Assembly (NCBI GenBank): GCA_032718475.1
Contig: JAUCBJ010003342.1
Location: 1-64,000, forward strand
DNA from: Nemertoderma westbladi
Lineage: Eukaryota > Animalia > Xenacoelomorpha
Length of the DNA stretch: 64,000 nt
Reading direction: 5' to 3'
Shown: piece after piece, positions 1-64,000 of the stretch
How the letters are laid out: each line of letters starts with the position of its first letter
Numbering within the stretch: position 1 is the stretch's first letter
The notes under the pieces: model-generated
The model's database searches: none
The model's input: the letters and a program-made list of their open reading frames with translations, nothing else
Told to the model about the DNA's origin: nothing
Translations under genes and position numbers: made by a program

Positions 1-314
1 AAAGAACCACGCTGCCAATGGCTGTTCCCATGTCAGCAACCAGCTGCTAGATGTCGTAATATGAATCATCACGGCTAAGCTGTGAAAGGTGGTTTGTGCA
101 TTACAAGTTTTTGTCTTACCATGTCCGCTAAAACACGTATATAGCAGAATGATTTTTATGTCCGTTAAAACACCTGTAAAGGTACCTTGCGGGCGAGGGG
201 AATATATATACAGTCAGAGAACCTTTTTTAGAGTATTCCAGCGCCTGGGGGAAACTGGATTGCGAAGCAAAGGGGCCAGTTATATCCCACAGAAGCTTTT
301 ACAACTCTTCTAAA

Positions 315-476
315 CTAAGCCCTTGGGACGGACAGTGGAGTGGCTCGCGGTTATCGTTGTCGTTGTGTAGCTACATCGTTGGCGAAAAACACAGCGACGA
401 CGGTACATCGGCGCTGAGGACCTTGCACTGTCCGGGGGCCGTGAGGGGTAGGCAGCGACACCCGCTAGCCTAATTA
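315..476 (+). ncRNA. Putative structured RNA element, copy 1 (function unknown)
   Basis: Homologous to 22651-22815 while the flanks diverge. Nested stems CGGACAGTG/CACTGTCCG and GTTGTCGTTGTGT/ACACAGCGACGAC, plus a 3' pseudoknot candidate GGGT/ACCC + TAGGC/GCCTA. Confidence 0.55.
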
Positions 477-668
477 GAAAATACCGGTACCTATTCACAT
501 TCAGCAGTCAGGCGGTATTCCAGTCTGCCAGTATTCGATAACTACAGATTTTGGCTGATTTGCATGCAAAAGTTTTGCACATTTTTGCAAAATTTTTTCT
601 TTTCGGATTTTGCAAATTTTTTCGGATATTTAATTTCCTGAAATTTCTCTAATATTCAACAGTCAGAT

Positions 669-3600
669 ATGCCTACTAAAGCTGAACTCGAAACCGAACT
701 GGAGGTTTTAAGAGAACAGTTGGCTGGTCGTGGTAATCCTGATCCCACCTCAGCTCTTCTACATGCTTTAGTTAAATCACAACGCGATTTGGCTGATTCC
801 TTAGCACAATCCCAAGCCCAAAATGCCCATCAATTTCAACAATTACTTGGTCAACCACATCAACCTGTAGTTCATCAGGCTGACTCAACCCCTCGTAATC
901 TTCAAATTAAAGCACCAATTGATTTAGAACCGGATTTCAGTTTAGCAAAATTTGAAACTTGGAAGTCGGTTTGGGCAGATTAGAATGGCTAGGGATAGGC
1001 AAATCTGTATTTTCAGGAGTTACCTTTCTATAGGTATGCGCTCTACACTGGAACAAGTTATTGACATTCCTCCTGACACACATGATAATCCTTTAACAGT
1101 TCAGGTGTTAATAGATTGTATTCAAAGTTATTTTCGTGGTAAACGGAATATAGCCCTTGATTGTGTTCAGTTTGATAATAGGAAACAACGTCAAAGTGAA
1201 AATTTTGATAGCTACCTGGTTGCTATTAAAGATCTTGCTCGAGATGCTGATCTATGTCGTCATTGTTTCGATCGGCGGTTGACTACTCGAATTATGTCTG
1301 GTATTTCTTGCGAGGACACCAGATCTAAACTTCTTGCATTGACTCCATTTCCTTCGCTTGAAGATGCTGTAAATCTTTGTAGGTCTGAGGAATCAGCCCA
1401 AGCTGGAGTTCAGGATTTAAAAAACCCTTCAATCAACCAAGCTTCTCGACAATCTCGTTTTCACAACAAAAAGCCTTATAATTCCAGGCGCAACAATTCT
1501 TCTAAATCCAAATCCAGAAACAATTCTTCAACTACTGGCCCTATAGTTTGTTATGGTTGTGGTAAAACAGACCATAAACGCGCTGACTGTCCAGCAAGGA
1601 ACAAAGATTGTTCTTATTGTGGCAAGGAAGGCCACTTTGCCAATGTTTGTCGGTCTAAACAAAATAATTCGAATTCATCTTCAAAACCTAAGACAAAACC
1701 CATTAGCCGCATCACCCTCAATTTGGTTGGAAGCCATAATCGTCAAGCTCCGAAAGTATTTCTGAACTTCTGTCATATTGCAACAGGACATTTATTCGGT
1801 TCTCTCAAAGCAACTCCAGATACTGGTGCTGAGGCCACTGTTGCCGGCTTAGATTTTCTTCAGGCCCTTTCTATTGACAAAGAAAATTTACTTCCACCAG
1901 ACCATGATGATCTTTCTGCTGCTAATGGTAGTCTTCTTTCATGCATTGGTCTCCTCCACACCACAATTTCCTATGGTGAATATTCAACTGATGAGCTTAT
2001 CTGCATTTGTGAAGAAGTCGATGGAATTCTTTTGGCATGGTATACTTGTCAAAACCTAGGAATTATTTCAAGTTCATATCCAGAACCAGTGGCAGAAATT
2101 CAGTCTGTTGCTTCTTCTAATTCTTCTAATATGTCACCTATTGGTATTAAAAACTCAATTCCAACAACATCATTCAAGGTTGACTTCCATCTTTCTGATG
2201 AACCTTCGCCTTCAGAATGGGATACTGTTAAGCAGAAACTCATAAAGGCTTATTCTGATGTTTTTGACCAAGATGACAAACTTCGTCCAATGAATGGCCC
2301 ACCCATGACCATTTCATTAAAAGATGATGCCCAACCATATGCTATTCATACAGCCAGGCAACTTCCTTTAGCCATTAGAGACTGGGCTAAAGCTCGCTTA
2401 GAGAAAATGGTTGAACAAGGTATTATTTGTCCAGTTCTGGATAACGAACCAACTGATTGGGTCCATCCTTCCGATATCACTTCCGATATCACTTCTGATA
2501 TCACTTCCAATATCAATTCCGATATCACTTCCGATATCACTTCCAATATCACTTCTGATATCACTTCCGATATCACTTCTGATATCACTTCCGATATCAT
2601 TTCCAATATCACTTCCGATATCACTTCCGATATCACTTCTGATATCACTTCCGATATCATTTCCAATATCACTTCCGATATCACTTCTGATATCACTTCC
2701 GATATCATTTCCGATATCACTTCCGATATCACTTCTGATATCACTTCTGATATCATTTCCGATATCACTTCCGATATCACTTCCGATATCACTTCCGATA
2801 TCACTTCTGATATCACTTCCGATATCACTTCTGATATCACTTCTGATATCACTTCCGATATCATTTCCGATATCACTTCCGATATCACTTCCGATATCGA
2901 TTCGATTCCAGACGCACTTTCCCGTGCCCCTGTTTCGGATCCTACTCCAGAGGATATTCTTTGTGATACAGATGTCAATGACCATGTTTCCGCAGTCATT
3001 CGTCACATGTCTACCTCAATTGTTGTCTCTGATGCTCCAAGTCATCTCAAGGATTCATATATTGAGTCTATCCGATCATCTGCAAAGGATGATATTTCTT
3101 ACATGGCTTTGGTGGATGCTGTTATTTCTGGATTTCCCTCAACATCCACACAATGTTCTGTGCACATACGCCCATTCTGGAATGTGCGACATCAGTTATC
3201 TTGTGAAGATAATCTTCTTTTATTAGGTTCCCGGATTGTAATTCCATCTTCCCTCCGCAAGGATGTCCTGAAGCACCTTCATGATGCTCATCAGGGCATT
3301 GAACGTTCTAAGAGGAGAGCTAGGCAAACTGTATTCTGGCCTGGTATCAATAGCGATATTACAAACATAGTCAATTCTTGTCCCCAGTGTCAACTTTATC
3401 AACCAAGTTTACCTAAAGAGTCTCTCCAAAGCGACCCTCATCCATGTCTTCCAATGGAGGATTGCTCTGCTGATCTTTTCTACTTCAGCACCTGGTCATA
3501 CCTGGTTTATGTCGATAGATATTCTGGGTGGCCATACGTTCATTCTTGGCGTGCCGATCCTTCCAGCTCTCAAGTTATTTCAGCTCTTCGAGGATGGTTC

Positions 3601-4290
3601 AAAGATTTCGGTATTCCAAAACGCCTTCGTTCTGATGGTGGTACACAATTTAATTCAGCACGTTATCATGATTTCTTATCCGAATGGAATATCATCCCTG
3701 AGTATTCTACTCCTGAGTATCCTCAGTCTAATGGCCATGCAGAGGGGGCTGTAAAGGCCATGAAATCATTGATAAAAAAGTTAGATGTCAAAGGAGATCT
3801 AAACTCTACTTGCTTTGTTCGTGGTTTGCTGGAATGGAGAAATACTCCTAAAGAACATGGTATGTCTCCAGCTCAACTGTTGTTCGGTAGATCCCTCCGT
3901 TCTACTATACCAGCTCATTCGTCCACACTGGCAGGTGATTCATTCCCTATCCCTGGTCCTTCAACGTCTTCAGCAACTGAATCCTATTATAATGATCATG
4001 CTCACGACTTAACCCCGATTCCTATTGGTTCCCGAGTTTGCATCCAGAGTGCACATTCCAAACTATGGAACAAATCTGGTATCGTCCTTTCCCGTGGTAC
4101 TAGGCAAGATTACCGGATAGAACTAGACAATGGTCGGGTGTATTGGAGAAATCGTCGTTATCTACGTTCCATCCCAGATGACTCTTCTCTTCGTGATATA
4201 ACGCCTCAAAAACATGTACAGTTCGCTGATGATCTTCCCAGGCGCAGTTCGAGAACTCACAAGCAACCAGCAAGATTCGGAGTTCAATGA
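669..4290 (+). pseudogene. Gypsy gag-pol: frameshift near 980, RT/RNase H replaced by (SDIT)n
   Basis: Two CCHC knuckles (CYGCGKTDHKRADC, CSYCGKEGHFANVC); protease PDTGAE; RT start TDWVHP; RNase H end DALSRAP; integrase HDAHQG...CPQC, ADLF, SDGG, SNGHAE. Confidence 0.9.
2470..2898. repeat. 12-bp tandem repeat (TCCGATATCACT), ~36 copies
   Basis: Read directly; encodes SDIT in the pol frame. Confidence 0.97.
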
Positions 4291-4360
4291 ACTGACCTAT
4301 TGGTGGTGGTTGGATTTTTTTTTTCAGTACAAATGTCTCCTACATTGTTCTTGGGGGAGA

Positions 4361-4661
4361 TGTTAGATTATGTATTGTTAGGGCTCTAGTAGACCCTGGC
4401 TTGGTGGTGGTTAGATCCAACCTACTGGTCTTTTAGCTACCGGTCCTCTTCTGGTATTCCGGTATTCAGTCTTTCCTATCTTCTAGGTCTGTAGGTACAG
4501 TAACCGTTACCGGTACCTACGGTACTGCTGTACTGATGTGCTTTAAGGTGGTGGGTGTGTTCGTTGGTCTGTTGGTTCATATTATTGTTTGATATGCTGT
4601 TCTGTATGTCGACCATTAATAAACTGATGCAGCTGGTATTCATTTATTTCCGATCCCAATA
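4361..4661 (+). repeat. Gypsy 3' LTR (~300 bp)
   Basis: Starts TGTT after the PPT, AATAAA near 4618, ends CCCAATA (probably decayed AACA). The following AGTAGTATACCG matches 40651 onward. Confidence 0.75.
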
Positions 4662-5216
4662 AGTAGTATACCGCTTACCAGATCCTAGTAACGATGTATC
4701 TTACTGTAAGACTCTAGTAATGAAACGGGCTCGTACAGTATCTGACAACAAATCCCAGTCCAGGATATCTAAACAAACAGATACAATACACAAACTACTA
4801 CTGGCGAGGAGCAGAGCCTGGTGTCTATTCTATGTACGTGAGCGGGTCTAATGCCTACGAACTAGACAAAAGGATACCTGTCCTCTAACCGGTATGGCAG
4901 ATGTACAGTTACAGTAACAGACCAAACTCACGGGAAAACAATCCCCGCGCAGCGAATCCTAACTATCGCTGACAGTCCTAAATACAGTAACTTGCCGCAG
5001 TGTGATTTATATGGTTTATATACGAGCTAGGTGGGTTACGGACCTAGCGTAACAATACTGATCTCCCTGTCTGAATCAGTCTAAAAGGGGTCGTGCCTAA
5101 TGTAACAATACTGATCCCCCTGTACGAAATCAGTCTAAAAAGGGTCGTACCTAATGTAACAATACTGCTGCTCTAGGCAAACAACAGTTAATAACGAAAA
5201 TGAAATACTCCCTTGC

Positions 5217-6132
5217 CGTTGTCACAAGGAAATCAGCCCCCCCTAGAATATGCCCCCCGGGGCATTATTTCCTAGGATATTATGTCCCCCCGGGCAATTT
5301 TTCCTAGGAAATTTAGCCCGGGGGGGCATTTTCTCCTTAGGAAATAATGCCTCCCCTCAGGAAAATTAGCCCCCCTCAAAACTCAGAAAACTGGTACGAT
5401 ACCGGTCTGCTGGTAGCCACTTTTAATCTACCAACTGCAGAACTTGTAATAGTTGGAAGAATAGTACGGTACCGGTCTGCCGGTAGGTAAGCAGGTAAGG
5501 TAGTAAGGGATGTAGAACAGCATACTGAAGTATCTAAGTCAGTAGGCTACTGTAGTAAGTACTGGTATAGCAGCAGTGCGAGTGTGTGGTGTTGTGTGGG
5601 CGCCGAGCAGCTCCAAGCTTTTTTAAGTCTGTAACCTGCTCCTTTCCCTGATTTGGTAAAGTGATTGTTTATTATTTTGGTTAGAAAATCCCGCCTCTGT
5701 AACCTGCTCCTTTCTCTCAATTGGTAATGTTATCGTTTATTGTTTTGGTTAGAAAATCCCGTCTCTGTAACCTGCTCCTTTCCCTGATTTGCTAAAGTGA
5801 CTGTTTATTGTTTTGGTTAGAAAATCCCGCCTCTGTAACCTGCTCCTTTCCCTCAATTAGTTAAATGATCGTTTATTGTTTTGGTTAGAAAGGCATGCCT
5901 CTGTAACCTGCTCCTTTCCTTCATTTGGTAAAGTGACTGTTTATTGTTTTGTATAATTTTTGTAAGTTTTAGTAGTAATAAGTTTTGTTTATTGTATAAT
6001 TCAGGGGGGGGGCATAATTTCCTAAGGGGGGCATTTTTTCCTAGGGAAATTTGCCCGGGGGGGCATTTTTTCCTAGGAAAATATGCCCCCCAGGGCACAT
6101 TTCCCGGGGGGGCATATTTTCCTGTTACACCG
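5217..6132. mobile_element. Non-autonomous DNA transposon (MITE) with imperfect TIRs
   Basis: Ends CGTTGTCACAAGGAAAT.../...ATTTTCCTGTTACACCG; subterminal CCTAGG and CCCCGGG motifs; internal ~66-bp repeats at 5630-5950; absent from the paralogous LTR near 41150. Confidence 0.85.
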
Positions 6133-6173
6133 TAACTAAATATCAGATCCTAATTTTACAAACTTACCAAAAG

Positions 6174-7108
6174 TGTACTGGTCAGTACCTTATTTCATAT
6201 AATTGACTGCGCAACATATTAATTTTACACATACAGAATATATTGCATTCCGTTCTGCAGTTGCTTACCATTGTTATACTTATCAGAGGGAGAAATGTTT
6301 ATTGGCCAGTTGATTCAAAACGCTAATAGGATATGAGGTTGTTATATTGCTAGGCTGTAGGCTACAGTGAACATGTGTTTGCTTAGTTAAGAGTCGTAGC
6401 GTATTCTGATTGGTTAGTTAGTTTATATTTCCCTATTGTAATAATTGTAGATGCCATATAGTTGATTATACGCGGTATATAAACCCGAGAAATATTGCAA
6501 TATGCAGTGTGTGTAGCATTCTTCTAATATTTTACAGTACCTGCAGTTTTGTCTGTGATGTGAGCAATATTTAGATTATATTTTACTCGGTGTGCCTGGA
6601 CTACTTATGTGATTTAATGTGTTGTAGTGTACAAGTACTCGATATTTCGTGAATATTTTATTGTGCATTGCGTTTGATAACTGCAACTACAAACAGGATT
6701 AAAGCCGTTGGGACCAGTTTCAATAATCGTAGCGTTACCCTATTAGAGCTGTAAGTATATCCTTATATTAATTCTATATTAGACGTTATTCAATATAATA
6801 TTACTATTCATGTTATATTTATGTACATTCAACCACGTTTTCAGCCGCCATTAGTTATCCAGCCCGTGTCCCTAGTATCACTTTATCTAAATGTCCCCAC
6901 ATCAAAGATAGACCGCTATATTTCCCTTTCTGATCCCGTTGTTGTCTTAAGTCACTGCCACACTCAACCCGACTCAACTCTACCCTATACCCCAAACACA
7001 CATTTATTGTCAGACCAGTCCGAGTCTTTGTGCTTCACCCTAAGCTACCATTTTATATCTTACTTACTTACTGGTAGCTACAATAGTGGGTCGCCACTAT
7101 TGGCTACA
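6174..7108 (+). mobile_element. Solo LTR (935 bp) with 5-bp TSD AAAAG
   Basis: TGTA...TACA flanked by AAAAG (6169-6173, 7109-7113). The paralogous LTR near 41190 has a single AAAAG (empty site). Strand inferred from TATA/ATTAAA placement only. Confidence 0.9.
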
Positions 7109-8434
7109 AAAAGTAAGATAAATACATTCTGCCTAAAGTAATCTAAAGTGCACTACTGTATCTAGTAGAACTCTAAGGGTAAATATGTTTTAGGGCGTGT
7201 GTGTGTGTGTTACAATAAAACAATTTTGGTGTATATCATTTACTAGGTTTTAGTAATTCTCTGACCGAAACAATACCGTGCGCTAGCTACTAAAATAAGC
7301 TAGTCGCGTTTTGTAGAACTTTATACTTACAAATGACGTCAAAGCTCTCTCCTTCCTATCCACATCTCAACTGGGCAACCACGGTGTTAGTAACTACACC
7401 CGTGATCGGCACAAATACCAGATTCTGGTTGTAAGATAAGAAATAGGGATTAATTGCTACCGTATGTTAGCTGATCTGGTATACAAATTTGATTCTAGAA
7501 CTTTGTTGCTGCGGTAGTTAGCAGCAAATACCTATCAGTACGTGGCTAGGCGCGGTAGGATATTAATAAACCTCCCTAGGCCAAGCGGTGTGCCGTTAGC
7601 AGAAATACTCCTTGCCTGATCAAATAACTAACTTCAGGCAGGGGGGGGGGGGGGGGGGGGGGGTACTAATGTATATTCTACAAAGCGAACCGGTATACCA
7701 AATGGTCAGTACTGCGAATCACTAAATTATGGAACATATGCTGTCTGTACCTAATATGTACTCGCGTACTGACGGACGGCAATAATTCGCACCTGCGAGG
7801 TATACAGGTAACCCAGGGATTCGTACTACTGAAAGGGGGGGTTCTGCCTAGAATATAGTTATTTGATCCTAAATTTGCAGCGTCCCAGGACGGCGTCACG
7901 CTTACCCTGATCTATAGGTCTTACGTCGGGCAAGGGCGTCAAACAAAGTCTTACCTTCCTCATAAAGCGGGCGCTGCATAGCAAGGCGGAGTATTTCGAA
8001 GGGCGAAGGGGGTGCGCGGTCTAAGCTAATGTGGGCGCTAGCGTGTTGTGGACATATTTTCCCTGCGTTGCTGACAGCCTAACGGTCTAGGCGGCCATCT
8101 TCCCAATGCTTGGTTGTCCCAAAGTTGGACGTTCAGAAAAGTGCATGTTCAGAAGTTTTATAGTATATTTACAGTTTACAAAACTTTATCAAACAGAATT
8201 GCCAAATAGTTTCAACAAGAAACATGTAAAAGTCTGAAGTAACAAGTTAAACCAAGTGGAATAAGGAAGTTAACTAAGTTTTAACGAAGTAAGAAGTGAT
8301 AACCGAAGGCAAACCAGCCCTTTATATACTAAATGCCCTATGATTGGCCCAACTAATGGTTCCATGTGTTGTACGCACCTCATTGGTTTATCAATTTGTA
8401 TCAAATGAAAATAAATTGCCCCAAAATGCAAATT

Positions 8435-8505
8435 TCCCGACTGGGATTCGAACTCGTAACCTATATGTAATGCAACCAACGCCTTAACCATCTGACCACT
8501 ACGCC
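8435..8505 (-). other. Degenerate tRNA-like / Pol III A-B box sequence in the BEL-A 3' LTR
   Basis: Minus strand reads GGCGTAGTGGTCAGATGGTTAAGGCG...GAGTTCGAATCCC; acceptor stem does not pair. Confidence 0.6.
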
Positions 8506-9308
8506 ACGAGATTAACTACGGGTTTTATGTGTACTAATAAGAATAGGCATTTTACATTACTGTAACTTAATCAAAATGCGTCGGATTTTCGAAAGTTTTA
8601 ACGTTTATACTAGAAATGCTATCCTATAGTGAAATAATTCATCACCGCTCCATGAAAACAGTAAGTAAGACTGTTTTCACCAATCGAAATACAAACTATT
8701 TACAAATACTTCTAAATCTACTGGTGGGGCCTAAAATATAAAATAATCACTATCTAATTATTGCATACTTAATATTGCAGGTATGACATAAATACAATCC
8801 ATCATACATACAAAATACAAATTTACCAATCAACTTTAGTGCATAAAATACAAAAAAGGCTTTCGGTTATCAAGATAAACAAATTAAACGAATCAGAACA
8901 AAATAAATCAAAACAAATCGAACAAATAATTTCAAATCTTTCAATAAGTTTAATATATTGTAAAAAAAACATAATAAATTCACTAAATTAAATCAGTCCA
9001 AATATAAAATAAACATAATGCGCTAATAATCTTTCAAATAAGTCTTAAAGTGTCCCCCTGACGATCTGAAAAGTTCGTCCTGCTGGTCTGGATATCTTCT
9101 CCTGAGCACTAATTGCTAACGGTAGGCTCGCAAGCCTTCCTTCTCTATCTCGCTCCTCCAAAACCAACGTCCGATATAAAATCCCAAATATAATATCTAA
9201 ATATAAATGTCCAAATATAATATCCCAAATATAAACATCCAAATATAAAATGTCCAATATAATATCCCAAATCGGTAGGCTCGCAAGCCTTCCTTTCTTC
9301 TCGCTTTC

Positions 9309-9967
9309 CTATTCCTTGGCCGAACGGGCTCGTCCACGCCCTCTAGTACGACTGGGTGGTGGTCGAGGTCGAACTGGACTCGGACTTCGGTGTCGAGTTG
9401 TCGGTGGTTCCAAAACGCTAGGAAAGGGGACGACGGGAGTTTCGCACATCCGTCGTGCGCTCAGTCCTCTAAATCCTCATCCGATTCCAATCGTCGACTT
9501 AACATCGGATCGAGTTTCTATAACGCTGGGAGGAAGTCGAAAGGGTGGGACTGTTCCGTCCGTTGACACCTTGCTCACTGACGTCGTTTGAATCCTAATG
9601 GGTTCCGGCAAAGCGTATCCTGTCCCTCCGTGTGGTTCTCTAGCAAGGGAAACCGTGCCCCGAGTCATCCGGATTTATGACTTCGATGTCGTCCTCTCGG
9701 CGACATTTACTACTTTCTTTATCTCTTGTCCGGCCTTTTGGGCTCTAAGTATACGAAGTTGCGGATCATCCTGTGGGTGACGCATCTTTTCAGCTAACGG
9801 CGTGGCTTTGAAGCCAGTCTCACGCAAAACGTTGGTCTTGTCTAGAATACACGAGGTTACGCGTTTGTGATAAAATGCGCTCCTGTATGCCCAAGCTATC
9901 GAATGCCAGGCTCCTCGATTCCGCTGTTCAACTCGCAATTTGTCGAATTCCCCGGCGGTAATCTTGT
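9309..9967 (-). pseudogene. C-terminal part of the BEL-A accessory ORF2, split off by the BEL-B insertion
   Basis: Joins in frame across the TSD: WNFQTVV-NK-ITAGEFDKL. Two internal stops (9675, 9477). Ends RHRSPSPVRPRPPPSRTRGRGRARSAKE*. Confidence 0.8.
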
Positions 9968-11139
9968 TGTAAAAGCTTTTGCGGATATAACCAGTCATTT
10001 TTCTCCGCAATGAACTGTTTAGTTGTTTTAGCGGACATAACAAGCCATTTTCTCCACAATGTACCCTGTAGGTGTTTTAGCAGACATAACAAGCCATTTT
10101 ATGCCGCAATACGCCAAATACTCTAAATAGAGTGTAGTTCAGATGACGAAATCTGTCAGCTGATTTACTGTCGATGTGGAACTTTCTTTGTTCGGCTCGC
10201 TCGACCAATCAGAGCGATTTTCATTTTATTTTGCACAGAGGCCTACGGAAAACCACGCAATGCATGACGGTCTTTGTTTACCTTTCTGAGCGAGAACAAC
10301 TGCTTGGAAATTATTCTGTGCTTCTGTGTTAGAAGTTTCAGACTTTGGCCAACATTAGACGGCTTTGATTATAAAAACGTAAATCTATTAACTGGCCGGG
10401 ATCTCTGCATCACCTGGCAAACCAAACTCTGCATTCACGCAATCCTATTCACCACATTATTTTACTGCTATTTACTGTCGGTTATTAATTGTACATGTTG
10501 ATGGATATGTTGTTATATTTGGAGAATATCGATAAATAATCATAAAACCCCAATCTTCTTGATTACTAAAGGTTAGAGAGACCGGTTACTGGTAGCAATT
10601 GCGACTTACATTACAGTGGTTTTATTAAATGCTATTTCATAATCCCTACATGTGTCAGTTGCTATCCTCCTTATATATGATCAAATTCAGTGACGGTCGG
10701 CAGATCAGTGTGCAGCAGTGTGCAGCAGTGTGAAGTCGTATGCAGCAGTGTGACAGATAATAAAGCATCTCCTAAAGAATGCGCCATTTACTAAAATCAA
10801 TAGCCATCTCGTTGTGTTTAGTATAAGTCATAACTCTGTTTTATACTTAAAGCGCCACGTCCTAAAGGAACTGTTAATATTTCCTCGAAAGTGAATAATA
10901 TTGTCAGAGATTATATAGTAACTATCAATCGAATAATACCGTAGGTCTGCACCGCAATCCCTTCAAAGCATCCGAATCCAGTCTCCCTTAACCGTGGGTG
11001 AATGATCGCGCATGTTACTTCATGTTACTAATGTTACTTCATGTGCATTAAATAATTATTATAGGCTAAAGTCGATTTATAAACAAGAGGATACCTAAAA
11101 TTGGCAGGTTAAACTGCTAAAGGTCTGAAAGCGTGAACA
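9968..11139 (+). repeat. BEL-B 5' LTR
   Basis: Near-identical to 27035-28202. Confidence 0.96.
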
Positions 11140-13040
11140 ATAATAGATTTTTTGTTTTGATTGCACGTAGGCAATAAATTCGACTGTACCGGTCGGACGG
11201 TAACCTGTAGGCCTAACTACCTAACCACCCGAACCGGTACTTACCGGTACCAGTATTATTTCGATTGTGATATTGTATATTGGTAGGCTGTTTAAGAGAT
11301 TAGGGACTGTATACCCCTTGTTTCTTTTAGAGCTTATTTATTTCTGTCAGTTTTATTTATTTGTAAGTGTAATATTGAGCAGAAGGCGTGTAAGCCCACT
11401 CAAATTGTACAAATAATTTGTAGGCTGGATTGTTGTCTGACTGTTGTTGAGTCTGAAGAGATTGCAGTGTGTGTAGAGTGTATGTCCGATAAAGTACTAG
11501 TTAGGAAGATGGGGGCATCCAGTGCTGTAAGGTAAAACCCCCCCCGAAAGAATAAGTTGTACTACTCAGTTAGAACGCATACTAACTAACAATTTCGGAG
11601 TCTGCATATACTGTAGTTTATTTAGGCTTGATAGTGGTCTGCCAGCGTTTGGTTTGTATTTTGTTTGTGTAGTCTGTACGGGTAGCGTATTTATTTATTA
11701 GTCAGAGTATATGCAAGTATTCGCAACATACATAACTCCCCAAGTTTATTCCTACAGTAATTGTGCTTGTTATACATACCGTTATAGTTAAATTAACCCC
11801 GGTACTACATCAGGGCTGCTTGGCGTAGGTAAAGACTGGTGATTTTATGCTCTAGTCACTCCAGCAGATACCGTGGTTCTTTTAGCTGTACAAGTATTTT
11901 TAACTGCTGGTTATTTGTTGTATAAGTACTTGTACCTAATTTAGGGTTTAGTGTACATTACTTTCCGAAGGTAATTAGTGTGTAGGCAGTATATTTGTGT
12001 TGTAAAGTGGTTAATAGGCACGTTAGCTCTGGTTGGCTGCGGTAATTAACTTCTAGGTAAGAACACTCCGGGTACATAACGTAGTACTTATAGAGCTGTA
12101 CAGCTAAAGACTATAAGTCGTCAGACGGTGGTATTTTCTTATCTGGACAATACAATTTATTTACTACTGCTTAATTATTTTCAAATACCGTAGTATCCTG
12201 TCCGTTGTAATAACCAGAAATTCTAACCCCTTGTTAGGCTGGTTTGTAGATTTCCTGTAAAATTACCCTAAAATTTGTACGTATAATTTTTGTGTTTATT
12301 TAGAGATTATAATCTCACCCAGTAATTGTACGTAATTTGTAGTAATAAGTAACTTAGTCAAGTAGAATTATTTGTTTTAGTGTCCAACAAGTAGCACTTC
12401 ACTGAGAGCATTCAGCTTCGGTGTAGTGACTCCTTACCAGAAATAATAACATTTATTTCAAATATTGTGAAAAACCCATTATAAGGGTATATATATATTA
12501 TAAATCAACTCAAACCGATTTATAAAATAGTAGGCCTGTCATACATCAATTAGGTCTTAATATCAGTTGGACTACTGCGTAATAACAGTAATAAAGTAAA
12601 GAAAGGTAACCCTAAAATTCAGAAATTCAGTTATTATAAAATAATTGACATACCAGTATTTACTATAGGCTTATTATATTTATTTAAATAAATTTATGCT
12701 GAAATTATATACCGGTATTCTGTAATTAATTCTAGGCTATAATTATACTTATATATACTATAAGTGTAAGCCGTATACCGGTATTCACGGTAGGCTTATT
12801 ATATATTTATATATATTTATGCTGAAATTATATACCGGTATTCTGTGACAAACCCTAGTCTGTAATAATACTTATATATATACTATAAGTGTATACCGGT
12901 ATTCTAATATATTATATATATATCGCGTTACATTGAGTAATGATATCGGTAATTAATTACTAGGCTAACAGTTGATACTGAATTACTAGACTTGCTTTAA
13001 CTGTCATTATAGTAGTAGGCATTCAACTGTACAATCAAAC

Positions 13041-16000
13041 ATGGCTGACACAAAGCAAACTCTGTCAGATAGTCTCCTAGAAACAACAGTCTGCGACTCC
13101 GACAGGAGTACCGAACATTTGAGACCAAAGTTCAAGTCCCCTCCTACTGTAAGAAAAGTCATCCCTTCAGTAGTAGTATCAGACCCTAGGCTAGTAAAGC
13201 ACCGTAGGTCTATCATAGGCACTCGGGCTCAAGTCAAGCGGGACCAAGAGGCAGCTGTTAAACAGCAGCAACACTCGAACCGAGAACTTATTTCTCAGCG
13301 GCCCGATAGCTCCAGTAGTTCAGATACTGTAGAGTTGACACCCGAGCGCAGAGCAAAGATGGCAGATGCAGTTTATTCGGATCCACTTCTCATTCTTCCT
13401 GAAGCCGTACTCACTAGGGTAGTGATTGTGGTGGAGGAACATCAAATCGATTGGGCGAGAAGTAAGCGATCGACCAAGGACAGTTATGCGGGATACACAA
13501 TAGAAGAACTAAAGTCTATTGTCGAGACGCAATGGAACTTCCCCGGACCCGGACTCCCGTTTAACTTATCAGAAGCTGCCTGGGAAGATTTATACAGGAT
13601 GGGAGTGGTGAAGGACACTAGAGATCCAGCTGTGGGGAAGAGGTCGGCAGCCGGATATGTACAGGGATTCTTCAGCTCTTTGGAGCGATTAGAGGAACAA
13701 CTGTTCCAACAACCCCAGGGACCTCAAGAGCAGGGAGAGCTGCTTTATCAAGTTCAAGAACGAATCCTAAGAATCAGACTAATCCTTTCAGCCTTTGAGG
13801 AAGCCTCGAAGAGAAGCCAAGACACGTCGTTGCAAGTTGCCGTAAAGACTTGGTTCCAACGGGTGAGTCTTAAAGTCCAAGGGACGACCCAATGGAAAAT
13901 TCAGCTAACTGAGCGCTCGACCCACGGAGAATCAACAGACGCTACCTTTTCTCAGGTGGAAAGCGAAGCGACATCAGAGAAACCTCAGAAGAAGGACGCC
14001 ATTGACATCTATCTGTCAGACTATCAATGATTTATAGGTGACAAAGAGTTAAGGAGATGGCTAGCTGGACTTCACCCTAATAGTGAGGGAGCCAAATATG
14101 TGCTAGACTCATTAGATGCAGAAAGGTTAGCAGCGAATTGAGCTAAATTTGATGAAAGAATCCGCATCGTTAGGGTCCAAGAAGAACAGCTAAAGAAAAA
14201 ACAGATAGAAGACAGACAGGAAGCAGCAGCGGCAGCAGCAGCTGCAGAAGCGGAAAGAAAAGCGACAGCAGCAGCTGCAGAAGCGGAAAGAAAAGCGGCA
14301 GAGGCGGAAAGAAAAGCGGCAGAGGCGGAAAGAAAAGCGATAGCAGTAGCTGCAGAAGTGGAAAGAAAGGTGGCAGTGGCGGTGGCGGAAACAAAACGGA
14401 GGGCATCTGAAGAGGCAACCCAACTAGAGTTGGAAAATCTTCAAGAGAAGCAAGACTACTTAAATAAACAGATAATAGCTAGTGATATGCAGATGATAAG
14501 TCGAGCTACTCCCAAGAGACAGGTATTTACATCATCTGATGAAGGCAGTACGACAGATCCTGAAGGTGGAGGAAATAGATCTCGTTACTACAGATGTAGA
14601 AGAACGCCCCACCGTCAGCAATTGCATAATTTGCCTCCAGCCGTGAGAAGGCAACTAGCTAGTGTAGATCTAAGTAATCCTGAGCCTTCAGATCAAATTA
14701 TTAGAGTAGAAAGACTCCCTACCATAGTAGATGAGCCTGAAATAATTAGGCCTGTTCTCAAAGCCACCCCTTCTGTGATAGAGACACCTGTACTTCCAGA
14801 ACCTACCTCTAAATTCCCTTTGCACAGTACTAAATTACCTGTGCCCAATAGAATAGCCGCAGAAACAGTCCCAGTCTTGGACGCCGAGCGAGACATCAAC
14901 GATTTATCGCCCGTCGTCCCTCGTCTACCCGCTACTATGTTGGCGGCTCCCGCTTCAGCGGTCGAGTGGGTGGATGAGGGACGGCGGGGATGGATCTCCT
15001 GCTCGGACAATTGGAGGAACAGCGCCTAGATACCTCCCAGCACATCCGAGAAATGGAAGGGACTGTGCAGCAGTTAAAGGGAACAGTAAGAGAGGGTAGG
15101 TTAGAACTGCAAGAAGTGCAGCAGAGTATCGCGTTAGAACGCGATAAATTAGTAAATATACAAAGGGGTATAACACCACCCCCTATAACAATGTGTCAAC
15201 CTGTTAGGTCTGAAGTATTTCATGCGCAAGGTGTGGAGCCTACACGCATCTATACTGCTAGTGAAGTAGAAACTCCTATAGTAAACCCTATTAAGGGTAC
15301 GATAAACCTGTTGATAATGATATTCCATATAGACCTGATCATAATCCGAGAAATTTATATACCGATAACTTGATATTAAATAATACGATGGCCCAAGAAA
15401 GTTTTACGCGTCAAATGGCTAGAACCGAAGCCCGTCAAGCGGTAAAGGTGGGAGAGATCGTCAAGTTCAACGGAGATGAGATGAAATGGTTACCTTTTTT
15501 ATGAATATTATAAAGATAACATACAGAACTCTGTGCTATCTAATGGAGAGAAACTTAGATTCCTCATCGAGTGCTTGGAAGGATCTCCCAAGTTAATGGC
15601 GTTAAAGTTTATTGGACATCCAGATGGATTAAGACAAGTTTGGGATACACTAAACATCAGGTATGGTAATAGGAATAACATAGCTAGGTATTTGTATGCG
15701 AAATTGGTAGCGCCACGAAAGTTTCTTAGCAGCGGGATTATAGAATTTTCCGATGAGATCCAGGAGATTTGTAGACAATTAGATTGGCTAGGTAAGTCTC
15801 ATGAATATCAGAGTTCTATGGTTATTGGAGCTGTAGCATCTACCTTGCCAAAGGGTGGAGTAGGTACTCGTTGGGACAAAAGAGTTCTATATATGATGGA
15901 ACAACAACAAAGAGACCCTACCATGGCTGATCTCATGTCATTCTTAGATGGAGAGGTAAAATTACAGCTCCTAAAGCATTCCAGAGAGAAGACACTGGAA

Positions 16001-16779
16001 AATAAGGTAAGTGAAAAACCCGTTTCTAGGAGAAAGGTAACACCAGTGTGTTGTACAGACGACGGAGAAAGCCAGACCTCTCAAGAGGAGAACAACGGGA
16101 AAGACACCGAAAGATCTTACTATGTCAACAAAGCACCTAAAGACGTAAGTAAATTTAAGTCTCGAACCAGTGACAGGAGAGAACAGGTAACAAAACTCCT
16201 CCTACGTCTCCTAAGAGAGTTCATGGAAGAAAGCCCGAGGAAAGAACGAGTGTGCACAACAATACCCAAGGTAAAGTAAGTAACATCAAACCAAAATGTG
16301 CATTGTGCGACGGGCCCCACCGTTTAAGTGTGTGTGATGAATTCTTAAAGAAATCCCTAAAAGATAGACGTGATGTCATGTGGGATAAGCGGTTGTGTTA
16401 TAATTGTCTCAGACAAGGACACCAACGGCGAACCTGTTACTCCGATGCGAGGTGTGCTAAGTGCGGCGCGAAACATCATATCTTGTTGCACACCGAATTT
16501 GAAAGAAACAGCACGAGTCAGGTAAGTGAGTCCGAACTACATGTCCAATTCAGTGATATGAACGACACTGACCAAAGTTCTGAGATGGAAGGATTCTACA
16601 CGGACGAATTCTCCGACGAAAACGAATCCTGTTATTTGATAAACACCGCGGTGTATCGAGCGCTTACGTATGAGACTGAAACCGATAACGAAGCGCACCC
16701 GGTTATTCCTGACCGACAACCATCTTGGAAAGCACCAACTCCAACGTCGGAATCCGGGAATTCCCCGTCGTTCAGCTAA
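13041..16779 (+). pseudogene. BEL-B gag (stops and frameshifts)
   Basis: AEAERKA coiled-coil repeats; KFNGD...W and EKLRFLIECLEG (DUF1759-like Pao Gag); knuckles CALCDGPHRLSVC, CYNCLRQGHQRRTC, CAKCGAKHHILLH. Confidence 0.9.
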
Positions 16780-19700
16780 GAGTCCATGGATTAAGTAAGA
16801 GATTTATAGTCCACGCACTCCTGGACTCCGGCAGCACAGGAACGTTCATCGATAAAGAACTAGCTGAAGACATCTTTGCAGGACAACCCAAGTTCCGAAC
16901 TAAGTTGAACCTTTCAGGAATTATGCAGGTTTGGAAATCTACAGTAGCTACAGACTACTATGTAGGCGCGTTGTCCACTCCCCAAGATGAACTAGGAGAA
17001 CACAGCATAAGGTCAGTAAAAATGGTGGCGATAAAGAACTTTGCTACCAGCCAAGTAGAACCTTACAACTGGGATGAAGACGATTTTACCCAGCAACATA
17101 ATATCCCTAGATTCAACACCGACTACCCAGGGGTGCAAATATTAATCGGCCAAAATGCGCATGAGGCGCTTGAGACATTAGAGAAACGACCTGCTCGACC
17201 GCAACCATTGCAAACCTATGCGGGAAGAACTAGAGTAGGTTGGTACTTCACTGGACCTTCCCGTAGAACGCTCATGGAAAGATTACCCACTGAACAAATC
17301 CATCAGATGAGTGAATGGGAAGAAGAAATCAGTGAGGGAGTAATCACACCTGAGGGAACACCATACTCCTCAGATAACGACGATATTACCCAACTATTTG
17401 ACGAGGAAAATATGATAGACCTCCTCACTGAAAGTGAAGCTTGGAGAAACCAAGTGCACCTTTGCCATCTCGTCTATCATGGCGGACAACTCAACTATGA
17501 CGATGAGCTAAATGAGGTGATAGATCGACATAACACTAAGATTCGCGACGAACACGCCGTACGATTCTTTACTCAAGAAGCTGTAGAGCCTAATTCCTAC
17601 GACAAAGCACTATCGGTCGAGGAGGAAAGAGCCAAGCAGATCCAGGCAACGACTACACGTTTCCTTAGAGATTAAGGGAGGTATGAGATTGGTCTGCCAT
17701 TCCGAAAGCAAGAACCTAATTTTATAAATAACCGACCCTTGACGGATAAAAGAATCGCGCAACTACATCGACGCCTTATGGCAAATGCTTCAGCTAAAGA
17801 GATGTACAAGACACAGCTGAAGAAATTCATCGATAAGGGATATGCGGAGCGAGTACCTGAAGAAACACCCATAACTGAGAGAATGTATTATTTAACCCAT
17901 TATTACGTTCCCAAACCTGGTAAACCCAACAAAGTTCGGGTAGTATTTGACGGCTCCGCCGTTTACATGGGCCAATTCCTTAACTCGGAGTTGTTGCCGG
18001 GACCCAACTTACTCCAATCCTTGTTGGGAATACTCTTAAGATTACGGCAATATTCGATCGCCTTCGCCTCGGATATAGAAGGCATGTTCTTACAAGTTAA
18101 GGCGCTGGAAAGGGATCGAGACAGCCTGCGATTACTGTGGTGGCCTGAAGGAGACCTCAGCCAAAAACCTGTGGAGTACTGGATGACCATCCAGGCTTTC
18201 GGAATCATCTCGAGCCCCTCAAACGCCTGTTCAGTAGTGCGCACCACTGCTGATGACAACCGAGACGCCTTCTCTAAAGCGGTTATCGACAACATCAAAC
18301 GGGATATATACATGGACGATAATTTAAAGTCCCTCCCATTGGTGGAAGAAGCCATTGATGTTGCCAAGGGAACGGTAGAGTGTTTGAAATGTGGTGGATT
18401 TCGACTAATCAAATTCACTAGTAACTCCCGTGAGTTTCAGGGATTGATCCCGGTAGAAGACCGAGGAGTTAAAGACCTGGACCTAATCAAGGACGATCTT
18501 CCAGAAACTAAGACGCTTGGTTTGAAATGGGACACGGAGAGAGATATCCTGTTTTTCCAGCTAAAACAGCGAGATAATCCAGTTCGAACTAAACGGATTT
18601 GTCTAAGTATCCTGAGCACTTATTTCGATCCATTGGGATTTATTAGCCCAGTTATATTGGTTGCTCGGAGTTTAGTTCAACAAATGTGGCTTGAAAACCA
18701 CTCGTGGGACGATCCACTTAAGGGAGAACGACTAAAGAAGTGGATGAAATGGGAAGATTCTCTACCATCCATCGAGAACTTTACGATTTCCCGTTCATAT
18801 TTTGGTCATGTTCTCCCCACGTATTCCTATCAACTCCATGTGTTTGGAGATGCCAGCGATATGGGAATAGGTATAGTAGCCTACCAGAGAGTTGAAACTC
18901 CGGATGGAATTAAAGTCGCCTTGGTTACCTCTAAGGCCTTGATAAACAACAAGCTACGAGTTCCTCGAGCGGAGTTAAAGGCGGCTCTATATGCTACAGC
19001 CATCGGCCGGAATGTCACAGAACAGATGACTATCCACTGGAGAAAACTGTCTATTGGACTGATGCTTTACTCGTTTTGGAGTATATAACCAATGAAGTCT
19101 GTCAGTTCAGCGTCTTCGTTGCCAACAGAGTAGCCGTTATACTTAGTCGCACTAGTGTAGATCAATGGAGACATTGCCCTGGGACAATTAATCCAGCCAA
19201 CATCGCCTCCAGAGGAGCAACTCCTCAAGAACTGGTAGACACTCCAGACTGGTTAGGTGGACCCGACTTCCTAAGTAAAGAAGAAGATGAATGGCCTCCT
19301 CATCTTACCACAGCTGAGATTAGACAAGCCAAGGGAGCGGAGAAAGTCAAACCTAAAACCCGGACGAGTAAATCGAAGTTATTTAAACCCGTGATAGATC
19401 TGTCTGTACTACATATTTCCGGAGACGACGCTGTGGATCTAAACTCCCCCGCCACAAATAAGTCTGTTGTGGAAATCAGAGAGAGAGACTGGAAATCTGG
19501 AACACCAGACGTTTCGCAGGGACTCTCACCTCTCCTACAGAGAGCGATACATCACTATAGCTCCTGGAATCGGCTTTGTAAGGCCATTGTATATTTAAAG
19601 CGATGCTTTCATCATCACTACTCCAGGACGAAGATCGCTAGTGATACCGCTCCACTGACATCTGTGCAGGTCCATGCTATTAAAGATCTTCCCAAATATA

Positions 19701-21146
19701 AAATCTCAGATAGGTTTCTGACGGAGAAGATCAGTTACCAGGAGCATGAAGAAACCAATAAGCAGATACTGAGACTCCTGCAATGCTATGAAGATTCCGA
19801 TAAGTATTTCCTGTTGTTGAGAAATCCACAGATGCGCTTAAGGGATCGTTTCTCTAGCACAATGATAGATGGGTTAATACGTATTGGAGGGAGACTAACT
19901 AATGCTCCATTATCCTTTGACACTAAGTTTCCCATACTCATTAGAAATATTGAAATACAAATCAAGATGATTGTAGATGTTCACAGTAAGCTTTAACCAT
20001 GCTGGTAGAGAACGAGTTCTTAGCGAAATTCGAACTCGCTATTATTTTCATAAACCACGTAGAGCTCTGAACCAAGTTCTTAGGAACTGTATACCCTGTA
20101 GGAAAGCATTCAGTAGGCCTTTAACACAGCGAGAGGCAGAATTACTTAGGGAACGAGTAAGCTTCTATGAACCACCCTTTACTAATACCGGTGTGGATTT
20201 ATTTGGCCCTATTGAAGTATATCGTGCCAGGACTATAGTCAAGCGATGATGTGTCATCTTTGTCTTTATGACTTGTAGAGCAATCCATTTAGATATGGTG
20301 AACGATCTATCTACCAACAGCTTCATACTGAGTCTATGCCGACAGATCACTCGCTTTGGAACTAGCAACACGATGAGATCTGATAAGGGGACGAACTTCA
20401 TTGGCACCAATAATGAGATCAAGGCTTACGTTAGAGATTGGAACCAAAGACAGGTGGACGATCAGCTAAGGGTAACAGCATCTAGCTGGACATTCAACGC
20501 ATAAGAAGCATGAAGACCGCATTTCACTTTATAGTGCCGTGACGCGTGTATCTCACCGACGAACTTTTGCGGACGTTAATGGAAGAAATTGCCACCTATC
20601 TTAACGAAAGACCGCTTATGCCAGTCTCATCGAGTCCCGACTCCCTGGAAGCGCTAACACCCGCGCACTTCCTACTGAAGAAACCTGTAGCAATGCTCCC
20701 ACGATCGGAAATCACGGACGGAGACGAATACTGCCGACAAACTTGGCAACTTATGCGGTTATTATCCCGTCATTTCGCTGACCATTTCGAAAAACATTAT
20801 CTGCCTACGCTACAACTTCGAACCAAGTAGTTTGCGCAGCAAGAAAACGTCAGCGCTGGAGATTATTGTGGAAACAGATCCTCCACGTAAGCGGTGGCAG
20901 ACAGGTCGTATCATCGAGACTCATATCTCAGATGACGGTTTAGGGCGATCGGTAGAACTCGTCGTCATGCGACGTAACTTTAAGAAACCTGGAATTGTAT
21001 TCGAAACACAGCAGCTCAATCGCCCAGTTGGTCGTTTATGTTTACTGGAAAGAGACAGAGAACTGTCCGGAAACTATGGAAGGCAAGATACTCTTCCCAC
21101 GACCACCTCCCTAATCCAACAAACATCTAGGGACTCCCCAACGTAA
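16725..21146 (+). pseudogene. BEL-B pol: protease, RT, RNase H, integrase (disrupted)
   Basis: LLDSGS; KVRVVFD, GPNL, DIEGMF, YMDD; FGDAS, PRAEL, WRHCPG; GVDLFGP, SDKGTNF, LNERPL, LTPAHFL. Confidence 0.95.
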
Positions 21147-22650
21147 TAGCGTCTGGAGTGGGTGTATGACCATATTATTTTATATTCGTTTTTATTATTT
21201 TTATATTTAGGTATGTATTATTATGTAATTTTATAATAATCATTTTCTTTAATTTTATTTAGTAGAATGTTATTTTAGCGATTATTTAGTAGATTAGTGC
21301 AATATATACTCGTGTTTATTACTTAATTACTTATATTATATATTTAGTGCAACGGCGAGAAATAATTCTTTTCTTACTGTCCGTATCATATTATAAATAC
21401 GTGACTACAGTAAGATGAAATGTCCGTACTTATTAAAGTACAATAAAGCTCCTACTATACTCAAGTATTATTGGTAAGTAGAGTATTAGGAATGCAAAGT
21501 TCAGATCCTCGTGTCTCGGCTAAACCAAGCTCTGGGTAGACCTTGGAAACGACTTGCCTCTTCTCACTGACATTGCTTCTTGCAATATTGCTCTCATACC
21601 GTATATTAAATAATACATATAGTAACGTGATGTCCCTTTAACAGTAGCGTACAACGCAAATAAATCTGTTAAACCCTTTGACCATCTGTAATTCTAGTCG
21701 ATTAAGATATCGCGGCACCCACCGACAAAATTCTAGAATCAGTGGTTAACGTCCCCAGACATGTTCTGGAATAAATCGGTGCCCATCTTAAATATTACAT
21801 AGTTAATATTTATAAAAATCTATTAAAACAAATGTTATAATAGAGTAAATGCACGCAAATAAACTCTAAGGAGTTTGTAAACCGAGAAAATCTATAAATC
21901 AAGATCTGTTAAAATTTAGATCCTTTAAAAATTCTAGTCGATTAAGATATCGTAGCACTTACCGATTCTCTTAAAAGGACAAATTTCCTAGAATCAAGGA
22001 TCCTAGTCCCCAGACATGCTCTGGAATAAAATTGTGCCTATTTTAATATTGAATAATAAAATTTACGGGAATAAATTTAAATTCATATCCTTTCATGAAT
22101 TTGATAAATTGTTATTTTATACAATTTATAAAATTCCCAAAATTCAATTAATTAATAGATCATGGGAGCGGAGATTCACCCTATTAAGTATATTAGTGTG
22201 CGAGAATCTCCAATATATAGTCAATAGTCGATAAAATTCATAAAATCATGTATAAAGGGGAATATTGACAATTAAAGAATTACTATTAAATAGCATCCCA
22301 GATCTGTATGCATGAGAATTACCCTAATTCTACTGCTAGCTTTCCATAATGTCACCATAGCAACAACCACGCTAGAATTAGAAGCGAGTTAAAAGAACAA
22401 TAGAAAGCTTGCCCCATTGAATAGCATACGGAATAAATAGCGCACTGCTAGTATCCAAGGATACATAATAATAACGTGGCATTCTGGAAGGTACTTGACT
22501 AACGGACAAATAGCCCGAATGTGTACAATTTGTGACAGTTGTGTGGAGTTTGTGCGTTTATAGGTGAATGTTGCTACTAAAGTGTGTTTACAGTAGCTAG
22601 TCGCAGTTGTGAAAGTAGCCCTAACTCTGCAGTGAGAACCTGAAGTAAAT

Positions 22651-22815
22651 CTAAGCCCTTGGGTCGGACAGTGGAGTGACTCGCGCTGGTTATTATTGTC
22701 GTTGTGTAGCTACTACGTTGGCGATAGACACCACGACAACAGTATATCGGCGCTGAGGATCTTGCGCTGTCCGGGGGCCGTGAGGGGTAGGCAGCGACGC
22801 CCACTAGCCTAATTA
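22651..22815 (+). ncRNA. Putative structured RNA element, copy 2, 37 nt upstream of the ORF2 ATG
   Basis: Same stems as 315-476 with compensatory or wobble changes. Confidence 0.55.
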
Positions 22816-22852
22816 TAATTAATTATAATATTGATAAACTCATATAGCAGCT

Positions 22853-25800
22853 ATGACTGAGTTGATAAAAGATGATCTTGATATCAGGGAGCGATATACC
22901 CTACCATTGCAAGCGTTTGTTGATAGTTTAATACGCGGTGACGCTAGTCCCTCTACAACGGAGGACGATGGCCATTATATCGAACTGCCAATGTCCAAGG
23001 AACAACTCACGCATGAATTGGACTATAGAAAATTAACCGTTCGCTATACGCATCGTAATGGTACGTATATGGACTTCTTAACTACTGGCCATCCTATCGA
23101 TTTACACGATACGGACGATGTAGACACCGAAAGGGAAATGGTTCTCTTTAAATATCATACCCAGCGGAGTCGGAACGATAAACTGAGAATCGAACACGAG
23201 AACTCTATTCGAAACCGACTTGAAAGAGAAGACGTTGAAGAGCCGGATAAACGCAGCGACTTCAACGAATATCTGGAATTCTTCAGAGAAACATATCTCA
23301 ATATTGCCAGCCAACAAAATCTAGAAACTCGATATCCTCAAGGTAAACATCATGATCCTATGATAGAACTCAAACGGCTCTATTTCACTATGATGTACCT
23401 TACCGCCGATCGACCCTACCTGTTGTCCCGGATAGCTTCGAACAGATGGAGGAATATTGTAAAACTGGAGAACGGTCACCCGCGTTTCCTCTACAGGACA
23501 TGCATCTATGGTATTACTGCGATGAATGCCCTAGACCCAACCAACAAACGGAAAGACATAAACATCCGCGGAGACGTTGCGCTAAACACAGTTTTACTCG
23601 CTATACTTACGGGAGTTTCAAGTGAAACTTGTTCGACGTGTCACCTACGATTGCTCGACTCAAACGATCCTTGAATAAACCCATGATCAGAGTTCCGGAA
23701 TACTCGGTCAGACCCCCTCATTCCCTAGTGAGACCTCAAACTCTTGATCCTAATAGTATAATGGATCCTCCTGAACTGTATTCACTATTCAAAGATCTTG
23801 TGTTACCCGAACAATTAATCGGTGGCACTTCGGTAGTGGGCTCGCTAGATATTCGCCCATCCTACCTAGCCGGATTAGGACGCGGACATCTAATATCGCC
23901 GTTCAACCCATACAATCATCCTGGGTTAACCCCAATACAACCCGTCACCGAAGTCGAGGAGAGCGTTGTACGAAACGCGTTAGACACTATTCGACAGAAG
24001 ATTGGAAAAGGAACTTACAATTGTTTGGAGAAATGCAAGTTGCAGCAACAAGTCCAAGCGGTGAAGGAGTTGGCCTTACCCCAGTTCGATCGAGAAATCC
24101 AGAACCTCGAGGAAGACATCGAACTTGGACGAACCTATTCTCTACAAGAGTTTTTAGACGAACGCTTACAACGACAAGCGGAGGAAAATCAGCTCGAGGA
24201 GAAACACATCGAAATGGATGAAAGAGAAGAAGCAGCTTTAGCCCAACCCAAAGCTCAAATCCTTATGACGGATCTCTACTCCAAAACCATCATTCATCCC
24301 TCGATGGTTCCCCATTTCGGAGATAAACTCTTCGCAACGGTACAACCCCAACCAGTTGATATCAACCTACGATCTCGAGATCTTATCGCTGACGCTCCTA
24401 TGTTACAGCGTCATGTCAATCTAACTCAATATTATATGGTAAAACCGGAAGATCCTACACATAGTCTAAGGTTTCTACCACTAATAAATCCTCTCGATCT
24501 TGTCGAACTCGAGCAACTGCAGAAACATCTGGATCAGTTAGTGAAAGTAAACTCATTCCGAAAACCTTACAATTTTTCCAGAATAGAGAAGGATATAATA
24601 CCTCCGTATAATCTCGATGGAATTATCAAAACTCGATTAGTCCACTGGAATCTCGACGTGTTATTTGAGGAGGAGAGAATACAATGATATGGAGATGTAG
24701 AGACGTATACTACACAGTATCTGAAGTATAGGGATCTACCTAACGCTAGCGAATGCGCCACCTTGTGGCATCCAGTGGGGATGACCCTAGAAAACACCAC
24801 TAAGGAGTGGAACGAAACTCTTAACGTTATCGAAATGTATGGAGTTGTCACTTACGATAACGAAGGTAGCGTTCCGGTTGGAGAACTGGGAACTACGCGC
24901 ATGATACATATACGAGGACTAGCTGGTTCTACCCACGTATTTACTCGAGCGTGTTCCGACATGGTTGATTATTCTTTTGAGACACTCACCGAGATACAAA
25001 AGAAACTCCGACATGGACAATTCGAACTCGCGCAGCGTTACGTCACCGACACCGAGCGCAAATTGGCCATGGGTATCGATGGATCGATGTTACCTCAACC
25101 CGTGCTCGAGATGTTGTTTAACGAAAGAATCCTTAAAATCGGCTCAGCTGTTTATGGAGATCTCTAAAACGACTTTAGGAACATGGAGAATATCCCTTAT
25201 CCTTTCGTAGATTCACCTGATTGCTCCCTGGGCAGAAGGCCGAGGTTTCTTCCAAACTACGTATGCCAATACACCCAGCGGCATCAACAAAGTACAACGA
25301 ACCTCCATCGGACATCTTGCCTTTCAAGAATACGGATGGAATTTCAAAGTCGGAAACCCTATCAACTATCAACAAATATATGGAGATCATTATTCTCAAT
25401 TATACTTTGACGGACCATTAACTGCACCTGGCGTCGTGTATAGCTTCATGAGTGTTCCACTTCGTCCCTCATTAGCTATATACACTATCTTCGAAAACGC
25501 CGCACTTGTCGGTTGGCTAGCCGATGTGTGCAGTCGTACTATAAGCGCCCATCCCTTAATACTTGGAACCAAACTCACCAAGCTAGATGAACACAATAAA
25601 TTCATCTGTTTCGAATGCTTCAGGCGCTTTCTGACTCCGTTCCGCAACGTTGATAGTCAGTTCAAGGACCGCACTCTGACCAAGCTCAGCCTAAGAGACT
25701 CAGCTGCTGAGAAGTTAGACAGCGCTGGATTCGCCATTTTCAAGGATGTTTGTATACAGAACTTACATTCCTCTGTTATACAAAGACCTCTAATCCCCAC

Positions 25801-26899
25801 GGGTTATTCTATCGTGGAAGTTCAGACACTGGGTTTGCTTGAGGAGACAGCTACACCTACTTCAGCTATGTAATTGGAAGACGAACCAATATGCTTAGAA
25901 TCCGAGGAGATTCAGCCCACAACACCCCGGAGTAGTGACAACGACTACGTCCTGGAATGGTATCAGGGTCCACAATGTCTCACTGCGTACGACTATCGAC
26001 ACGCCAATTATGTCTCTAGGAAACGTTGTCGATTATGCGCAACTCGAGACCATTTCACTCCTTTAGACTCCAACGTACCCTGCTCCTACTTCCATGAACA
26101 GCCTACTATGGAGATCTATTGTGCGTATTGTAGACTCAATAACCTGCACATTTTCTCAGTCTGCCCCCAATTTATGACTCAATGCCATCATTGTCAGTTT
26201 AAAGGACATGCAAGTTTTGATTGCCCTTTCAACCGCGATCTGGAAAGCGTAGATGAAATGATTACCCTGCGCTACATCCGAGCCTGGGAAGCGAACGCGG
26301 ATTTACATTGTGAGTCACGTCATCGCTATTACCCTGGACGCGCCTACCAAGGAGTTTATGCGTTCCACCCTTATCTATTCGCATCTATTGAACAAAAATC
26401 TCGCACACCGAGTTACGAACTAATAAAGCGTGTTGGTGAGAGTATTTCAACCAAATTTGTTCGTAAATATCTCAGGAACATTAATCCCAACGATCTTAAT
26501 TCCTATAACTTGATCAACTTCATTCGTCAAGATCCGGAATATGGCGATTTGTTCATCAACTCGCATCCAGAGCTACAGGAAGTTCATAGGCGACCCTATG
26601 AATATAGAGCCCGAGAACGCGAGTTAGAAAGAACCATCAAACTGAGGAAATTTCTCACTACTCATGGTCCACCTACCGCTCTCGTGCAAACGACTCGTCA
26701 GGGACCAGTAAGAGCTGCTATACTGAAACGCGCTCTGAAGGTTGTTCGACCTCGCTCCACTGAGGTTGATATCGATCAACAGGGTACCTCGACCGGCGGA
26801 TACACCGACCATAATCCTAAACCTTCTGATGCAATTGTATTGCACCCTTCACCCAGGAGTTATAGCCCTCCTAGTAAAGTGACTCGCACCAAAGAGTAA
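22853..26899 (+). pseudogene. BEL-B accessory ORF2: DEDDy-like exonuclease + 3 CCHC knuckles (fragmented)
   Basis: YDNEG (24853); LPQPVLEMLFNERILKIGSAVYGDL; YTIFE; CRLCATRDH, CAYCRLNNLHIFSVC, CHHCQFKGHASFDC; colinear with BEL-A ORF2. Confidence 0.8.
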
Positions 26900-27034
26900 A
26901 GGACTCTTGCTAGCCTCAAAAAACTACGTAAACGCCGTCTGCGTAAGAAAGACTAACTGTTTAGAGTATTTTTATATTTTAGAAACTGTGATTTTTTATA
27001 TTTTATAGAATTAAATCCCATTTTCTGGGAGCGG

Positions 27035-28202
27035 TGTAAAAGCTTTTGCGGATATAACCAGTCATTTTTCTCCGCAATGAACTGTTTAGTTGTTTTAGTG
27101 GACATAACATGCCATTTTCTCCGCAATGTACCCTGTAGGTGTTTTAGCGGACATAACAAGCCATTTTATGCCGCAATACGCCAAATACTCTAAATAGAGT
27201 GTAGTTCAGATGACGAAATCTGTCAGCTGATTTACTGTCGGTGTGGAACTTTCTTTGTTCGGCTCGCTCGATCAATCAGAGCGATTTTCATTTTATTTTG
27301 CACAGAGGCCTATGGAAAACCGCGCAATGCATGATGGTCTTTGTTTACCTTTCTGAGCGAGAACAACTGCTTGGAAATTATTCTGTGCTTCTGTGTTAGA
27401 AGTTTCAGACTTTGGCCAACAATAGACGGCTTTGATTATAAAAACGTAAATCTATTAACTGGCCGGGATCTCTGCATCACCTGGCAAACCAAACTCTGCA
27501 TTCACGCAATCCTATTCACCGCATTATTTTACTGCTATTTACTGTCGGTTATTAATTGTACATGTTGATGGATATGTTGTTATATTTGGAGAATATCGAT
27601 AAATAATCATAAAACCCCAATCTTCTTGATTACTAAAGGTTAGAGAGACCGGTTACCGGTAGCAATTGCGACTTACATTACAGTGGTTTTAGTGTGCATT
27701 AAATGCTATTTCATAATCCCTACATGTGTCAGTTGCTATCCTCCTTATATATGATCAAATTCAGTGACGGTCGGCAGATCAGTGTGCAGCAGTGTGAAGT
27801 CGTATGCAGCAGTGTGACAGATAATAAAGCATCTCCTAAAGAATGCGCCATTTACTAAAATCAATAGCCATCTTGTTGTGTTTAGTATAAGTCTTAACTC
27901 TGTTTTATACTTAAAGCGCCACGTCCTAAAGGAACTGTTAATATTTCCCCGAAAGTGAATAATATTGTCAGAGATTATATAGTAACTATCAATCAAATAA
28001 TACTGTAGGTCTGCACCGCAATCCCTTCAAAGCATCCGAATCCAGTCTCCCTTAACCGTGGGTGAATGATCGCGCATTGACTGGCTTCGGCTAATGTTAC
28101 TTCATGTGCATTAAATAATTGTTATAGGCTAAAGTCGATTTATAAACAAGAGGACACCTAAAATTGGCAGGTTAAACTGCTAAAGGTCTGAAAGCACGAA
28201 CA
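27035..28202 (+). repeat. BEL-B 3' LTR
   Basis: Copy of 9968-11139, preceded by the PPT and followed by the TSD. Confidence 0.96.
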
Positions 28203-31200
28203 CTTGTTCACCACAGTTTGAAAGTTCCAAGTATTCTTGTTGTCGGGGTGTACCTGTAGAAAGTAGTCCCGCACAACTTTAAATCTGCTATCCAGTGGCA
28301 ATATATCCAGCACCTCCAAAAGTTCGTCGTATTGAGGCATAGCTGACACGTATCCTTCCTTCGACATTATGAGAGGGTTTACGGCCCAAAATCCCAAATG
28401 TGCTCTCATAGGGAAACGGCATCGCTGCGTTGATACATGCTCGTCTGCTAGATTCTCCCAATGGTCGAATAGCTGTCGAACGATTTTAACTGACATGTGC
28501 TCATAGGGGACGTCTCTAAGTTGACATTCGGATGCCCTATGGCCTTTAATATTACAATACGTGCACTGCGGCACGAAACGCCAGCAAGTGTAGAAAGTGT
28601 GCGAATGCTGATCCCCGCACCGGTTGCATACTAAGTCCGGTAGAGATATGTGTTTCGCTCCGCATTTCTTTGCGTGGTGGCCAGTTGCCCCGCATCTGCC
28701 ACAAATAGTGTTGGCAGGATACCAAACTCGCTCATAGATAAGATCTCCGATGGGGCGAGCGCTACCGTCCACGTGATAATTCTCATCATCCGGGTCAGTC
28801 GGTATGTTCGTCTCCGTGGGTTGTACACAAACCATGGCATCGCTTTTCTCCAACTCGCGTATCTCAGTTCGCATCTTCCTCGGAAGGTTCTCCTCTATCT
28901 CTATGAGTTGCCGCAATGGTTCGTCTATTATCGCCAACTCGGTTGAATCCACATCGTTGTGATGGGCGGTAGGCTCGCGAGCCTTCCAGGATCCTTCCGG
29001 GCCTTTGAATTCCGCGTGGCGTTCCCCGTCATAGGGTACTAACGTTAACATCGACGGTCTGTCGACTAGGCTTCCCGCGTGAGTGAGATAGACATCCCAG
29101 AAAATGCTAAGTCCCGCTCGCGTGAAAACTTCGCAGTGCGCATCGGTGTTATAAAAGGGTTGGCGAAATCGTCGGAATACATCAGTATGCGTCCTTCCTC
29201 TGTCGTAAAAGGTATGTCCTTCACCGAGACATAACGGATGTCGCTTTAGGGTCCTAGACACTACATCGGCGATGAAGCAAACGTTGACCGAAGATTCTAT
29301 CGCCAAATAGTATTGCAAGATTATTTGTGGAGGTGAAGTAATCGCCCAGTACACGCAACCTCGCCACTTTAGCTGTGACTCGAACTCGTTTACGCTGGGG
29401 GTATCTCCCTCTCCGTATACGTCCGTGTATTTGCTCCTCTTACTCTCCTTATAATCCCAACTGAACATTAGATATGAGATATAACCCGTCCCAGTTTTTA
29501 GTGTGTTATACTCCCTAAAATATCCTTGCTCAATAGCCCAAAGCAACAATGGTCTAGTATCCATGTATGGCGTAGGCAATCGATCCTCTTCCGTGGGCAT
29601 CCCTGCGAAATCGCTAATAAGGTCATCCCGTACACCGGATCCGATCTTGACAATGCTCTTGTCCAACACAACATCTCGCACGGCCTTTGGTAACATCCTA
29701 GCTTCTATGCTACAAGCCAGGTCCATGGATTTAACTATCCGTTTTATCATCGCGTGTCTTTGCGTCGTTCCTTCCGGCATAGGCATCTTTCTATCGCTCC
29801 TCTGTCGGCTGAAGACATGTAACACGCCATCTTGTGCTCTAATCTGTATAGTCTTCGAAGTGAGGCTTTGCTGATGGCTTCCTCCTTCATTATTGTAAAA
29901 CATGTAACCATTCTCCTTCAGAGATCGGCTAGTCACGTCCCAATCGTCGAGTAAATCGTCGGTAGGGTTCCAAATTCTCCCAATCATCTTTTCATCATCG
30001 AAGCTAATAGGTTTACCGGTCCAATTGGTCCTGATATCGGTGTCGGTCTCAAACTTCCGACTCCGATCCACAATCGAATCGTTTTCGTCAGATACCCTCG
30101 CAAGATGCAAGGTGCGATATCCATCCCCGCACGATCCACTTCCTTAAAGTCCGTAATATGTGGAGGCATGTTGCGTACGATTTTCTGAACTATTGTTCTA
30201 CGCAACTCGGCTGACTCTAACACATCACCATAGGTAACCGATGGGAGGAAATCCAGGTTCGAAATTATCTCTGGGTGTTCAACTATAGGAATCTCATAAG
30301 TTGTCTCCTTCCGGGTCGGTATACTAATAGGAAAGCTAGTTGGTCTTGCAACCGGTACTATCGTTCCAGCAGAATGGGGCTGAGGTTCTCGCGTCATCTC
30401 GACATGAGGTATCTGTAGTCTCTGCGACAAACGCTGAGCAAAGGTGATACTATCGAAGAGCTCGGGTGTCATCTCCTTAGGTTTGGTTTGATCGTGGGAT
30501 ATCCAATAGAATGGTAGGCTCGCGAGCCTTCCGCCTAACTCCTCGATCTCGCCTTTCTCGTACGCCTTGTACGCCCTGTAGAGGCTCAAAGCTTCCCGTT
30601 TCTCTTGCGTCGACTTATTAGACTCATCCACTACCATGCTGTAGACGTCTGGTTCGACTAATTTAGGTTCGTAAATAACGATCTCACCCGCGTTCGGTCC
30701 ACTCATCTTAAATGAATGATACGGATTCGTCAAAGGGTATCCGCCTTCTTGGTAACGTAGACTTTGGTGGTATGAGCATCGCGCTAATATCGGCTCGGGG
30801 TTCTCCGAGTTCAACCGCATAGGAATCGCATTGTCTTGCTCACGCATACATGCTCCACATTTGTAAAACAGTTTGTATATGGAGAACGCGTCCTTTGTCT
30901 CTGGATCTGCTATAAAGATGCATTCCTTCGAATTCGTCTCTGGCTGCAGGTAAGGGTTCATTTACCGTCAAATATTGCAGCATATGATATAATCGGCGTA
31001 TCTCTGTGTCTGGATCCTCACAAATGTCACTAGCGTCGCATAACGCATCGTAAGGATATAACGCATTGAACTCCGCGCGTAATTCCTCCGTTCTTTTGTT
31101 ATAAGCATCCAATCGCTGTTTATTCACATTCGGGTCCGCCTTGGATTTAGCGAGCTTGGCTGTACTCCTAGCCATACTCTCCACTCCAAACACACTAAAG

Positions 31201-31292
31201 TTTTTAGCTCCATAACGATTAAACGGCGCCTGGTGCTCTTGTTCCTGCGTAAACCCCTGACGTAACTCCTTATAAATCTTCTCCGCCATCAT
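28203..31292 (-). pseudogene. BEL-A accessory ORF2, N-terminal and central part: DEDDy-like exonuclease + 3 CCHC knuckles
   Basis: ORFs 31292-30840, 30961-29984 and 30110-28203. YNNEG; LPKAVRDVVLDKSIVKIGSGVRDDL; YLAIE; CGRCGATGHHAKKC, CNRCGDQHSHTFYTC, CTYCNIKGHRASEC. Confidence 0.8.
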
Positions 31293-33889
31293 ATACGCAT
31301 ATATATGGTTACATATCGTTACGTTTCTACTAGATGAAACACAAAATAGAGGTTAGATGTGAGGTGACTTAGAGTTTGTCGGCTTTTGGCTCAACTTTGC
31401 TCTAAAACCCCAACCCATTTGCCTAATGACTTCGGGTTCGCGTGATTTCGCACTGGCTCCTAATCCAAAAAAAAATTGTGCCGATAAAAAACGAATTCCG
31501 GGTAAACTAGCCGCGAGTCTAAAATACTCATCTTTTAATTTCCCAAACTACATTCCCAAAGAAATAATGCAGTCGAGAATTAATTCGGTCTAAATAATAG
31601 TAGACACGACTACGTAGAACAAGGCCGATTTTCTTTTTCCAAAAAAATTTATCGGTAGGCTCGCAAGCCTTCCATCCGCTCTTGTCCTCCCCAATTTTAA
31701 CTTCTATCTAGCTGTATTCTAGAATTCGCATTCACTGGAGAATCATTTTTCTTAAATTTAAATCCAACTAAATGGATTTGTCTAATAATTTTTGAAAATT
31801 GTCTCACTTGTGGGTTCCAAGTGGAATTCCATTCCTACTGTACACACAATCCCGCTCCTATGTGATACATAAGGGTACTACCCTCCATGTTCACATATAA
31901 AGACAATGGAATTCCACTGCTGTCTCTATCTACAGTGAAGAGGATTACAAATGCACATACAGTAATACAAAATACTAAATTACTAAAATATGGTAGGTCT
32001 ATGTGGCGGCCAACAAAGGTCCCACATCTCTATTTACTAATATTGGGTGGAGATTTGTAGTCTCCTGTCTCGTTTCTAGTCTCCTCAAGGAGTACGAGAC
32101 GTTGTACAGGTCTGTCTGCGGTACGTCCGTCGATAGTCCTTACAGTAACTGTCCTTACTACACCAGATGTAGGGTGCGTGGTCAAAATGACTCCAGTCAG
32201 CCAAAACCGTCTTTTCAGATTGGCTTCAGCCAATAAAACATGGTCACCGCGTCTCAAACATCGGGTATCAAGATACCAAGAGGTTCTGGTTGAAATAGAG
32301 GCCAAATAATATTTCTGCCATATTTCCCAGAATTTATTTGCAAGTAATTGAGTGATTTTCCAAGCCTTGTTGCCGTATCCATCGCTATTAACGGCTACCG
32401 AAATGGGCAACAATGTCGTCGGCGCCTGCATAAGCAGGTGCGCTGGTGTCAAGGCAAACTGTGCGTCGTTATTGTCTGGGATCAAAGCGATCGGTCTAGT
32501 GTTTAAAATCGCTTCGATTTCTATTAGTAACGTCGTCAGTTGATCGTCTGTCAATATGTGTTGCGTCGGTATTACTTTAGCCATAGCTGTCTTAATCGAG
32601 CCAATCAGCCTTTCCCAAATGCCGCCTCTCCACGGACTGTCTGGAGTATTAAAATACCAAACAATACGGTGAGGATGTAGTTCCTCGGAAATCTGGTTTT
32701 GGTCCAACTTCTTTAAAGCTCTGGTTATTTTGTTCTGTGCACCCACAAAGTTTGTCCCTTGGTCACAATAAATGGATTTGACCAATCCACATCTAGCGAT
32801 AAATCGCCGTAAGACTAGGATAAAGGCATTGGTGGTTAAATCTGTCACATGCTCTATATGGACAGCTCTGCTGGCCATGCAAGTGAAGATCAATCCCCAA
32901 CGTTTTACCTGTACCCTTCCGCGTTTCGCGATTATGGGTCCAAAACAGTCTATCCCTGTCTCAGTGAAAGGGGGGCTAAATGTCTGAAATCTCGCTAGTG
33001 GTAGTTCACTCATTTCTTGGTGTCCTATCCTCGCGTGCACCTTCTTACAAATCATACAGTTCCATGTTACCGAACTCAGTGCCTTACTAGGTCTAATCAG
33101 TACAAACCTCGATCGTAAGTGTGATAGACAGTGATGTCTACCCACGTGTTTGAGTTGTACATGTGCGTCCAGTATCATAGCGCGCTGTAATTCATGGTGT
33201 TGCGGTATGATGATAGGATACCTAAAGTCTAGTGCAAAGTCGATGTTTTGGAGTCTGGACTTGTGACAAAGTAAGCCCCGGTAAATAATCGGACTCCAAC
33301 TCAAAATCGGTGAAGACTTGATCTATTTACCTTGGTTGATCGCTGTGAACTCTCGTGCGAAATATCGCAATTGATAATGTCTAATGATATCAACTTCACA
33401 ATGACTAACTTCCTTTAAGGTAAGTCTTCTCGGAAAGTCGCGTTTGCCTCTGGCATATTGTCTCAAACGTTTGAGCCATGCTAACTTGCGGCACGCGTCA
33501 GTCCATGATCTAGTTAGGTTCACTATCATGTCAACGTAAGTGTTAGTGACGTCATCAGGTATGGTGTAGTCATAGTGTGGATACTTGTTTGGACTTGGTA
33601 GGCCCGCGGGCCTTCCGGTAGGTTTGTCTGAGTCCCCATGTATGTCAATCTCTACGGTCTTACCTTTACCGTCCGCATCTAGTGAGTCGACTGGCAGTAA
33701 CGGTTTCAACTCTATAGTCTTAGTGTGTTCCTGTGAGCCTGTAAGCTTCCTAACCTTAGTCACACGTTTACCTGTAGGTGGTAAGTCAAGTCTTTGAGCG
33801 GAGTGTGATCGCTGTGGCCACACCTTTGTCGTCCAAAGAAGTCAAATTTGGTAAGTTTCTAAATGTCCGCTCCAATGGGTCTTCTACTG

Positions 33890-34340
33890 GAGTGTCTAGT
33901 AGACAGTCTGGAGAAGCGTCCGGTGAACAGTCTGGTGAGACGTCTGGTGAGACATAGCGCGGAACATCCGGCGAAATGTCCTGTCGTCGGTCCCAAAGAA
34001 AGTCAGGCATAACTTCTGTCAGAAAGTCTGGTCTAAAGTCTGGTCCAATGTCTGGTCCAAAGTCTGGTCCAAAGTCTGGTGGACAGTCTGTCGAGATGTC
34101 TGGTGGAAAGTCTGGTGAGACGTCCGGTAGACAATCTGTCGAGAGTTCCATAAAACAATCTGGCGAGCAATCCGGAGAACAATCTGGTGTCGCTTCTGGT
34201 GAATAATCTGGCGAGTAATCTGGTGAACAATTCGGCGAAACGTCTGGTGAAATCTCCCGCGGAACATCCGGTGAAAGATTCGTACAAGCGTCTGGTCGAG
34301 AGTCTGGTGAGACGTCTGGCGTAATGTCAGGTCTAGTGTC
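33890..34340 (-). repeat. Degenerate 12-bp coding repeat (PDxS)n in the RNase H-integrase linker
   Basis: SPDV/SPDC/GPDF tetrapeptides in ORF 33786-34562. Confidence 0.85.
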
Positions 34341-35695
34341 CAGGTCATCAGATTTCGTCCGTCCTTGTTTCCTCTTGACCTTGGCGTTGGCTTTCGCTTT
34401 AGATTTGACAACCTTGTCGATTTTTATCTCGGCACCCTCTGGTATGGTATTGGTTGTCGCGTCGAATAACGGTGGCCATTCGTCTGATGGTCGCTGTAGG
34501 AAATCGGGTCCTCTAAACCAAAAGGATTTATTGTCTGGTTTACAAAAGTCAAGCGGTTGCATCCCCCGTGACGCGAAGTCAGCTCGGTTCAGCTTCCCTG
34601 GACAGTGATGCCAATCTTGTTTGAGAGACTGGTCTAATATTTCAGCCCGTCTGTTGGCTATGAAAGTCTTGAACTAAAACGCTTCGTTGTTTATGTACCA
34701 AATTACCAACGTCACATCCGTCCAATATGTGACCTTCAAGTTAGCCTCCAGCTCGCGTTGAACTAGACTGACAATATCGGTGGATATCGTCCCGGCTTGC
34801 AGCTCTCCACGAGGTACAGTCATATACTTCAACGGCATTGTTCTAGCCCTAGAAGTAACGAGAGACACATCGTAGCTGTCCGATGTCACTTGTCGTCTAA
34901 GGTATAAAGTAACCCCCAATCCATCCTTGCTAGCGTCACTAAAGCTGTGAAGCTCTAAATCGGCAGGAAAGGTGGTCTGCAAAGGAAAGTATACCCTCGG
35001 TATGGTATAGTCTTGTAGGAACGTCAGTTGGGCTTCCCAGTCCCTCCATTGCTCAGCTAACTTTTCTGTGATGGGGTCGTCCCATTCCAGTCCGGCTTGC
35101 CAAATGCTGCGGAGTATGATCCTAGCATGTAGGAACACTGGACTAATGAAACACAATGGGTCATACAATCGACTCATGGTCGATAAGCAAGTCCTCTTAG
35201 TGAGAGGTCTAGTCTGGTCGTTGGACCTTACACGTACCCTAAAATTGTCGGTGTTAGGGTCCCAACTAAGTCCTAATACTTTGGTCGTCGGTAGAGGTTC
35301 TAGGTCTAAGTCCAAGTCACCTCCACTACGATCAGTCGGGTCAAATGAGTTCACTAGTTCGGATTCGTTGGAAGCGAACTTCGTCAGGCGGAATCCACCC
35401 TCAGCGAGACAATCCTGGAGTTGGTGTGCTACGGTTGTAGCGCGCTACAAAGCGTCACAACTCTTGAGTCCGTCATCCACGTAGAAATCTCGTTCCACTG
35501 TCCGAACTACTTCTGGGTCAAATTGGTCTCGTCTGTCCAATGCGGTCTGCTTTAAGGCGTACATGGTGCAGTTGGGGCTGTCCCTGGCTCCGAAAACTCT
35601 TACCTGCATTTGGTAAGTTTCTGGCGGAAGTTCTAAATTTCCGTCCAGATACCAAAGAAACCTCAAGCTGTCCCTGTCCTGCTCCAAAGCCTTAA

Positions 35696-37265
35696 CCCTA
35701 TTAAACCCGGGGGGGGGGGGGTCAATATGACCCCTTCCGTGGTTTTTTTATTATAATTCTGAAACAGACGCAGTTGGGAATCTGATACTTTATGACTTTT
35801 CCTAAAAATCTATTGTCTTCCTAATAGTGAAAACCGTTTTCAAAAATATTGGGTAGTTTTCGAGTTATAGCACAATTTTTTAACCCTACTTTTGGCACTT
35901 TTTTTGAGACGTTTTTTGAAAATTACATTTCATTAAATATGAATTGTAACATCTCTATTTTTGATTTACACCGGTTTTTTGGTGTTAGCAATAGGATAGA
36001 ATTCATATAAATCGATTTAGAAATTTCAAACTTGTTTTTTTCGGTGGGTGCCAAATTTTGGTGCCAGCACCAAATTTTGAAATATGTCAATTTTGTAAAT
36101 TGATTGTTTGAAACTTGTTTTTGACGCAATTGGGGTTTTTTGGGGTTCTGGTTTCGATGGAATATATACGAGTTGCACCAAGCGTATCAAACTTGTATTT
36201 TTCGGTGCTGTGTGCAAATTTTGGTGCTAGCACGAAATTTTGAAAATCCATTTAATAGATAAAATTGCTTTTGACAATTTATTTCTTGCGTTTTAGAGGT
36301 TTATGGCTGTTCTGAATTCAATGGAATATATAATTATCGAACTAGACATCTAAAACTTGTATTTTTCGGAAGTGGGTGCAAAATGTGGTGCTAGCACCAA
36401 ATTTTGGAAATCATCAAATATATCAATTTATTGTGTCACCTTGTTTCTTGCGTTATACGGGTTTGTGAGGGTTCTGAATTCAATGGAACCAGTAAAAATT
36501 TCATAAGAGTTTTCAAACTTGTATTTTTCGCCGGTGGGTGAAAATTGTTGTGCCAGCACCAAATTTTGGAAAATAAGCAAATTGATCAGTAGATATAATC
36601 ATCTTGTTTCTTGCGTTATACGGGTTTATGCGGGTCCTGAATCCGATGGAATCAATAAAAACAGCACTGGACATCGCAAACTTGTACTTTTTGGTGATGG
36701 GTACGAAATTTGGTGCTAGCACCAAAATTTGCCAAATTACGCCGAAAAATACACGTAGCAATGATCTGGCATATTAGAAATGTATTCCATTAGAATCAGC
36801 GCCCTAGAAAACCTGAAAATGTGAATTTATAGCATCGTATAAGTGAATTAAAAATTTTGTGTTCTAACTGAAAAGTGCTGGTTACTTGTTTTTTTCATTT
36901 TTTTCCTACTCAGAGAGGACTAAAGAGCCATTTATAGTAATCATATCATTTTTAAATATTTTCCAATGTATTTTGCGCCCCAGAAAACCTGTATTGAAAA
37001 ACAATTAGCCGAAAAATGTAACTTTAAAATTTTGTGAAAATTGTGCACTACTTGTAATTTTGGTGCTGCAATATTACCATCCCAGTACATTTTTTCGAAA
37101 ACTTTTTTTTCGGTCGGATCCAGACTAGTGATACCTACGTACAAACAAAAAATCAGACGTTTTCGTTAATATTTGTAGATTTTAGAGGGAGGGGTCAATA
37201 TGACCCCCCCCCCCCCCCCCCCCCCCGGTATTTGTACAGCATTTTATAGCCCGGTACTAATAGGG
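35696..37265. mobile_element. piggyBac-type non-autonomous element (1570 bp), TTAA TSD
   Basis: TTAA-CCCTATTA...TAATAGGG-TTAA; subterminal GGGGTCAATATGACCCC; internal GCACCAAATTTT repeats; removal restores the RT frame. Confidence 0.93.
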
Positions 37266-37671
37266 TTAACCTGGTGAAACATGGCCTCTACGTCACAGGT
37301 GAAAGCCACTTTGCGTTGTCTAAAACGCATTAGGACTCCCATGAGGTAATTATTCATATTCGGCCCGTCAATCAATTCGCTGTTCATAGACATCCCTTGG
37401 TAAAGCGCTGCGCAGTCGTTGACTACACGCACCCTGCCAGGTTTGTCTGGGTGTCGAACAAAATGATGTGGCAGGTAATATGTCTGATCTGTGGTTACCT
37501 CGGGATTTAACATCCTAATGGCGTATCCCTTTTGGAGATACGTCTGAAGTTGCGCATTGTATTGCATATGGGCCGTCTCGTCTCGCAACAATCGCTGCCT
37601 TATTGATTTGAGTCGCCTCAAAGCAAGCGGGTAATTGTTAACGAGTTTAGGTTGTCCATTGCGCCATAAGG

Positions 37672-39655
37672 TAGTTGGATAAGGTGGTTGGCGGGTTCGC
37701 GTCCGGCGTATTACCTTTTGTCTCATTTGTTGGGGTCTAGAATCTACGATTCTCCGTTGTTCGGTAGGCTTGTAAGCCTTCCACGAAGTCGTAGGTCTCG
37801 TTAAACGTTGTTCGATCCTGCGGGTACTACCCACATCCGTCCTCCTCCGTTGTTCGGTAGGCTCGCAAGCCTTCCACGAAGTCGTAGGTTGCGTCGAACA
37901 TTGTGTCAAAGGTCGAGTAAAGTAGTCGGGTTTCGTAGTCGGTCTATAAATAACTGGGTTCGCACAGCACATCATAGGTTTAACTGCTAACGGCTTACTT
38001 ACCTGTTTAATTGTCATAAACGCAGGTTCCTCTCTCCCTACAAGTAGACTACGACTTACTGTAGGTGGACTAGATACATTACCTGCTAAAATTGGCGATG
38101 AAGTTGCCCTAGGTTGCGGTAATTCCGTCACAACAAACCTGTTACCTTGCGTCGAGTGCACGGGTGTTAATTCCTTAGGTTTCGTAACATAGACCAGTTT
38201 TATCGGAGTCGTGGGTTTGAGCATAGGAATCACTTGTGGAAAACGTTCACAGTAATCCTCGACGAACTCATCTCTTCGATCCATCGCTCCAACACTTCCT
38301 TCGTCGATTCGCTTCTGTATCCCGCGATATCAAACTTCCAGGTGATCCAGGGCAGACAAATCGTGTCCAGCTCGCGATCTTATAGATCTATCTCTTGCGT
38401 CGAGGTCCGCTTGCGCGTTCGCTGTCTCGCGCAATATTCGATTCAGTTCGAACTGTAGTTGCATCTCCCTTTCACGTCGATCTGCTACTTGTTGTTGTGC
38501 CGCTAACTCCGCTTCTTGTATAGCTAGTCGAGTGTTAATCTGTCTCACTTCCATCTTGGTGCGAGAGTCAGATGCCGCTTTCTTCCGAGCCAACTCCGCC
38601 GCGTTTACTGTCGCAACTCGTGCTAATTCGTCGGCTGCAGCTTCTCGTGCCAAATCTTCCTCCAATCTTCTTAACTCCAAGGCGTCGACTTCTGCTTGCG
38701 CTTTGAGTTGCGCAATCTTCGCCTCGTTTTCTCTTTGCTGTTTCTCTCCCTCGATGGCGATCTGTGCCATCTGTCGTTGCGTTTCTTCCTCGAAGACTTG
38801 TTGTCGGCGTGCAACTTCCTGTTGTTGTTGAGTAATGTCAGACGCTGTTCTACTATCGTCGCCATTCTCGCTCCGCATGCTAACGAATGATCTATCCATC
38901 GGTGGATTTTGGTAGACTCGCGAGCCTTCCATAGTGAGAACTTCCGTCGTCCCTCGCGGTTCGAATTCCGGTTCTTCGATCGGTACGCCGTTTCTACGAA
39001 GAAAATTGGTGAGTGTCTCCAACCTCCCGTCCAGGCAATAAGGTTCTTCTTCCTCTTCGGGTTGTAACAATGCGTCCAAAACTGACTCACCTAGCAGTTG
39101 GTCAAACTGCTCCTGTTGAGCCAATATTATTACTGACTTAAACTGGATAATGCTTTCTCTCGCACTTACCAACTTATCTATTATCTTTACCTGAGTAAAG
39201 TTGTCTCCACGCAACTCTGCGAGTTCGTGTAAACCTTTCAGTTTATCTACGGAGGCATGTACCCTACTTTCTATCCTTACCTGTAAGGTGTAGAACTCGT
39301 ATCTCGACATCGGGGCGGTTAACTCGCGTAAAACGCGAAAAACTTCTCCGAGGTTTCGAGTAATCTGGGCCATGTGTCCTCCTATACTTCTAATGACATT
39401 TTCTTGGCTTCCCGCCAAGCTTACCATGTCTGGTTCCCGTGACCTGGTCTGCGGGACTGTAAGGAAATCCTCGATCCTGCCGTCGCCACGCATTGCGGCT
39501 TCCGGTATTTCCGTTCGGGGTACCGGCGACACACGCGGTGTGACATTGGTGGAATCTCGGGTTCTCCTTCTCAGTTCGTCTACTGTTGATCTGTCCGGGT
39601 CGCACGAGTCATAGTCGGTAGGGGGGTATCGAGTCGAATGTGGTGTGTCACTCAT
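37672..39655 (-). pseudogene. BEL-A gag N-terminal part; capsid/knuckle region and protease absent
   Basis: Coiled-coil-rich ORFs 39655-38330 and 38284 onward run directly into the RT N-terminus (LWRNGQPKLVNNY). Confidence 0.75.
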
Positions 39656-40185
39656 GTCTTATTATATACATCAAGTACGGGTAATAAAATGTCAAAATAT
39701 CTGAATGCTGAAATGTCAAACTTACCTTTGTATATATATAGTATATATATACCCAAACCGGTACAAATAAATCAACAAAGTCAGAATGTCGAAATGTCAA
39801 AATGACCAAATGTCAAACTTACCTTGATATATATATATACCATATATATACCCTAACCGGTACAAATAAAACTAACAAAGTATATAATAAAATATGTAAT
39901 AATCTAGCCTACCGGCTAAATTTGTACGAATAAGTGAGATAACGGTTTACGTTACCAAAATGTAGATCAACAAGTACAAATAATAGGGAAAACAGCAACG
40001 TCTAACGGGAAAAATAAGTACCAACAACACTACTAATTAGACAGTGAAACCCACAAATTTTGAGTACTACTGTGCTTTCTAAGTTTGAACGACACGAGTC
40101 GTAAAACTTACGCTCCTTTGATCTTCCAGTCGTACAAATTCCCAAATACAAACCGGACGTGGGTCGTTCCGTTTTTCGGTGGCGC

Positions 40186-42780
40186 TGATGAATTTTTTGT
40201 CTCCCAAACTTTGCGAAAAGCGGTCTAATCCTCGAAGCGGTCCAGAAATGAGTCCTTGAGTCCTGAAAAGTTGAAGGTGAGAGTTTTACTTCTACTCTAC
40301 GAAAAATCTTCCCCGAAAAAGTAACACCACACACACACGGCGTAAAACAAAATGCTACAAACTAACTATTAGCTAGTCAAATATTAAATACGAAACTACT
40401 AGCTACCCTAAAAGCCTACTGAAGCAGGGGACGTTTTACAAATTACTAAATTTTACTAACCTTAAATTTTTTAAATATCTCCTACTTACAATATCTAACA
40501 GTATGTGAGAGACCTCACGGTTGGGATATATATTTCCTACTTTCGTAAGAATAAATATACCTCACTGTTGTGTCCTCTACGGTAGGGACTACCCTACAGC
40601 CTACAAATCTACTAATACGAAGCTATAGAATATCTCTATCAGTAAAGTCCAGTAGTATACCGCTTACCAGATCCTAGTAACGATGTATCTTACTGTAAGA
40701 CTCTAGTAATGAAACGGGCTCATACAGTATCTGACAACAAATCCCAGTCCAGGATATCTAAACAAACAGATACAATACACAAACTACTACTGGTGAGGAG
40801 CAGAGCCTGGTGTCTATTCTATGTATGTGAGCGGGTCTAATGCCTACAAACTAGACAAAAGGATACCTGTCCTCTAACTGGTATGGCAGATGTACAGTTA
40901 CAGTAACAGACCAAACTCACGGGAAAATAATCCCCGCGCAGCGAATCCTAACTATCACTGACAGTCCTAAATACAGTAACTTGCCGCGGTGTGATTTATA
41001 TGGTTTATATACGAGCTAAGTGGGTTACAGACCTAGCGTAACAATACTGATCTCCCTGTCTGAATCAGTCTAAAAAGGGTCGTACCTAATGTAACAATAC
41101 TGCTGCTCTAGGCAAACAACAGTTAATAACGAAAATGAAATACTCCCTTGCTGTAACTAAATATCAGATCCTAATTTTACAAACTTACCAAAAGTAAGAT
41201 AAATACATTCTGCCTAAAGTAATCTAAAGTGCGCTATCAAGTAGAACTCTAAGGGTAAATATGTTTTAGGGCGTGTGTGTGTAGGTGTGTTACAATAAAA
41301 CAATTTTGGTGTATATCATTTACTAGGTTTTAGTAATTCTCTGACCGAAACAATACCGTGCGCTAGCTACTAAAAGCTACTAGTCGCGTTTTGTAGAACT
41401 TTATACTTACAAATGACGTCAAAGCTCTCTCCTTCCTATCCACAACTCAACTGGGCATCCACGGTGTAAGTAACTACACCCGTGATCGGCACAAATACCA
41501 GATTCTGGTTGTAAGATAAGAAATAGGGATTAATTGCTACCGTATGTTAGCTGATCTGGTATACAAATTTGATTCTAGAACTTTGTTGCTGCGGTAGTTA
41601 GCAGCAAATACCTATCAGTATGTGGCAAGGCGCGGTAGGATATTAATAAACCTCCCTAGGCCAAGCGGTGTGCCGGTAGCAGAAATACTCCTTGCCTGAT
41701 CAAATAACTAACTTCAGGCAGGGGGGGGGGGTACTAATGTATATTCTACAAAGCGAAACGGTACCAAACGGTCAGTACTGCAAATCACTAAATTATGGAA
41801 CATATGCTGTCTGTACCTAATATGTACTCGCGTACTGACGGACGGCAATAATTCGCACCTGCGAGGTATACAGGTAACCCAGGGATTCGTACTACTGAAA
41901 GGGGGGGTTCTGCCTAGAATATAGTTATTTGATCCTAAATTTGCGGCGTCCCAGGACGGCGTCACGCTTACCCTGATCTATAGGTATTACGTCGGGCAAG
42001 GGCGTCAAACAAAGTCTTACCTTCCTCATAAAGCGGGTGCTGCATAGCAAGGCGGAGTATTTCGAAGGGCGAATGGGGTGCGCGGTCTAAGCTAATGTGG
42101 GCGCTAGCGTGTTGTGGACATCTTTTCCCTGCATTGCTGACAGCCTAATGGTCTAGGCGGCCATCTTCCCAATGCTTGGTTGTCCCAAAGTTGGACGTTC
42201 AGAAAAGTGCATGTTCAGAAGTTTTATAGTATATTTACAGTTTACAAAACTTTATCAAACAGAATTGCCAAATAGTTTCAACAAGAAACATGTAAAAGTC
42301 TGAAGTAACAAGTTAAACCAAGTGGAATAATGAAGTTAACTAAGTTTTAACGAAGTAAGAAGTGATAACCGAAGGCAAACCAGCCCTTTATATACTAAAT
42401 CTGGGACATAGAATCCACTAGAACTTTCCAGAGTATTCCATGGCCTCACATTGGAGCAATAAGATATTCCATGCCCTATGATTGGCCCAACTCATGTTCC
42501 ATGTGTTGTACGCACCCCATTGGTTTATCAATTTGTATCAAATGAAAATAAATTGCCCCAAAATGCAAATTTCCCGACTGGGATTCGAACTCGTAACCTA
42601 TATGTAATGCAACCAACGCCTTAACCATCTGACCACTACGCCACGAGATTAACTAGGGGTTTTATGTGTACTAATAAGAATAGGCATATTACATTACTGT
42701 AACTTAATCAAAATGCGTCGGATTTTCGAAAGTTTTTACGTTATACTACAAATGCTATGCTATAGTGAAATAATTCATCA
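40186..42780 (-). repeat. BEL-A 5' LTR (~2.6 kb)
   Basis: 40651-42780 matches the 3' LTR. The 40186 boundary is inferred only from the 9-bp terminal inverted repeat TGATGAATT/AATTCATCA. Confidence 0.75.
42572..42642 (-). other. Degenerate tRNA-like / Pol III A-B box sequence in the BEL-A 5' LTR
   Basis: Same sequence as 8435-8505. Confidence 0.6.
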
Positions 42781-42939
42781 CTACCCAATAATTTTGAAAA
42801 CGGTTTTCACTCCTAGGAAGACAATAGATTTTTAGGAAAAGTCATAAAATTTCAGATTCCCAACTGCGTTTGTTTCAGAATTATAATAAAAAAACCACGG
42901 TGGGGGTCATATTGACCCCACCCCCCTGGTTTAATAGGG
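42781..42939. mobile_element. Terminal fragment of the same piggyBac-type MITE family; insertion target of BEL-A
   Basis: Reverse complement of about 35696-35857; ends TAATAGGG followed by TTAA. Confidence 0.9.
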
Positions 42940-43886
42940 TTAACTGTTCAGTCTCTTAGATATACCAATTATGACAGTATTTGGTTTACTATTGCTAATT
43001 GCAATTATGATTTTGCATTTGTATTTATACCACCATCTGAGTCAAGGTATTACGACCCGGTTATATGGGCTGATATTCAAGCTCATATTTTCGATTCCCC
43101 CTCCCATCATTGGTTTGTTATTTTGGGAGCTAAATTCTAGAATAGGCAATAAATTAACTATTAAGTTGTTTACTCAACTCAAGTCTTTGGGTTGTGGAGG
43201 TATCATGCTTCGCGCATTGCAATCTTTGTATAGTTGCACCATAAGTTTCTTAGGCTCATCCATCATTACTTCTCTTAAGGGCGTGCTCCAAGGAGCACAT
43301 GGTAATTGTTTCTTATTCATTATTTACAAAAATCCACTCCTACAATGCCTGAAACATAGTGTCAGTGATGGTTTTCTAAAATGCCTCCATGCCGTACTTC
43401 TTATGGACTACTCAGCAATCTTAGTGACATCTCGGAGCTACACCATTGCAAAATTTTAATTTCTTCTACAATATTGTCAAGATTTTAACATGAAAATCAA
43501 TATTAAGAAGACTAAGTTCCTTGTCATAAATGGCAAGGGAGGATCTAATTTTCGAAACCCCCAAACAGCATCATGAAGGTCGGAAACTGTCCATCCTATG
43601 TTTATCTGGGGTCTCCCCTCAGTCAGGATGGCGGCTGGCTGTCCATATCCATGCCAACGACAAAATCAAACAAGTTGCAAAGTTCCACGCATTCCTAAGT
43701 AAACATTCTGATTGCCCACTTTGGTTTTTAATGTCGGGATATTATCTTCCATTTTATATGGTTGCGAGTCATGGCTCGGTTCCAATTTAAACCCAGTCAG
43801 TAACCATTATTACTCTATGTTGAAATCCGCCGTAGGCGTCCACCAACAGACCTGCCATGATTTAATACACCTGGAGACCGGATATA

Positions 43887-44630
43887 TCTTTTTACAGAAC
43901 ACAGCAGAACACAGTAGAACACAGCAGAACACAATAGAATACAGGCGGAACATAGGCGAACACAGCTGTAATTAAAATCTACACCAAAAAATAACACACT
44001 TGGGAAAGTACCGGATTTAATCATACAACTGTGAGATGTCAATTACATATTTAAATTAAATGGCGGTTTTCCATATCCTCCAAAATAAATTACTTCTCAT
44101 TATCATGTAACCATGGAGAGTTGGTTAGTTTTACAGCAGTACAGTACCGGTAGCTGAGTAGGCCTACATCAGTACATTGGTAATATACTCTACACTGAGC
44201 CCGGTAATTGCACATCAGTCAGTTAGTACCAATATTCCGTATCATATCCACTTCTAGGAAGCCTACATCTGTCTGCCTGTACAATGTACAGTCTGTAAGT
44301 CTGTACATGTCTCTACATCACTAGGCCTACTGCAGTACTGGAACAGGCTGACAGGCAGACTGCTGGACTAGTAAGTAACAGGTACAGGCCTAACCGAACA
44401 GCTGATCGGGCAACTCTGATCAGGTAATTTATTTTGGAGGATATGGAAAACCGCCTTTTAATTTAAATATGTAATTGACATCTTACAGTTGTATGATTAA
44501 GTCCGTTACTTTCCCAAGTGTGTTATTTTTTGGTGTAGATTTTAATTACAGCTGTGTTCGCCTATGTTCCGCCTGTATTATATTGTGTTCTGCTGTGTTC
44601 TACTGTGTTCTGCTGTGTTCTGTAAAAAGA
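43887..44630. mobile_element. MITE with ~200-bp TIRs inserted in the LINE
   Basis: TCTTTTTACAGAACACAGCAGAAC... at 43887-44092 is inverted at 44425-44630. Confidence 0.88.
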
Positions 44631-45465
44631 ACTATCCCTGGAGACCTGCCTTCCATCCCCCAAGGCATTCGTTTGCTCATGGCAACATATATTCATTCAA
44701 TCGATTTTATTCAAACCCGAACTACACTCCCCCCTAATTTTCGCTATTTATTTGGAACGTTGCAGTGCCACACCAATGGGTAAGGTTATTGACAGGCCTC
44801 TAGCCAGGCCCAATGGAAGTTTTGTAGCTGATGAGTGATCTGGCTTGATGATATCCGTAAACGCCGTAAAGTACACGCCATTCATTCCATTCCTCGATTA
44901 ACCCAACTTTCATAATACCACCAGTATACACTCAGCATATTGTTGTTCCCGAACATCACCATCTAGCGTGGACCCGGTTTCGGCTTATGTCGACTCACCT
45001 TCCGGTTGAAACCAGCACGTGGTTCCATATCACACCTGAGCGTCGTTTTTGTACATGCGGTGCAGTACAAACCGAATCACATGTCCTTCTCACATGTCCC
45101 CTCCTATTGAATTTGCGTGATTCCAGTAAAGACTTAAATTTCACTTCTGTTGATATTTTCTTCAATGAAACAAATTTTGTGTCAGCCGCCTCATTTATAT
45201 TTCCCACTCTGAAATGCCTTGAATCAGTTTAATTTCCCCATTTTCTTTACTACAGTGCGCCAAACTCTCTACTGTGCCTTTGTTTCAGCACTTGTACCAT
45301 GTGTTATTTGTGTTTTTGGTGTAATAACCATATAAATATACTCTGCTTTTCATATTCTTTTGTTTTCGGCCTTTTCTGTTTAGGCCTAATATTTTTGTAT
45401 TTCTACCTGTAAACTGACGATTGGCAAAATATTACGTATATTAATTTACTTTCAGTTGCCAGATA

Positions 45466-45615
45466 TAATTATTGTTGCTTTCATGTTAGGTATATTTTCT
45501 TTAGGTATATACCTTTTAGGTATATATTATTGTTGCTTTCAAGTTAGGTATATTTTCTTTAGGTATATACCTTTTAGGTATATATTATTGTTGCTTTCAA
45601 GTTAGGTATATTTTC
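45466..45615. repeat. Short tandem repeat (~57 bp, ~2.5 copies)
   Basis: ATTATTGTTGCTTTCAAGTTAGGTATATTTTC... repeated. Confidence 0.8.
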
Positions 45616-46645
45616 CCTTATTATATATTCGATTATGTTTATCGTCCTGATGATATAGTTATAGTTTTTTTTTATATAGTTTATTTATTCCTGTTTTTCT
45701 ATGTTTCCTGCTTTATTCAGGTATACTTATTTGTGTTTGGTATTATCTTTCTTTTGGACTCCGATCAATAAAATATCTATCTATCTAGCAATTATTGGTG
45801 CGACTTTTCTTCTCTGGTTTCGATCAAGTTTTACCGGTTGTGCCCACTAAACCATCTCCATGGGATAATGGAGATCATTATTGTCATTAAAAGCACCTAA
45901 TTCAAGCGCTATATGATTGGTAGGCCATTTCACTGACCAATCAGTGACTGCTGAAATTATGATGTTTTAACCTCCTTGAATGTTGAATGTGTTGCATATC
46001 TTGCAATACCCCATCATGATCACATACAACAAGAAGTCATACTTTACATACAAAAAACATAGGCCTGAAACACAGTACTGGTGTTACTTACTTGGGCAGT
46101 GTTACTGCATGGTGGTGGCTTATACTGTCCAGAGATGGTCATTATAAACTATGATGCCCAACTTGCCGCTATTATTTTTATTTTATGAGTAATTGATTTT
46201 TGGTTTTGCAAAACAAACACTAAATAGGGCTCAGTATCATCGGTCGCTTTGATGGTAACAAATGCGTAGGTCAAAGATTTATATTATCACCATATCGTTT
46301 TAATGGTGTTCCCCCTGAGGTCTTTAAAATACCTGAGTGTTTAAAGCTCATCTATCCCATCATATTAGACATGTACCGAACAACAAGAGTCCCACAAGAA
46401 ATGAAAACAAATAAGTTGGTGCCAGTTCCCAAGAAGGGCAACGGAATATACGGCTATAATACCTTCAGCAAATAAATCATGTATAACTACTTCGGCCTAT
46501 GGCCTCAGTAGTTATACAGATTAATTTGATTCATGTTTTATATCCGTATATTCCGTTCTCGAACAGACAATAATTATAGTATGTTTGAAAACGTGTTCTG
46601 AAACCAACATAAACAATAAACATGTTGGAATAACTGACAACTTAC

Positions 46646-46777
46646 CTGGTGATGGAGTGCACAGTTTGCCAGTACCAGGATATCCATAATTGCATTCACA
46701 AGTATAGTTACCATCAGTATTGGTACAAGTTGCTAACAAATGACAATCGTCGACGTTTTGAAGGCATTCGTTGATGT
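46646..46777 (-). CDS. Host gene exon 5: calcium-binding EGF domain
   Basis: cag/ACATC...CCAG/gtaag, phase 1-1; DINECLQNVDDCHLLATCTNTDGNYTCECNYGYPGTGKLC. Confidence 0.9.
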
Positions 46778-47647
46778 CTGCAAAAATTCTATAATTAAAT
46801 TATATATTTCGGTTGTGAGAAAAGGACAATTTCCATTTTAATTACTTTATTGCGATATATTTCTTCTTTTTTTATCTTTTATATTTAGTGCTTTATTTTT
46901 TTCATTTTACTAGTCCTTTATGCTTCATTTTACTTGTTATTTTCTGTCAATTTACCTTTTTAGTAAAGTAATGAAGTAAACATGAGGTCAAACAATATCT
47001 ACTTTTCTGGCAACCAACACAAAGAAAGTGAAATCATGGATGAGTGGTTATTACATATAGTCCAACTTGAAAGGGGTAATGAACTTTGGAGAAACGAAAT
47101 TGCGACAACTATGGAGAATCGGGAAGCCTGGAAAGATCTGGGGGAATTAGCCACCAGGTTGGTGGAAGGCATAAAACACTTAGTAGTAGAGGATTATTTT
47201 AATGCGATATTATGGTAGGACCGTTTTTAGTGCACTCAACCAGAAATAGGCAAAATGGGGAGCAGGGAGTCATTCCCAAACAATTTTGATTTTGGCACTT
47301 GTGTTGTTCTATATATTTTTTTTTTGTAGTTAAAGGGTGTAAGACTCTAGTGTTTACCTTAAAGTTGTTCTTTCATGACAGTAACGATATATATGACTTG
47401 ACAAACCTAGACCAAAGCTCACATCACAGATATTCCAAGCTGGAGTATCAAGAATTTGCCAGCTAATTTTCAAGTAAGTTAATAACACTTACTTAAATAT
47501 TAGCTTCAAAAATTATTACCTCAGTGACATGGGCACAAAACTTACTACAAAGAATTTGCCTAAGACATAATATCCTGCTACACATATCCTGGTATAAATC
47601 GCTTACGACATGTTCTGTTTATTTTCTCACTACACCTGCATCCACAC

Positions 47648-48225
47648 TGTGAGCAGATTCAATTCCGCCTCACAAACCCCATAAAGTTGGGAAGTGGCGC
47701 CTTTAAGCAATATTGGGGATACGAGGTTAATCCCCAATTAACCTCGTATCACACACCCAATAAACGGGGACAACAAACCCCGAAGGGCCACACAAAGGGA
47801 GGTCAGAGGTTAAACCTCCGGGAGAGAAAAGTAACAGCAGCGGGGGGGGGGGGGGGGGAAGCACTCCCACAGAGGTGGAGGCGAGAAGTGGGATAACAAC
47901 CAATCAGAGCCAGGAAACGCATCCGCAAGGTACAATGGCCATAAGTAATGTAGCTAACCAATATATATTACCGGTCAGTGCCCATCACAATTCAGTTTAC
48001 TCAGTCACTTAGGGCAGTACGGTGACACTTTAAGACCGTCACCGCCGTCACCGATTATATCACACATACCGGTCAACTGTGCTATCTGCTATTATACTTA
48101 CATCGTATACTATATTTTATACATCTATTAAGAATATCGGAACAATAACAAACTCTTTTCCAACTACACGGTGCGGCTGACGCGTAAATAAACCTAACTG
48201 GTCGGGATCCCCTGATCCCGTCACA
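47648..48225 (+). mobile_element. Solo LTR (578 bp), TSD CACAC
   Basis: TGTGA...TCACA flanked by CACAC; TATA-like near 47960; AATAAA near 48187. Confidence 0.75.
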
Positions 48226-48804
48226 CACACACAGTGTATACTGCAAACCAGTGCAATATAGATGACAATGCAGGGTTATGTTTTGGATTATATTCTTCGG
48301 CCACCCGAAATTAGCCTATGTGAAACCAAAGGCAATCACAATAAATAGGAAAAAAGCCTTATGGCTGCTGTAGTCTGACTCTAAGTAAGTAGTGGTATAG
48401 TAGGTAGTAGTGTTAATAAGCAATTTATGATTACTGAAGTTCAGTTATTTGATATTTGTAGGATAGGGTAGTAGTAGACTCCAAGCTGTGGGTTCATAAG
48501 AGACAGAGTCGGTTTTAGATATTCACATAAATCTTGCATTGGGTGGGCTTCTGGGCTTAATTATATATTTTTTGAGAAAAATATTTGTAAAATGCGATAA
48601 AAATAATACAATGATAAATAGCCTGAATAAATAAATTAATACCTGATCTTGGCCTATTTTTATAAGTCGCACCTGATTATTTTCAACTGACACAACTTTA
48701 GTTATGCAGATTCCGTTGCCTACTACTGTAGATCGACATACAGTTCCAGGGGTACCTGAGCTGTGATAGAGAGTACTTCAAGAACATAATGATGTTCTTA
48801 CAGT

Positions 48805-50468
48805 CTGCAGGGCAGTAGCCCCAGTTCCCAGTTACTTTTACCTGGACATTCTGCAGGGCAGTAGCCCCAGTTCCCAGCTACTTACCTGGACATTCTGCAG
48901 GGCAGTAGCCCCAGTTCCCAGCTACTTACCTGGACATTCTGCAGGGCAGTAGCCCCAGTTCCCAGTTACTTTTACCTGGACATTCTGCAGGGCAGTAGCC
49001 CCAGTTCCCAGCTACATAACTGGATATTCTGCAGGGCAGTACCCCCAGTTCCCAGCTACATAACTGGACATTCTGCAGGGCAGTACCCCCAGTTCCCAGC
49101 TACATAACTGGACATTCTGCAGGGCAGTAGCCCCAGTTCCCAGCTACTTACCTGGAAATTCGGCAGGGCAGTACCCCCAGTTCCCAGCTACTTACCTGGA
49201 CATTCTGCAGGGCAGTAGCCCCAGTTCCCAGCTACTTACCTGGACATTCTGCAGGGCAGTACCCCCAGTTCCCAGCTACTTACCTGGACATTCTGCAGGG
49301 CAGTACCCCCAGTTCCCAGCTACTTGCCTGGACATTCTGCAGGGCAGTACCCCAGTTCCCAGCTACTTACCTGGACATTCTGCAGGGCAGTGGCCCCAGT
49401 TCCCAGCTACTTACCTGGACATTCTGCAGGGCAGTAGCCCCAGTTCCCAGCTACTTACCTGGACATTCTGCAGGGCAGTAGCCCCAGTTCCCAGTTACTT
49501 TTACCTGGACATTCTGCAGGGCAGTAGCCCCAGTTCCCAGCTACATAACTGGATATTCTGCAGGGCAGTACCCCCAGTTCCCAGCTACTTACCTGGACAT
49601 TCTGCAGGGCAGTGGCCCCAGTTCCCAGCTACTTACCTGGACATTCTGCAGGGCAGTAGCCCCAGTTCCCAGCTACTTACCTGGACATTCTGCAGGGCAG
49701 TAGCCCCAGTTCCCAGCTACTTACCTGGACATTCTGCAGGGCAGTGGCCCCAGTTCCCAGCTACTTACCTGGACATTCTGCAGGGCAGTACCCCCAGTTC
49801 CCATCTACTTACCTGGACATTCTGCAGGGCAGTAGCCCCAGTTCGCAGCTACTTACCTGGACATTCTGCAGGGCAATGGCCCCAGTTCGCAGCTACTTAC
49901 CTGGACATTCTGCAGGGCAATGGCCCCAGTTCCCAGCTACTTACCTGGACATTCTGCAGGGCAGTAGCCCCAGTTCCCAGCTACTTACCTGGACATTCTG
50001 CAGGGCAGTACCTCCAGTTCCCAGCTACATAACTGGACATTCTGCAGGGCAGTAGCCCCAGTTCCCAGCTACATAACTGGACATTCTGCAGGGCAGTACC
50101 CCCAGTTCCCAGCTACATAACTGGACATTCTGCAGGGCAGTAGCCCCAGTTCCCAGCTACATAACTGGACATTCTGCAGGGCAGTACCCCCAGTTCCCAG
50201 CTACATAACTGGACATTCTGCAGGGCAGTAGCCCCAGTTCCCAGCTACATAACTGGACATTCTGCAGGGCAGTAGCCCCAGTTCCCAGCTACATAACTGG
50301 ACATTCTGCAGGGCAGTAGCCCCAGTTCCCAGCTACATAACTGGACATTCTGCAGGGCAGTACCCCCAGTTCCCAGCTACATAACTGGACATTCTGCAGG
50401 GCAGTAGCCCCAGTTCCCAGCTACTTACCTGGACATTCTGCAGGGCAGTAGCCCCAGTTCCCAGCTAC
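48805..50468. repeat. 44-bp minisatellite, ~38 copies
   Basis: Unit CTGCAGGGCAGTAGCCCCAGTTCCCAGCTACTTACCTGGACATT. Confidence 0.97.
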
Positions 50469-50801
50469 AATCATTCCATTCCCATCAACTGAAGTTGGGC
50501 ACCAACTTAGATCAACAGAAATCGCTTTACATTCATTGTACTCGAAGTCTTCATGGGTAAACGGGAGAACGCAATTCCTGAACGGTCTTGGGCCGGAATT
50601 GGTTCGACACTCTTCATCTTGAGTAAAAAGTTATCATTATACAGTATTACATTTTTCAAGCCCGATACTGTAAGACATATGATGAGTTTTTATTAAAAGT
50701 AGTTTTTTTATTTAATATATATGAACACAATGTAGAACAGAAGTAGTACTATAAAGATGTTTCCATTAAGTTTTCCACTACCTAATGATCTATTCAGTAT
50801 A

Positions 50802-51850
50802 GGGGGAGTTCGAGGAGGCACTTGAGAGGATGTTGGAGAGGCGTCAGCAGACTATCCGGAGAGCTGCCGAGTTTAAAACCGGCAGCTGGACGTCGACTCT
50901 CCCACTGACTGAACACCATTACGACCTGTCTCCACAGGAGTTCCGTGACGGTCTGGCAGTGCGGTACGGTAGACCCCTCCTGGGAGTGCCGAGCCGTTAT
51001 GACGGGTGCGGGACCGCGTTCGACCAGAACCATGGGTTGAACTGCAAGAAAGGGCGGCCTCGTGATCCAACGTCACAACGAGTTGCGGGACACCGTTGGC
51101 GACCTCGCTGGGCTCGCGTTCGGGCCGCGCAACGTCACGTTGGATCCCGTGGTGTGGGAGCAGCTGGAGGGGTGAGACGTGGCTGGGCTGCAGTGTGACG
51201 TGGGGGTGCGGGGCGCATTTAACATACAGACTCAGGCGTTGTTTGATATTCGATCAACCAATCTTGACGCCGGGTCGTATGTTAACCACACCTCCATGTC
51301 TGTGTTGGAATCCGTGGAAGACGAGAAGAAACGGCTTTATTTAGCAGCAGTAACTGCTCGGCGTGGAGACTTCTCGCCTTTCGTGGATTCCTGCGATGGT
51401 GTGTTGGCCCCGCAGGCGAACAGATTCCTGCGGATAATCGCGGACAGACTGCACCGCTTGTGGGGTAAGCCTTACTCGTCCGTCATGGGTTGGGTACGCT
51501 CGCGAGTGCTGTTTGCAGTTGTCCGTGGGACCTCCCACTGCCTGCGTGGGTCAGCACCAAGTGGCGCATTGGCCTGGGACTGGAGGATGGGGCTGGCCTA
51601 ACTTCACAGCCGTAGCCAGGTGGCTGGTCGGTTGGTTGGGTGTAGTTGTAGGTCTATAGGTTGGACGATATGTTTTACAGTTTAAATTTCTCACATCAAA
51701 TTTTAATTGTCTGTCTGTTATTTATATTGCATTTGATAGGTTGTTCTGGTGGTGGGGTTTTTAGAGATTTTTGATTAATAAACGGTGTTCATTTCAATAT
51801 AGGTATAAAGCATAGGTACTAACTACAGTAAAACATATGTGGGTACTCTT
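50802..51850 (+). mobile_element. 5'-truncated CRE-like non-LTR element (restriction-like endonuclease end)
   Basis: LSPQEFRDGLAVRYG, HGLNCKKGG, RHNELRD, DVGVRG, FDIR, EKKRLY, FSPFV; flanked by direct repeat TCTATTCAGTATA (50789-50801, 51851-51863). Confidence 0.85.
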
Positions 51851-51928
51851 TCTATTCAGTATAAAATTTATTTTCATGTTCAGCTCATTTTTGTTTGGTA
51901 AGATCCATTTTATGCAACATTAACTAAC

Positions 51929-52047
51929 CATCCACCTTTTTAGCTTCTTCACATACGAGTTTAATAGAGGTGATTGTGTTGATACCCAATTCATCTCCAT
52001 AGAAGCCTGGTAGTAACATTATGGGGGAACCTGTGTAGCTCACACCT
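51929..52047 (-). CDS. Host gene exon 4: beta/gamma-crystallin Greek-key motif
   Basis: cag/...G/gttagt; GVSYTGSPIMLLPGFYGDELGINTITSIKLV; phases 2-1 fit the neighbouring exons. Confidence 0.8.
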
Positions 52048-53102
52048 CTGGAATATAATTAACCGTGTAAGGGGACCATTACCTTTTCCATAATTTACAA
52101 AATTAGATTGATAGAAGGGCTTACATGTGGTTACATCGGTTTTCACCATTGATGATTTTTGACCACTAAACTCTACTTTCTACAACAGTATTTATGGCTG
52201 TTATTCATGACTATGTATAAAACAACCCTTTTTCAGTTTGTCGATTTTGACTTTTTCATCACTAAATTCCCAACTACTTGTTTATTTTTTACTCAATTGT
52301 CATCAAACCTATACTAAAATGTTCAGAACTTTGTAAAACATGGCCATCTGGATGTTCTGTCACTGAAGGGATATCTTTCATCATGGGGGTGAGAATATCG
52401 AAAGACCCTTATCCGATCCTTAGGTGCTTCCATAGTAGAATATCTACCTCCCTTCCAATTAAACTTCCGGTTTCGTTCAGGGACCCTGCTGTCAGACAAT
52501 TTGTACCAGTCGAGGATGTGTAGTATACCCCGGTAGCAGTGTCATCAAATAAGAATTTGACTTGCAATGTATTGAGAACTACTAGAACAATAACTACTAT
52601 TTCTCATCAATAGAAGTTACTGCACTTATGGTGCGAATAACGTAACCCAATAATACAGGTTAATATACAACAAAGTAATATAGGGTAAGGTGACATTTAA
52701 TATAGAAATGCACCTGAGAATAAACTATATATCAAACACCAACACATTAAATACGCCGCAATATAGGCAACAATCGTCACTAAACACTGACCGGTCTACT
52801 ATTAACACCTCAACTATGTACACTCCCAAAATGTCAGTTTACCATCTCAGCTGTGAGTACTGTTGTCAACTGTTACTTTGTAATGTATTACCCAGTCAGC
52901 TGAATAACTTTTCTCAGTGAATTCTATGGGAATATCTATTATTATTATTATCACAATTTAATTTAAAAAAGATTAATTAAAAAGCGCCACTAATTGAATG
53001 CCACCCCAAATTAGATGATTTAACACCAAAATAAATTATTTTGCACCAAATATATATTTTTGTAGCACCAATTCACATCCCCCAATTTTGAATATCCTTC
53101 TC

Positions 53103-53447
53103 ACCAAAAACAATTATTCATCCCCCAAAAACAATTATTCATCCCCCAAAAACAATTATTCATCCCCCAAAAACAATTATTCATCCCCCAAAAACAATTA
53201 TTGATTCCCCAAAAACAATTATTCATCCCTCAAAAACAATTATTCATCCCCCAAAAACCATTATTGATTCCCCAAAAACAATTATTCATCCCCCAAAAAC
53301 AATTATTGATTCCCCAAAAACAATTATCCATCCCCCAAAAACAATTATTCATCCCCCAAAAACAATTATTCATCCCACCAAAACAATTATTCTACCCCCA
53401 AAAACAATTATTCTACCCCCATAAACAATTATTCTACCCCCATAAAC
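53103..53447. repeat. 21-bp minisatellite, ~16 copies
   Basis: Unit CCAAAAACAATTATTCATCCC. Confidence 0.95.
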
Positions 53448-55497
53448 AAGCGAATAGGCCAAGCGAGTTTGTTGTTACAGGACATAAGGGGTGCTAATAG
53501 TTCTATATCTTGTGGAAAACTCAGCTAGTTTCAACTTTACCTTCCACATATTGTTGATAAACAGTATCTTAGTAAATTAAACGCAGTTAGATAACTAGCC
53601 AATGCCCCGAGTCTGGGCTTGTGCAGGACAGTGGTAATGCACAGGTTGAAAACTATAAGTCAGTCTTTGTTTGTAATAACTAATGGTTTTGCTGCAGGAA
53701 CTACATACAGCTGAACAAGTGAGGTACAATATGATGTAGAATGGTCTAACGTAGAATAATACTATACTATATAGGAGTTCTATCAGGACCGCTGGATACG
53801 GTAATGCATGTGTCAAACCCTCTAGGCTCTGATTGGCTGCTATGAGTAGCTACAAATTGGCTGTGTAACAGTGACAATATATGACTAATCAATGTTTGGG
53901 TAATCTAATCTCCAGCATTCCCTCAAATATACAAATATTTGTATCTAATATCTGTATACAAATATACAATATTATAATATTCTTAGGTTCCGCATCCCTA
54001 CCACCCCCCCGCCCCCCCTCCCCCTCCCTCCCCCTCCACCACCCCCCACCCTAGGTAGATAGTTACTTACTAGCGTTGCTATAAAACTATCTCCCTACCA
54101 CTTTATATTATACAGAAATTATGGTGTTATCTTATTATTGTTTGTGAATTTATTTTGTGGAAAATAAACTTATCTTATCTTATCTTACAGTATTAGAGAT
54201 TGTTAGCGACTAGTCCCTGTACAACTCTATGCACAATGTGTAAACAATATAACACAGTTACTGTATGGCATTGGCATAGCTTGCGCAACATGTGATTGTG
54301 GCTGGTTTGGCCGCTAGCCCTTAATTGCTATATTGACTTTATTAGGTAGCAAATCGCTTATTGGTGGGTGAGAATAACTGCCGTAAAATGGATGGTGGCT
54401 AATACGGCGGCATATTGGTTTCTGAAGTGGTGAAGTGCTTATAGGGATAATCCCGTAACAATGGTTGAATCGTTAATTCTATCTATGTGCTGCATGAGTG
54501 GAGCGTTGTTGCTGTTGCTGGTACTAACTAGAAAGGTGGATATTTAAACTATAATTATCATTTATAAAATCAAGGGTGTTGCGGCATTGGGGTTCAATTG
54601 AATTATATTGGCCATTGATAGGACAGTTTAGTACTTCAGCAATAAATATTTTGTACTGCAGTAATAACTATTTACATACTTGTGTGTAAAGTAGCACTTT
54701 ACAGTGTGATAATCCGAGTGGCTTTTTACACGAACGAACGTTAGAGAGTGAGTGAAAATAAAGCCACGAGGAACAGAACACTGTAAAGTACTTTGCAACA
54801 AGTATGTATGTAGTTTTATTCAAAAATTTTAACATTACGAAATGATAGTACATATACATTATAAGTGATAGAAACTGCACAAATTATATTAGTGGCTGTA
54901 TAAATAATTTAAAAAATGACAAATTATGTTATAAATAAGTTAGCTTATATTTATGGTGGCGTGTGGAGCCATGTTACTGTATAATAATATAGCTAGGCCC
55001 TACTGGTTATTAATAGCTATACCCCGCCTACCGGTAGGTATTGCAGTAGGCCTATCTGGCTGTCAGGCAAATTTCCACCTATTGTTAACCATGACGGCGT
55101 TAAGTAATGTCCACTAGGGTATTACTTAACGCCGTCATGGTTATCATGCAAACAATAACACCAAATACAATACTAAATGTACAGGCCAATACAATGCTGT
55201 AATGTCCTCTAAAGTTGTAAAGTGCTAAATAACAACTCGCTGTTAATACTAACGGCGTTGAGTAATGTTACAATTTTGGAATAATAATTATTTGTTATGC
55301 AGTAATAATTATTTGTTACTGTGTAATAATAATTATTTGTTACTGCAGTAATAATTATTTGTTACTGCAGTAACTAACAATTATGCACTAACTAAAGTTA
55401 CATTTGGAAGACAATGATGGTGACAGACACCATTATCAGTGATTAATTGGAAATTACTCCATAATCCAATAAATATATAGTAGGCCTAAATACGTAC

Positions 55498-55645
55498 CCA
55501 TAGAGTCTCCAGGAGAATTTTCCAGTTATGATGATGGACTTTGTAAAAACAGTAAAATCATCGGCAAGATTACTTATGCTGCATCTGGAGGAAGCGGCTT
55601 TGTCAACTCTATCAGTTGGGGGGATGCACGTTTCGTAAGAGAGAC
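55498..55645 (-). CDS. Host gene exon 3
   Basis: aag/GT...GG/gtacgt; open frame LSYETCIPP...SIIITGKFSWRLYG; phases 1-2 fit. Confidence 0.75.
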
Positions 55646-56088
55646 CTTAAATAAATTAAGTTGAACTTTACAGAAAATAAAGCCCTCATTTGCGGTCTAT
55701 AAAGCAATTATCCAATCAATCTCCAAAAATGCGGATAATAAAATATTTAACCAATCAAATAATGTTCTAGAAGTTTATTCTGCTGATTTCTCATTATTTA
55801 TTCTAGATCAGTAATTACGATGGTAATTATTAATAAATTTAGCATTAAAATGTTTAGTTGTATGATATTTTCCTCCTGTAAATGTTCTGGAATATCAACT
55901 TCACTCACAAACCAAAACTATTATATTGTAGCTTGTATTAATTAATTACCCATTTGTGAAAAAATTACCGCCAACTTACTATAACCTTGCAACGTTAAAC
56001 CTCCCAATTCCATTGTGCTACATTGGACAATTATTTACATTATTGTTTATGTTAAATAATCAAGATGTAATTTAATACTGGGCCTGAC

Positions 56089-56246
56089 CTGTATAGAACG
56101 TTCCATTAAACAGAGTCATTCCGTTTCCAAGAACGAGTTTCAAGGAACTGAGTGTATCGGCCGAATTCGGTAGTTGACTAGTTGAGTAGTCACCTGGCTG
56201 TGCTATGTCTATAGCACCATCGAAGTTGTCAGTGTACAAAATCCAG
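56089..56246 (-). CDS. Host gene exon 2: beta/gamma-crystallin motifs
   Basis: tag/C...G/gtcagg; WILYTDNFDG...PGDY...ADTLSSLKLV...TLFNGTFYTG. Confidence 0.85.
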
Positions 56247-56337
56247 CTACAAATTATAATTATACTACAATTATGTGTATTATCAAGTAATTTTTCAATA
56301 ATAATTATCAATAAGTATATTATCAGTACTTGTTTAT

Positions 56338-56723
56338 TAGAAGACCGTAAGGGCTAATTGCTGTACAATCACACTTTTTTTTCAAAATCAGTTCTCGGGA
56401 TATCATCGAATTACTTTTAATTAGATGCTTTTAAATAGATCTCGGACATACAAGGTATCAGATAGTATCTCCAGGTCTATTTTTTACCTGAGCCGCTAGC
56501 TGAATGGTTAGAGCGTCAGACTTCCAACTCGGAGGTAACCAGTTCGATCCCACCTGGACGTCATTGCCGACTTTGCAAAAGCTGTGCCCAACAAAAAGTT
56601 ATTTTAAAAATTTAAAATTACCGTTAGGGCTTACTTGTTGAGAGGTATATGAGCCGCTATAACTCTCTCAAACTGCTATAACTCTGTCAAACTGTCCTGA
56701 TCTTAGGGCCTGATGGTCTTCTA
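56338..56723. mobile_element. Small element with imperfect inverted ends and an internal tRNA-like sequence
   Basis: TAGAAGACCGTAAGGGCTAA versus reverse-complemented end TAGAAGACCATCAGGCCCTAA; TAGCTGAATGG...GTTCGATCCC at about 56495-56552. Confidence 0.5.
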
Positions 56724-57216
56724 GCCATCTTGCTGGCTCTCTAGTAAATAATTTTATGACAATTTTAATACTGTATAAGACTCTGCACTATAATCGAGTT
56801 TTATTGGTGTTGTAAGGGTCTAAGCCACGATTCTAAGTAAAACAAATTCCTTTTTATCATATGGCCATTTCGTGTCTTAACACACGTCTTCAGTGATATA
56901 AATACAGTATATATTAAAATGTTTACATAATTTACATATTAAAATAAGTACGTACGCGGTTAAATTTAATTGAATAATATACTGTAAAAGATACTAATTT
57001 ACGAGGCTATCGTACTGTATATGCCTGGTTACGAGGGTACTATTAAATAATTAAAATAAATAAAATTATGAGCAGTGGTAAAAAGAGAGATTAGGCTGAC
57101 ATGGAGGATAGATTAAATTAAAATAGGTAAGTAAAATAAAGTTAAAAATATAATTGTATGATACTTTATAAATCGATAAAATGCGAAGTGTGGCTAAGGA
57201 TAGGCTAGGTAGACCA

Positions 57217-57764
57217 GGCTAGGTAGATACAATTAATTAAGCTAAAATAAGTAAAAATAAATAAAAAGATATACGGCGATTTAGGTATGGATGGCTAGGT
57301 AGATACAATTAATTAAGTTAAAATAAGTAAAAATAAATAAAAAGATATACGCGATTTAGGTATGGATGGCTAGGTAGATACAATTAATTAAGTTAAAATA
57401 AGTAAAAATAAATAAAAATATATACGGCGATTTAGGTATGGATGGCTTGGTAGATACAATTAATTAAGTTAAAATAAGTAAAAATAAATAAAAATATATA
57501 CGCGATTTAGGTATGGATGGCTAGGTAGATACAATTAATTAAGTTAAAATAAGTAAAAATAAATAAAAATATATACGGCGATTTAGGTATGGATGGTTAG
57601 GGAGATACAATTAATTAAGTTAAAATAAGTAAAAATAAATAAAAATATATACGCGATTTAGGTATGGATGGCTAGGTAGATACAATTAATTAAGTTAAAA
57701 TAAGTAAAAATAAATAAAAAGATATACGGCGATTTAGGTATGGATGGCTAGGGAGATACAATTA
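57217..57764. repeat. ~75-bp tandem repeat, ~7 copies
   Basis: Unit GGCTAGGTAGATACAATTAATTAAGTTAAAATAAG...GATTTAGGTATGGAT. Confidence 0.95.
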
Positions 57765-58029
57765 AATAAAATGAAATAAAGTTGAAATTAAATGAAATAA
57801 ATTTAAATTATTTAAAACATGACCAGATAATCGATAAATTTCATAAAATGAGATAAAGTTGATAGATGACACCACAATGCTGGAATAAATTACTGCAGGT
57901 CTATCAGCTGTTGAAACGAGCCGCATACAATAATAAAATATATAATATAACACCACCATCGAAGGTACGCTAATGTTATACAAATTGAATTGAGTTACAA
58001 AAAGCAGAATGATTTAGTATAATGGTGGA

Positions 58030-58860
58030 ATAACTTTGTTGAGGGGAGGGCGGTGTAGATTAATAAGGATGGCTTCAGTGTGAATACGCCGGTGGTGATT
58101 ACGAAATTGCTGTACGCAGGTAACAGTATATTTCCGACACTCGGCGAAGTGTTCCAGAAGGATGACTTCTGGGTTGCTGGTCACCACGTTCGGTTTGTTG
58201 GGTTTAGGAGGGGCATTTAGGGACTTCCGATATTCTTGGATATTCTCCCGGTGCTTGTTGAGTCGTTTGTGGAGGTGCTGCTCAGTTCGGCCGAGGTAGT
58301 ACTGGGGCGGGTGTTCATTGCACGTTATTATATGTATAAATCATTATGGGCCTTACAGTTGAACCGGCCTCGAATACGGTCTCCCCATGGTGTGTGTGAG
58401 AGGTCGTTAATCACTGGGCATGTTAGACACCGAGATTGACCACACGGGTGGTTGCCAAGTGCTAGGGTTGGTTCTCGTTTTCGTATAAGTAATTTACCCA
58501 AACTAGGTTCGTTACGTGGTATCGAAAGCCCGTGGGCGTGAAGGCGTTTGTTATGCCTACTGGTAACCGCGTTGAGTGAGGGAAGGAATTGTGGCGTGGT
58601 TGGTAAATACACGATTTGATCGCTAGGTGGCGCAGGTAGTATTTTAGGCCGTTTTATTGGGGGGAGGGCAGGTGATGGGTCCCATGCGTACATAGTTAGA
58701 AGGAAGTTAAGGGGATAGCCACGCAATTTACATTTGTCCAAGTATTGGTGCCTGTAGATCCTAAAAACTGAATGCGAGTCAGTCACACGCCGAATTCGAA
58801 GAACTTCGGATTTCACAATAGCCAGAAGGGCCGGTTTATGGTGGAAGCTGGCGTATGCTC
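58030..58860 (-). mobile_element. Penelope-like element fragment (RT thumb end + GIY-YIG endonuclease)
   Basis: SFHHK...SEVLRIRR, LRGYP, PCGQSRCLTC, FNCKAHNDLYI, then (frameshifted) YYLGRTEQHLHKRLNKH, EAILI...PSLN. Confidence 0.85.
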
Positions 58861-59244
58861 TGCACTATGGTACTGACAAACACCAGGCACAGTCACTCAT
58901 CTATGGCATTCTAAAAACGTATATTCGTCATAGGAAATGTTTAACACTAGTTGGCAAAGCCGGTGATTCTAGTTTTACCATGACCTATTTTTATTTCTTT
59001 CATTTTGTTGCCAAATTTTCCTAACATATATTAAATTGTATGAAACCAATATGAATCTATTCTAGAATGCATTGTAACAGAACCGAAATCCTGAATATGT
59101 AAAGTCTATGACAACTTAATTATCCTATTCTTCTAATAAACCCTATATTAGAGAGCGGGTTTCAAATTAAATGGTTGGTTGATATTTGATTTGGATATTG
59201 TTCTAAAATAAACATTGTTTCAAGTGGATCACATTTATACTAAC

Positions 59245-59477
59245 GTTCCACACACGACTCTTACAGAAGAGACAACGTCATTCATTCCGTCGGATGATAA
59301 CTGGGTGGAGTCAGTCGTCATTGAGTACTCTTTGGATATGCCTGACTGGTCATCGTCCTGGTACAACCAAATCTCAGGTATGCAGCCTGAGATTTCCTCA
59401 CAATAGGCTGGAGTGCTCGACCAGACCACTAGAGTGATCCCCCCGACGACCCCCAACATAAAGGTACCTAAATGCAT
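59245..59477 (-). CDS. Host gene first coding exon: signal peptide + first crystallin motif
   Basis: MHLGTFMLGVVGGITLVVWSSTPAYC; IWLYQDDDQSG...MNDVVSSVRVVCGT; donor gttagt at 59244; acceptor near 59495. Confidence 0.85.
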
Positions 59478-62269
59478 TGTAGATCCAGCAGACCCTAGCA
59501 ATATATATTATCTAGTTGTCTAATTATCTAAATAAATCCACAAATGCAAACATATAATTTGTTTTAATTGGTATAATACACGTTTATGCTTCTCAGTGTA
59601 TATTGTTTATACTGCTCTACTACACTGCTAACTAACTAGTGGTTGTTATTCCACATATTATGAGGGCAATGCATGCCAATGGTGATGATCGGATGTGTGC
59701 ACTGTGCATGAGTATAGATTTTACTCAGGAAGAGCATACTCCGTATGGGTTAACATATTTATGTTAGGTAATATAATTAGATTTATGTTGGGTAATTAGG
59801 CGATGGGATGATGTGTCTTGCTGTTATATATTGATCATTTTCCTCATATTATTTCTAGGAAAAAGCTTATTAATCTGTTAATGTAAAATCAGCAGTAAGT
59901 AGATCAGTTGTGTAATGTGAAGACTGCTTGGCGCCTATTTCTATTGTACTGCTGCACTAACTGCGGTTCTGTTAATGGATGATTTGGTCTTCGGTATTTT
60001 GAATTTAACAACACTTTTAATACATTTTTAATTTGTTTGGATAATTATTATGGGCGAATGTATTATATGCGGAACCCACGAAACGAGATCGCCCCGGACG
60101 CCTGTGCCGACGCTGCAAAGATGCCTCAACAACATCGTTGTCACATTCCCAACCTAGTGTTAATTATGCGAAACAAACGGGACCGCGTAATGTCCGATCA
60201 CCATCCAACACCCCTTTGGCACCACACTCGCCACGCCCCCTACTATCAACGATGAATTATGATGTTCAACAATCCAGCGATGACGAACGCCCCCCACCAT
60301 AATGGGCATATTTTCAGTGATACACCAGTCAGACAGGTAGCCATTGCATATTTCACCCCCCAACGCTACTTATATTAATTTAACTTCTGTATCTATAACT
60401 AACTATGCATTGCTATGGTTTTTTATGTTTTTTTATTTATTTTATTTTGTATCCACTGTAACTATTGTTTGTGACTGTTGTTTGTGACGTGTACATATTT
60501 TTAATTTTTTATTTAAAGATCCGTTTTTAGTTATATTTTTGCCCTAATTGTGTGTTTATTATACTTTCTATTGAATACTTTTAAATAATGTACCTGTCCT
60601 GTATAAATATGTGTTTTATCTGTTTTTAGCGTATATAATAATCTTAATTGATTTCCAAATTGACTTTTAAAATGTGTTTTATTTGCCATTGTAAAGACCT
60701 ATATAATATATGTACAGTAGGCTCTAGTAATTTTTGTGGTAGCTAGTAATTAATATATATTGGTTGGATGCGTGGGGTGTGGTGGGTTGGGGGAATAGGG
60801 CGGGTTTCAGGTGTGGGGTGGTGGGTTTGAGGTGTGGGATGTTTGGTTGACAGTTTGGGGTGTTTGGTTGGAGGTGTAGGATGGTGGGCTGGAAGTATGT
60901 GACAAATGCTTCCAATGGCATGGTGGGTTGGCGGAGGTGTCTCGTGTCCGAGAAGCCCAATAAACGGAAAAGCTCAAAAACTGCAGCCTTTTCATTTTCT
61001 GGGGAGGTTTATTTCATTTTTTTTATTTACTAGCCAGTTACTTGACTAGCTAAATTTTCTAAACAGACCACCCCAGTAAAAGAAAAATCTCAGTATAGTA
61101 GCTTTTTCGTTTACTGGGGTGGTCAATTTCTTGTAATTGCGACCATCATACTCATATTTTTATTTAGTAGGTAGTTACTAGCTAAATTTGACTAGCTATA
61201 TTTGCTTCACAAACGCTTTATTACACGATTGTTCAAAGAAATTTCACTGGAAATGAGGTAAAAACGAGCCTTAACATTTTCAACAGACAACCCCAGTTAC
61301 CGAAAAAGCGCCCAAAGATCTTTACTGACATAATCACATGAGGGTGCCGTCCAATCTTAGAAGCTTTATTCGCAACACTATTTTTGTCCGACTACACTGT
61401 GAACAAATGATACTTTTATCACACGAACATTTTGGAAACCCAAACATGATAAATTCATTCTTGTCATTTATTTCTCAGAATAAACGGTATCTAAGTATAA
61501 TACATATATTTTATACAATCTACTCACAGATTTAAGAAATATGCATATAATTTGAAAGGCAATGTAAAAATAATTTTACTACCCGCCAGGAATATAAAAA
61601 ATCACGAATTTTGTGAGCATTAAAAGCCTTTTATTCAAACAATTAGACTGGTATTTAGCATACATTTTTTCCGATGCACACAAAACTTGAGTCCCTTCCA
61701 TTGCCTTACAATACGCTAATAATATGCATATTTTTTATGCGATTTTCACGTGATGCACTATATTTTACAATTCCATACTCATATTTGAGTAAATCAATTG
61801 TAGATGAATGACTCCATTGAATTTTTGTAATTGCAGGTTGTATTTTAGATTTTTTTACTCTACATTATTTGGAGGCAGGTGCGAAGTTAGACCCATTTTT
61901 ATTATCAGAGACTTGACAACTGACCCTAACCAAGGACCAACACGAAACACAGACAGTATGACACCGTCAACTGACCCTAACCAAGGACCCAAATGAAACA
62001 CTGCCAAAATTTAAAAACAAATTTTAGCTATATACCAAATAATTACTAGCTAACCAGACCATAATACATCACTGCCACTACAGTATGTAGGGAATGGCCA
62101 ATTCTGCTCAGCCTACTTGAGTAATAAAATGGATCCAATTCCGCACCTTCCAAATTATTTGACAATTATTAATTGAACGAAAAAAATGTTGTTTGTTTGT
62201 TCAAAATTTAATAAAAGTGTGTTATTCCACTGTAAATCAATAAACTGAATTTCTTTACCTATTTTTCAG

Positions 62270-62400
62270 AACTGACGACTGTATTAGAGGAAATAGTAAA
62301 TGAGATGATCAAGCAACACAAACCAATGATGAATGAAATCAAGAATCTAGGTGAAAAAATGAACGACATGCATGAGGATGTGAAAAAGCTACTGGAAAAG
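62270..62400 (+). other. Possible isolated coding exon (coiled-coil-like)
   Basis: ttttcag acceptor, open frame LTTVLEEIVNEMIK...KLLEK, AAG/gtaaac donor; no partner exons found. Confidence 0.35.
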
Positions 62401-62869
62401 GTAAACAGCTCTACATATCACCAAGTTTTCAGCCTCATCATAATGGCAGTGATAGGCTACCAAAGCAATACTCTTGGCTCTGCGTATTGAAAAAAAATGG
62501 GTTGATCCATGACCTTTTCAATAATTAATATTGTGGTAATATTGAAGCTAAAAGATGGAAGATGACACTGTTTGGAGAGCCAATGCGATAGTGATATGCA
62601 TAGTGGGTGTCCCGTCCCAGGCCATGTTCCATATTTGGAACAATACTTTAATGTGGACGAATATGGTTCCAATTTGTTCCATATATGAAATGTTCCATAT
62701 TTAGAACTGTGGCGTTCAGAACATTCCAGAACATGTACACACCAATTTAAGCAATTATCAGCATTGGTGCTGGAATATTCCGGAACAAAACAATTCCAGC
62801 AAAAATCATAATGTTCTGCAACACTCTGTAACATCTGACTGCCAAAGAGAACTTTGTTTCAAGAGAATA

Positions 62870-64000
62870 TTGTTCCAAATATGGAACAAATGATTTACTT
62901 GTTCCATATATGGAACGTTGTTCCATATATGGAACAATACTTTGATATTGTTGAATATTAACAATATTGTTCCAAACATGGAACAAATGATTAACTTGTT
63001 CCATATATGGAACAATACTTTAATATTGTTGAATATTAACAATATTGTTCCAAATATGGAACAAATGATTAACCTGTTCCATATATGGAACAATACTTTA
63101 ATATTGTTGAATATTAACAATATTGTTCCAAATATGGAACAAATAATTAACTTGTTCCATATATGGAACAATACTTTAATATTGTTGAATATTAACAATA
63201 TTGTTCCAAATATGGAACAAATGATTAACTTGTTCCATATATGGAACGATACTTTAATATTGTTGAATATTAACAATATTGTTCCAAATATGGAACAAAT
63301 AATTAACTTGTTCCATATATGGAATATTACTTTAATATTTTTGAATATTAACAATATTGTTCCAAATATGGAACAAATAATTAACTTGTTCCAGATATGG
63401 AACAATACTTTAATATTGATGAATATTAACAATTTTGTTCCAAATATGGAACAAATGATTAACTTGTTCCATATATGGAACAATACTTTAATATTGTTGA
63501 ATATTAACAATATTGTTCCAAATATGGAACAAATGATTAACCTGTTCCATATATGGAACAATACTTTAACATTGTTGAATATTAACAATATTGTTCCAAA
63601 TATGGAACAAATGATTAAACTGTTCCATATATGGAATATTACTTTAATATTTTTGAATATTAACAATATTGTTCCAAATATGGAACAAATAATTAACCTG
63701 TTCCATATATGGAACAATACTTTAATATTGTAGAATATTAACAATATTGTTCCAAATATGGAACAAATAATTAACCTGTTCCATATATGGAATATTACTT
63801 TAATATTGCTGAATATTAACAATATTGTTCCATAAAAAGAACAAATGATTAACCTGTTCCATATATGGAACAATACTTTAATATTGCTGAATATTAACAA
63901 TATTGTTCCAAATATGGAACAAATGATTAACTTGTTCCATATATGGAACGATACTTTAATATTGTTGAATATTAACAATATTGTTCCAAATATGGAACAA
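62870..64000. repeat. 78-bp palindromic satellite, about 14 copies, runs off the window
   Basis: Unit contains TTGTTCCAAATATGGAACAA, TTGTTCCATATATGGAACAA and AATATTGTTGAATATTAACAATATT. Confidence 0.97.

Follow-up and report, generated by a model that had tools for sequence, protein, structure and literature searches.

A dispersed 20-nt near-palindromic hairpin as a candidate RNA signal of a BEL/Pao retrotransposon

The window, meaning the whole 64-kb stretch of DNA analyzed here, harbors BEL-A, a BEL/Pao LTR retrotransposon whose gag-pol lies between paired LTRs with pieces 96–99% identical. The 5′ LTR (40651..42781, minus strand) is given as the part matching the 3′ LTR, with a loose inner end, and the 3′ LTR (4662..8645, minus strand), 96–99% identical to its partner, contains an insert at ~5220–7104. 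Gag and the start of RT (37244..39655, minus strand) are interrupted by a stop at 38330, and a high-copy MITE-like insert in RT (35714..37230, approximate ends) separates them from the rest of pol (32030..35713, minus strand), in which RT, the Pao Peptidase_A17 region, a 12-bp array, and an integrase with DUF5641 are broken by stops and a frameshift. At ~37666, where one sequencing run shows a loose end, this copy lacks the C-terminal part of Gag and the protease, both of which are present in the nested element BEL-B. The Pao Peptidase_A17 region is matched at E = 1.7e-40 and the DUF5641 that follows the integrase at E = 2.8e-18; 830 proteins are related at E ≤ 1e-60, those listed being 36–42% identical and nearly all having the same families. 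The sense word AGGTAA, resembling a 5′ splice site, occurs 7 times in gag and 5 times in pol, against shuffle means of 0.59 and 0.66. Between LTR pairs, transitions affect 8–20% of CpG sites versus 0.1–1% of others, and the host thus mutates CpG in these elements.

Downstream of pol lies ORF2 (28203..31292, minus strand), which has two frameshifts and runs on at 9967 beyond the nested BEL-B. It consists, in order, of an N-terminal part, a DEDDy-like 3′–5′ exonuclease domain, and CCHC-type knuckles, and a TAG at 9309–9311 probably ends it; this copy has earlier stops, which make the end uncertain. The N-terminal part gave no usable match. For ORF2 there were no relatives at E ≤ 0.001 among 3907 candidates, a single remote match, the singleton P0001 (E = 1.5e-4), in 1.84 billion representatives, and no match among the sequences of solved structures (best E = 0.96). 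The Atlas search placed the domain with WRN-like clusters (0.89), a lead only. A low-confidence model of the domain (pLDDT 41), compared with known structures for a DnaQ-like fold, is structurally closest to EXD2 (Z 6.2, rmsd 3.7, 82 aligned) and then to Nibbler (Z 4.2), and Foldseek returned nothing at E ≤ 0.001. DEDDy exonucleases have four acidic catalytic residues; by eye, the Exo I motif reads DNE in BEL-B, DTE in P0001, and NNE in this BEL-A copy. BEL-B itself (9968..28202, plus strand; LTRs 96% identical, target-site duplication CTTGT) is a sister lineage of similar size, in which a homologous ORF2 with exonuclease-like domain and knuckles occupies the same position.

A 20-nt motif recurs nine times in BEL-A. 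A pattern scan of the 64-kb window matched all nine copies on the plus strand with 0–3 mismatches each, at the positions given by the original prediction, and 100 dinucleotide shuffles of the window yielded no match; seven of the sites match the opposite strand as well because the motif is a near-palindrome. Read in the sense of the element (minus strand), the copies lie in gag (38911..38930, a G6–U15 wobble variant), in the gag linker (37856..37875 and a decayed copy at 37763..37782, where most family contigs have the common variant at 37771 and 37773), in the stretch that links the Pao RNase H region to the integrase (33597..33616), in the pol–ORF2 spacer some 360 nt before the ORF2 start codon (31654..31673; ATG at 31292), in the N-terminal part of ORF2 (30513..30532), between its exonuclease-like domain and knuckles (28968..28987), 15 nt past the TAG in the 3′ region (9274..9293), and in the 3′ non-coding region (9121..9140), where other family copies carry tandem hairpins. 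Five of the nine flank or lie within ORF2 and the remainder are in gag-pol, with a spacing of 1.1–1.9 kb across most of BEL-A. The edges are exact at 20 nt, and the flanks are unrelated at seven sites. The 37763 and 37856 copies belong to one duplicated block, 93 nt apart, and those at 9121 and 9274 have common upstream sequence of tandem origin; the nine sites thus reduce to about seven independent ones. The single orientation that had been claimed stands.

Within this window, to which all inside-versus-outside counts refer, no tenth site exists on either strand at up to 5 mismatches, which bears out the claim that BEL-B and host DNA lack the motif. The LTRs, the MITE-like insert, BEL-B, and the flanking DNA have none, nor does the region between 38931 and 42781, comprising the BEL-A leader and 5′ LTR. 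The next-best match (51493, 6 mismatches) is not a hairpin, and, with nothing at 4–5 mismatches elsewhere in the window, a halo of decayed copies is missing. An analogous dispersed hairpin family did not emerge in BEL-B from exact k-mers, mismatch clusters, or Markov enrichment. The motif had also been taken to tie ORF2 to gag-pol; ORF2 does belong with gag-pol, but the motif is needless for that link, since BEL-B has its homologous ORF2 in the same position without it. Matches to the pattern in viral (4 loci) and metagenome (25 loci) contigs are regarded as chance because each of the 29 loci has a single match, 54–75% GC, and no tblastx likeness to BEL-A; viral contigs yielded no integrase relative either. 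A mini mobile element is rejected, there being no target-site duplication in the motif flanks. REP/RAYT systems, the GTAG-tagged bacterial palindromes, are spread throughout genomes and linked to an HUH transposase; they are rejected likewise, as the motif is confined to one element of the 64 kb and a scan of 24 ORFs showed no such transposase family.

Six of the nine copies are coding, and they use all three codon phases: EGSRVY in phase 3 (38911), WKACEPT, WKAYKPT, and WKAREPT in phase 2 (37856, 37763, and 28968), and GRPAGLP and GRLASLP in phase 1 (33597 and 30513). With three further copies at non-coding sites, protein constraint is rejected as the source of the motif, as had been argued from its occurrence in every frame. 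None of the coding copies (0/6) falls in a block alignable with BEL-B, and none of 121 proteins matches the encoded peptides exactly, a result of little weight because these are only ~40% relatives. All three sense frames of the motif are free of stops, but its flipped form, read from the sequence, would be stopped by a TAG in one of the codon phases; only five independent sites were therefore free to flip, and the chance of a shared orientation is 1/32, not 1/256.

On the sense strand, the stem stays paired in every variant around a fixed A·A mismatch, A3 and A18 being invariant in all nine copies. In total, 14 of 20 positions are invariant, the outer 7 + 7 bases nearly so, with most variation in the core. 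All 40 stem cells over five distinct sequences are paired, and the variants comprise two G·U wobbles and one double change from U–A to C–G; the latter is the compensatory change already noted for the 33597 copy (U8–A13 to C8–G13). The covariation is nonetheless not above the shuffle control (41/500), one of the two double changes in that test coming from the decayed 37763 copy, and the wobble signal amounts to just two kinds of mutation, both from C to T. Minimum-energy folding predicts the hairpin in six of nine 80-nt contexts, with a folding z below −2 in only one of nine, and no Rfam family matched in the 64-kb window. A strict kissing loop is doubtful because the 4-nt loop differs among copies: CGCG in four, UGCG with its two G·U ends in four, and UACA in the decayed one. 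Owing to its near-palindromic sequence, each copy is predicted to form a duplex with every other, at −29.5 to −39.1 kcal/mol for eight copies versus −4.9 to −10.6 kcal/mol for single hairpins; where a copy has a wobble (five cases), the sense strand is predicted to form a duplex 8–9 kcal/mol stronger than the antisense. Three sense GTAGGCT words in the BEL-A leader (39907..40604, minus strand; at 39907, 40414, and 40599) are complementary to the 3′ arm of the hairpin, a lead only: leader-to-hairpin pairing is 1–2 kcal/mol better than shuffles in BEL-A and no better in BEL-B, and GTAGGC is enriched in both leaders.

Sequencing contigs of other BEL-A family copies provide a measure of conservation. 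At 9050–9319, none of the 21 listed changes (9 substitution places and 12 indel places, with 5 more indels outside these) falls in the 40 positions of the two 3′ hairpins (P = 0.034); for substitutions alone (0/9, P = 0.24), the depletion is not significant. The alignment of diverged contigs breaks off at 9142, and joints carry tandem hairpins with dissimilar spacers; in the family contigs, hairpins are fixed while spacers diverge. A search for RNA data listed no source for this sequence, and one run left the 3′ stretch uncovered, which speaks neither for nor against expression. Over 28150–40700, two of the best-supported 40 differences (1472 others stand outside this set) lie inside a hairpin, both private to this BEL-A copy, and no hairpin-to-hairpin joint is among the 15 listed there, 382 others being unlisted. 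One diverged ORF2 contig keeps the spacing of the motif site there; its 8 differences lack placement and may include a synonymous change within a hairpin. The CpGs of the motif core persist in a CpG-mutating host. With the two 3′ hairpins unchanged and tandem hairpins joined by dissimilar spacers in diverged copies, the motif looks, from these sequences, to be selected and actively amplified. The proposed dispersed cis-signal is thus upheld as far as maintenance at the nucleotide level is concerned, on the strength of three phases, non-coding sites, sharp 20-nt edges, unchanged 3′ hairpins, and tandem amplification.

The explanation that we tentatively prefer, giving it somewhat less than an even chance, is that the 20-mer serves, on the RNA, for recognition by a protein of the element and as a dimer contact; we infer that selection acts on the RNA rather than the DNA, that the element encodes the binder, and that packaging or dimerization is the outcome. 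The sense RNA would fold at each motif into a short stem-loop with the fixed A·A mismatch, and the putative binder would be a zinc-knuckle protein of BEL-A, either the Gag nucleocapsid, a domain missing from this copy, or ORF2. Binding at many points would select and pair the RNA, estimated at ~16 kb, for packaging, and chaperoning by the knuckle protein could turn copy-copy pairing into several dimer or compaction contacts. New copies of the motif may spread by template switching in reverse transcription and by tandem duplication. An extended form, which we consider unlikely, holds that the motif is a family-specific RNA barcode, present every 1–2 kb through the genes, whose copies would pair with one another and be read by ORF2, cross-linking and compacting the unusually long RNA and telling it apart from that of sister BEL families. 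Against an element-read RNA signal stand BEL-B, which has a homologous ORF2 and a similar size without the motif, the weak outcomes of the covariation, fold (6/9 contexts), and substitution-only tests, and the BEL-A leader, which lacks the hairpin, unlike known dimer signals of LTR elements, reported near the 5′ end (PMC6844567).

The same conserved dyad may be read on DNA. It is possible, though not probable, that the motif is a double-stranded site for a dimeric protein that keeps BEL-A unsilenced in the manner of VANC; a pair of inverted GGWAGGC half-sites would flank a 6-bp core that varies, with the ORF2 N-terminal part or a host factor as candidate binder. The near-invariant outer bases and variable core, the half-site core GTAGGC enriched in both leaders, and the CpG mutation imposed by the host all agree with such a site, as do tandem amplification in non-coding DNA and family specificity, both described for VANC motifs (PMC5735166), the latter fitting a BEL-B without the motif. 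Yet six of nine copies are coding and none lies in the LTR promoter, whereas VANC21 motifs are reported as non-coding (PMC5735166); neither one shared orientation nor a fixed A/A asymmetry would be expected of a free dyad site, and the recognizable domains of ORF2 are an exonuclease-like fold and knuckles, its N-terminal part giving no usable match. The RNA-side evidence applies equally to a reader supplied by the host, and a hairpin serving nuclear export, germ-cell transport, or protection from decay or splicing is, in our judgment, quite unlikely. Copies in both gag-pol and ORF2 would tag full-length and shorter RNAs alike, the AGGTAA-rich gag and pol may need control of RNA processing, and a stem-loop in the I factor coding sequence is bound by host Egalitarian (PMC13186709). 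The Egalitarian signals, however, are described as two helices with 3′-strand bulges in which shape outweighs sequence (PMC13186709), whereas the BEL-A motif forms a stem of 20 nt, hardly varies in sequence, and has a mismatch that is symmetric; moreover, BEL-B should carry a host signal too, and Rfam gave no match in the window.

Least probable in our view is that the motif is useless to BEL-A, being a palindrome that stalls reverse transcriptase, is copied by template switching, and survives only where the protein tolerates it. Copying from sense RNA would account for the one orientation, and the lack of stops in sense frames and of coding copies in BEL-B-alignable blocks favors it; quasi-palindrome correction can yield a symmetric double change, which counts for this explanation. 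Against it are the exact edges amid unrelated flanks without a decayed halo, hairpins fixed where spacers diverge, the persistence of core CpGs, and the lack of hairpin-to-hairpin joints among the 15 listed on 28150–40700.

A literature search, covering mostly titles and the beginnings of abstracts, with subscription papers outside it, found no report of such a signal in BEL/Pao elements. Most of what is known on the choice of RNA by LTR retrotransposons comes from Ty elements of yeast, with signals at the 5′ end, and a near-invariant 20-mer offers a short, ready probe for tests of binding, dimerization, and structure in the little-studied BEL/Pao group. For the extra ORFs of LTR elements with their unexplained exonuclease-like domains, the motif is also a candidate target, and, if the DNA reading is true, it would be an animal-type counterpart of anti-silencing by VANC.

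Among known systems, the dispersed packaging signals of ssRNA viruses, such as those of MS2 and the HBV pregenome, are likewise many short stem-loops that overlap coding sequence and have a recognition feature in common (PMC6281560), and a series of stem-loops built on one motif runs along the BEL-A RNA (predicted fold, 6/9 contexts). The viral signals are described as varying around a sparse motif (PMC6281560), whereas the BEL-A motif is 14/20 invariant and self-complementary; its carrier is an LTR retrotransposon, unlike ssRNA viruses, and its binding is only predicted. RNA dimers of Ty1, also an LTR retrotransposon, are palindrome-based and induced by Gag, and its PAL1/PAL2 likewise form a hairpin with palindromic arms able to switch to an extended intermolecular duplex (PMC6844567). 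As reported there, the 5′ UTR of Ty1 holds its only site, in contrast to nine dispersed copies in BEL-A, none of which is in the leader, where a kissing-loop dimer initiation site would be expected. The VANC motifs of Arabidopsis VANDAL transposons are, like this one, family-specific, tandem-amplified, and present in many copies per element, and in both systems the element encodes an additional ORF and the host methylates DNA (PMC5735166). They are described, however, as non-coding 8–9 bp DNA sites of a DNA transposon (PMC5735166), whereas the BEL-A motif is 20 nt, near-palindromic, strand-fixed, and mostly coding (6/9). The bdelloid LTR elements Juno and Vesta also have an additional ORF downstream of pol, ORF3, with a putative DEDDy-like exonuclease domain (PMC5408684). 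Such ORFs are reported there from four clades outside BEL, in an account where the word hairpin does not occur (PMC5408684), whereas ORF2 belongs here to two BEL/Pao elements and has CCHC-type knuckles after the exonuclease-like domain. Finally, the I factor and Egalitarian likewise join a coding-sequence stem-loop to a contacting protein with an exonuclease-homology domain (PMC13186709), but those signals are longer, bent, two-helix, and host-read, in contrast to the nine near-identical 20-mers of BEL-A.

BEL-A, a minus-strand BEL/Pao LTR retrotransposon, carries a near-palindromic 20-nt hairpin at the nine positions originally noted (9121, 9274, 28968, 30513, 31654, 33597, 37763, 37856, and 38911), all copies being present with zero to three mismatches, against none in 100 dinucleotide shuffles. 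When both strands of the 64-kb window were scanned at up to six mismatches, no tenth site appeared at five or fewer; the 20-mer is therefore discrete, without a halo of weak copies, and the next-best match (51493, six mismatches) is not a hairpin. Fourteen of the 20 positions are invariant, and a purine directly follows in 9/9 copies. Pattern scans of public collections returned 29 loci, each single, GC-rich, and unrelated to BEL-A.

The noted confinement to BEL-A also holds within the window: all nine copies lie in its internal region, with none in its LTRs, in the nested sister element BEL-B, or in flanking DNA. Six coding copies occupy all three phases, as had been claimed, and three further copies are non-coding; no coding copy falls in blocks alignable with BEL-B by tblastx. 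With two inserts left out, the gaps along BEL-A are 1055, 93, 2649, 1943, 1141, 1545, 1459, and 153 nt. Local duplication accounts for two of the pairs, so that about seven sites count as independent. A reversed copy would read TAG in phase 2, which left five of these sites free to flip; all five are oriented alike (chance 1/32), in agreement with the single orientation noted earlier.

Self-comparison of the window recovered two LTR pairs. The BEL-A LTR pieces (40651-42781 and 4662-8645, minus strand) are 96-99% identical, and BEL-B (9968-28202, plus strand; LTRs 96% identical) is nested in BEL-A ORF2, the extra ORF after pol, with the target duplication CTTGT. Both are BEL/Pao by Pfam and collinear by tblastx, ORF2 included. 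The BEL-A copy is decayed by stops and frameshifts, its RT is interrupted by a MITE-like insert (35714-37230; 163-bp internal repeat; about 10 times BEL-A depth in the sequencing runs), and its 3' LTR holds an insert with 68-bp and 32-bp repeats (5220-7104). An end related to the MITE-like insert adjoins the 5' LTR at 42780-42943. Since a stretch is missing at about 37666, where run X3 contigs continue differently, more hairpins may lie in the lost sequence. In-frame 12-bp tandem arrays occur in BEL-A pol (33890-34330, minus strand; SPD-type repeat) and in an unrelated gypsy-like ORF (946-4290; array at 2468-2898, plus strand), and further arrays have 44-bp units (38 copies, 48800-50468) and 78-bp units (at least 14 copies, 62918-64000).

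Other BEL-A family copies were compared using contigs from four of seven listed sequencing runs (X1, X3, X4, and X5). Across 28150-40700, where family cover is complete in three runs, 36 of the 40 best-supported of about 1510 differences lie outside the insert, two of them in the 37763 hairpin, so private decay of this copy reaches hairpins; at both places family contigs mostly have the common variant. Across 9050-9319, covered by runs other than X5, none of 21 places (nine substitutions and 12 listed indels, five more indels being unlisted) is inside the two hairpins and two adjoin them (P 0.034; substitutions alone, P 0.24), a contrast inflated by the repeat-rich spacer between. Contig depth is far lower at 9274 than at 9121. 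Just beyond the hairpin, at 9142, the alignment of seven listed contigs ends; over 73-93 nt these carry 9-11 differences. Joints that lead back to 9116 or 9118 and include 5-32 other letters place hairpins in tandem at roughly 51-137 nt, the spacers between them being dissimilar. The spacing of the 30513 site is preserved in a single diverged ORF2 contig, whose eight differences have no placeable positions.

All nine isolated 20-mers are predicted to fold as ((.(((((....))))).)), with an A3·A18 mismatch. With pair 9-12 included, 40/40 cells are paired over five distinct sequences, which 41 of 500 shuffles equal, and one of two double changes in the set belongs to the decayed 37763 copy. Of nine 80-nt contexts, six have the hairpin as their minimum-energy fold, and only one of the nine has z < -2. 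Predicted self-duplex energies are -29.5 to -39.1 kcal/mol in eight copies, and five wobble copies favor the predicted sense duplex by 8-9 kcal/mol. These predictions lean to RNA, with few events behind them.

The suggested search for an analogous motif in BEL-B found no comparable dispersed one. GTAGGC, the top 6-mer of BEL-B, occurs eight times sense and never antisense in its leader (11167-13020, plus strand; shuffle mean 0.44) and three times sense and never antisense in the BEL-A leader (39907-40604, minus strand; shuffle mean 0.19), a strand bias exceeding all 300 shuffles in both. Identical to the antisense start of the hairpin and complementary to its 3' arm, it may be an ancestor or an alternative pairing partner, with predicted pairing energies close to shuffles. 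The 5'-splice-site-like AGGTAA is sense-enriched in BEL-A gag (7) and pol (5) within 32905-39277 (minus strand), absent from BEL-A ORF2, and more weakly enriched in BEL-B; U1 binding or splicing control may be reflected here. CpG is strongly mutated by the host in both elements.

ORF2 is long in both elements (BEL-A, 28203-31292, minus strand; BEL-B, 22838-26899, plus strand), combines an exonuclease-like domain with knuckles, and is almost without database relatives, P0001 being a single remote sequence relative of like layout, exonuclease then knuckles. For the exonuclease-like domain, WRN-like clusters score 0.89 in Atlas, which serves as a lead only, and the top structural match, obtained with a poor model (pLDDT 41), is EXD2 (Z 6.2); the knuckles are weak Pfam matches (E 0.025). 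Judged by composition, the likely tail (9320-9560, minus strand), rich in Arg, Ser, Pro, and Gly, resembles basic nucleic-acid-binding tails. No published account of such an exonuclease-plus-knuckle ORF in BEL/Pao was found; bdelloid LTR elements have been described with DEDDy-like extra ORFs (PMC5408684).

The repeat is real, sharply bounded, and apparently under nucleotide-level selection, and a by-product of self-copying is the least probable explanation considered. An RNA-level role is favored over a DNA-level one by the single orientation, the fixed A·A, the sense-strand wobbles, the absence from LTRs, and the regular spacing, none decisive singly. A DNA site like those of VANC, the anti-silencing protein of Arabidopsis VANDAL transposons, would fit tandem growth, family specificity, and methylation, and is nonetheless unlikely; an RNA signal read by the host is a little less likely still. 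Our tentative preference, at somewhat below even chances, is a signal for RNA recognition and dimer contact repeated at multiple sites, in which a knuckle protein of the element would read hairpins along the RNA and the hairpins would serve as dimer contacts between RNAs.

Sirevirus LTRs are reportedly palindrome-rich. A dimer initiation site sits in the 5' leader, unlike the BEL-A hairpins. VANC motifs are non-coding (PMC5735166), whereas six BEL-A copies are coding, and Egalitarian signals differ from the hairpin in size and shape (PMC13186709). Closest in working would be the packaging signals dispersed along ssRNA virus genomes (PMC6281560), joined to palindrome dimerization of the Ty1 type (PMC6844567), membership in either being putative.

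Follow-up and report, generated by a model that had tools for sequence, protein, structure and literature searches.

What is the GC-rich island that lies just upstream of the second open reading frame (ORF2) of an LTR retrotransposon in Nemertoderma westbladi, and what might it do there? The stretch of DNA analysed here (64,000 nt, called the window below) is a nest of animal LTR retrotransposons, and the island occurs in it twice, in elements of two unrelated superfamilies. A sequence-only reading had proposed a cis-acting structured RNA tied to ORF2, possibly an IRES or a ribozyme. We find that the RNA is integral to a Bel/Pao family and close to the AUG, which supports the proposed tie to ORF2; membership of a known self-cleaving class is not supported. 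In our view it is very probably a real cis-acting RNA element of retroelements. The features to which we refer are the following.

9968–28202, plus strand: element 1, a complete Bel/Pao LTR retrotransposon, recognized by its LTRs, target-site duplication and domains
22558–22595, plus strand: possible internal promoter, proposed from consensus matches (TTATAGG at 22558, CAGT at 22591)
22651–22812, plus strand: structured RNA, copy A, in the pol–ORF2 spacer of element 1
22813–22852, plus strand: AU-rich linker (17.5% GC), with an in-frame stop at 22835
22853–26899, plus strand: accessory ORF2 of element 1, split into five frames in this copy
315–473, plus strand: structured RNA, copy B, 195 nt upstream of a Gypsy gag ATG (669)
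669–4290, plus strand: Ty3/Gypsy gag-pol downstream of copy B

Element 1 has LTRs that are 96% identical, with TG..CA ends, and is flanked by the target-site duplication CTTGT. Its domains include a Pao peptidase, an RNase H and DUF5641; its pol ends at 21146, and the nearest relatives of this pol (38–43% identity) are, where named, mostly from marine invertebrates. The viral contigs searched contained no relative of either the Pao pol or ORF2. Element 1 is itself nested in the ORF2 of a second, minus-strand Bel/Pao element (element 2). Directly 3′ of the 5′ LTR of element 1 (11140–11200) no TGG-type primer-binding site is visible, and its spacer carries a duplicated AT-rich segment (21690–22065; repeat pair 21690–21812 and 21930–22065) with a strong fold of its own (z of −4.9). 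The window also contains two tandem arrays, one of 38 copies of a 44-nt unit (48800–50468) and one of 14 copies of a 78-nt unit (62918–64000).

ORF2 combines an N-terminal part of orphan sequence with a likely WRN/DEDDy-like exonuclease region and with zinc knuckles. The ORF2 of element 2 (28158–31292, minus strand) is homologous to it (tblastn E = 8.5e-41, 24–32% identity), so that the two divergent Bel/Pao elements carry homologous ORF2s. The exonuclease label is likely on sequence grounds: it derives from an Atlas match (0.91) of the element 2 ORF2 to a WRN-like group with PF01612 on 38% of its members, and from motifs recognized by eye; Pfam, PDB and structure prediction (a fold with a pLDDT of 34, unusable) gave no confirmation. 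A word search with ORF2 returned no homologue, nor did phmmer with its N-terminal 273 residues against 1.84 billion representatives, and this part had no match in Pfam, PDB or the Atlas. The covariance-model scan of both strands of the window finds no such RNA with the homologous ORF2 of element 2, which counts against a general rule for ORF2 expression. The pol–ORF2 spacer of element 2 (31290–32030, minus strand) has a different, multi-hairpin fold (z of −3.0 over 511 nt, locally −4.1) and ends with an acceptor-like pyrimidine tract.

Copy A is 162 nt long, and 142 of the 162 alignment columns are identical in copy B, with a 3-nt gap accounting for the difference in length (blastn: 87% over 171 nt, E = 1.7e-56). 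The homology ends at most a few bases away from where the fold does, the flanks of copy B being unrelated to those of copy A, and the same scan of both strands finds no third copy in the window. The island had been described as GC-rich within an AT-rich spacer, and it has indeed 57% GC, compared with 32% for the spacer and 17.5% for the next 40 nt. Its distance to the ORF2 ATG is 37 nt counted from 22815, as given before, or 40 nt counted from the last base that the copies share, 22812. The RNA is folded, conserved and, in both copies, placed upstream of an ORF. Only 2.7% of placements within the spacer are as near to the AUG. Moreover, the 282 nt upstream of the ORF2 AUG contain no other ATG; this is the longest such gap in the spacer (20 ATGs in 1706 nt), with a probability of about 4% at that rate, and shuffling the same stretch, which was picked after the fact, gives it in 3 of 2000 cases. 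One frame, devoid of ATG, is open across the whole RNA in both copies and closes at a TAA (22810–22812 and 471–473, respectively). Acceptor-like AG motifs are located upstream (22630–22633) and downstream (22845–22850) of copy A.

The fold can be described by the following parts, numbered as in copy A.

22655–22664, plus strand: 5′ strand of the basal helix and the pentamer UGGG(U/A) (22660–22664), with a partner strand at 22782–22786 or 22774–22778
22665–22773, plus strand: long irregular arm made up of a 9-bp helix, a bulged middle, a 17-bp stem and an apical hairpin
22788–22811, plus strand: 3′ hairpin UAGGC-AGCG/CGCU-GCCUA
22785–22788 with 22799–22802 and 22789–22792 with 22807–22810, plus strand: pseudoknot, as an alternative to the 3′ hairpin

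The pair model has 58 pairs, and 97.3% of its 113 cells (copies A and B together) are paired. Four pairings read earlier from the letters recur in it: GGACAGUG with C(A/G)CUGUCC, UUGUCGU with GCGACGA or ACGACAA in the two copies, the GCUA/UGGC hairpin with a variable loop that caps the long arm, and UAGGC/GCCUA in the 3′ hairpin. The predicted fold is well supported in the 9-bp helix (22665–22673/22765–22773, pair probabilities 0.74–1.0), in the long arm and in the 3′ hairpin. Between the copies two pairs are changed on both sides (22679/22760 and 22694/22741), three on one side and three are broken, all of the latter in copy A; the 17 substitutions accordingly comprise four in the two fully compensated pairs, three one-sided, three breaking and seven in loops. 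Sliding the partners lowers the pairing from 97% to 32–51%, and 118 of 500 pair shuffles score as high as the model, a control that is uninformative with two sequences. The fold z-scores are −3.2 for copy A and −4.15 for copy B, and a value of −1.5 results once flanks are included; z alone is not decisive, because other AT-rich stretches of the spacers reach −4.1 to −5.6. The fold energy of either copy is about −70 kcal/mol, and so stable a fold in a leader would block ordinary scanning.

The base of the RNA is ambiguous, with two competing folds. A CCCUU/GAGGG closing stem (22656–22660/22782–22786) had been read as a preserved pairing; we cannot retain it as such, since it is invariant between the copies and has a rival, the helix GCCCU/GGGGC (22655–22659/22774–22778). 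The closing stem has pair probabilities of 0.4–0.8, and the rival is weaker by 1.4–1.6 kcal/mol. The rival helix stacks on the 9-bp helix and leaves 22660–22664 as a 5-nt bulge, which is UGGGA in copy B and UGGGU in copy A; the copy-B letter of this pentamer accounts for 294791 of 294808 of the contig depth in run X1 (the runs are described below). The fold that exposes UGGGA has an ensemble weight of 4–8%, and the pentamer can be unpaired in copy B at a cost of 1.6 kcal/mol. The 3′ pseudoknot claimed earlier fares similarly to the closing stem: both copies are compatible with it and no two-sided change speaks for it. Its GGGU/RCCC helix, taken as a hairpin, has a pair probability of at most 0.003 in a program that cannot score pseudoknots; it overlaps bases of the CCCUU/GAGGG stem, its loop 1 has no bases and a simple 9-pair hairpin competes with it. 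The GCCCU/GGGGC fold leaves GGGU free for the pseudoknot, a combination that fits 98% of the cells. Copies A and B show no two-sided change in either basal helix or in the pseudoknot, and the closing stem and the pseudoknot stay in our model as unproven alternatives.

Other copies of the RNA were compared with both of these using contigs from four runs, X1–X4, which represent three samples at most (X1 = X2). Copy A with both flanks is covered in all four runs, by 2194, 1677, 742 and 20 contigs on 22540–22940. The share of contigs that continue into unlike sequence is 0, 0 and 0.01 in X1–X3 and 0.47 of the 20 contigs in X4; this places the RNA in a high-copy Bel/Pao family rather than among dispersed SINEs. 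Neither dispersed copies with unrelated flanks nor a tRNA-like head or terminal inverted repeats, the hallmarks of a SINE or MITE, characterize it: contigs rarely run on into unlike sequence in X1–X3 and no tRNA was found. The RNA forms a stable core amid indel-rich flanks, and the length of the linker 22813–22852 differs between contigs. Loose ends reveal an ATG within the apical loop and in the linker of some subfamilies. In addition, one contig subfamily lacks 22617–22746 and hence the 5′ 95 nt of the RNA, while keeping the 3′ hairpin and the start of ORF2; the joint has a depth of 558 in X4, and a similar joint of low depth is found in X1–X3.

The alleles of these contigs are unphased and were confronted with folds built without the alleles tested (for 22540–22940, the set is 40 of 101 rows). 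For the copy-A fold, three of 22 alleles are pair-breaking against 7.2 expected (P = 0.01), and for the copy-B fold four of 16 against 5.5 (P = 0.24). The corresponding minus-strand folds are not spared (11 of 22 and 8 of 16 breaking; P of 0.82 and 0.89), and the preference for the plus strand noticed before is borne out, the alleles mostly keeping plus-strand pairing. A model tuned after the alleles had been seen gives three of 33 breaking against 12.5 expected (P = 5e-5), a biased figure. Both alleles of the 22707/22728 pair are present in the contigs. At the base, the five bases 3′ of the GCCCU/GGGGC helix vary among contigs, which fits this fold slightly better than the CCCUU/GAGGG stem; one subfamily has a base change in the middle of the GCCCU/GGGGC helix, with its partner unseen. 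The two G-runs required by the fold that exposes UGGGA carry no allele of at least 5% in the copy-B contig comparison.

Does the RNA belong to a class already described? Among the 4227 Rfam families, copy A has no match at E up to 10 and copy B two weak minus-strand chance matches only; over the whole window nothing reaches the gathering score, and the Infernal comparison suggested earlier thus ends with no family for the RNA. Pattern scans returned 0, 19 and 88 loci in viral contigs, 96 in metagenomes and four in prokaryote genomes, none of them homologous: of these 207 loci, 192 lack a covariance-model match at E up to 0.1, the other 15 were compared by alignment only, and local alignment of the first 115 gave a best score of 49. 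These collections contain few animal contigs and cover animal repeats poorly, which makes this a weak negative; within them, no homologue was found outside N. westbladi. A literature search returned no description of such an RNA in Bel/Pao elements, with most subscription papers, Repbase and Dfam outside its reach.

Copy B has a different neighbourhood, ahead of the gag of an unrelated Gypsy element; the earlier reading mentioned neither this position nor the lack of the RNA at the ORF2 of element 2. Its left flank is uninformative on its original context, because an unrelated LTR has been inserted 10 nt upstream. Positions 1–304, once considered as a leader of the Gypsy element, are in fact the end of this other LTR, of very high copy number, and correspond to the minus-strand start of an LTR akin to that of element 1 (79% over 47 nt). 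On the right side, contigs lose depth past 478, from about 1e5 to about 1e3. Contigs over 478 and 481 have summed depths of 601 and 1581, close to the figures for Gypsy-side contigs, 495–609 and 1612–2079; at 481 none of the contigs covering these positions agrees with the window, and the sites are, in X1, 36–39 letters from the contig end. In X3 and X4 part or all of the Gypsy side of copy B is without contig cover, which we do not take as evidence. If these contigs are taken to span the 3′ end of the RNA and the Gypsy leader, the junction exists in other copies, as the data from this one sample (X1 = X2) suggest. Further downstream, the RT–RNase H region of the Gypsy element is replaced in frame by a minisatellite. 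The latter (2468–2898) has 36 copies of a 12-nt unit, encoding SDIT repeats, and the Gag–protease–integrase frame (952–4290, 1112 residues) stays open.

The reading that we place first, tentatively, is that the RNA is a ribosome-recruiting leader element that would help to start ORF2 without scanning through the fold. It comes first because of the position of the RNA, the ATG-free 282 nt and the AU-rich stretch that follows the fold, and internal initiation at ORF2 is plausible from these sequence features. In this mechanism UGGGA would be exposed at the base of the fold, flanked by two stacked helices, and could pair with the loop of 18S rRNA helix 26, in the manner of the calicivirus TURBS or the domain IIId GGG of HCV-type IRESs. 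Once tethered, the 40S subunit might settle on the AU-rich linker, which is unstructured, and begin translation at the AUG, 40 nt past the 3′ hairpin. As a scaffold, the long arm would be free to drift in sequence, and a Gypsy lineage of the same genome probably took the module into its 5′ leader by recombination. We infer ribosome binding, the carrier transcript and the Gypsy capture. The high-depth subfamily that lacks the 5′ 95 nt (X4, 558) fits an element that is not needed in cis for copying. Against ribosome recruitment weigh the distance of copy B from its AUG, 195 nt, and a 25-codon upstream ORF that lies between copy B and the gag AUG. So do the ATGs that some subfamilies have in the apical loop and the linker, the subfamily with a changed base in the GCCCU/GGGGC helix, the 4–8% ensemble weight of the exposing fold, the UGGGU of copy A, the ORF2 of element 2 that lacks the RNA, and the usual expression of ORF3s by splicing or internal promoters. 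The exposure of UGGGA was noticed after the fact: of 3000 shuffles, 616 contain the pentamer, and 152 (5%) can expose it for no more than 2 kcal/mol. In favour of ribosome recruitment, a TURBS-like helix–UGGG(A/U)–helix layout without a gap on the 3′ side is found at both copies, and a looser version of it at three others of the 260 TGGG(A/T) sites of the window. The G-runs without alleles of at least 5%, next to a variable linker, point the same way.

Known systems offer partial parallels. In TURBS, reinitiation elements of caliciviruses, influenza B and hapaviruses, a ribosome-complementary UGGGA located between helices P1 and P2 pairs with the helix 26 loop, a site shared with HCV-like IRESs (PMC11921876), where it is bound by the GGG of domain IIId (PMC11921876, PMC13034579). 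Here a P1–UGGGA–P2 arrangement with a free pentamer is possible, the fourth P1 pair is C–G in both copies and the RNA lies 5′ of the AUG of a downstream ORF. However, P2 is a much longer arm, there is an additional 3′ hairpin and the host is a retrotransposon; the ORF2 AUG is 74 nt from P1, compared with 12–23 nt in TURBS (PMC11921876), and the base preceding the pentamer is U in both copies, where TURBS have a purine (PMC11921876). Moreover, TURBS do not initiate de novo (PMC11921876) and follow an upstream ORF that ends at −8 to +6 of the AUG, whereas no ATG-started frame reaches this region. Type IV (HCV-like) IRESs, including the compact 3′ IRES of megrivirus E, resemble the RNA as internal elements before a second ORF (PMC13034579), with a GGG able to pair with helix 26 and a possible pseudoknot 5′ of the AUG. 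The RNA differs from them in having no domain II, about half the size and its AUG 41 nt past the last helix; of their core (IIId GGG loop, IIIe, IIIf pseudoknot), the folds show no side hairpin with a GGG loop and Rfam no match. The type 6 (dicistrovirus intergenic) IRESs are similar in size (120–190 nt) and in their intergenic position before ORF2 (PMC13273307, PMC12221177; the word ‘retrotransposon’ is absent from the available text of both). They differ in that the apical loop of our RNA is unpaired with downstream sequence, and no open non-AUG frame follows it directly: stops occur in all frames after the fold, and the in-frame TAA at 22835, before the AUG, excludes a non-AUG start. Finally, the ribosome shunt of CaMV and RTBV also combines a stable stem with an unstructured UA-rich stretch before an ORF (PMC5902531), but its short upstream ORF ends 5–10 nt before the stem (PMC5902531), compared with 50 nt for the nearest one here.

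As regards retroelements, the ORF3s of LTR elements are typically expressed from spliced messages (PMC5408684), the env of Tor elements via internal promoters and splicing (PMC4402516), and IRES sequences are mentioned for some errantiviruses (PMC3383448). The closest parallel to ORF2 is the DEDDy ORF3 of the bdelloid Juno and Vesta elements, an accessory gene that likewise follows pol, ahead of the 3′ LTR, and encodes a likely 3′–5′ exonuclease with Cys/His motifs (PMC5408684). Here, by contrast, the element is Bel/Pao and ORF2 is much longer, whereas theirs come from spliced messages (PMC5408684, in whose available text neither ‘IRES’ nor ‘ribozyme’ occurs). A more specific form of the ribosome-recruiting reading is that a minimal ribosome tether, made of a TURBS-like clamp on helix 26 that no longer depends on termination and is joined to a 3′ pseudoknot, initiates internal ORFs of LTR retrotransposons and moves as a module between the Bel/Pao and Ty3/Gypsy superfamilies; we think it unlikely to be correct in this full form.

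It is possible, if doubtful, that the RNA instead serves the unspliced genomic RNA as a signal for nuclear export, trafficking or packaging, like a CTE, MTE or psi. It would be located in the intron or in the leader of the ORF2 message, and the Gypsy element, here without an RT of its own, would have captured it to gain access to the same particles or pathway. The leader before gag is the usual place of packaging signals, and copy B lies there, at a distance from the AUG that is too great for a simple IRES; this reading accounts for the Gypsy position better than ribosome recruitment. A TAG-CAG just 5′ of the ORF2 ATG is a possible splice acceptor. On the other hand, the closeness to the AUG and the ATG-free stretch are left unexplained, and a cis signal should have been kept by the high-depth X4 subfamily that lacks the 5′ 95 nt, a single contig. 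CTEs have two-fold symmetric loops, and the RNA has neither these nor a match in Rfam. It is nonetheless a long bulged rod of 162 nt, and the MPMV CTE measures 162 bp (PMC11379458); a transport element was gained by recombination between retroviruses (PMC11379458). The MPMV CTE, the MusD MTE and the SERV-K/MER11 element are likewise cis-acting folded RNAs in non-coding internal regions, but they lie near the 3′ LTR of vertebrate elements and do not match in sequence (PMC11379458).

A third explanation, which we regard as unlikely, concerns the 5′ end of a subgenomic ORF2 RNA: the element would generate this end as a self-cleaving ribozyme of a new class, or protect it by blocking 5′–3′ exonucleases. 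The compact fold, the invariant G-rich unpaired bases and the possible pseudoknot would suit such a function, but the pseudoknot has no two-sided change. The hammerhead motifs CUGANGA and GAAA are joined by stem II; CUGANGA is present with no compatible stem II in either copy or strand. A descriptor of the HDV-like core (P1/P3/L3) has no match on the four strands, and no Rfam ribozyme appears at E up to 10. No curated covariance model of the twister, pistol, hatchet, hairpin, group I/II or lariat-capping classes matches, in a comparison that could miss large insertions or permutations. Descriptors and Rfam thus agree with the inspection by eye that had seen no hammerhead, HDV or twister consensus. 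The UAA and GAGGG motifs might suggest a twister, but inspection by eye against the twister consensus speaks against this, the loop-4 motif and P1 being missing. Ribozymes placed directly 5′ of ORFs do aid translation in RNA viruses and non-LTR retrotransposons (PMC13725137), which favours a role of this kind.

The RNA could also regulate splicing to the ORF2 acceptor, or repress the translation of ORF2 in an internally promoted leader until unwound, possibly by the zinc-knuckle ORF2 product; this we hold to be rather improbable. The AG motifs at 22630–22633 and 22845–22850 and the TATA/Inr-like sequences at 22558 and 22591 are in keeping with it, as is the env of Tor elements, made via internal promoters and splicing (PMC4402516). 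These signals are, however, consensus matches only, and the retention of the RNA before the Gypsy gag is not readily explained.

Even less probable is that the fold-back has no function and is carried passively by the element as a relic, with the Gypsy copy arising from a chance recombination. One of the two blind allele tests is indeed non-significant (P = 0.24); the RNA, with 16 alleles of at least 5% per 159 nt, is not depleted in them relative to a neighbouring LTR piece (13 listed per 289 nt); and the collections searched gave no homologue outside N. westbladi. Against this stand the two-sided changes, the strand-specific retention of pairing, the homology that stops near the ends of the fold and the stable core with indel-rich flanks. 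A true TURBS, with termination and reinitiation from a frame through the RNA, is very improbable: the frame is open in both copies and the gap between them is 3 nt, but it has no ATG, its stop is separated from P1 by 31 nt and from the AUG by 40 nt (ranges of 12–24 nt and −8 to +6; PMC11921876), U rather than a purine precedes UGGGA and single-base indels occur in the contigs.

The expression of accessory genes located 3′ of pol in LTR retrotransposons is known for few elements and mainly involves splicing or internal promoters. With a defined 162-nt module, conserved in structure and placed before a Bel/Pao ORF2, a short synthetic RNA is enough to put the question directly to the test. If 18S helix 26 were bound, a strategy like that of caliciviruses and HCV would extend to retrotransposons, and reinitiation elements would be linked to IRESs, a link raised in PMC10275272. 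Whatever its function, the presence of the same RNA in two unrelated superfamilies within one genome would point to regulatory RNA modules that move between retroelements.

Follow-up and report, generated by a model that had tools for sequence, protein, structure and literature searches.

The ICTV profile of the Belpaoviridae lists gag, pol and env-like genes (PMC8742986). In the stretch of Nemertoderma westbladi DNA analysed here (64,000 nucleotides, hereafter the window), two BEL/Pao elements, BEL-A and BEL-B, each carry a long additional open reading frame (ORF2) that follows pol at the env position. Which kind of protein does ORF2 encode, and what could it do for the element? An initial annotation of the sequence had proposed a DEDDy 3'-5' exonuclease followed by three zinc knuckles. 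The coordinates, strands, nesting and motif blocks that it quoted were all found in the sequence; its reading of the catalytic site was not.

Two nested BEL/Pao elements of separate families

Self-comparison of the window showed that BEL-B, on the plus strand, sits within the extra ORF of BEL-A, which lies on the minus strand. BEL-B is 18,235 bp long and has the 5-bp duplication CTTGT at both flanks. Its 5' LTR (9968-11139, +), just preceded by the target duplication, and its 3' LTR (27035-28202, +), followed by it, are 96.0% identical and have TGT...ACA ends. A purine tract ending GGGAGCGG stands before the 3' LTR. The gag-pol region in between lies in broken frames (12990-21146, +) and comprises DUF1759, a knuckle, protease, RT, Peptidase_A17/RNase H, integrase and DUF5641. 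BEL-A has a 5' LTR of about 2.1 kb (40651-42781, -), a broken and interrupted gag-pol region (32030-39658, -) with RT, Peptidase_A17/RNase H, integrase and DUF5641, and a 3' LTR (4662-8645, -) with a purine tract just upstream. Both its pol and its 3' LTR are interrupted by later insertions, which split the LTR. The LTR pair of BEL-A is 96-99% identical across four or more pieces, its outer ends being less clear. The purine tracts of both elements terminate in GGAGCGG. Where a tRNA primer-binding site would follow the 5' LTR, no TGG start was seen in BEL-B, and in BEL-A a candidate TGG is found near the LTR end.

When the pol regions were searched with Pfam, Peptidase_A17 (PF05380) was matched in BEL-B (E 9.5e-34) and BEL-A (E 1.7e-40), DUF5641 in both and DUF1759 in BEL-B. 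The order from protease through RT and RNase H to integrase, the Pao-type RT/RNase H region, the paired LTRs and the target-site duplication place the elements in BEL/Pao. At 41-46% identity between the RT/RNase H pieces, and with unrelated LTRs that match each other at E 1.1 at best, BEL-A and BEL-B represent old, separate families.

Both elements carry a homologous ORF2

The ORF2 of BEL-B spans 1,349 codons (22853-26899, +), with frame changes near 23600 and 25210 and stops ending at 24687, 25167 and 25873. The ORF2 of BEL-A spans 1,248 codons in two parts. The main part (28203-31292, -) has frame changes near 30900 and 30050 and is open for 647 codons from 30143 to the BEL-B insertion, and the part beyond the insertion (9309-9967, -) has one stop (9675) and encodes an R/P/S-rich tail. 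In both elements ORF2 is placed between pol and the 3' LTR, starting 1,707 bases after the end of pol in BEL-B and 738 in BEL-A, in agreement with the annotated ORF of about 1,200-1,350 codons inside the LTRs. Stops and frame changes disrupt both copies in the window; we infer that in intact copies the pieces form one ORF.

An all-against-all BLASTP comparison of the frame pieces gave three colinear blocks in the C-terminal half, with 32%, 30% and 25% identity (E 9e-13, 6e-18 and 3e-15, respectively). A short N-terminal block, DP..E..RLY, was matched at E 0.002 and exceeded 200 of 200 shuffles. In the middle of the N-terminal half the similarity was at the level of composition, its score being reached by 21 of 200 shuffles, and the R/P/S-rich tails had no homology past composition (33-181 of 200). 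The annotated homology of the two proteins therefore holds for the three C-terminal blocks and the N-terminal block, but not for the middle of the N-terminal half or the tails.

ORF2 encodes zinc knuckles and is not an env gene

Downstream of the middle domain, both ORF2s have three C-C-H-C clusters followed by a conserved WE..AD.H domain. In BEL-B the knuckles lie at 26027-26224 and the region with the domain extends over 26027-26545 (+); in BEL-A the knuckles lie at 28703-28524 within 28203-28703 (-). The three clusters were annotated correctly as such, but the canonical spacing CX2CX4HX4C was found in only two of three knuckles in BEL-A and one of three in BEL-B, and the Pfam knuckle matches in ORF2 were below cut-off.

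The env-like ORFs of BEL/Pao elements, the F-like protein of roo and the Chuviridae-like glycoproteins, share the position of ORF2 (PMC8742986 and the accessible text of PMC13524379). ORF2 differs from them. No transmembrane helix was seen, the 19-residue hydropathy maximum being 1.48 over the 11 ORF2 pieces, and the Pfam search of ORF2 matched no glycoprotein family. For these two reasons we conclude, as had been proposed, that ORF2 is not env; a signal peptide, a transmembrane anchor and fusogen homology, by which an env protein is recognised, were not found in it.

The middle domain likely has a DEDDy exonuclease fold

The exonuclease-like domain extends over 24757-25585 (+) in BEL-B, with the ExoI residues D 24856 and E 24862 and the ExoII residue D 25159. 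In BEL-A it extends over 29190-29978 (-), with N 29894 and E 29888 in ExoI and D 29624 in ExoII. A putative ExoIII was placed by alignment and by eye at Y 25481 and E 25493 (+) in BEL-B and at Y 29309 and E 29297 (-) in BEL-A.

Profile searches did not recognise the domain. Pfam, PHROG and NCBIfam gave no exonuclease match even at E 10, so that the proposed check against the PF01612 profile came out negative, and no exonuclease-domain match was found among the PDB sequences. Our own HMMs, derived from 20 PF01612 proteins of bacteria, reached E 2-5 only, though at the expected places, and HHalign gave the exonuclease profile a probability of 2.5%. Two AlphaFold models had a mean pLDDT of 31 and 38, too low for meaningful fold searches, and neither showed nor contradicted an RNase H-like fold.

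The ESM Atlas pointed to the family that had been named. Residues 50-370 of BEL-A matched a 'Werner syndrome-like exonuclease' cluster at 0.92; 24 of 30 matches fell in the WRN-like PF01612 set, and all 10 named matches belonged to one clan. The top two rows (0.93 and 0.92) had no name, PF01612 was present on 38% of the WRN-like cluster, and the shared-feature count of 156 was below the 170 typical for true family members.

We then used a block test in which eight ungapped blocks from the 20 bacterial PF01612 proteins were placed in order with free insertions. Fourteen of these references we take to be WRN/EXD2-like, by clustering and known motifs, and six RNase D-like. BEL-B was read with X at its breaks. 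BEL-A scored 32.7 (reached by 1 of 200 shuffles) and BEL-B 36.0 (0 of 200), corresponding to z 3.4-3.7. Reversed sequences scored 1.7 and 7.8, the 16 decoys from the window at most 18.5, and true members 135-210. When only the four blocks that run from ExoI through ExoII were used, z rose to 4.1-4.6 with 0 of 150 shuffles in all six settings for both BEL-A and BEL-B; this subset was chosen afterwards, and the two proteins are relatives and hence not independent tests. The ExoI-ExoII blocks landed on the motifs named in the initial annotation, in the order of a DEDDy/PF01612 domain: the ExoI strand, two further strands and the ExoII helix-strand block. The four blocks beyond ExoII scored no better than shuffles, and the test did not pick YxxxE as ExoIII.

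The middle domain might instead have another fold, ORF2 being some other conserved knuckle protein, for instance a second nucleocapsid-like protein or a scaffold, that shows the motifs by chance. The negative or inconclusive profile searches and structure models fit this, as does the half after ExoII, which the block test left without support. However, the ESM Atlas and the block test independently indicate a family that had been named beforehand, and a separate knuckle protein, P0003 (see below), has the motifs at the same place. We consider another fold rather unlikely. These comparisons make a DEDDy fold of the WRN/RNase D type likely for the middle domain of ORF2, although profiles, HHalign and AlphaFold did not confirm it. 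By its profile and its tetrad the domain falls outside the family; it probably works like, and derives from, a DEDDy exonuclease.

A remote relative with the same layout

A scan of 1.84 billion proteins with ORF2 gave two matches, both over the knuckle region. P0003, a protein of 1,027 residues and a cluster mate of one of them, matched the knuckles and the WE.LAD.H domain of BEL-A at E 5e-9. Upstream it has SIDFE, LPARLREFL...GSGIDNHD and YLYFD, and it ends in an R/S/P-rich tail, a layout as in the BEL ORF2s. P0003 thus appears to carry a full D-E-D-Y-D site ahead of its knuckles. Its best ESM Atlas hit, a lead only, was a Euglenozoa cluster with PF01612 and zf-CCHC (0.86).

One of the two MAFFT modes kept BEL-A, BEL-B, P0003 and the references in register at ExoI and ExoII. 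It also set the YxxxE of the two BEL proteins against the P0003 motif YxxxD, a few columns away from where the references have ExoIII. In the second mode the motifs fell out of register. Pairwise, the P0003 domain had no significant similarity to BEL-A or BEL-B, and in the block test P0003 reached z 0.5. The genomic context of P0003 was looked for and not found.

The ORF2 domain of family A evolves under purifying selection

The stretch was present in five of the six listed DNA runs of one organism, which come from three studies and include no RNA run. In four runs, between 711 and 51,987 contigs per run matched positions 21000-33500 and covered all 30 bins, and therefore both families are multi-copy. 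Of 32 pieces among more than 100,000 contig pieces, 25 lay inside the two ORF2s, and 17 of these 25 were gap-free. One of these, 684 nt long, had 124 differences and another, 552 nt long, had 97; several were about 18-20% diverged.

The BEL-A domain (29250-29930) was then compared with two runs from two studies. At a share of at least 30% of the depth, 26 differences and no indels were observed. Twenty-one of the 26 were synonymous and 20 fell at third codon positions, whereas 32.5% synonymous changes were expected from all possible transitions (p 6e-7). The rough dN/dS of 0.11, which compares this copy with the bulk of family A, is not tree-based and refers to family A only, is far from the neutral value that had been named as a refutation. 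Since 21 of 26 common differences are synonymous, the ORF2 domain of family A is under purifying selection.

These data bear on the idea that the elements once picked up a host fragment and carry it along passively as ORF2. The breaks in both copies of the window would suit it, and deletion forms that lack 2.4-2.7 kb of the BEL-B ORF2 occur in the runs. The synonymous excess in family A largely refutes it, however. In addition, the position is kept in two families with such diverged RTs and unrelated LTRs, and protein searches with ORF2 found no close cellular relative, so that we regard a mere passenger as highly improbable. Taken together, our results support that ORF2 is an old accessory module, distinct from env, which two diverged BEL/Pao families have retained, as the initial annotation had suggested.

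The catalytic site is altered

The motifs had been annotated as the established DxE, D and YxxxD. Instead, BEL-A reads N-x-E, D and YxxxE (N-E-D-E) and BEL-B D-x-E, D and YxxxE (D-E-D-E), and neither has the canonical D-E-D-D tetrad. The five site codons of BEL-A showed no variant at a share of at least 30% in the two runs, and N-E-D-E is thus the state of family A and not a decay of this copy. The D-E-D-E of BEL-B is known from this one broken copy. Asn or Glu substitutions at such sites do not always abolish activity. Trypanosoma brucei RNase D (TbRND) binds both of its metal ions through the first Asp and the A-site ion through the last (accessible text of PMC7797062). Since Asn replaces this first Asp in family A, its domain is predicted, by analogy with TbRND, to be dead or weak as a nuclease. 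The BEL-B domain may cut weakly, as judged from its residues.

ORF2 could nevertheless be a 3'-5' exoribonuclease that is active despite its variant site (D-E-D-E in BEL-B) and trims the 3' ends of element RNA or of host small RNAs, family A being either active or a derived dead lineage. Four acidic residues and the tyrosine are still present in BEL-B, P0003 appears to hold the full set, the DEED variant of a rotifer ORF3 is described as intact (accessible text of PMC5408684), and TbRND is an active exonuclease with CCHC knuckles. However, family A has Asn at the position that contacts both metals in TbRND and is yet under strong purifying selection, so that selection does not require the first Asp. 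The altered site speaks against a nuclease of the standard, active kind, and an active trimmer seems to us a real but minor possibility.

The altered site, most so in family A, also argues against the annotated proofreading role, in which the domain would proofread or trim DNA during reverse transcription or integration and enable an unusually long genome, as ExoN does in nidoviruses. BEL-B is indeed long, 18.2 kb compared with the 4.2-10 kb of the ICTV profile (PMC8742986), and for the DEDD nucleases found in the DNA transposons Dada and KolobokD an action on DNA ends has been proposed (accessible text of PMC3706591 and PMC9587614). But ORF2 itself and non-coding DNA make up much of the extra length, and the domain lies in a separate ORF 0.7-1.7 kb past pol, tied to knuckles. 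According to file 9 of PMC3118150, the longest elements of each superfamily measure 16-23 kb; the file already lists BEL/Pao lengths of up to 21-23 kb, their content not being given there. Proofreading is thus very unlikely.

Comparison with known systems

Exonuclease-like ORFs at the env position are already known. Juno and Vesta of bdelloid rotifers are LTR elements with Ty3/gypsy affinity. Together with the Athena/Terminon elements they carry an RNase D-like DEDDy ORF3 with a DEED variant, for which the authors propose functions in 3'-end processing and in connection with silencing and draw a parallel to inactive EXD1/Maelstrom (accessible text of PMC5408684). Like ORF2, this ORF follows pol at the env position, has no transmembrane segment and has a variant tetrad. 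Unlike ORF2, it is described there as restricted to rotifer-specific lineages, with its residues intact and no triple knuckle reported, and 'Pao' does not occur as an element name in that text. The BEL/Pao ORF2, likened to it by description, has about 1,300 codons, three knuckles with WE..AD.H, N-E-D-E or D-E-D-E, and measured selection.

In TbRND (PDB 7C42), as probably in ORF2, an RNase D-type domain precedes tandem CCHC knuckles, which in TbRND bind RNA and contact its body, but TbRND is a cellular, mitochondrial and active enzyme with four knuckles and a full DEDD site (accessible text of PMC7797062). Its sequence matched BEL-A at E 8 over the knuckles only, and we use it as a working analogy, not as a sign of membership. 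EXD1, Exuperantia and Egalitarian are DEDD-fold RNA binders whose catalytic site is lost or dispensable and which are helped by an adjacent basic module (accessible text of bioRxiv 10.1101/2025.08.03.668247). They are host genes without knuckles and are likewise compared by description.

The accessible parts of PMC3118150 and PMC13524379 do not contain the word 'exonuclease', and those of PMC6431247, PMC6338049 and PMC7968707 hold no BEL/Pao case of a DEDD ORF. Our search, confined to the open literature, found no exonuclease ORF on a BEL/Pao element. An exonuclease at the env position is thus not undescribed; the BEL/Pao host, the three knuckles and the altered, selected site are what we regard as new.

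A possible role in RNA binding

We tentatively propose, with a little less than even confidence, that ORF2 is a non-envelope accessory gene that combines a WRN/RNase D-type fold with altered metal-binding residues and three knuckles, and that it serves mainly in RNA binding rather than as a nuclease. The knuckles and the basic tail would hold single-stranded RNA, and the exonuclease-like pocket would seat the RNA 3' end, on the model of TbRND. With Asn at the first acidic position family A would not cut, and BEL-B perhaps weakly; the role may not depend on cutting, a situation seen in Egalitarian, Exuperantia and EXD1. Because a retrotransposon retains only what aids its spread, the target would likely be its own RNA or small RNAs aimed at the element, which is the least certain step. 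Our best guess is that the ORF2 protein would protect this transcript against RNA decay or silencing by the host.

A more specific version, which we consider doubtful, is that a BEL/Pao lineage encodes an EXD1/Nibbler-like counter-defence. The module would cap or sequester the 3' ends of small RNAs or transcripts and so blunt piRNA/siRNA silencing, having drifted from an active, P0003-like enzyme to the selected pseudonuclease of family A. If true, this would be an animal retrotransposon silencing suppressor made from the fold of the host pathway itself.

The extra ORFs of BEL/Pao elements in the publications considered here are env-like, whereas in this window a conserved non-env cargo with a likely nuclease fold, under selection in family A, occurs in two old families of one animal genome at high copy number. 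DEDD cargo would then extend beyond rotifer elements, and it may be of use without cutting. Since the open 647-codon piece of BEL-A holds the whole domain and the knuckles, RNA binding and activity are directly testable, and with them the question whether counter-silencing proteins are among the products of animal LTR elements.

The knuckle module in protein P0001, and primer sites

The exonuclease-like domain of ORF2, the extra gene after pol in BEL-A and BEL-B, is followed by three zinc knuckles and a WE..AD.H domain. In the protein P0001, a triple-knuckle plus FE.FAD.G domain is present in two copies, downstream of a degenerate exonuclease-like N-terminus. When this N-terminus was scored against shuffles with ordered ungapped blocks from 20 bacterial PF01612 proteins, it reached z 2.3. 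No Pfam family was found for the knuckle-helical module.

A TGG-type primer site was absent after the 5' LTR of BEL-B (11140-11165). A 10-nt complement was observed at LTR position 414 of this element and is present in both LTRs, a result that 17 of 300 shuffles reach. BEL-A (40650-40622) showed no such complement.

Other elements and repeats in the window

A third LTR element, of the Ty3/gypsy type (946-4290, plus strand), encodes knuckles, a protease-like motif and the integrase H2C2 and rve domains. Where its RT region belongs stands an in-frame tandem array of SDIT repeats with a 12-bp period (about 2384-2990, plus strand). In-frame 12-bp repeats with SPDx units were also observed in the RNase H-integrase interval of BEL-A pol (33883-34276, minus strand), and their period resembles that of the SDIT array.

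Inverted-repeat elements were located at 5217-6132 inside the 3' LTR of BEL-A, at 35692-35857 with 42780-42943, and at 43880-44637; one of them is related to an insertion in BEL-A pol, and all are likely DNA transposons or MITEs. The right part of the window contains tandem arrays with units of 44 bp (48800-50469), 21 bp (53017-53520), about 75 bp (57206-57779) and 78 bp (62762-64000). The minus strand of the 78-bp array carries an open frame, and the array also has internal inverted symmetry.

Deletion forms of BEL-B ORF2 and its upstream region

Contigs from several runs skip 2.4-2.7 kb of BEL-B ORF2 (window 23221-26802), including the exonuclease-like domain; they are deletion derivatives at low depth. 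Upstream of this ORF2, a 170-bp piece (22648-22818) shares 87% identity with sequence that precedes the gypsy gag at the start of the window (312-479). The summed contig depth peaks in the non-coding region 21000-22700, which suggests a more widely shared repeat.
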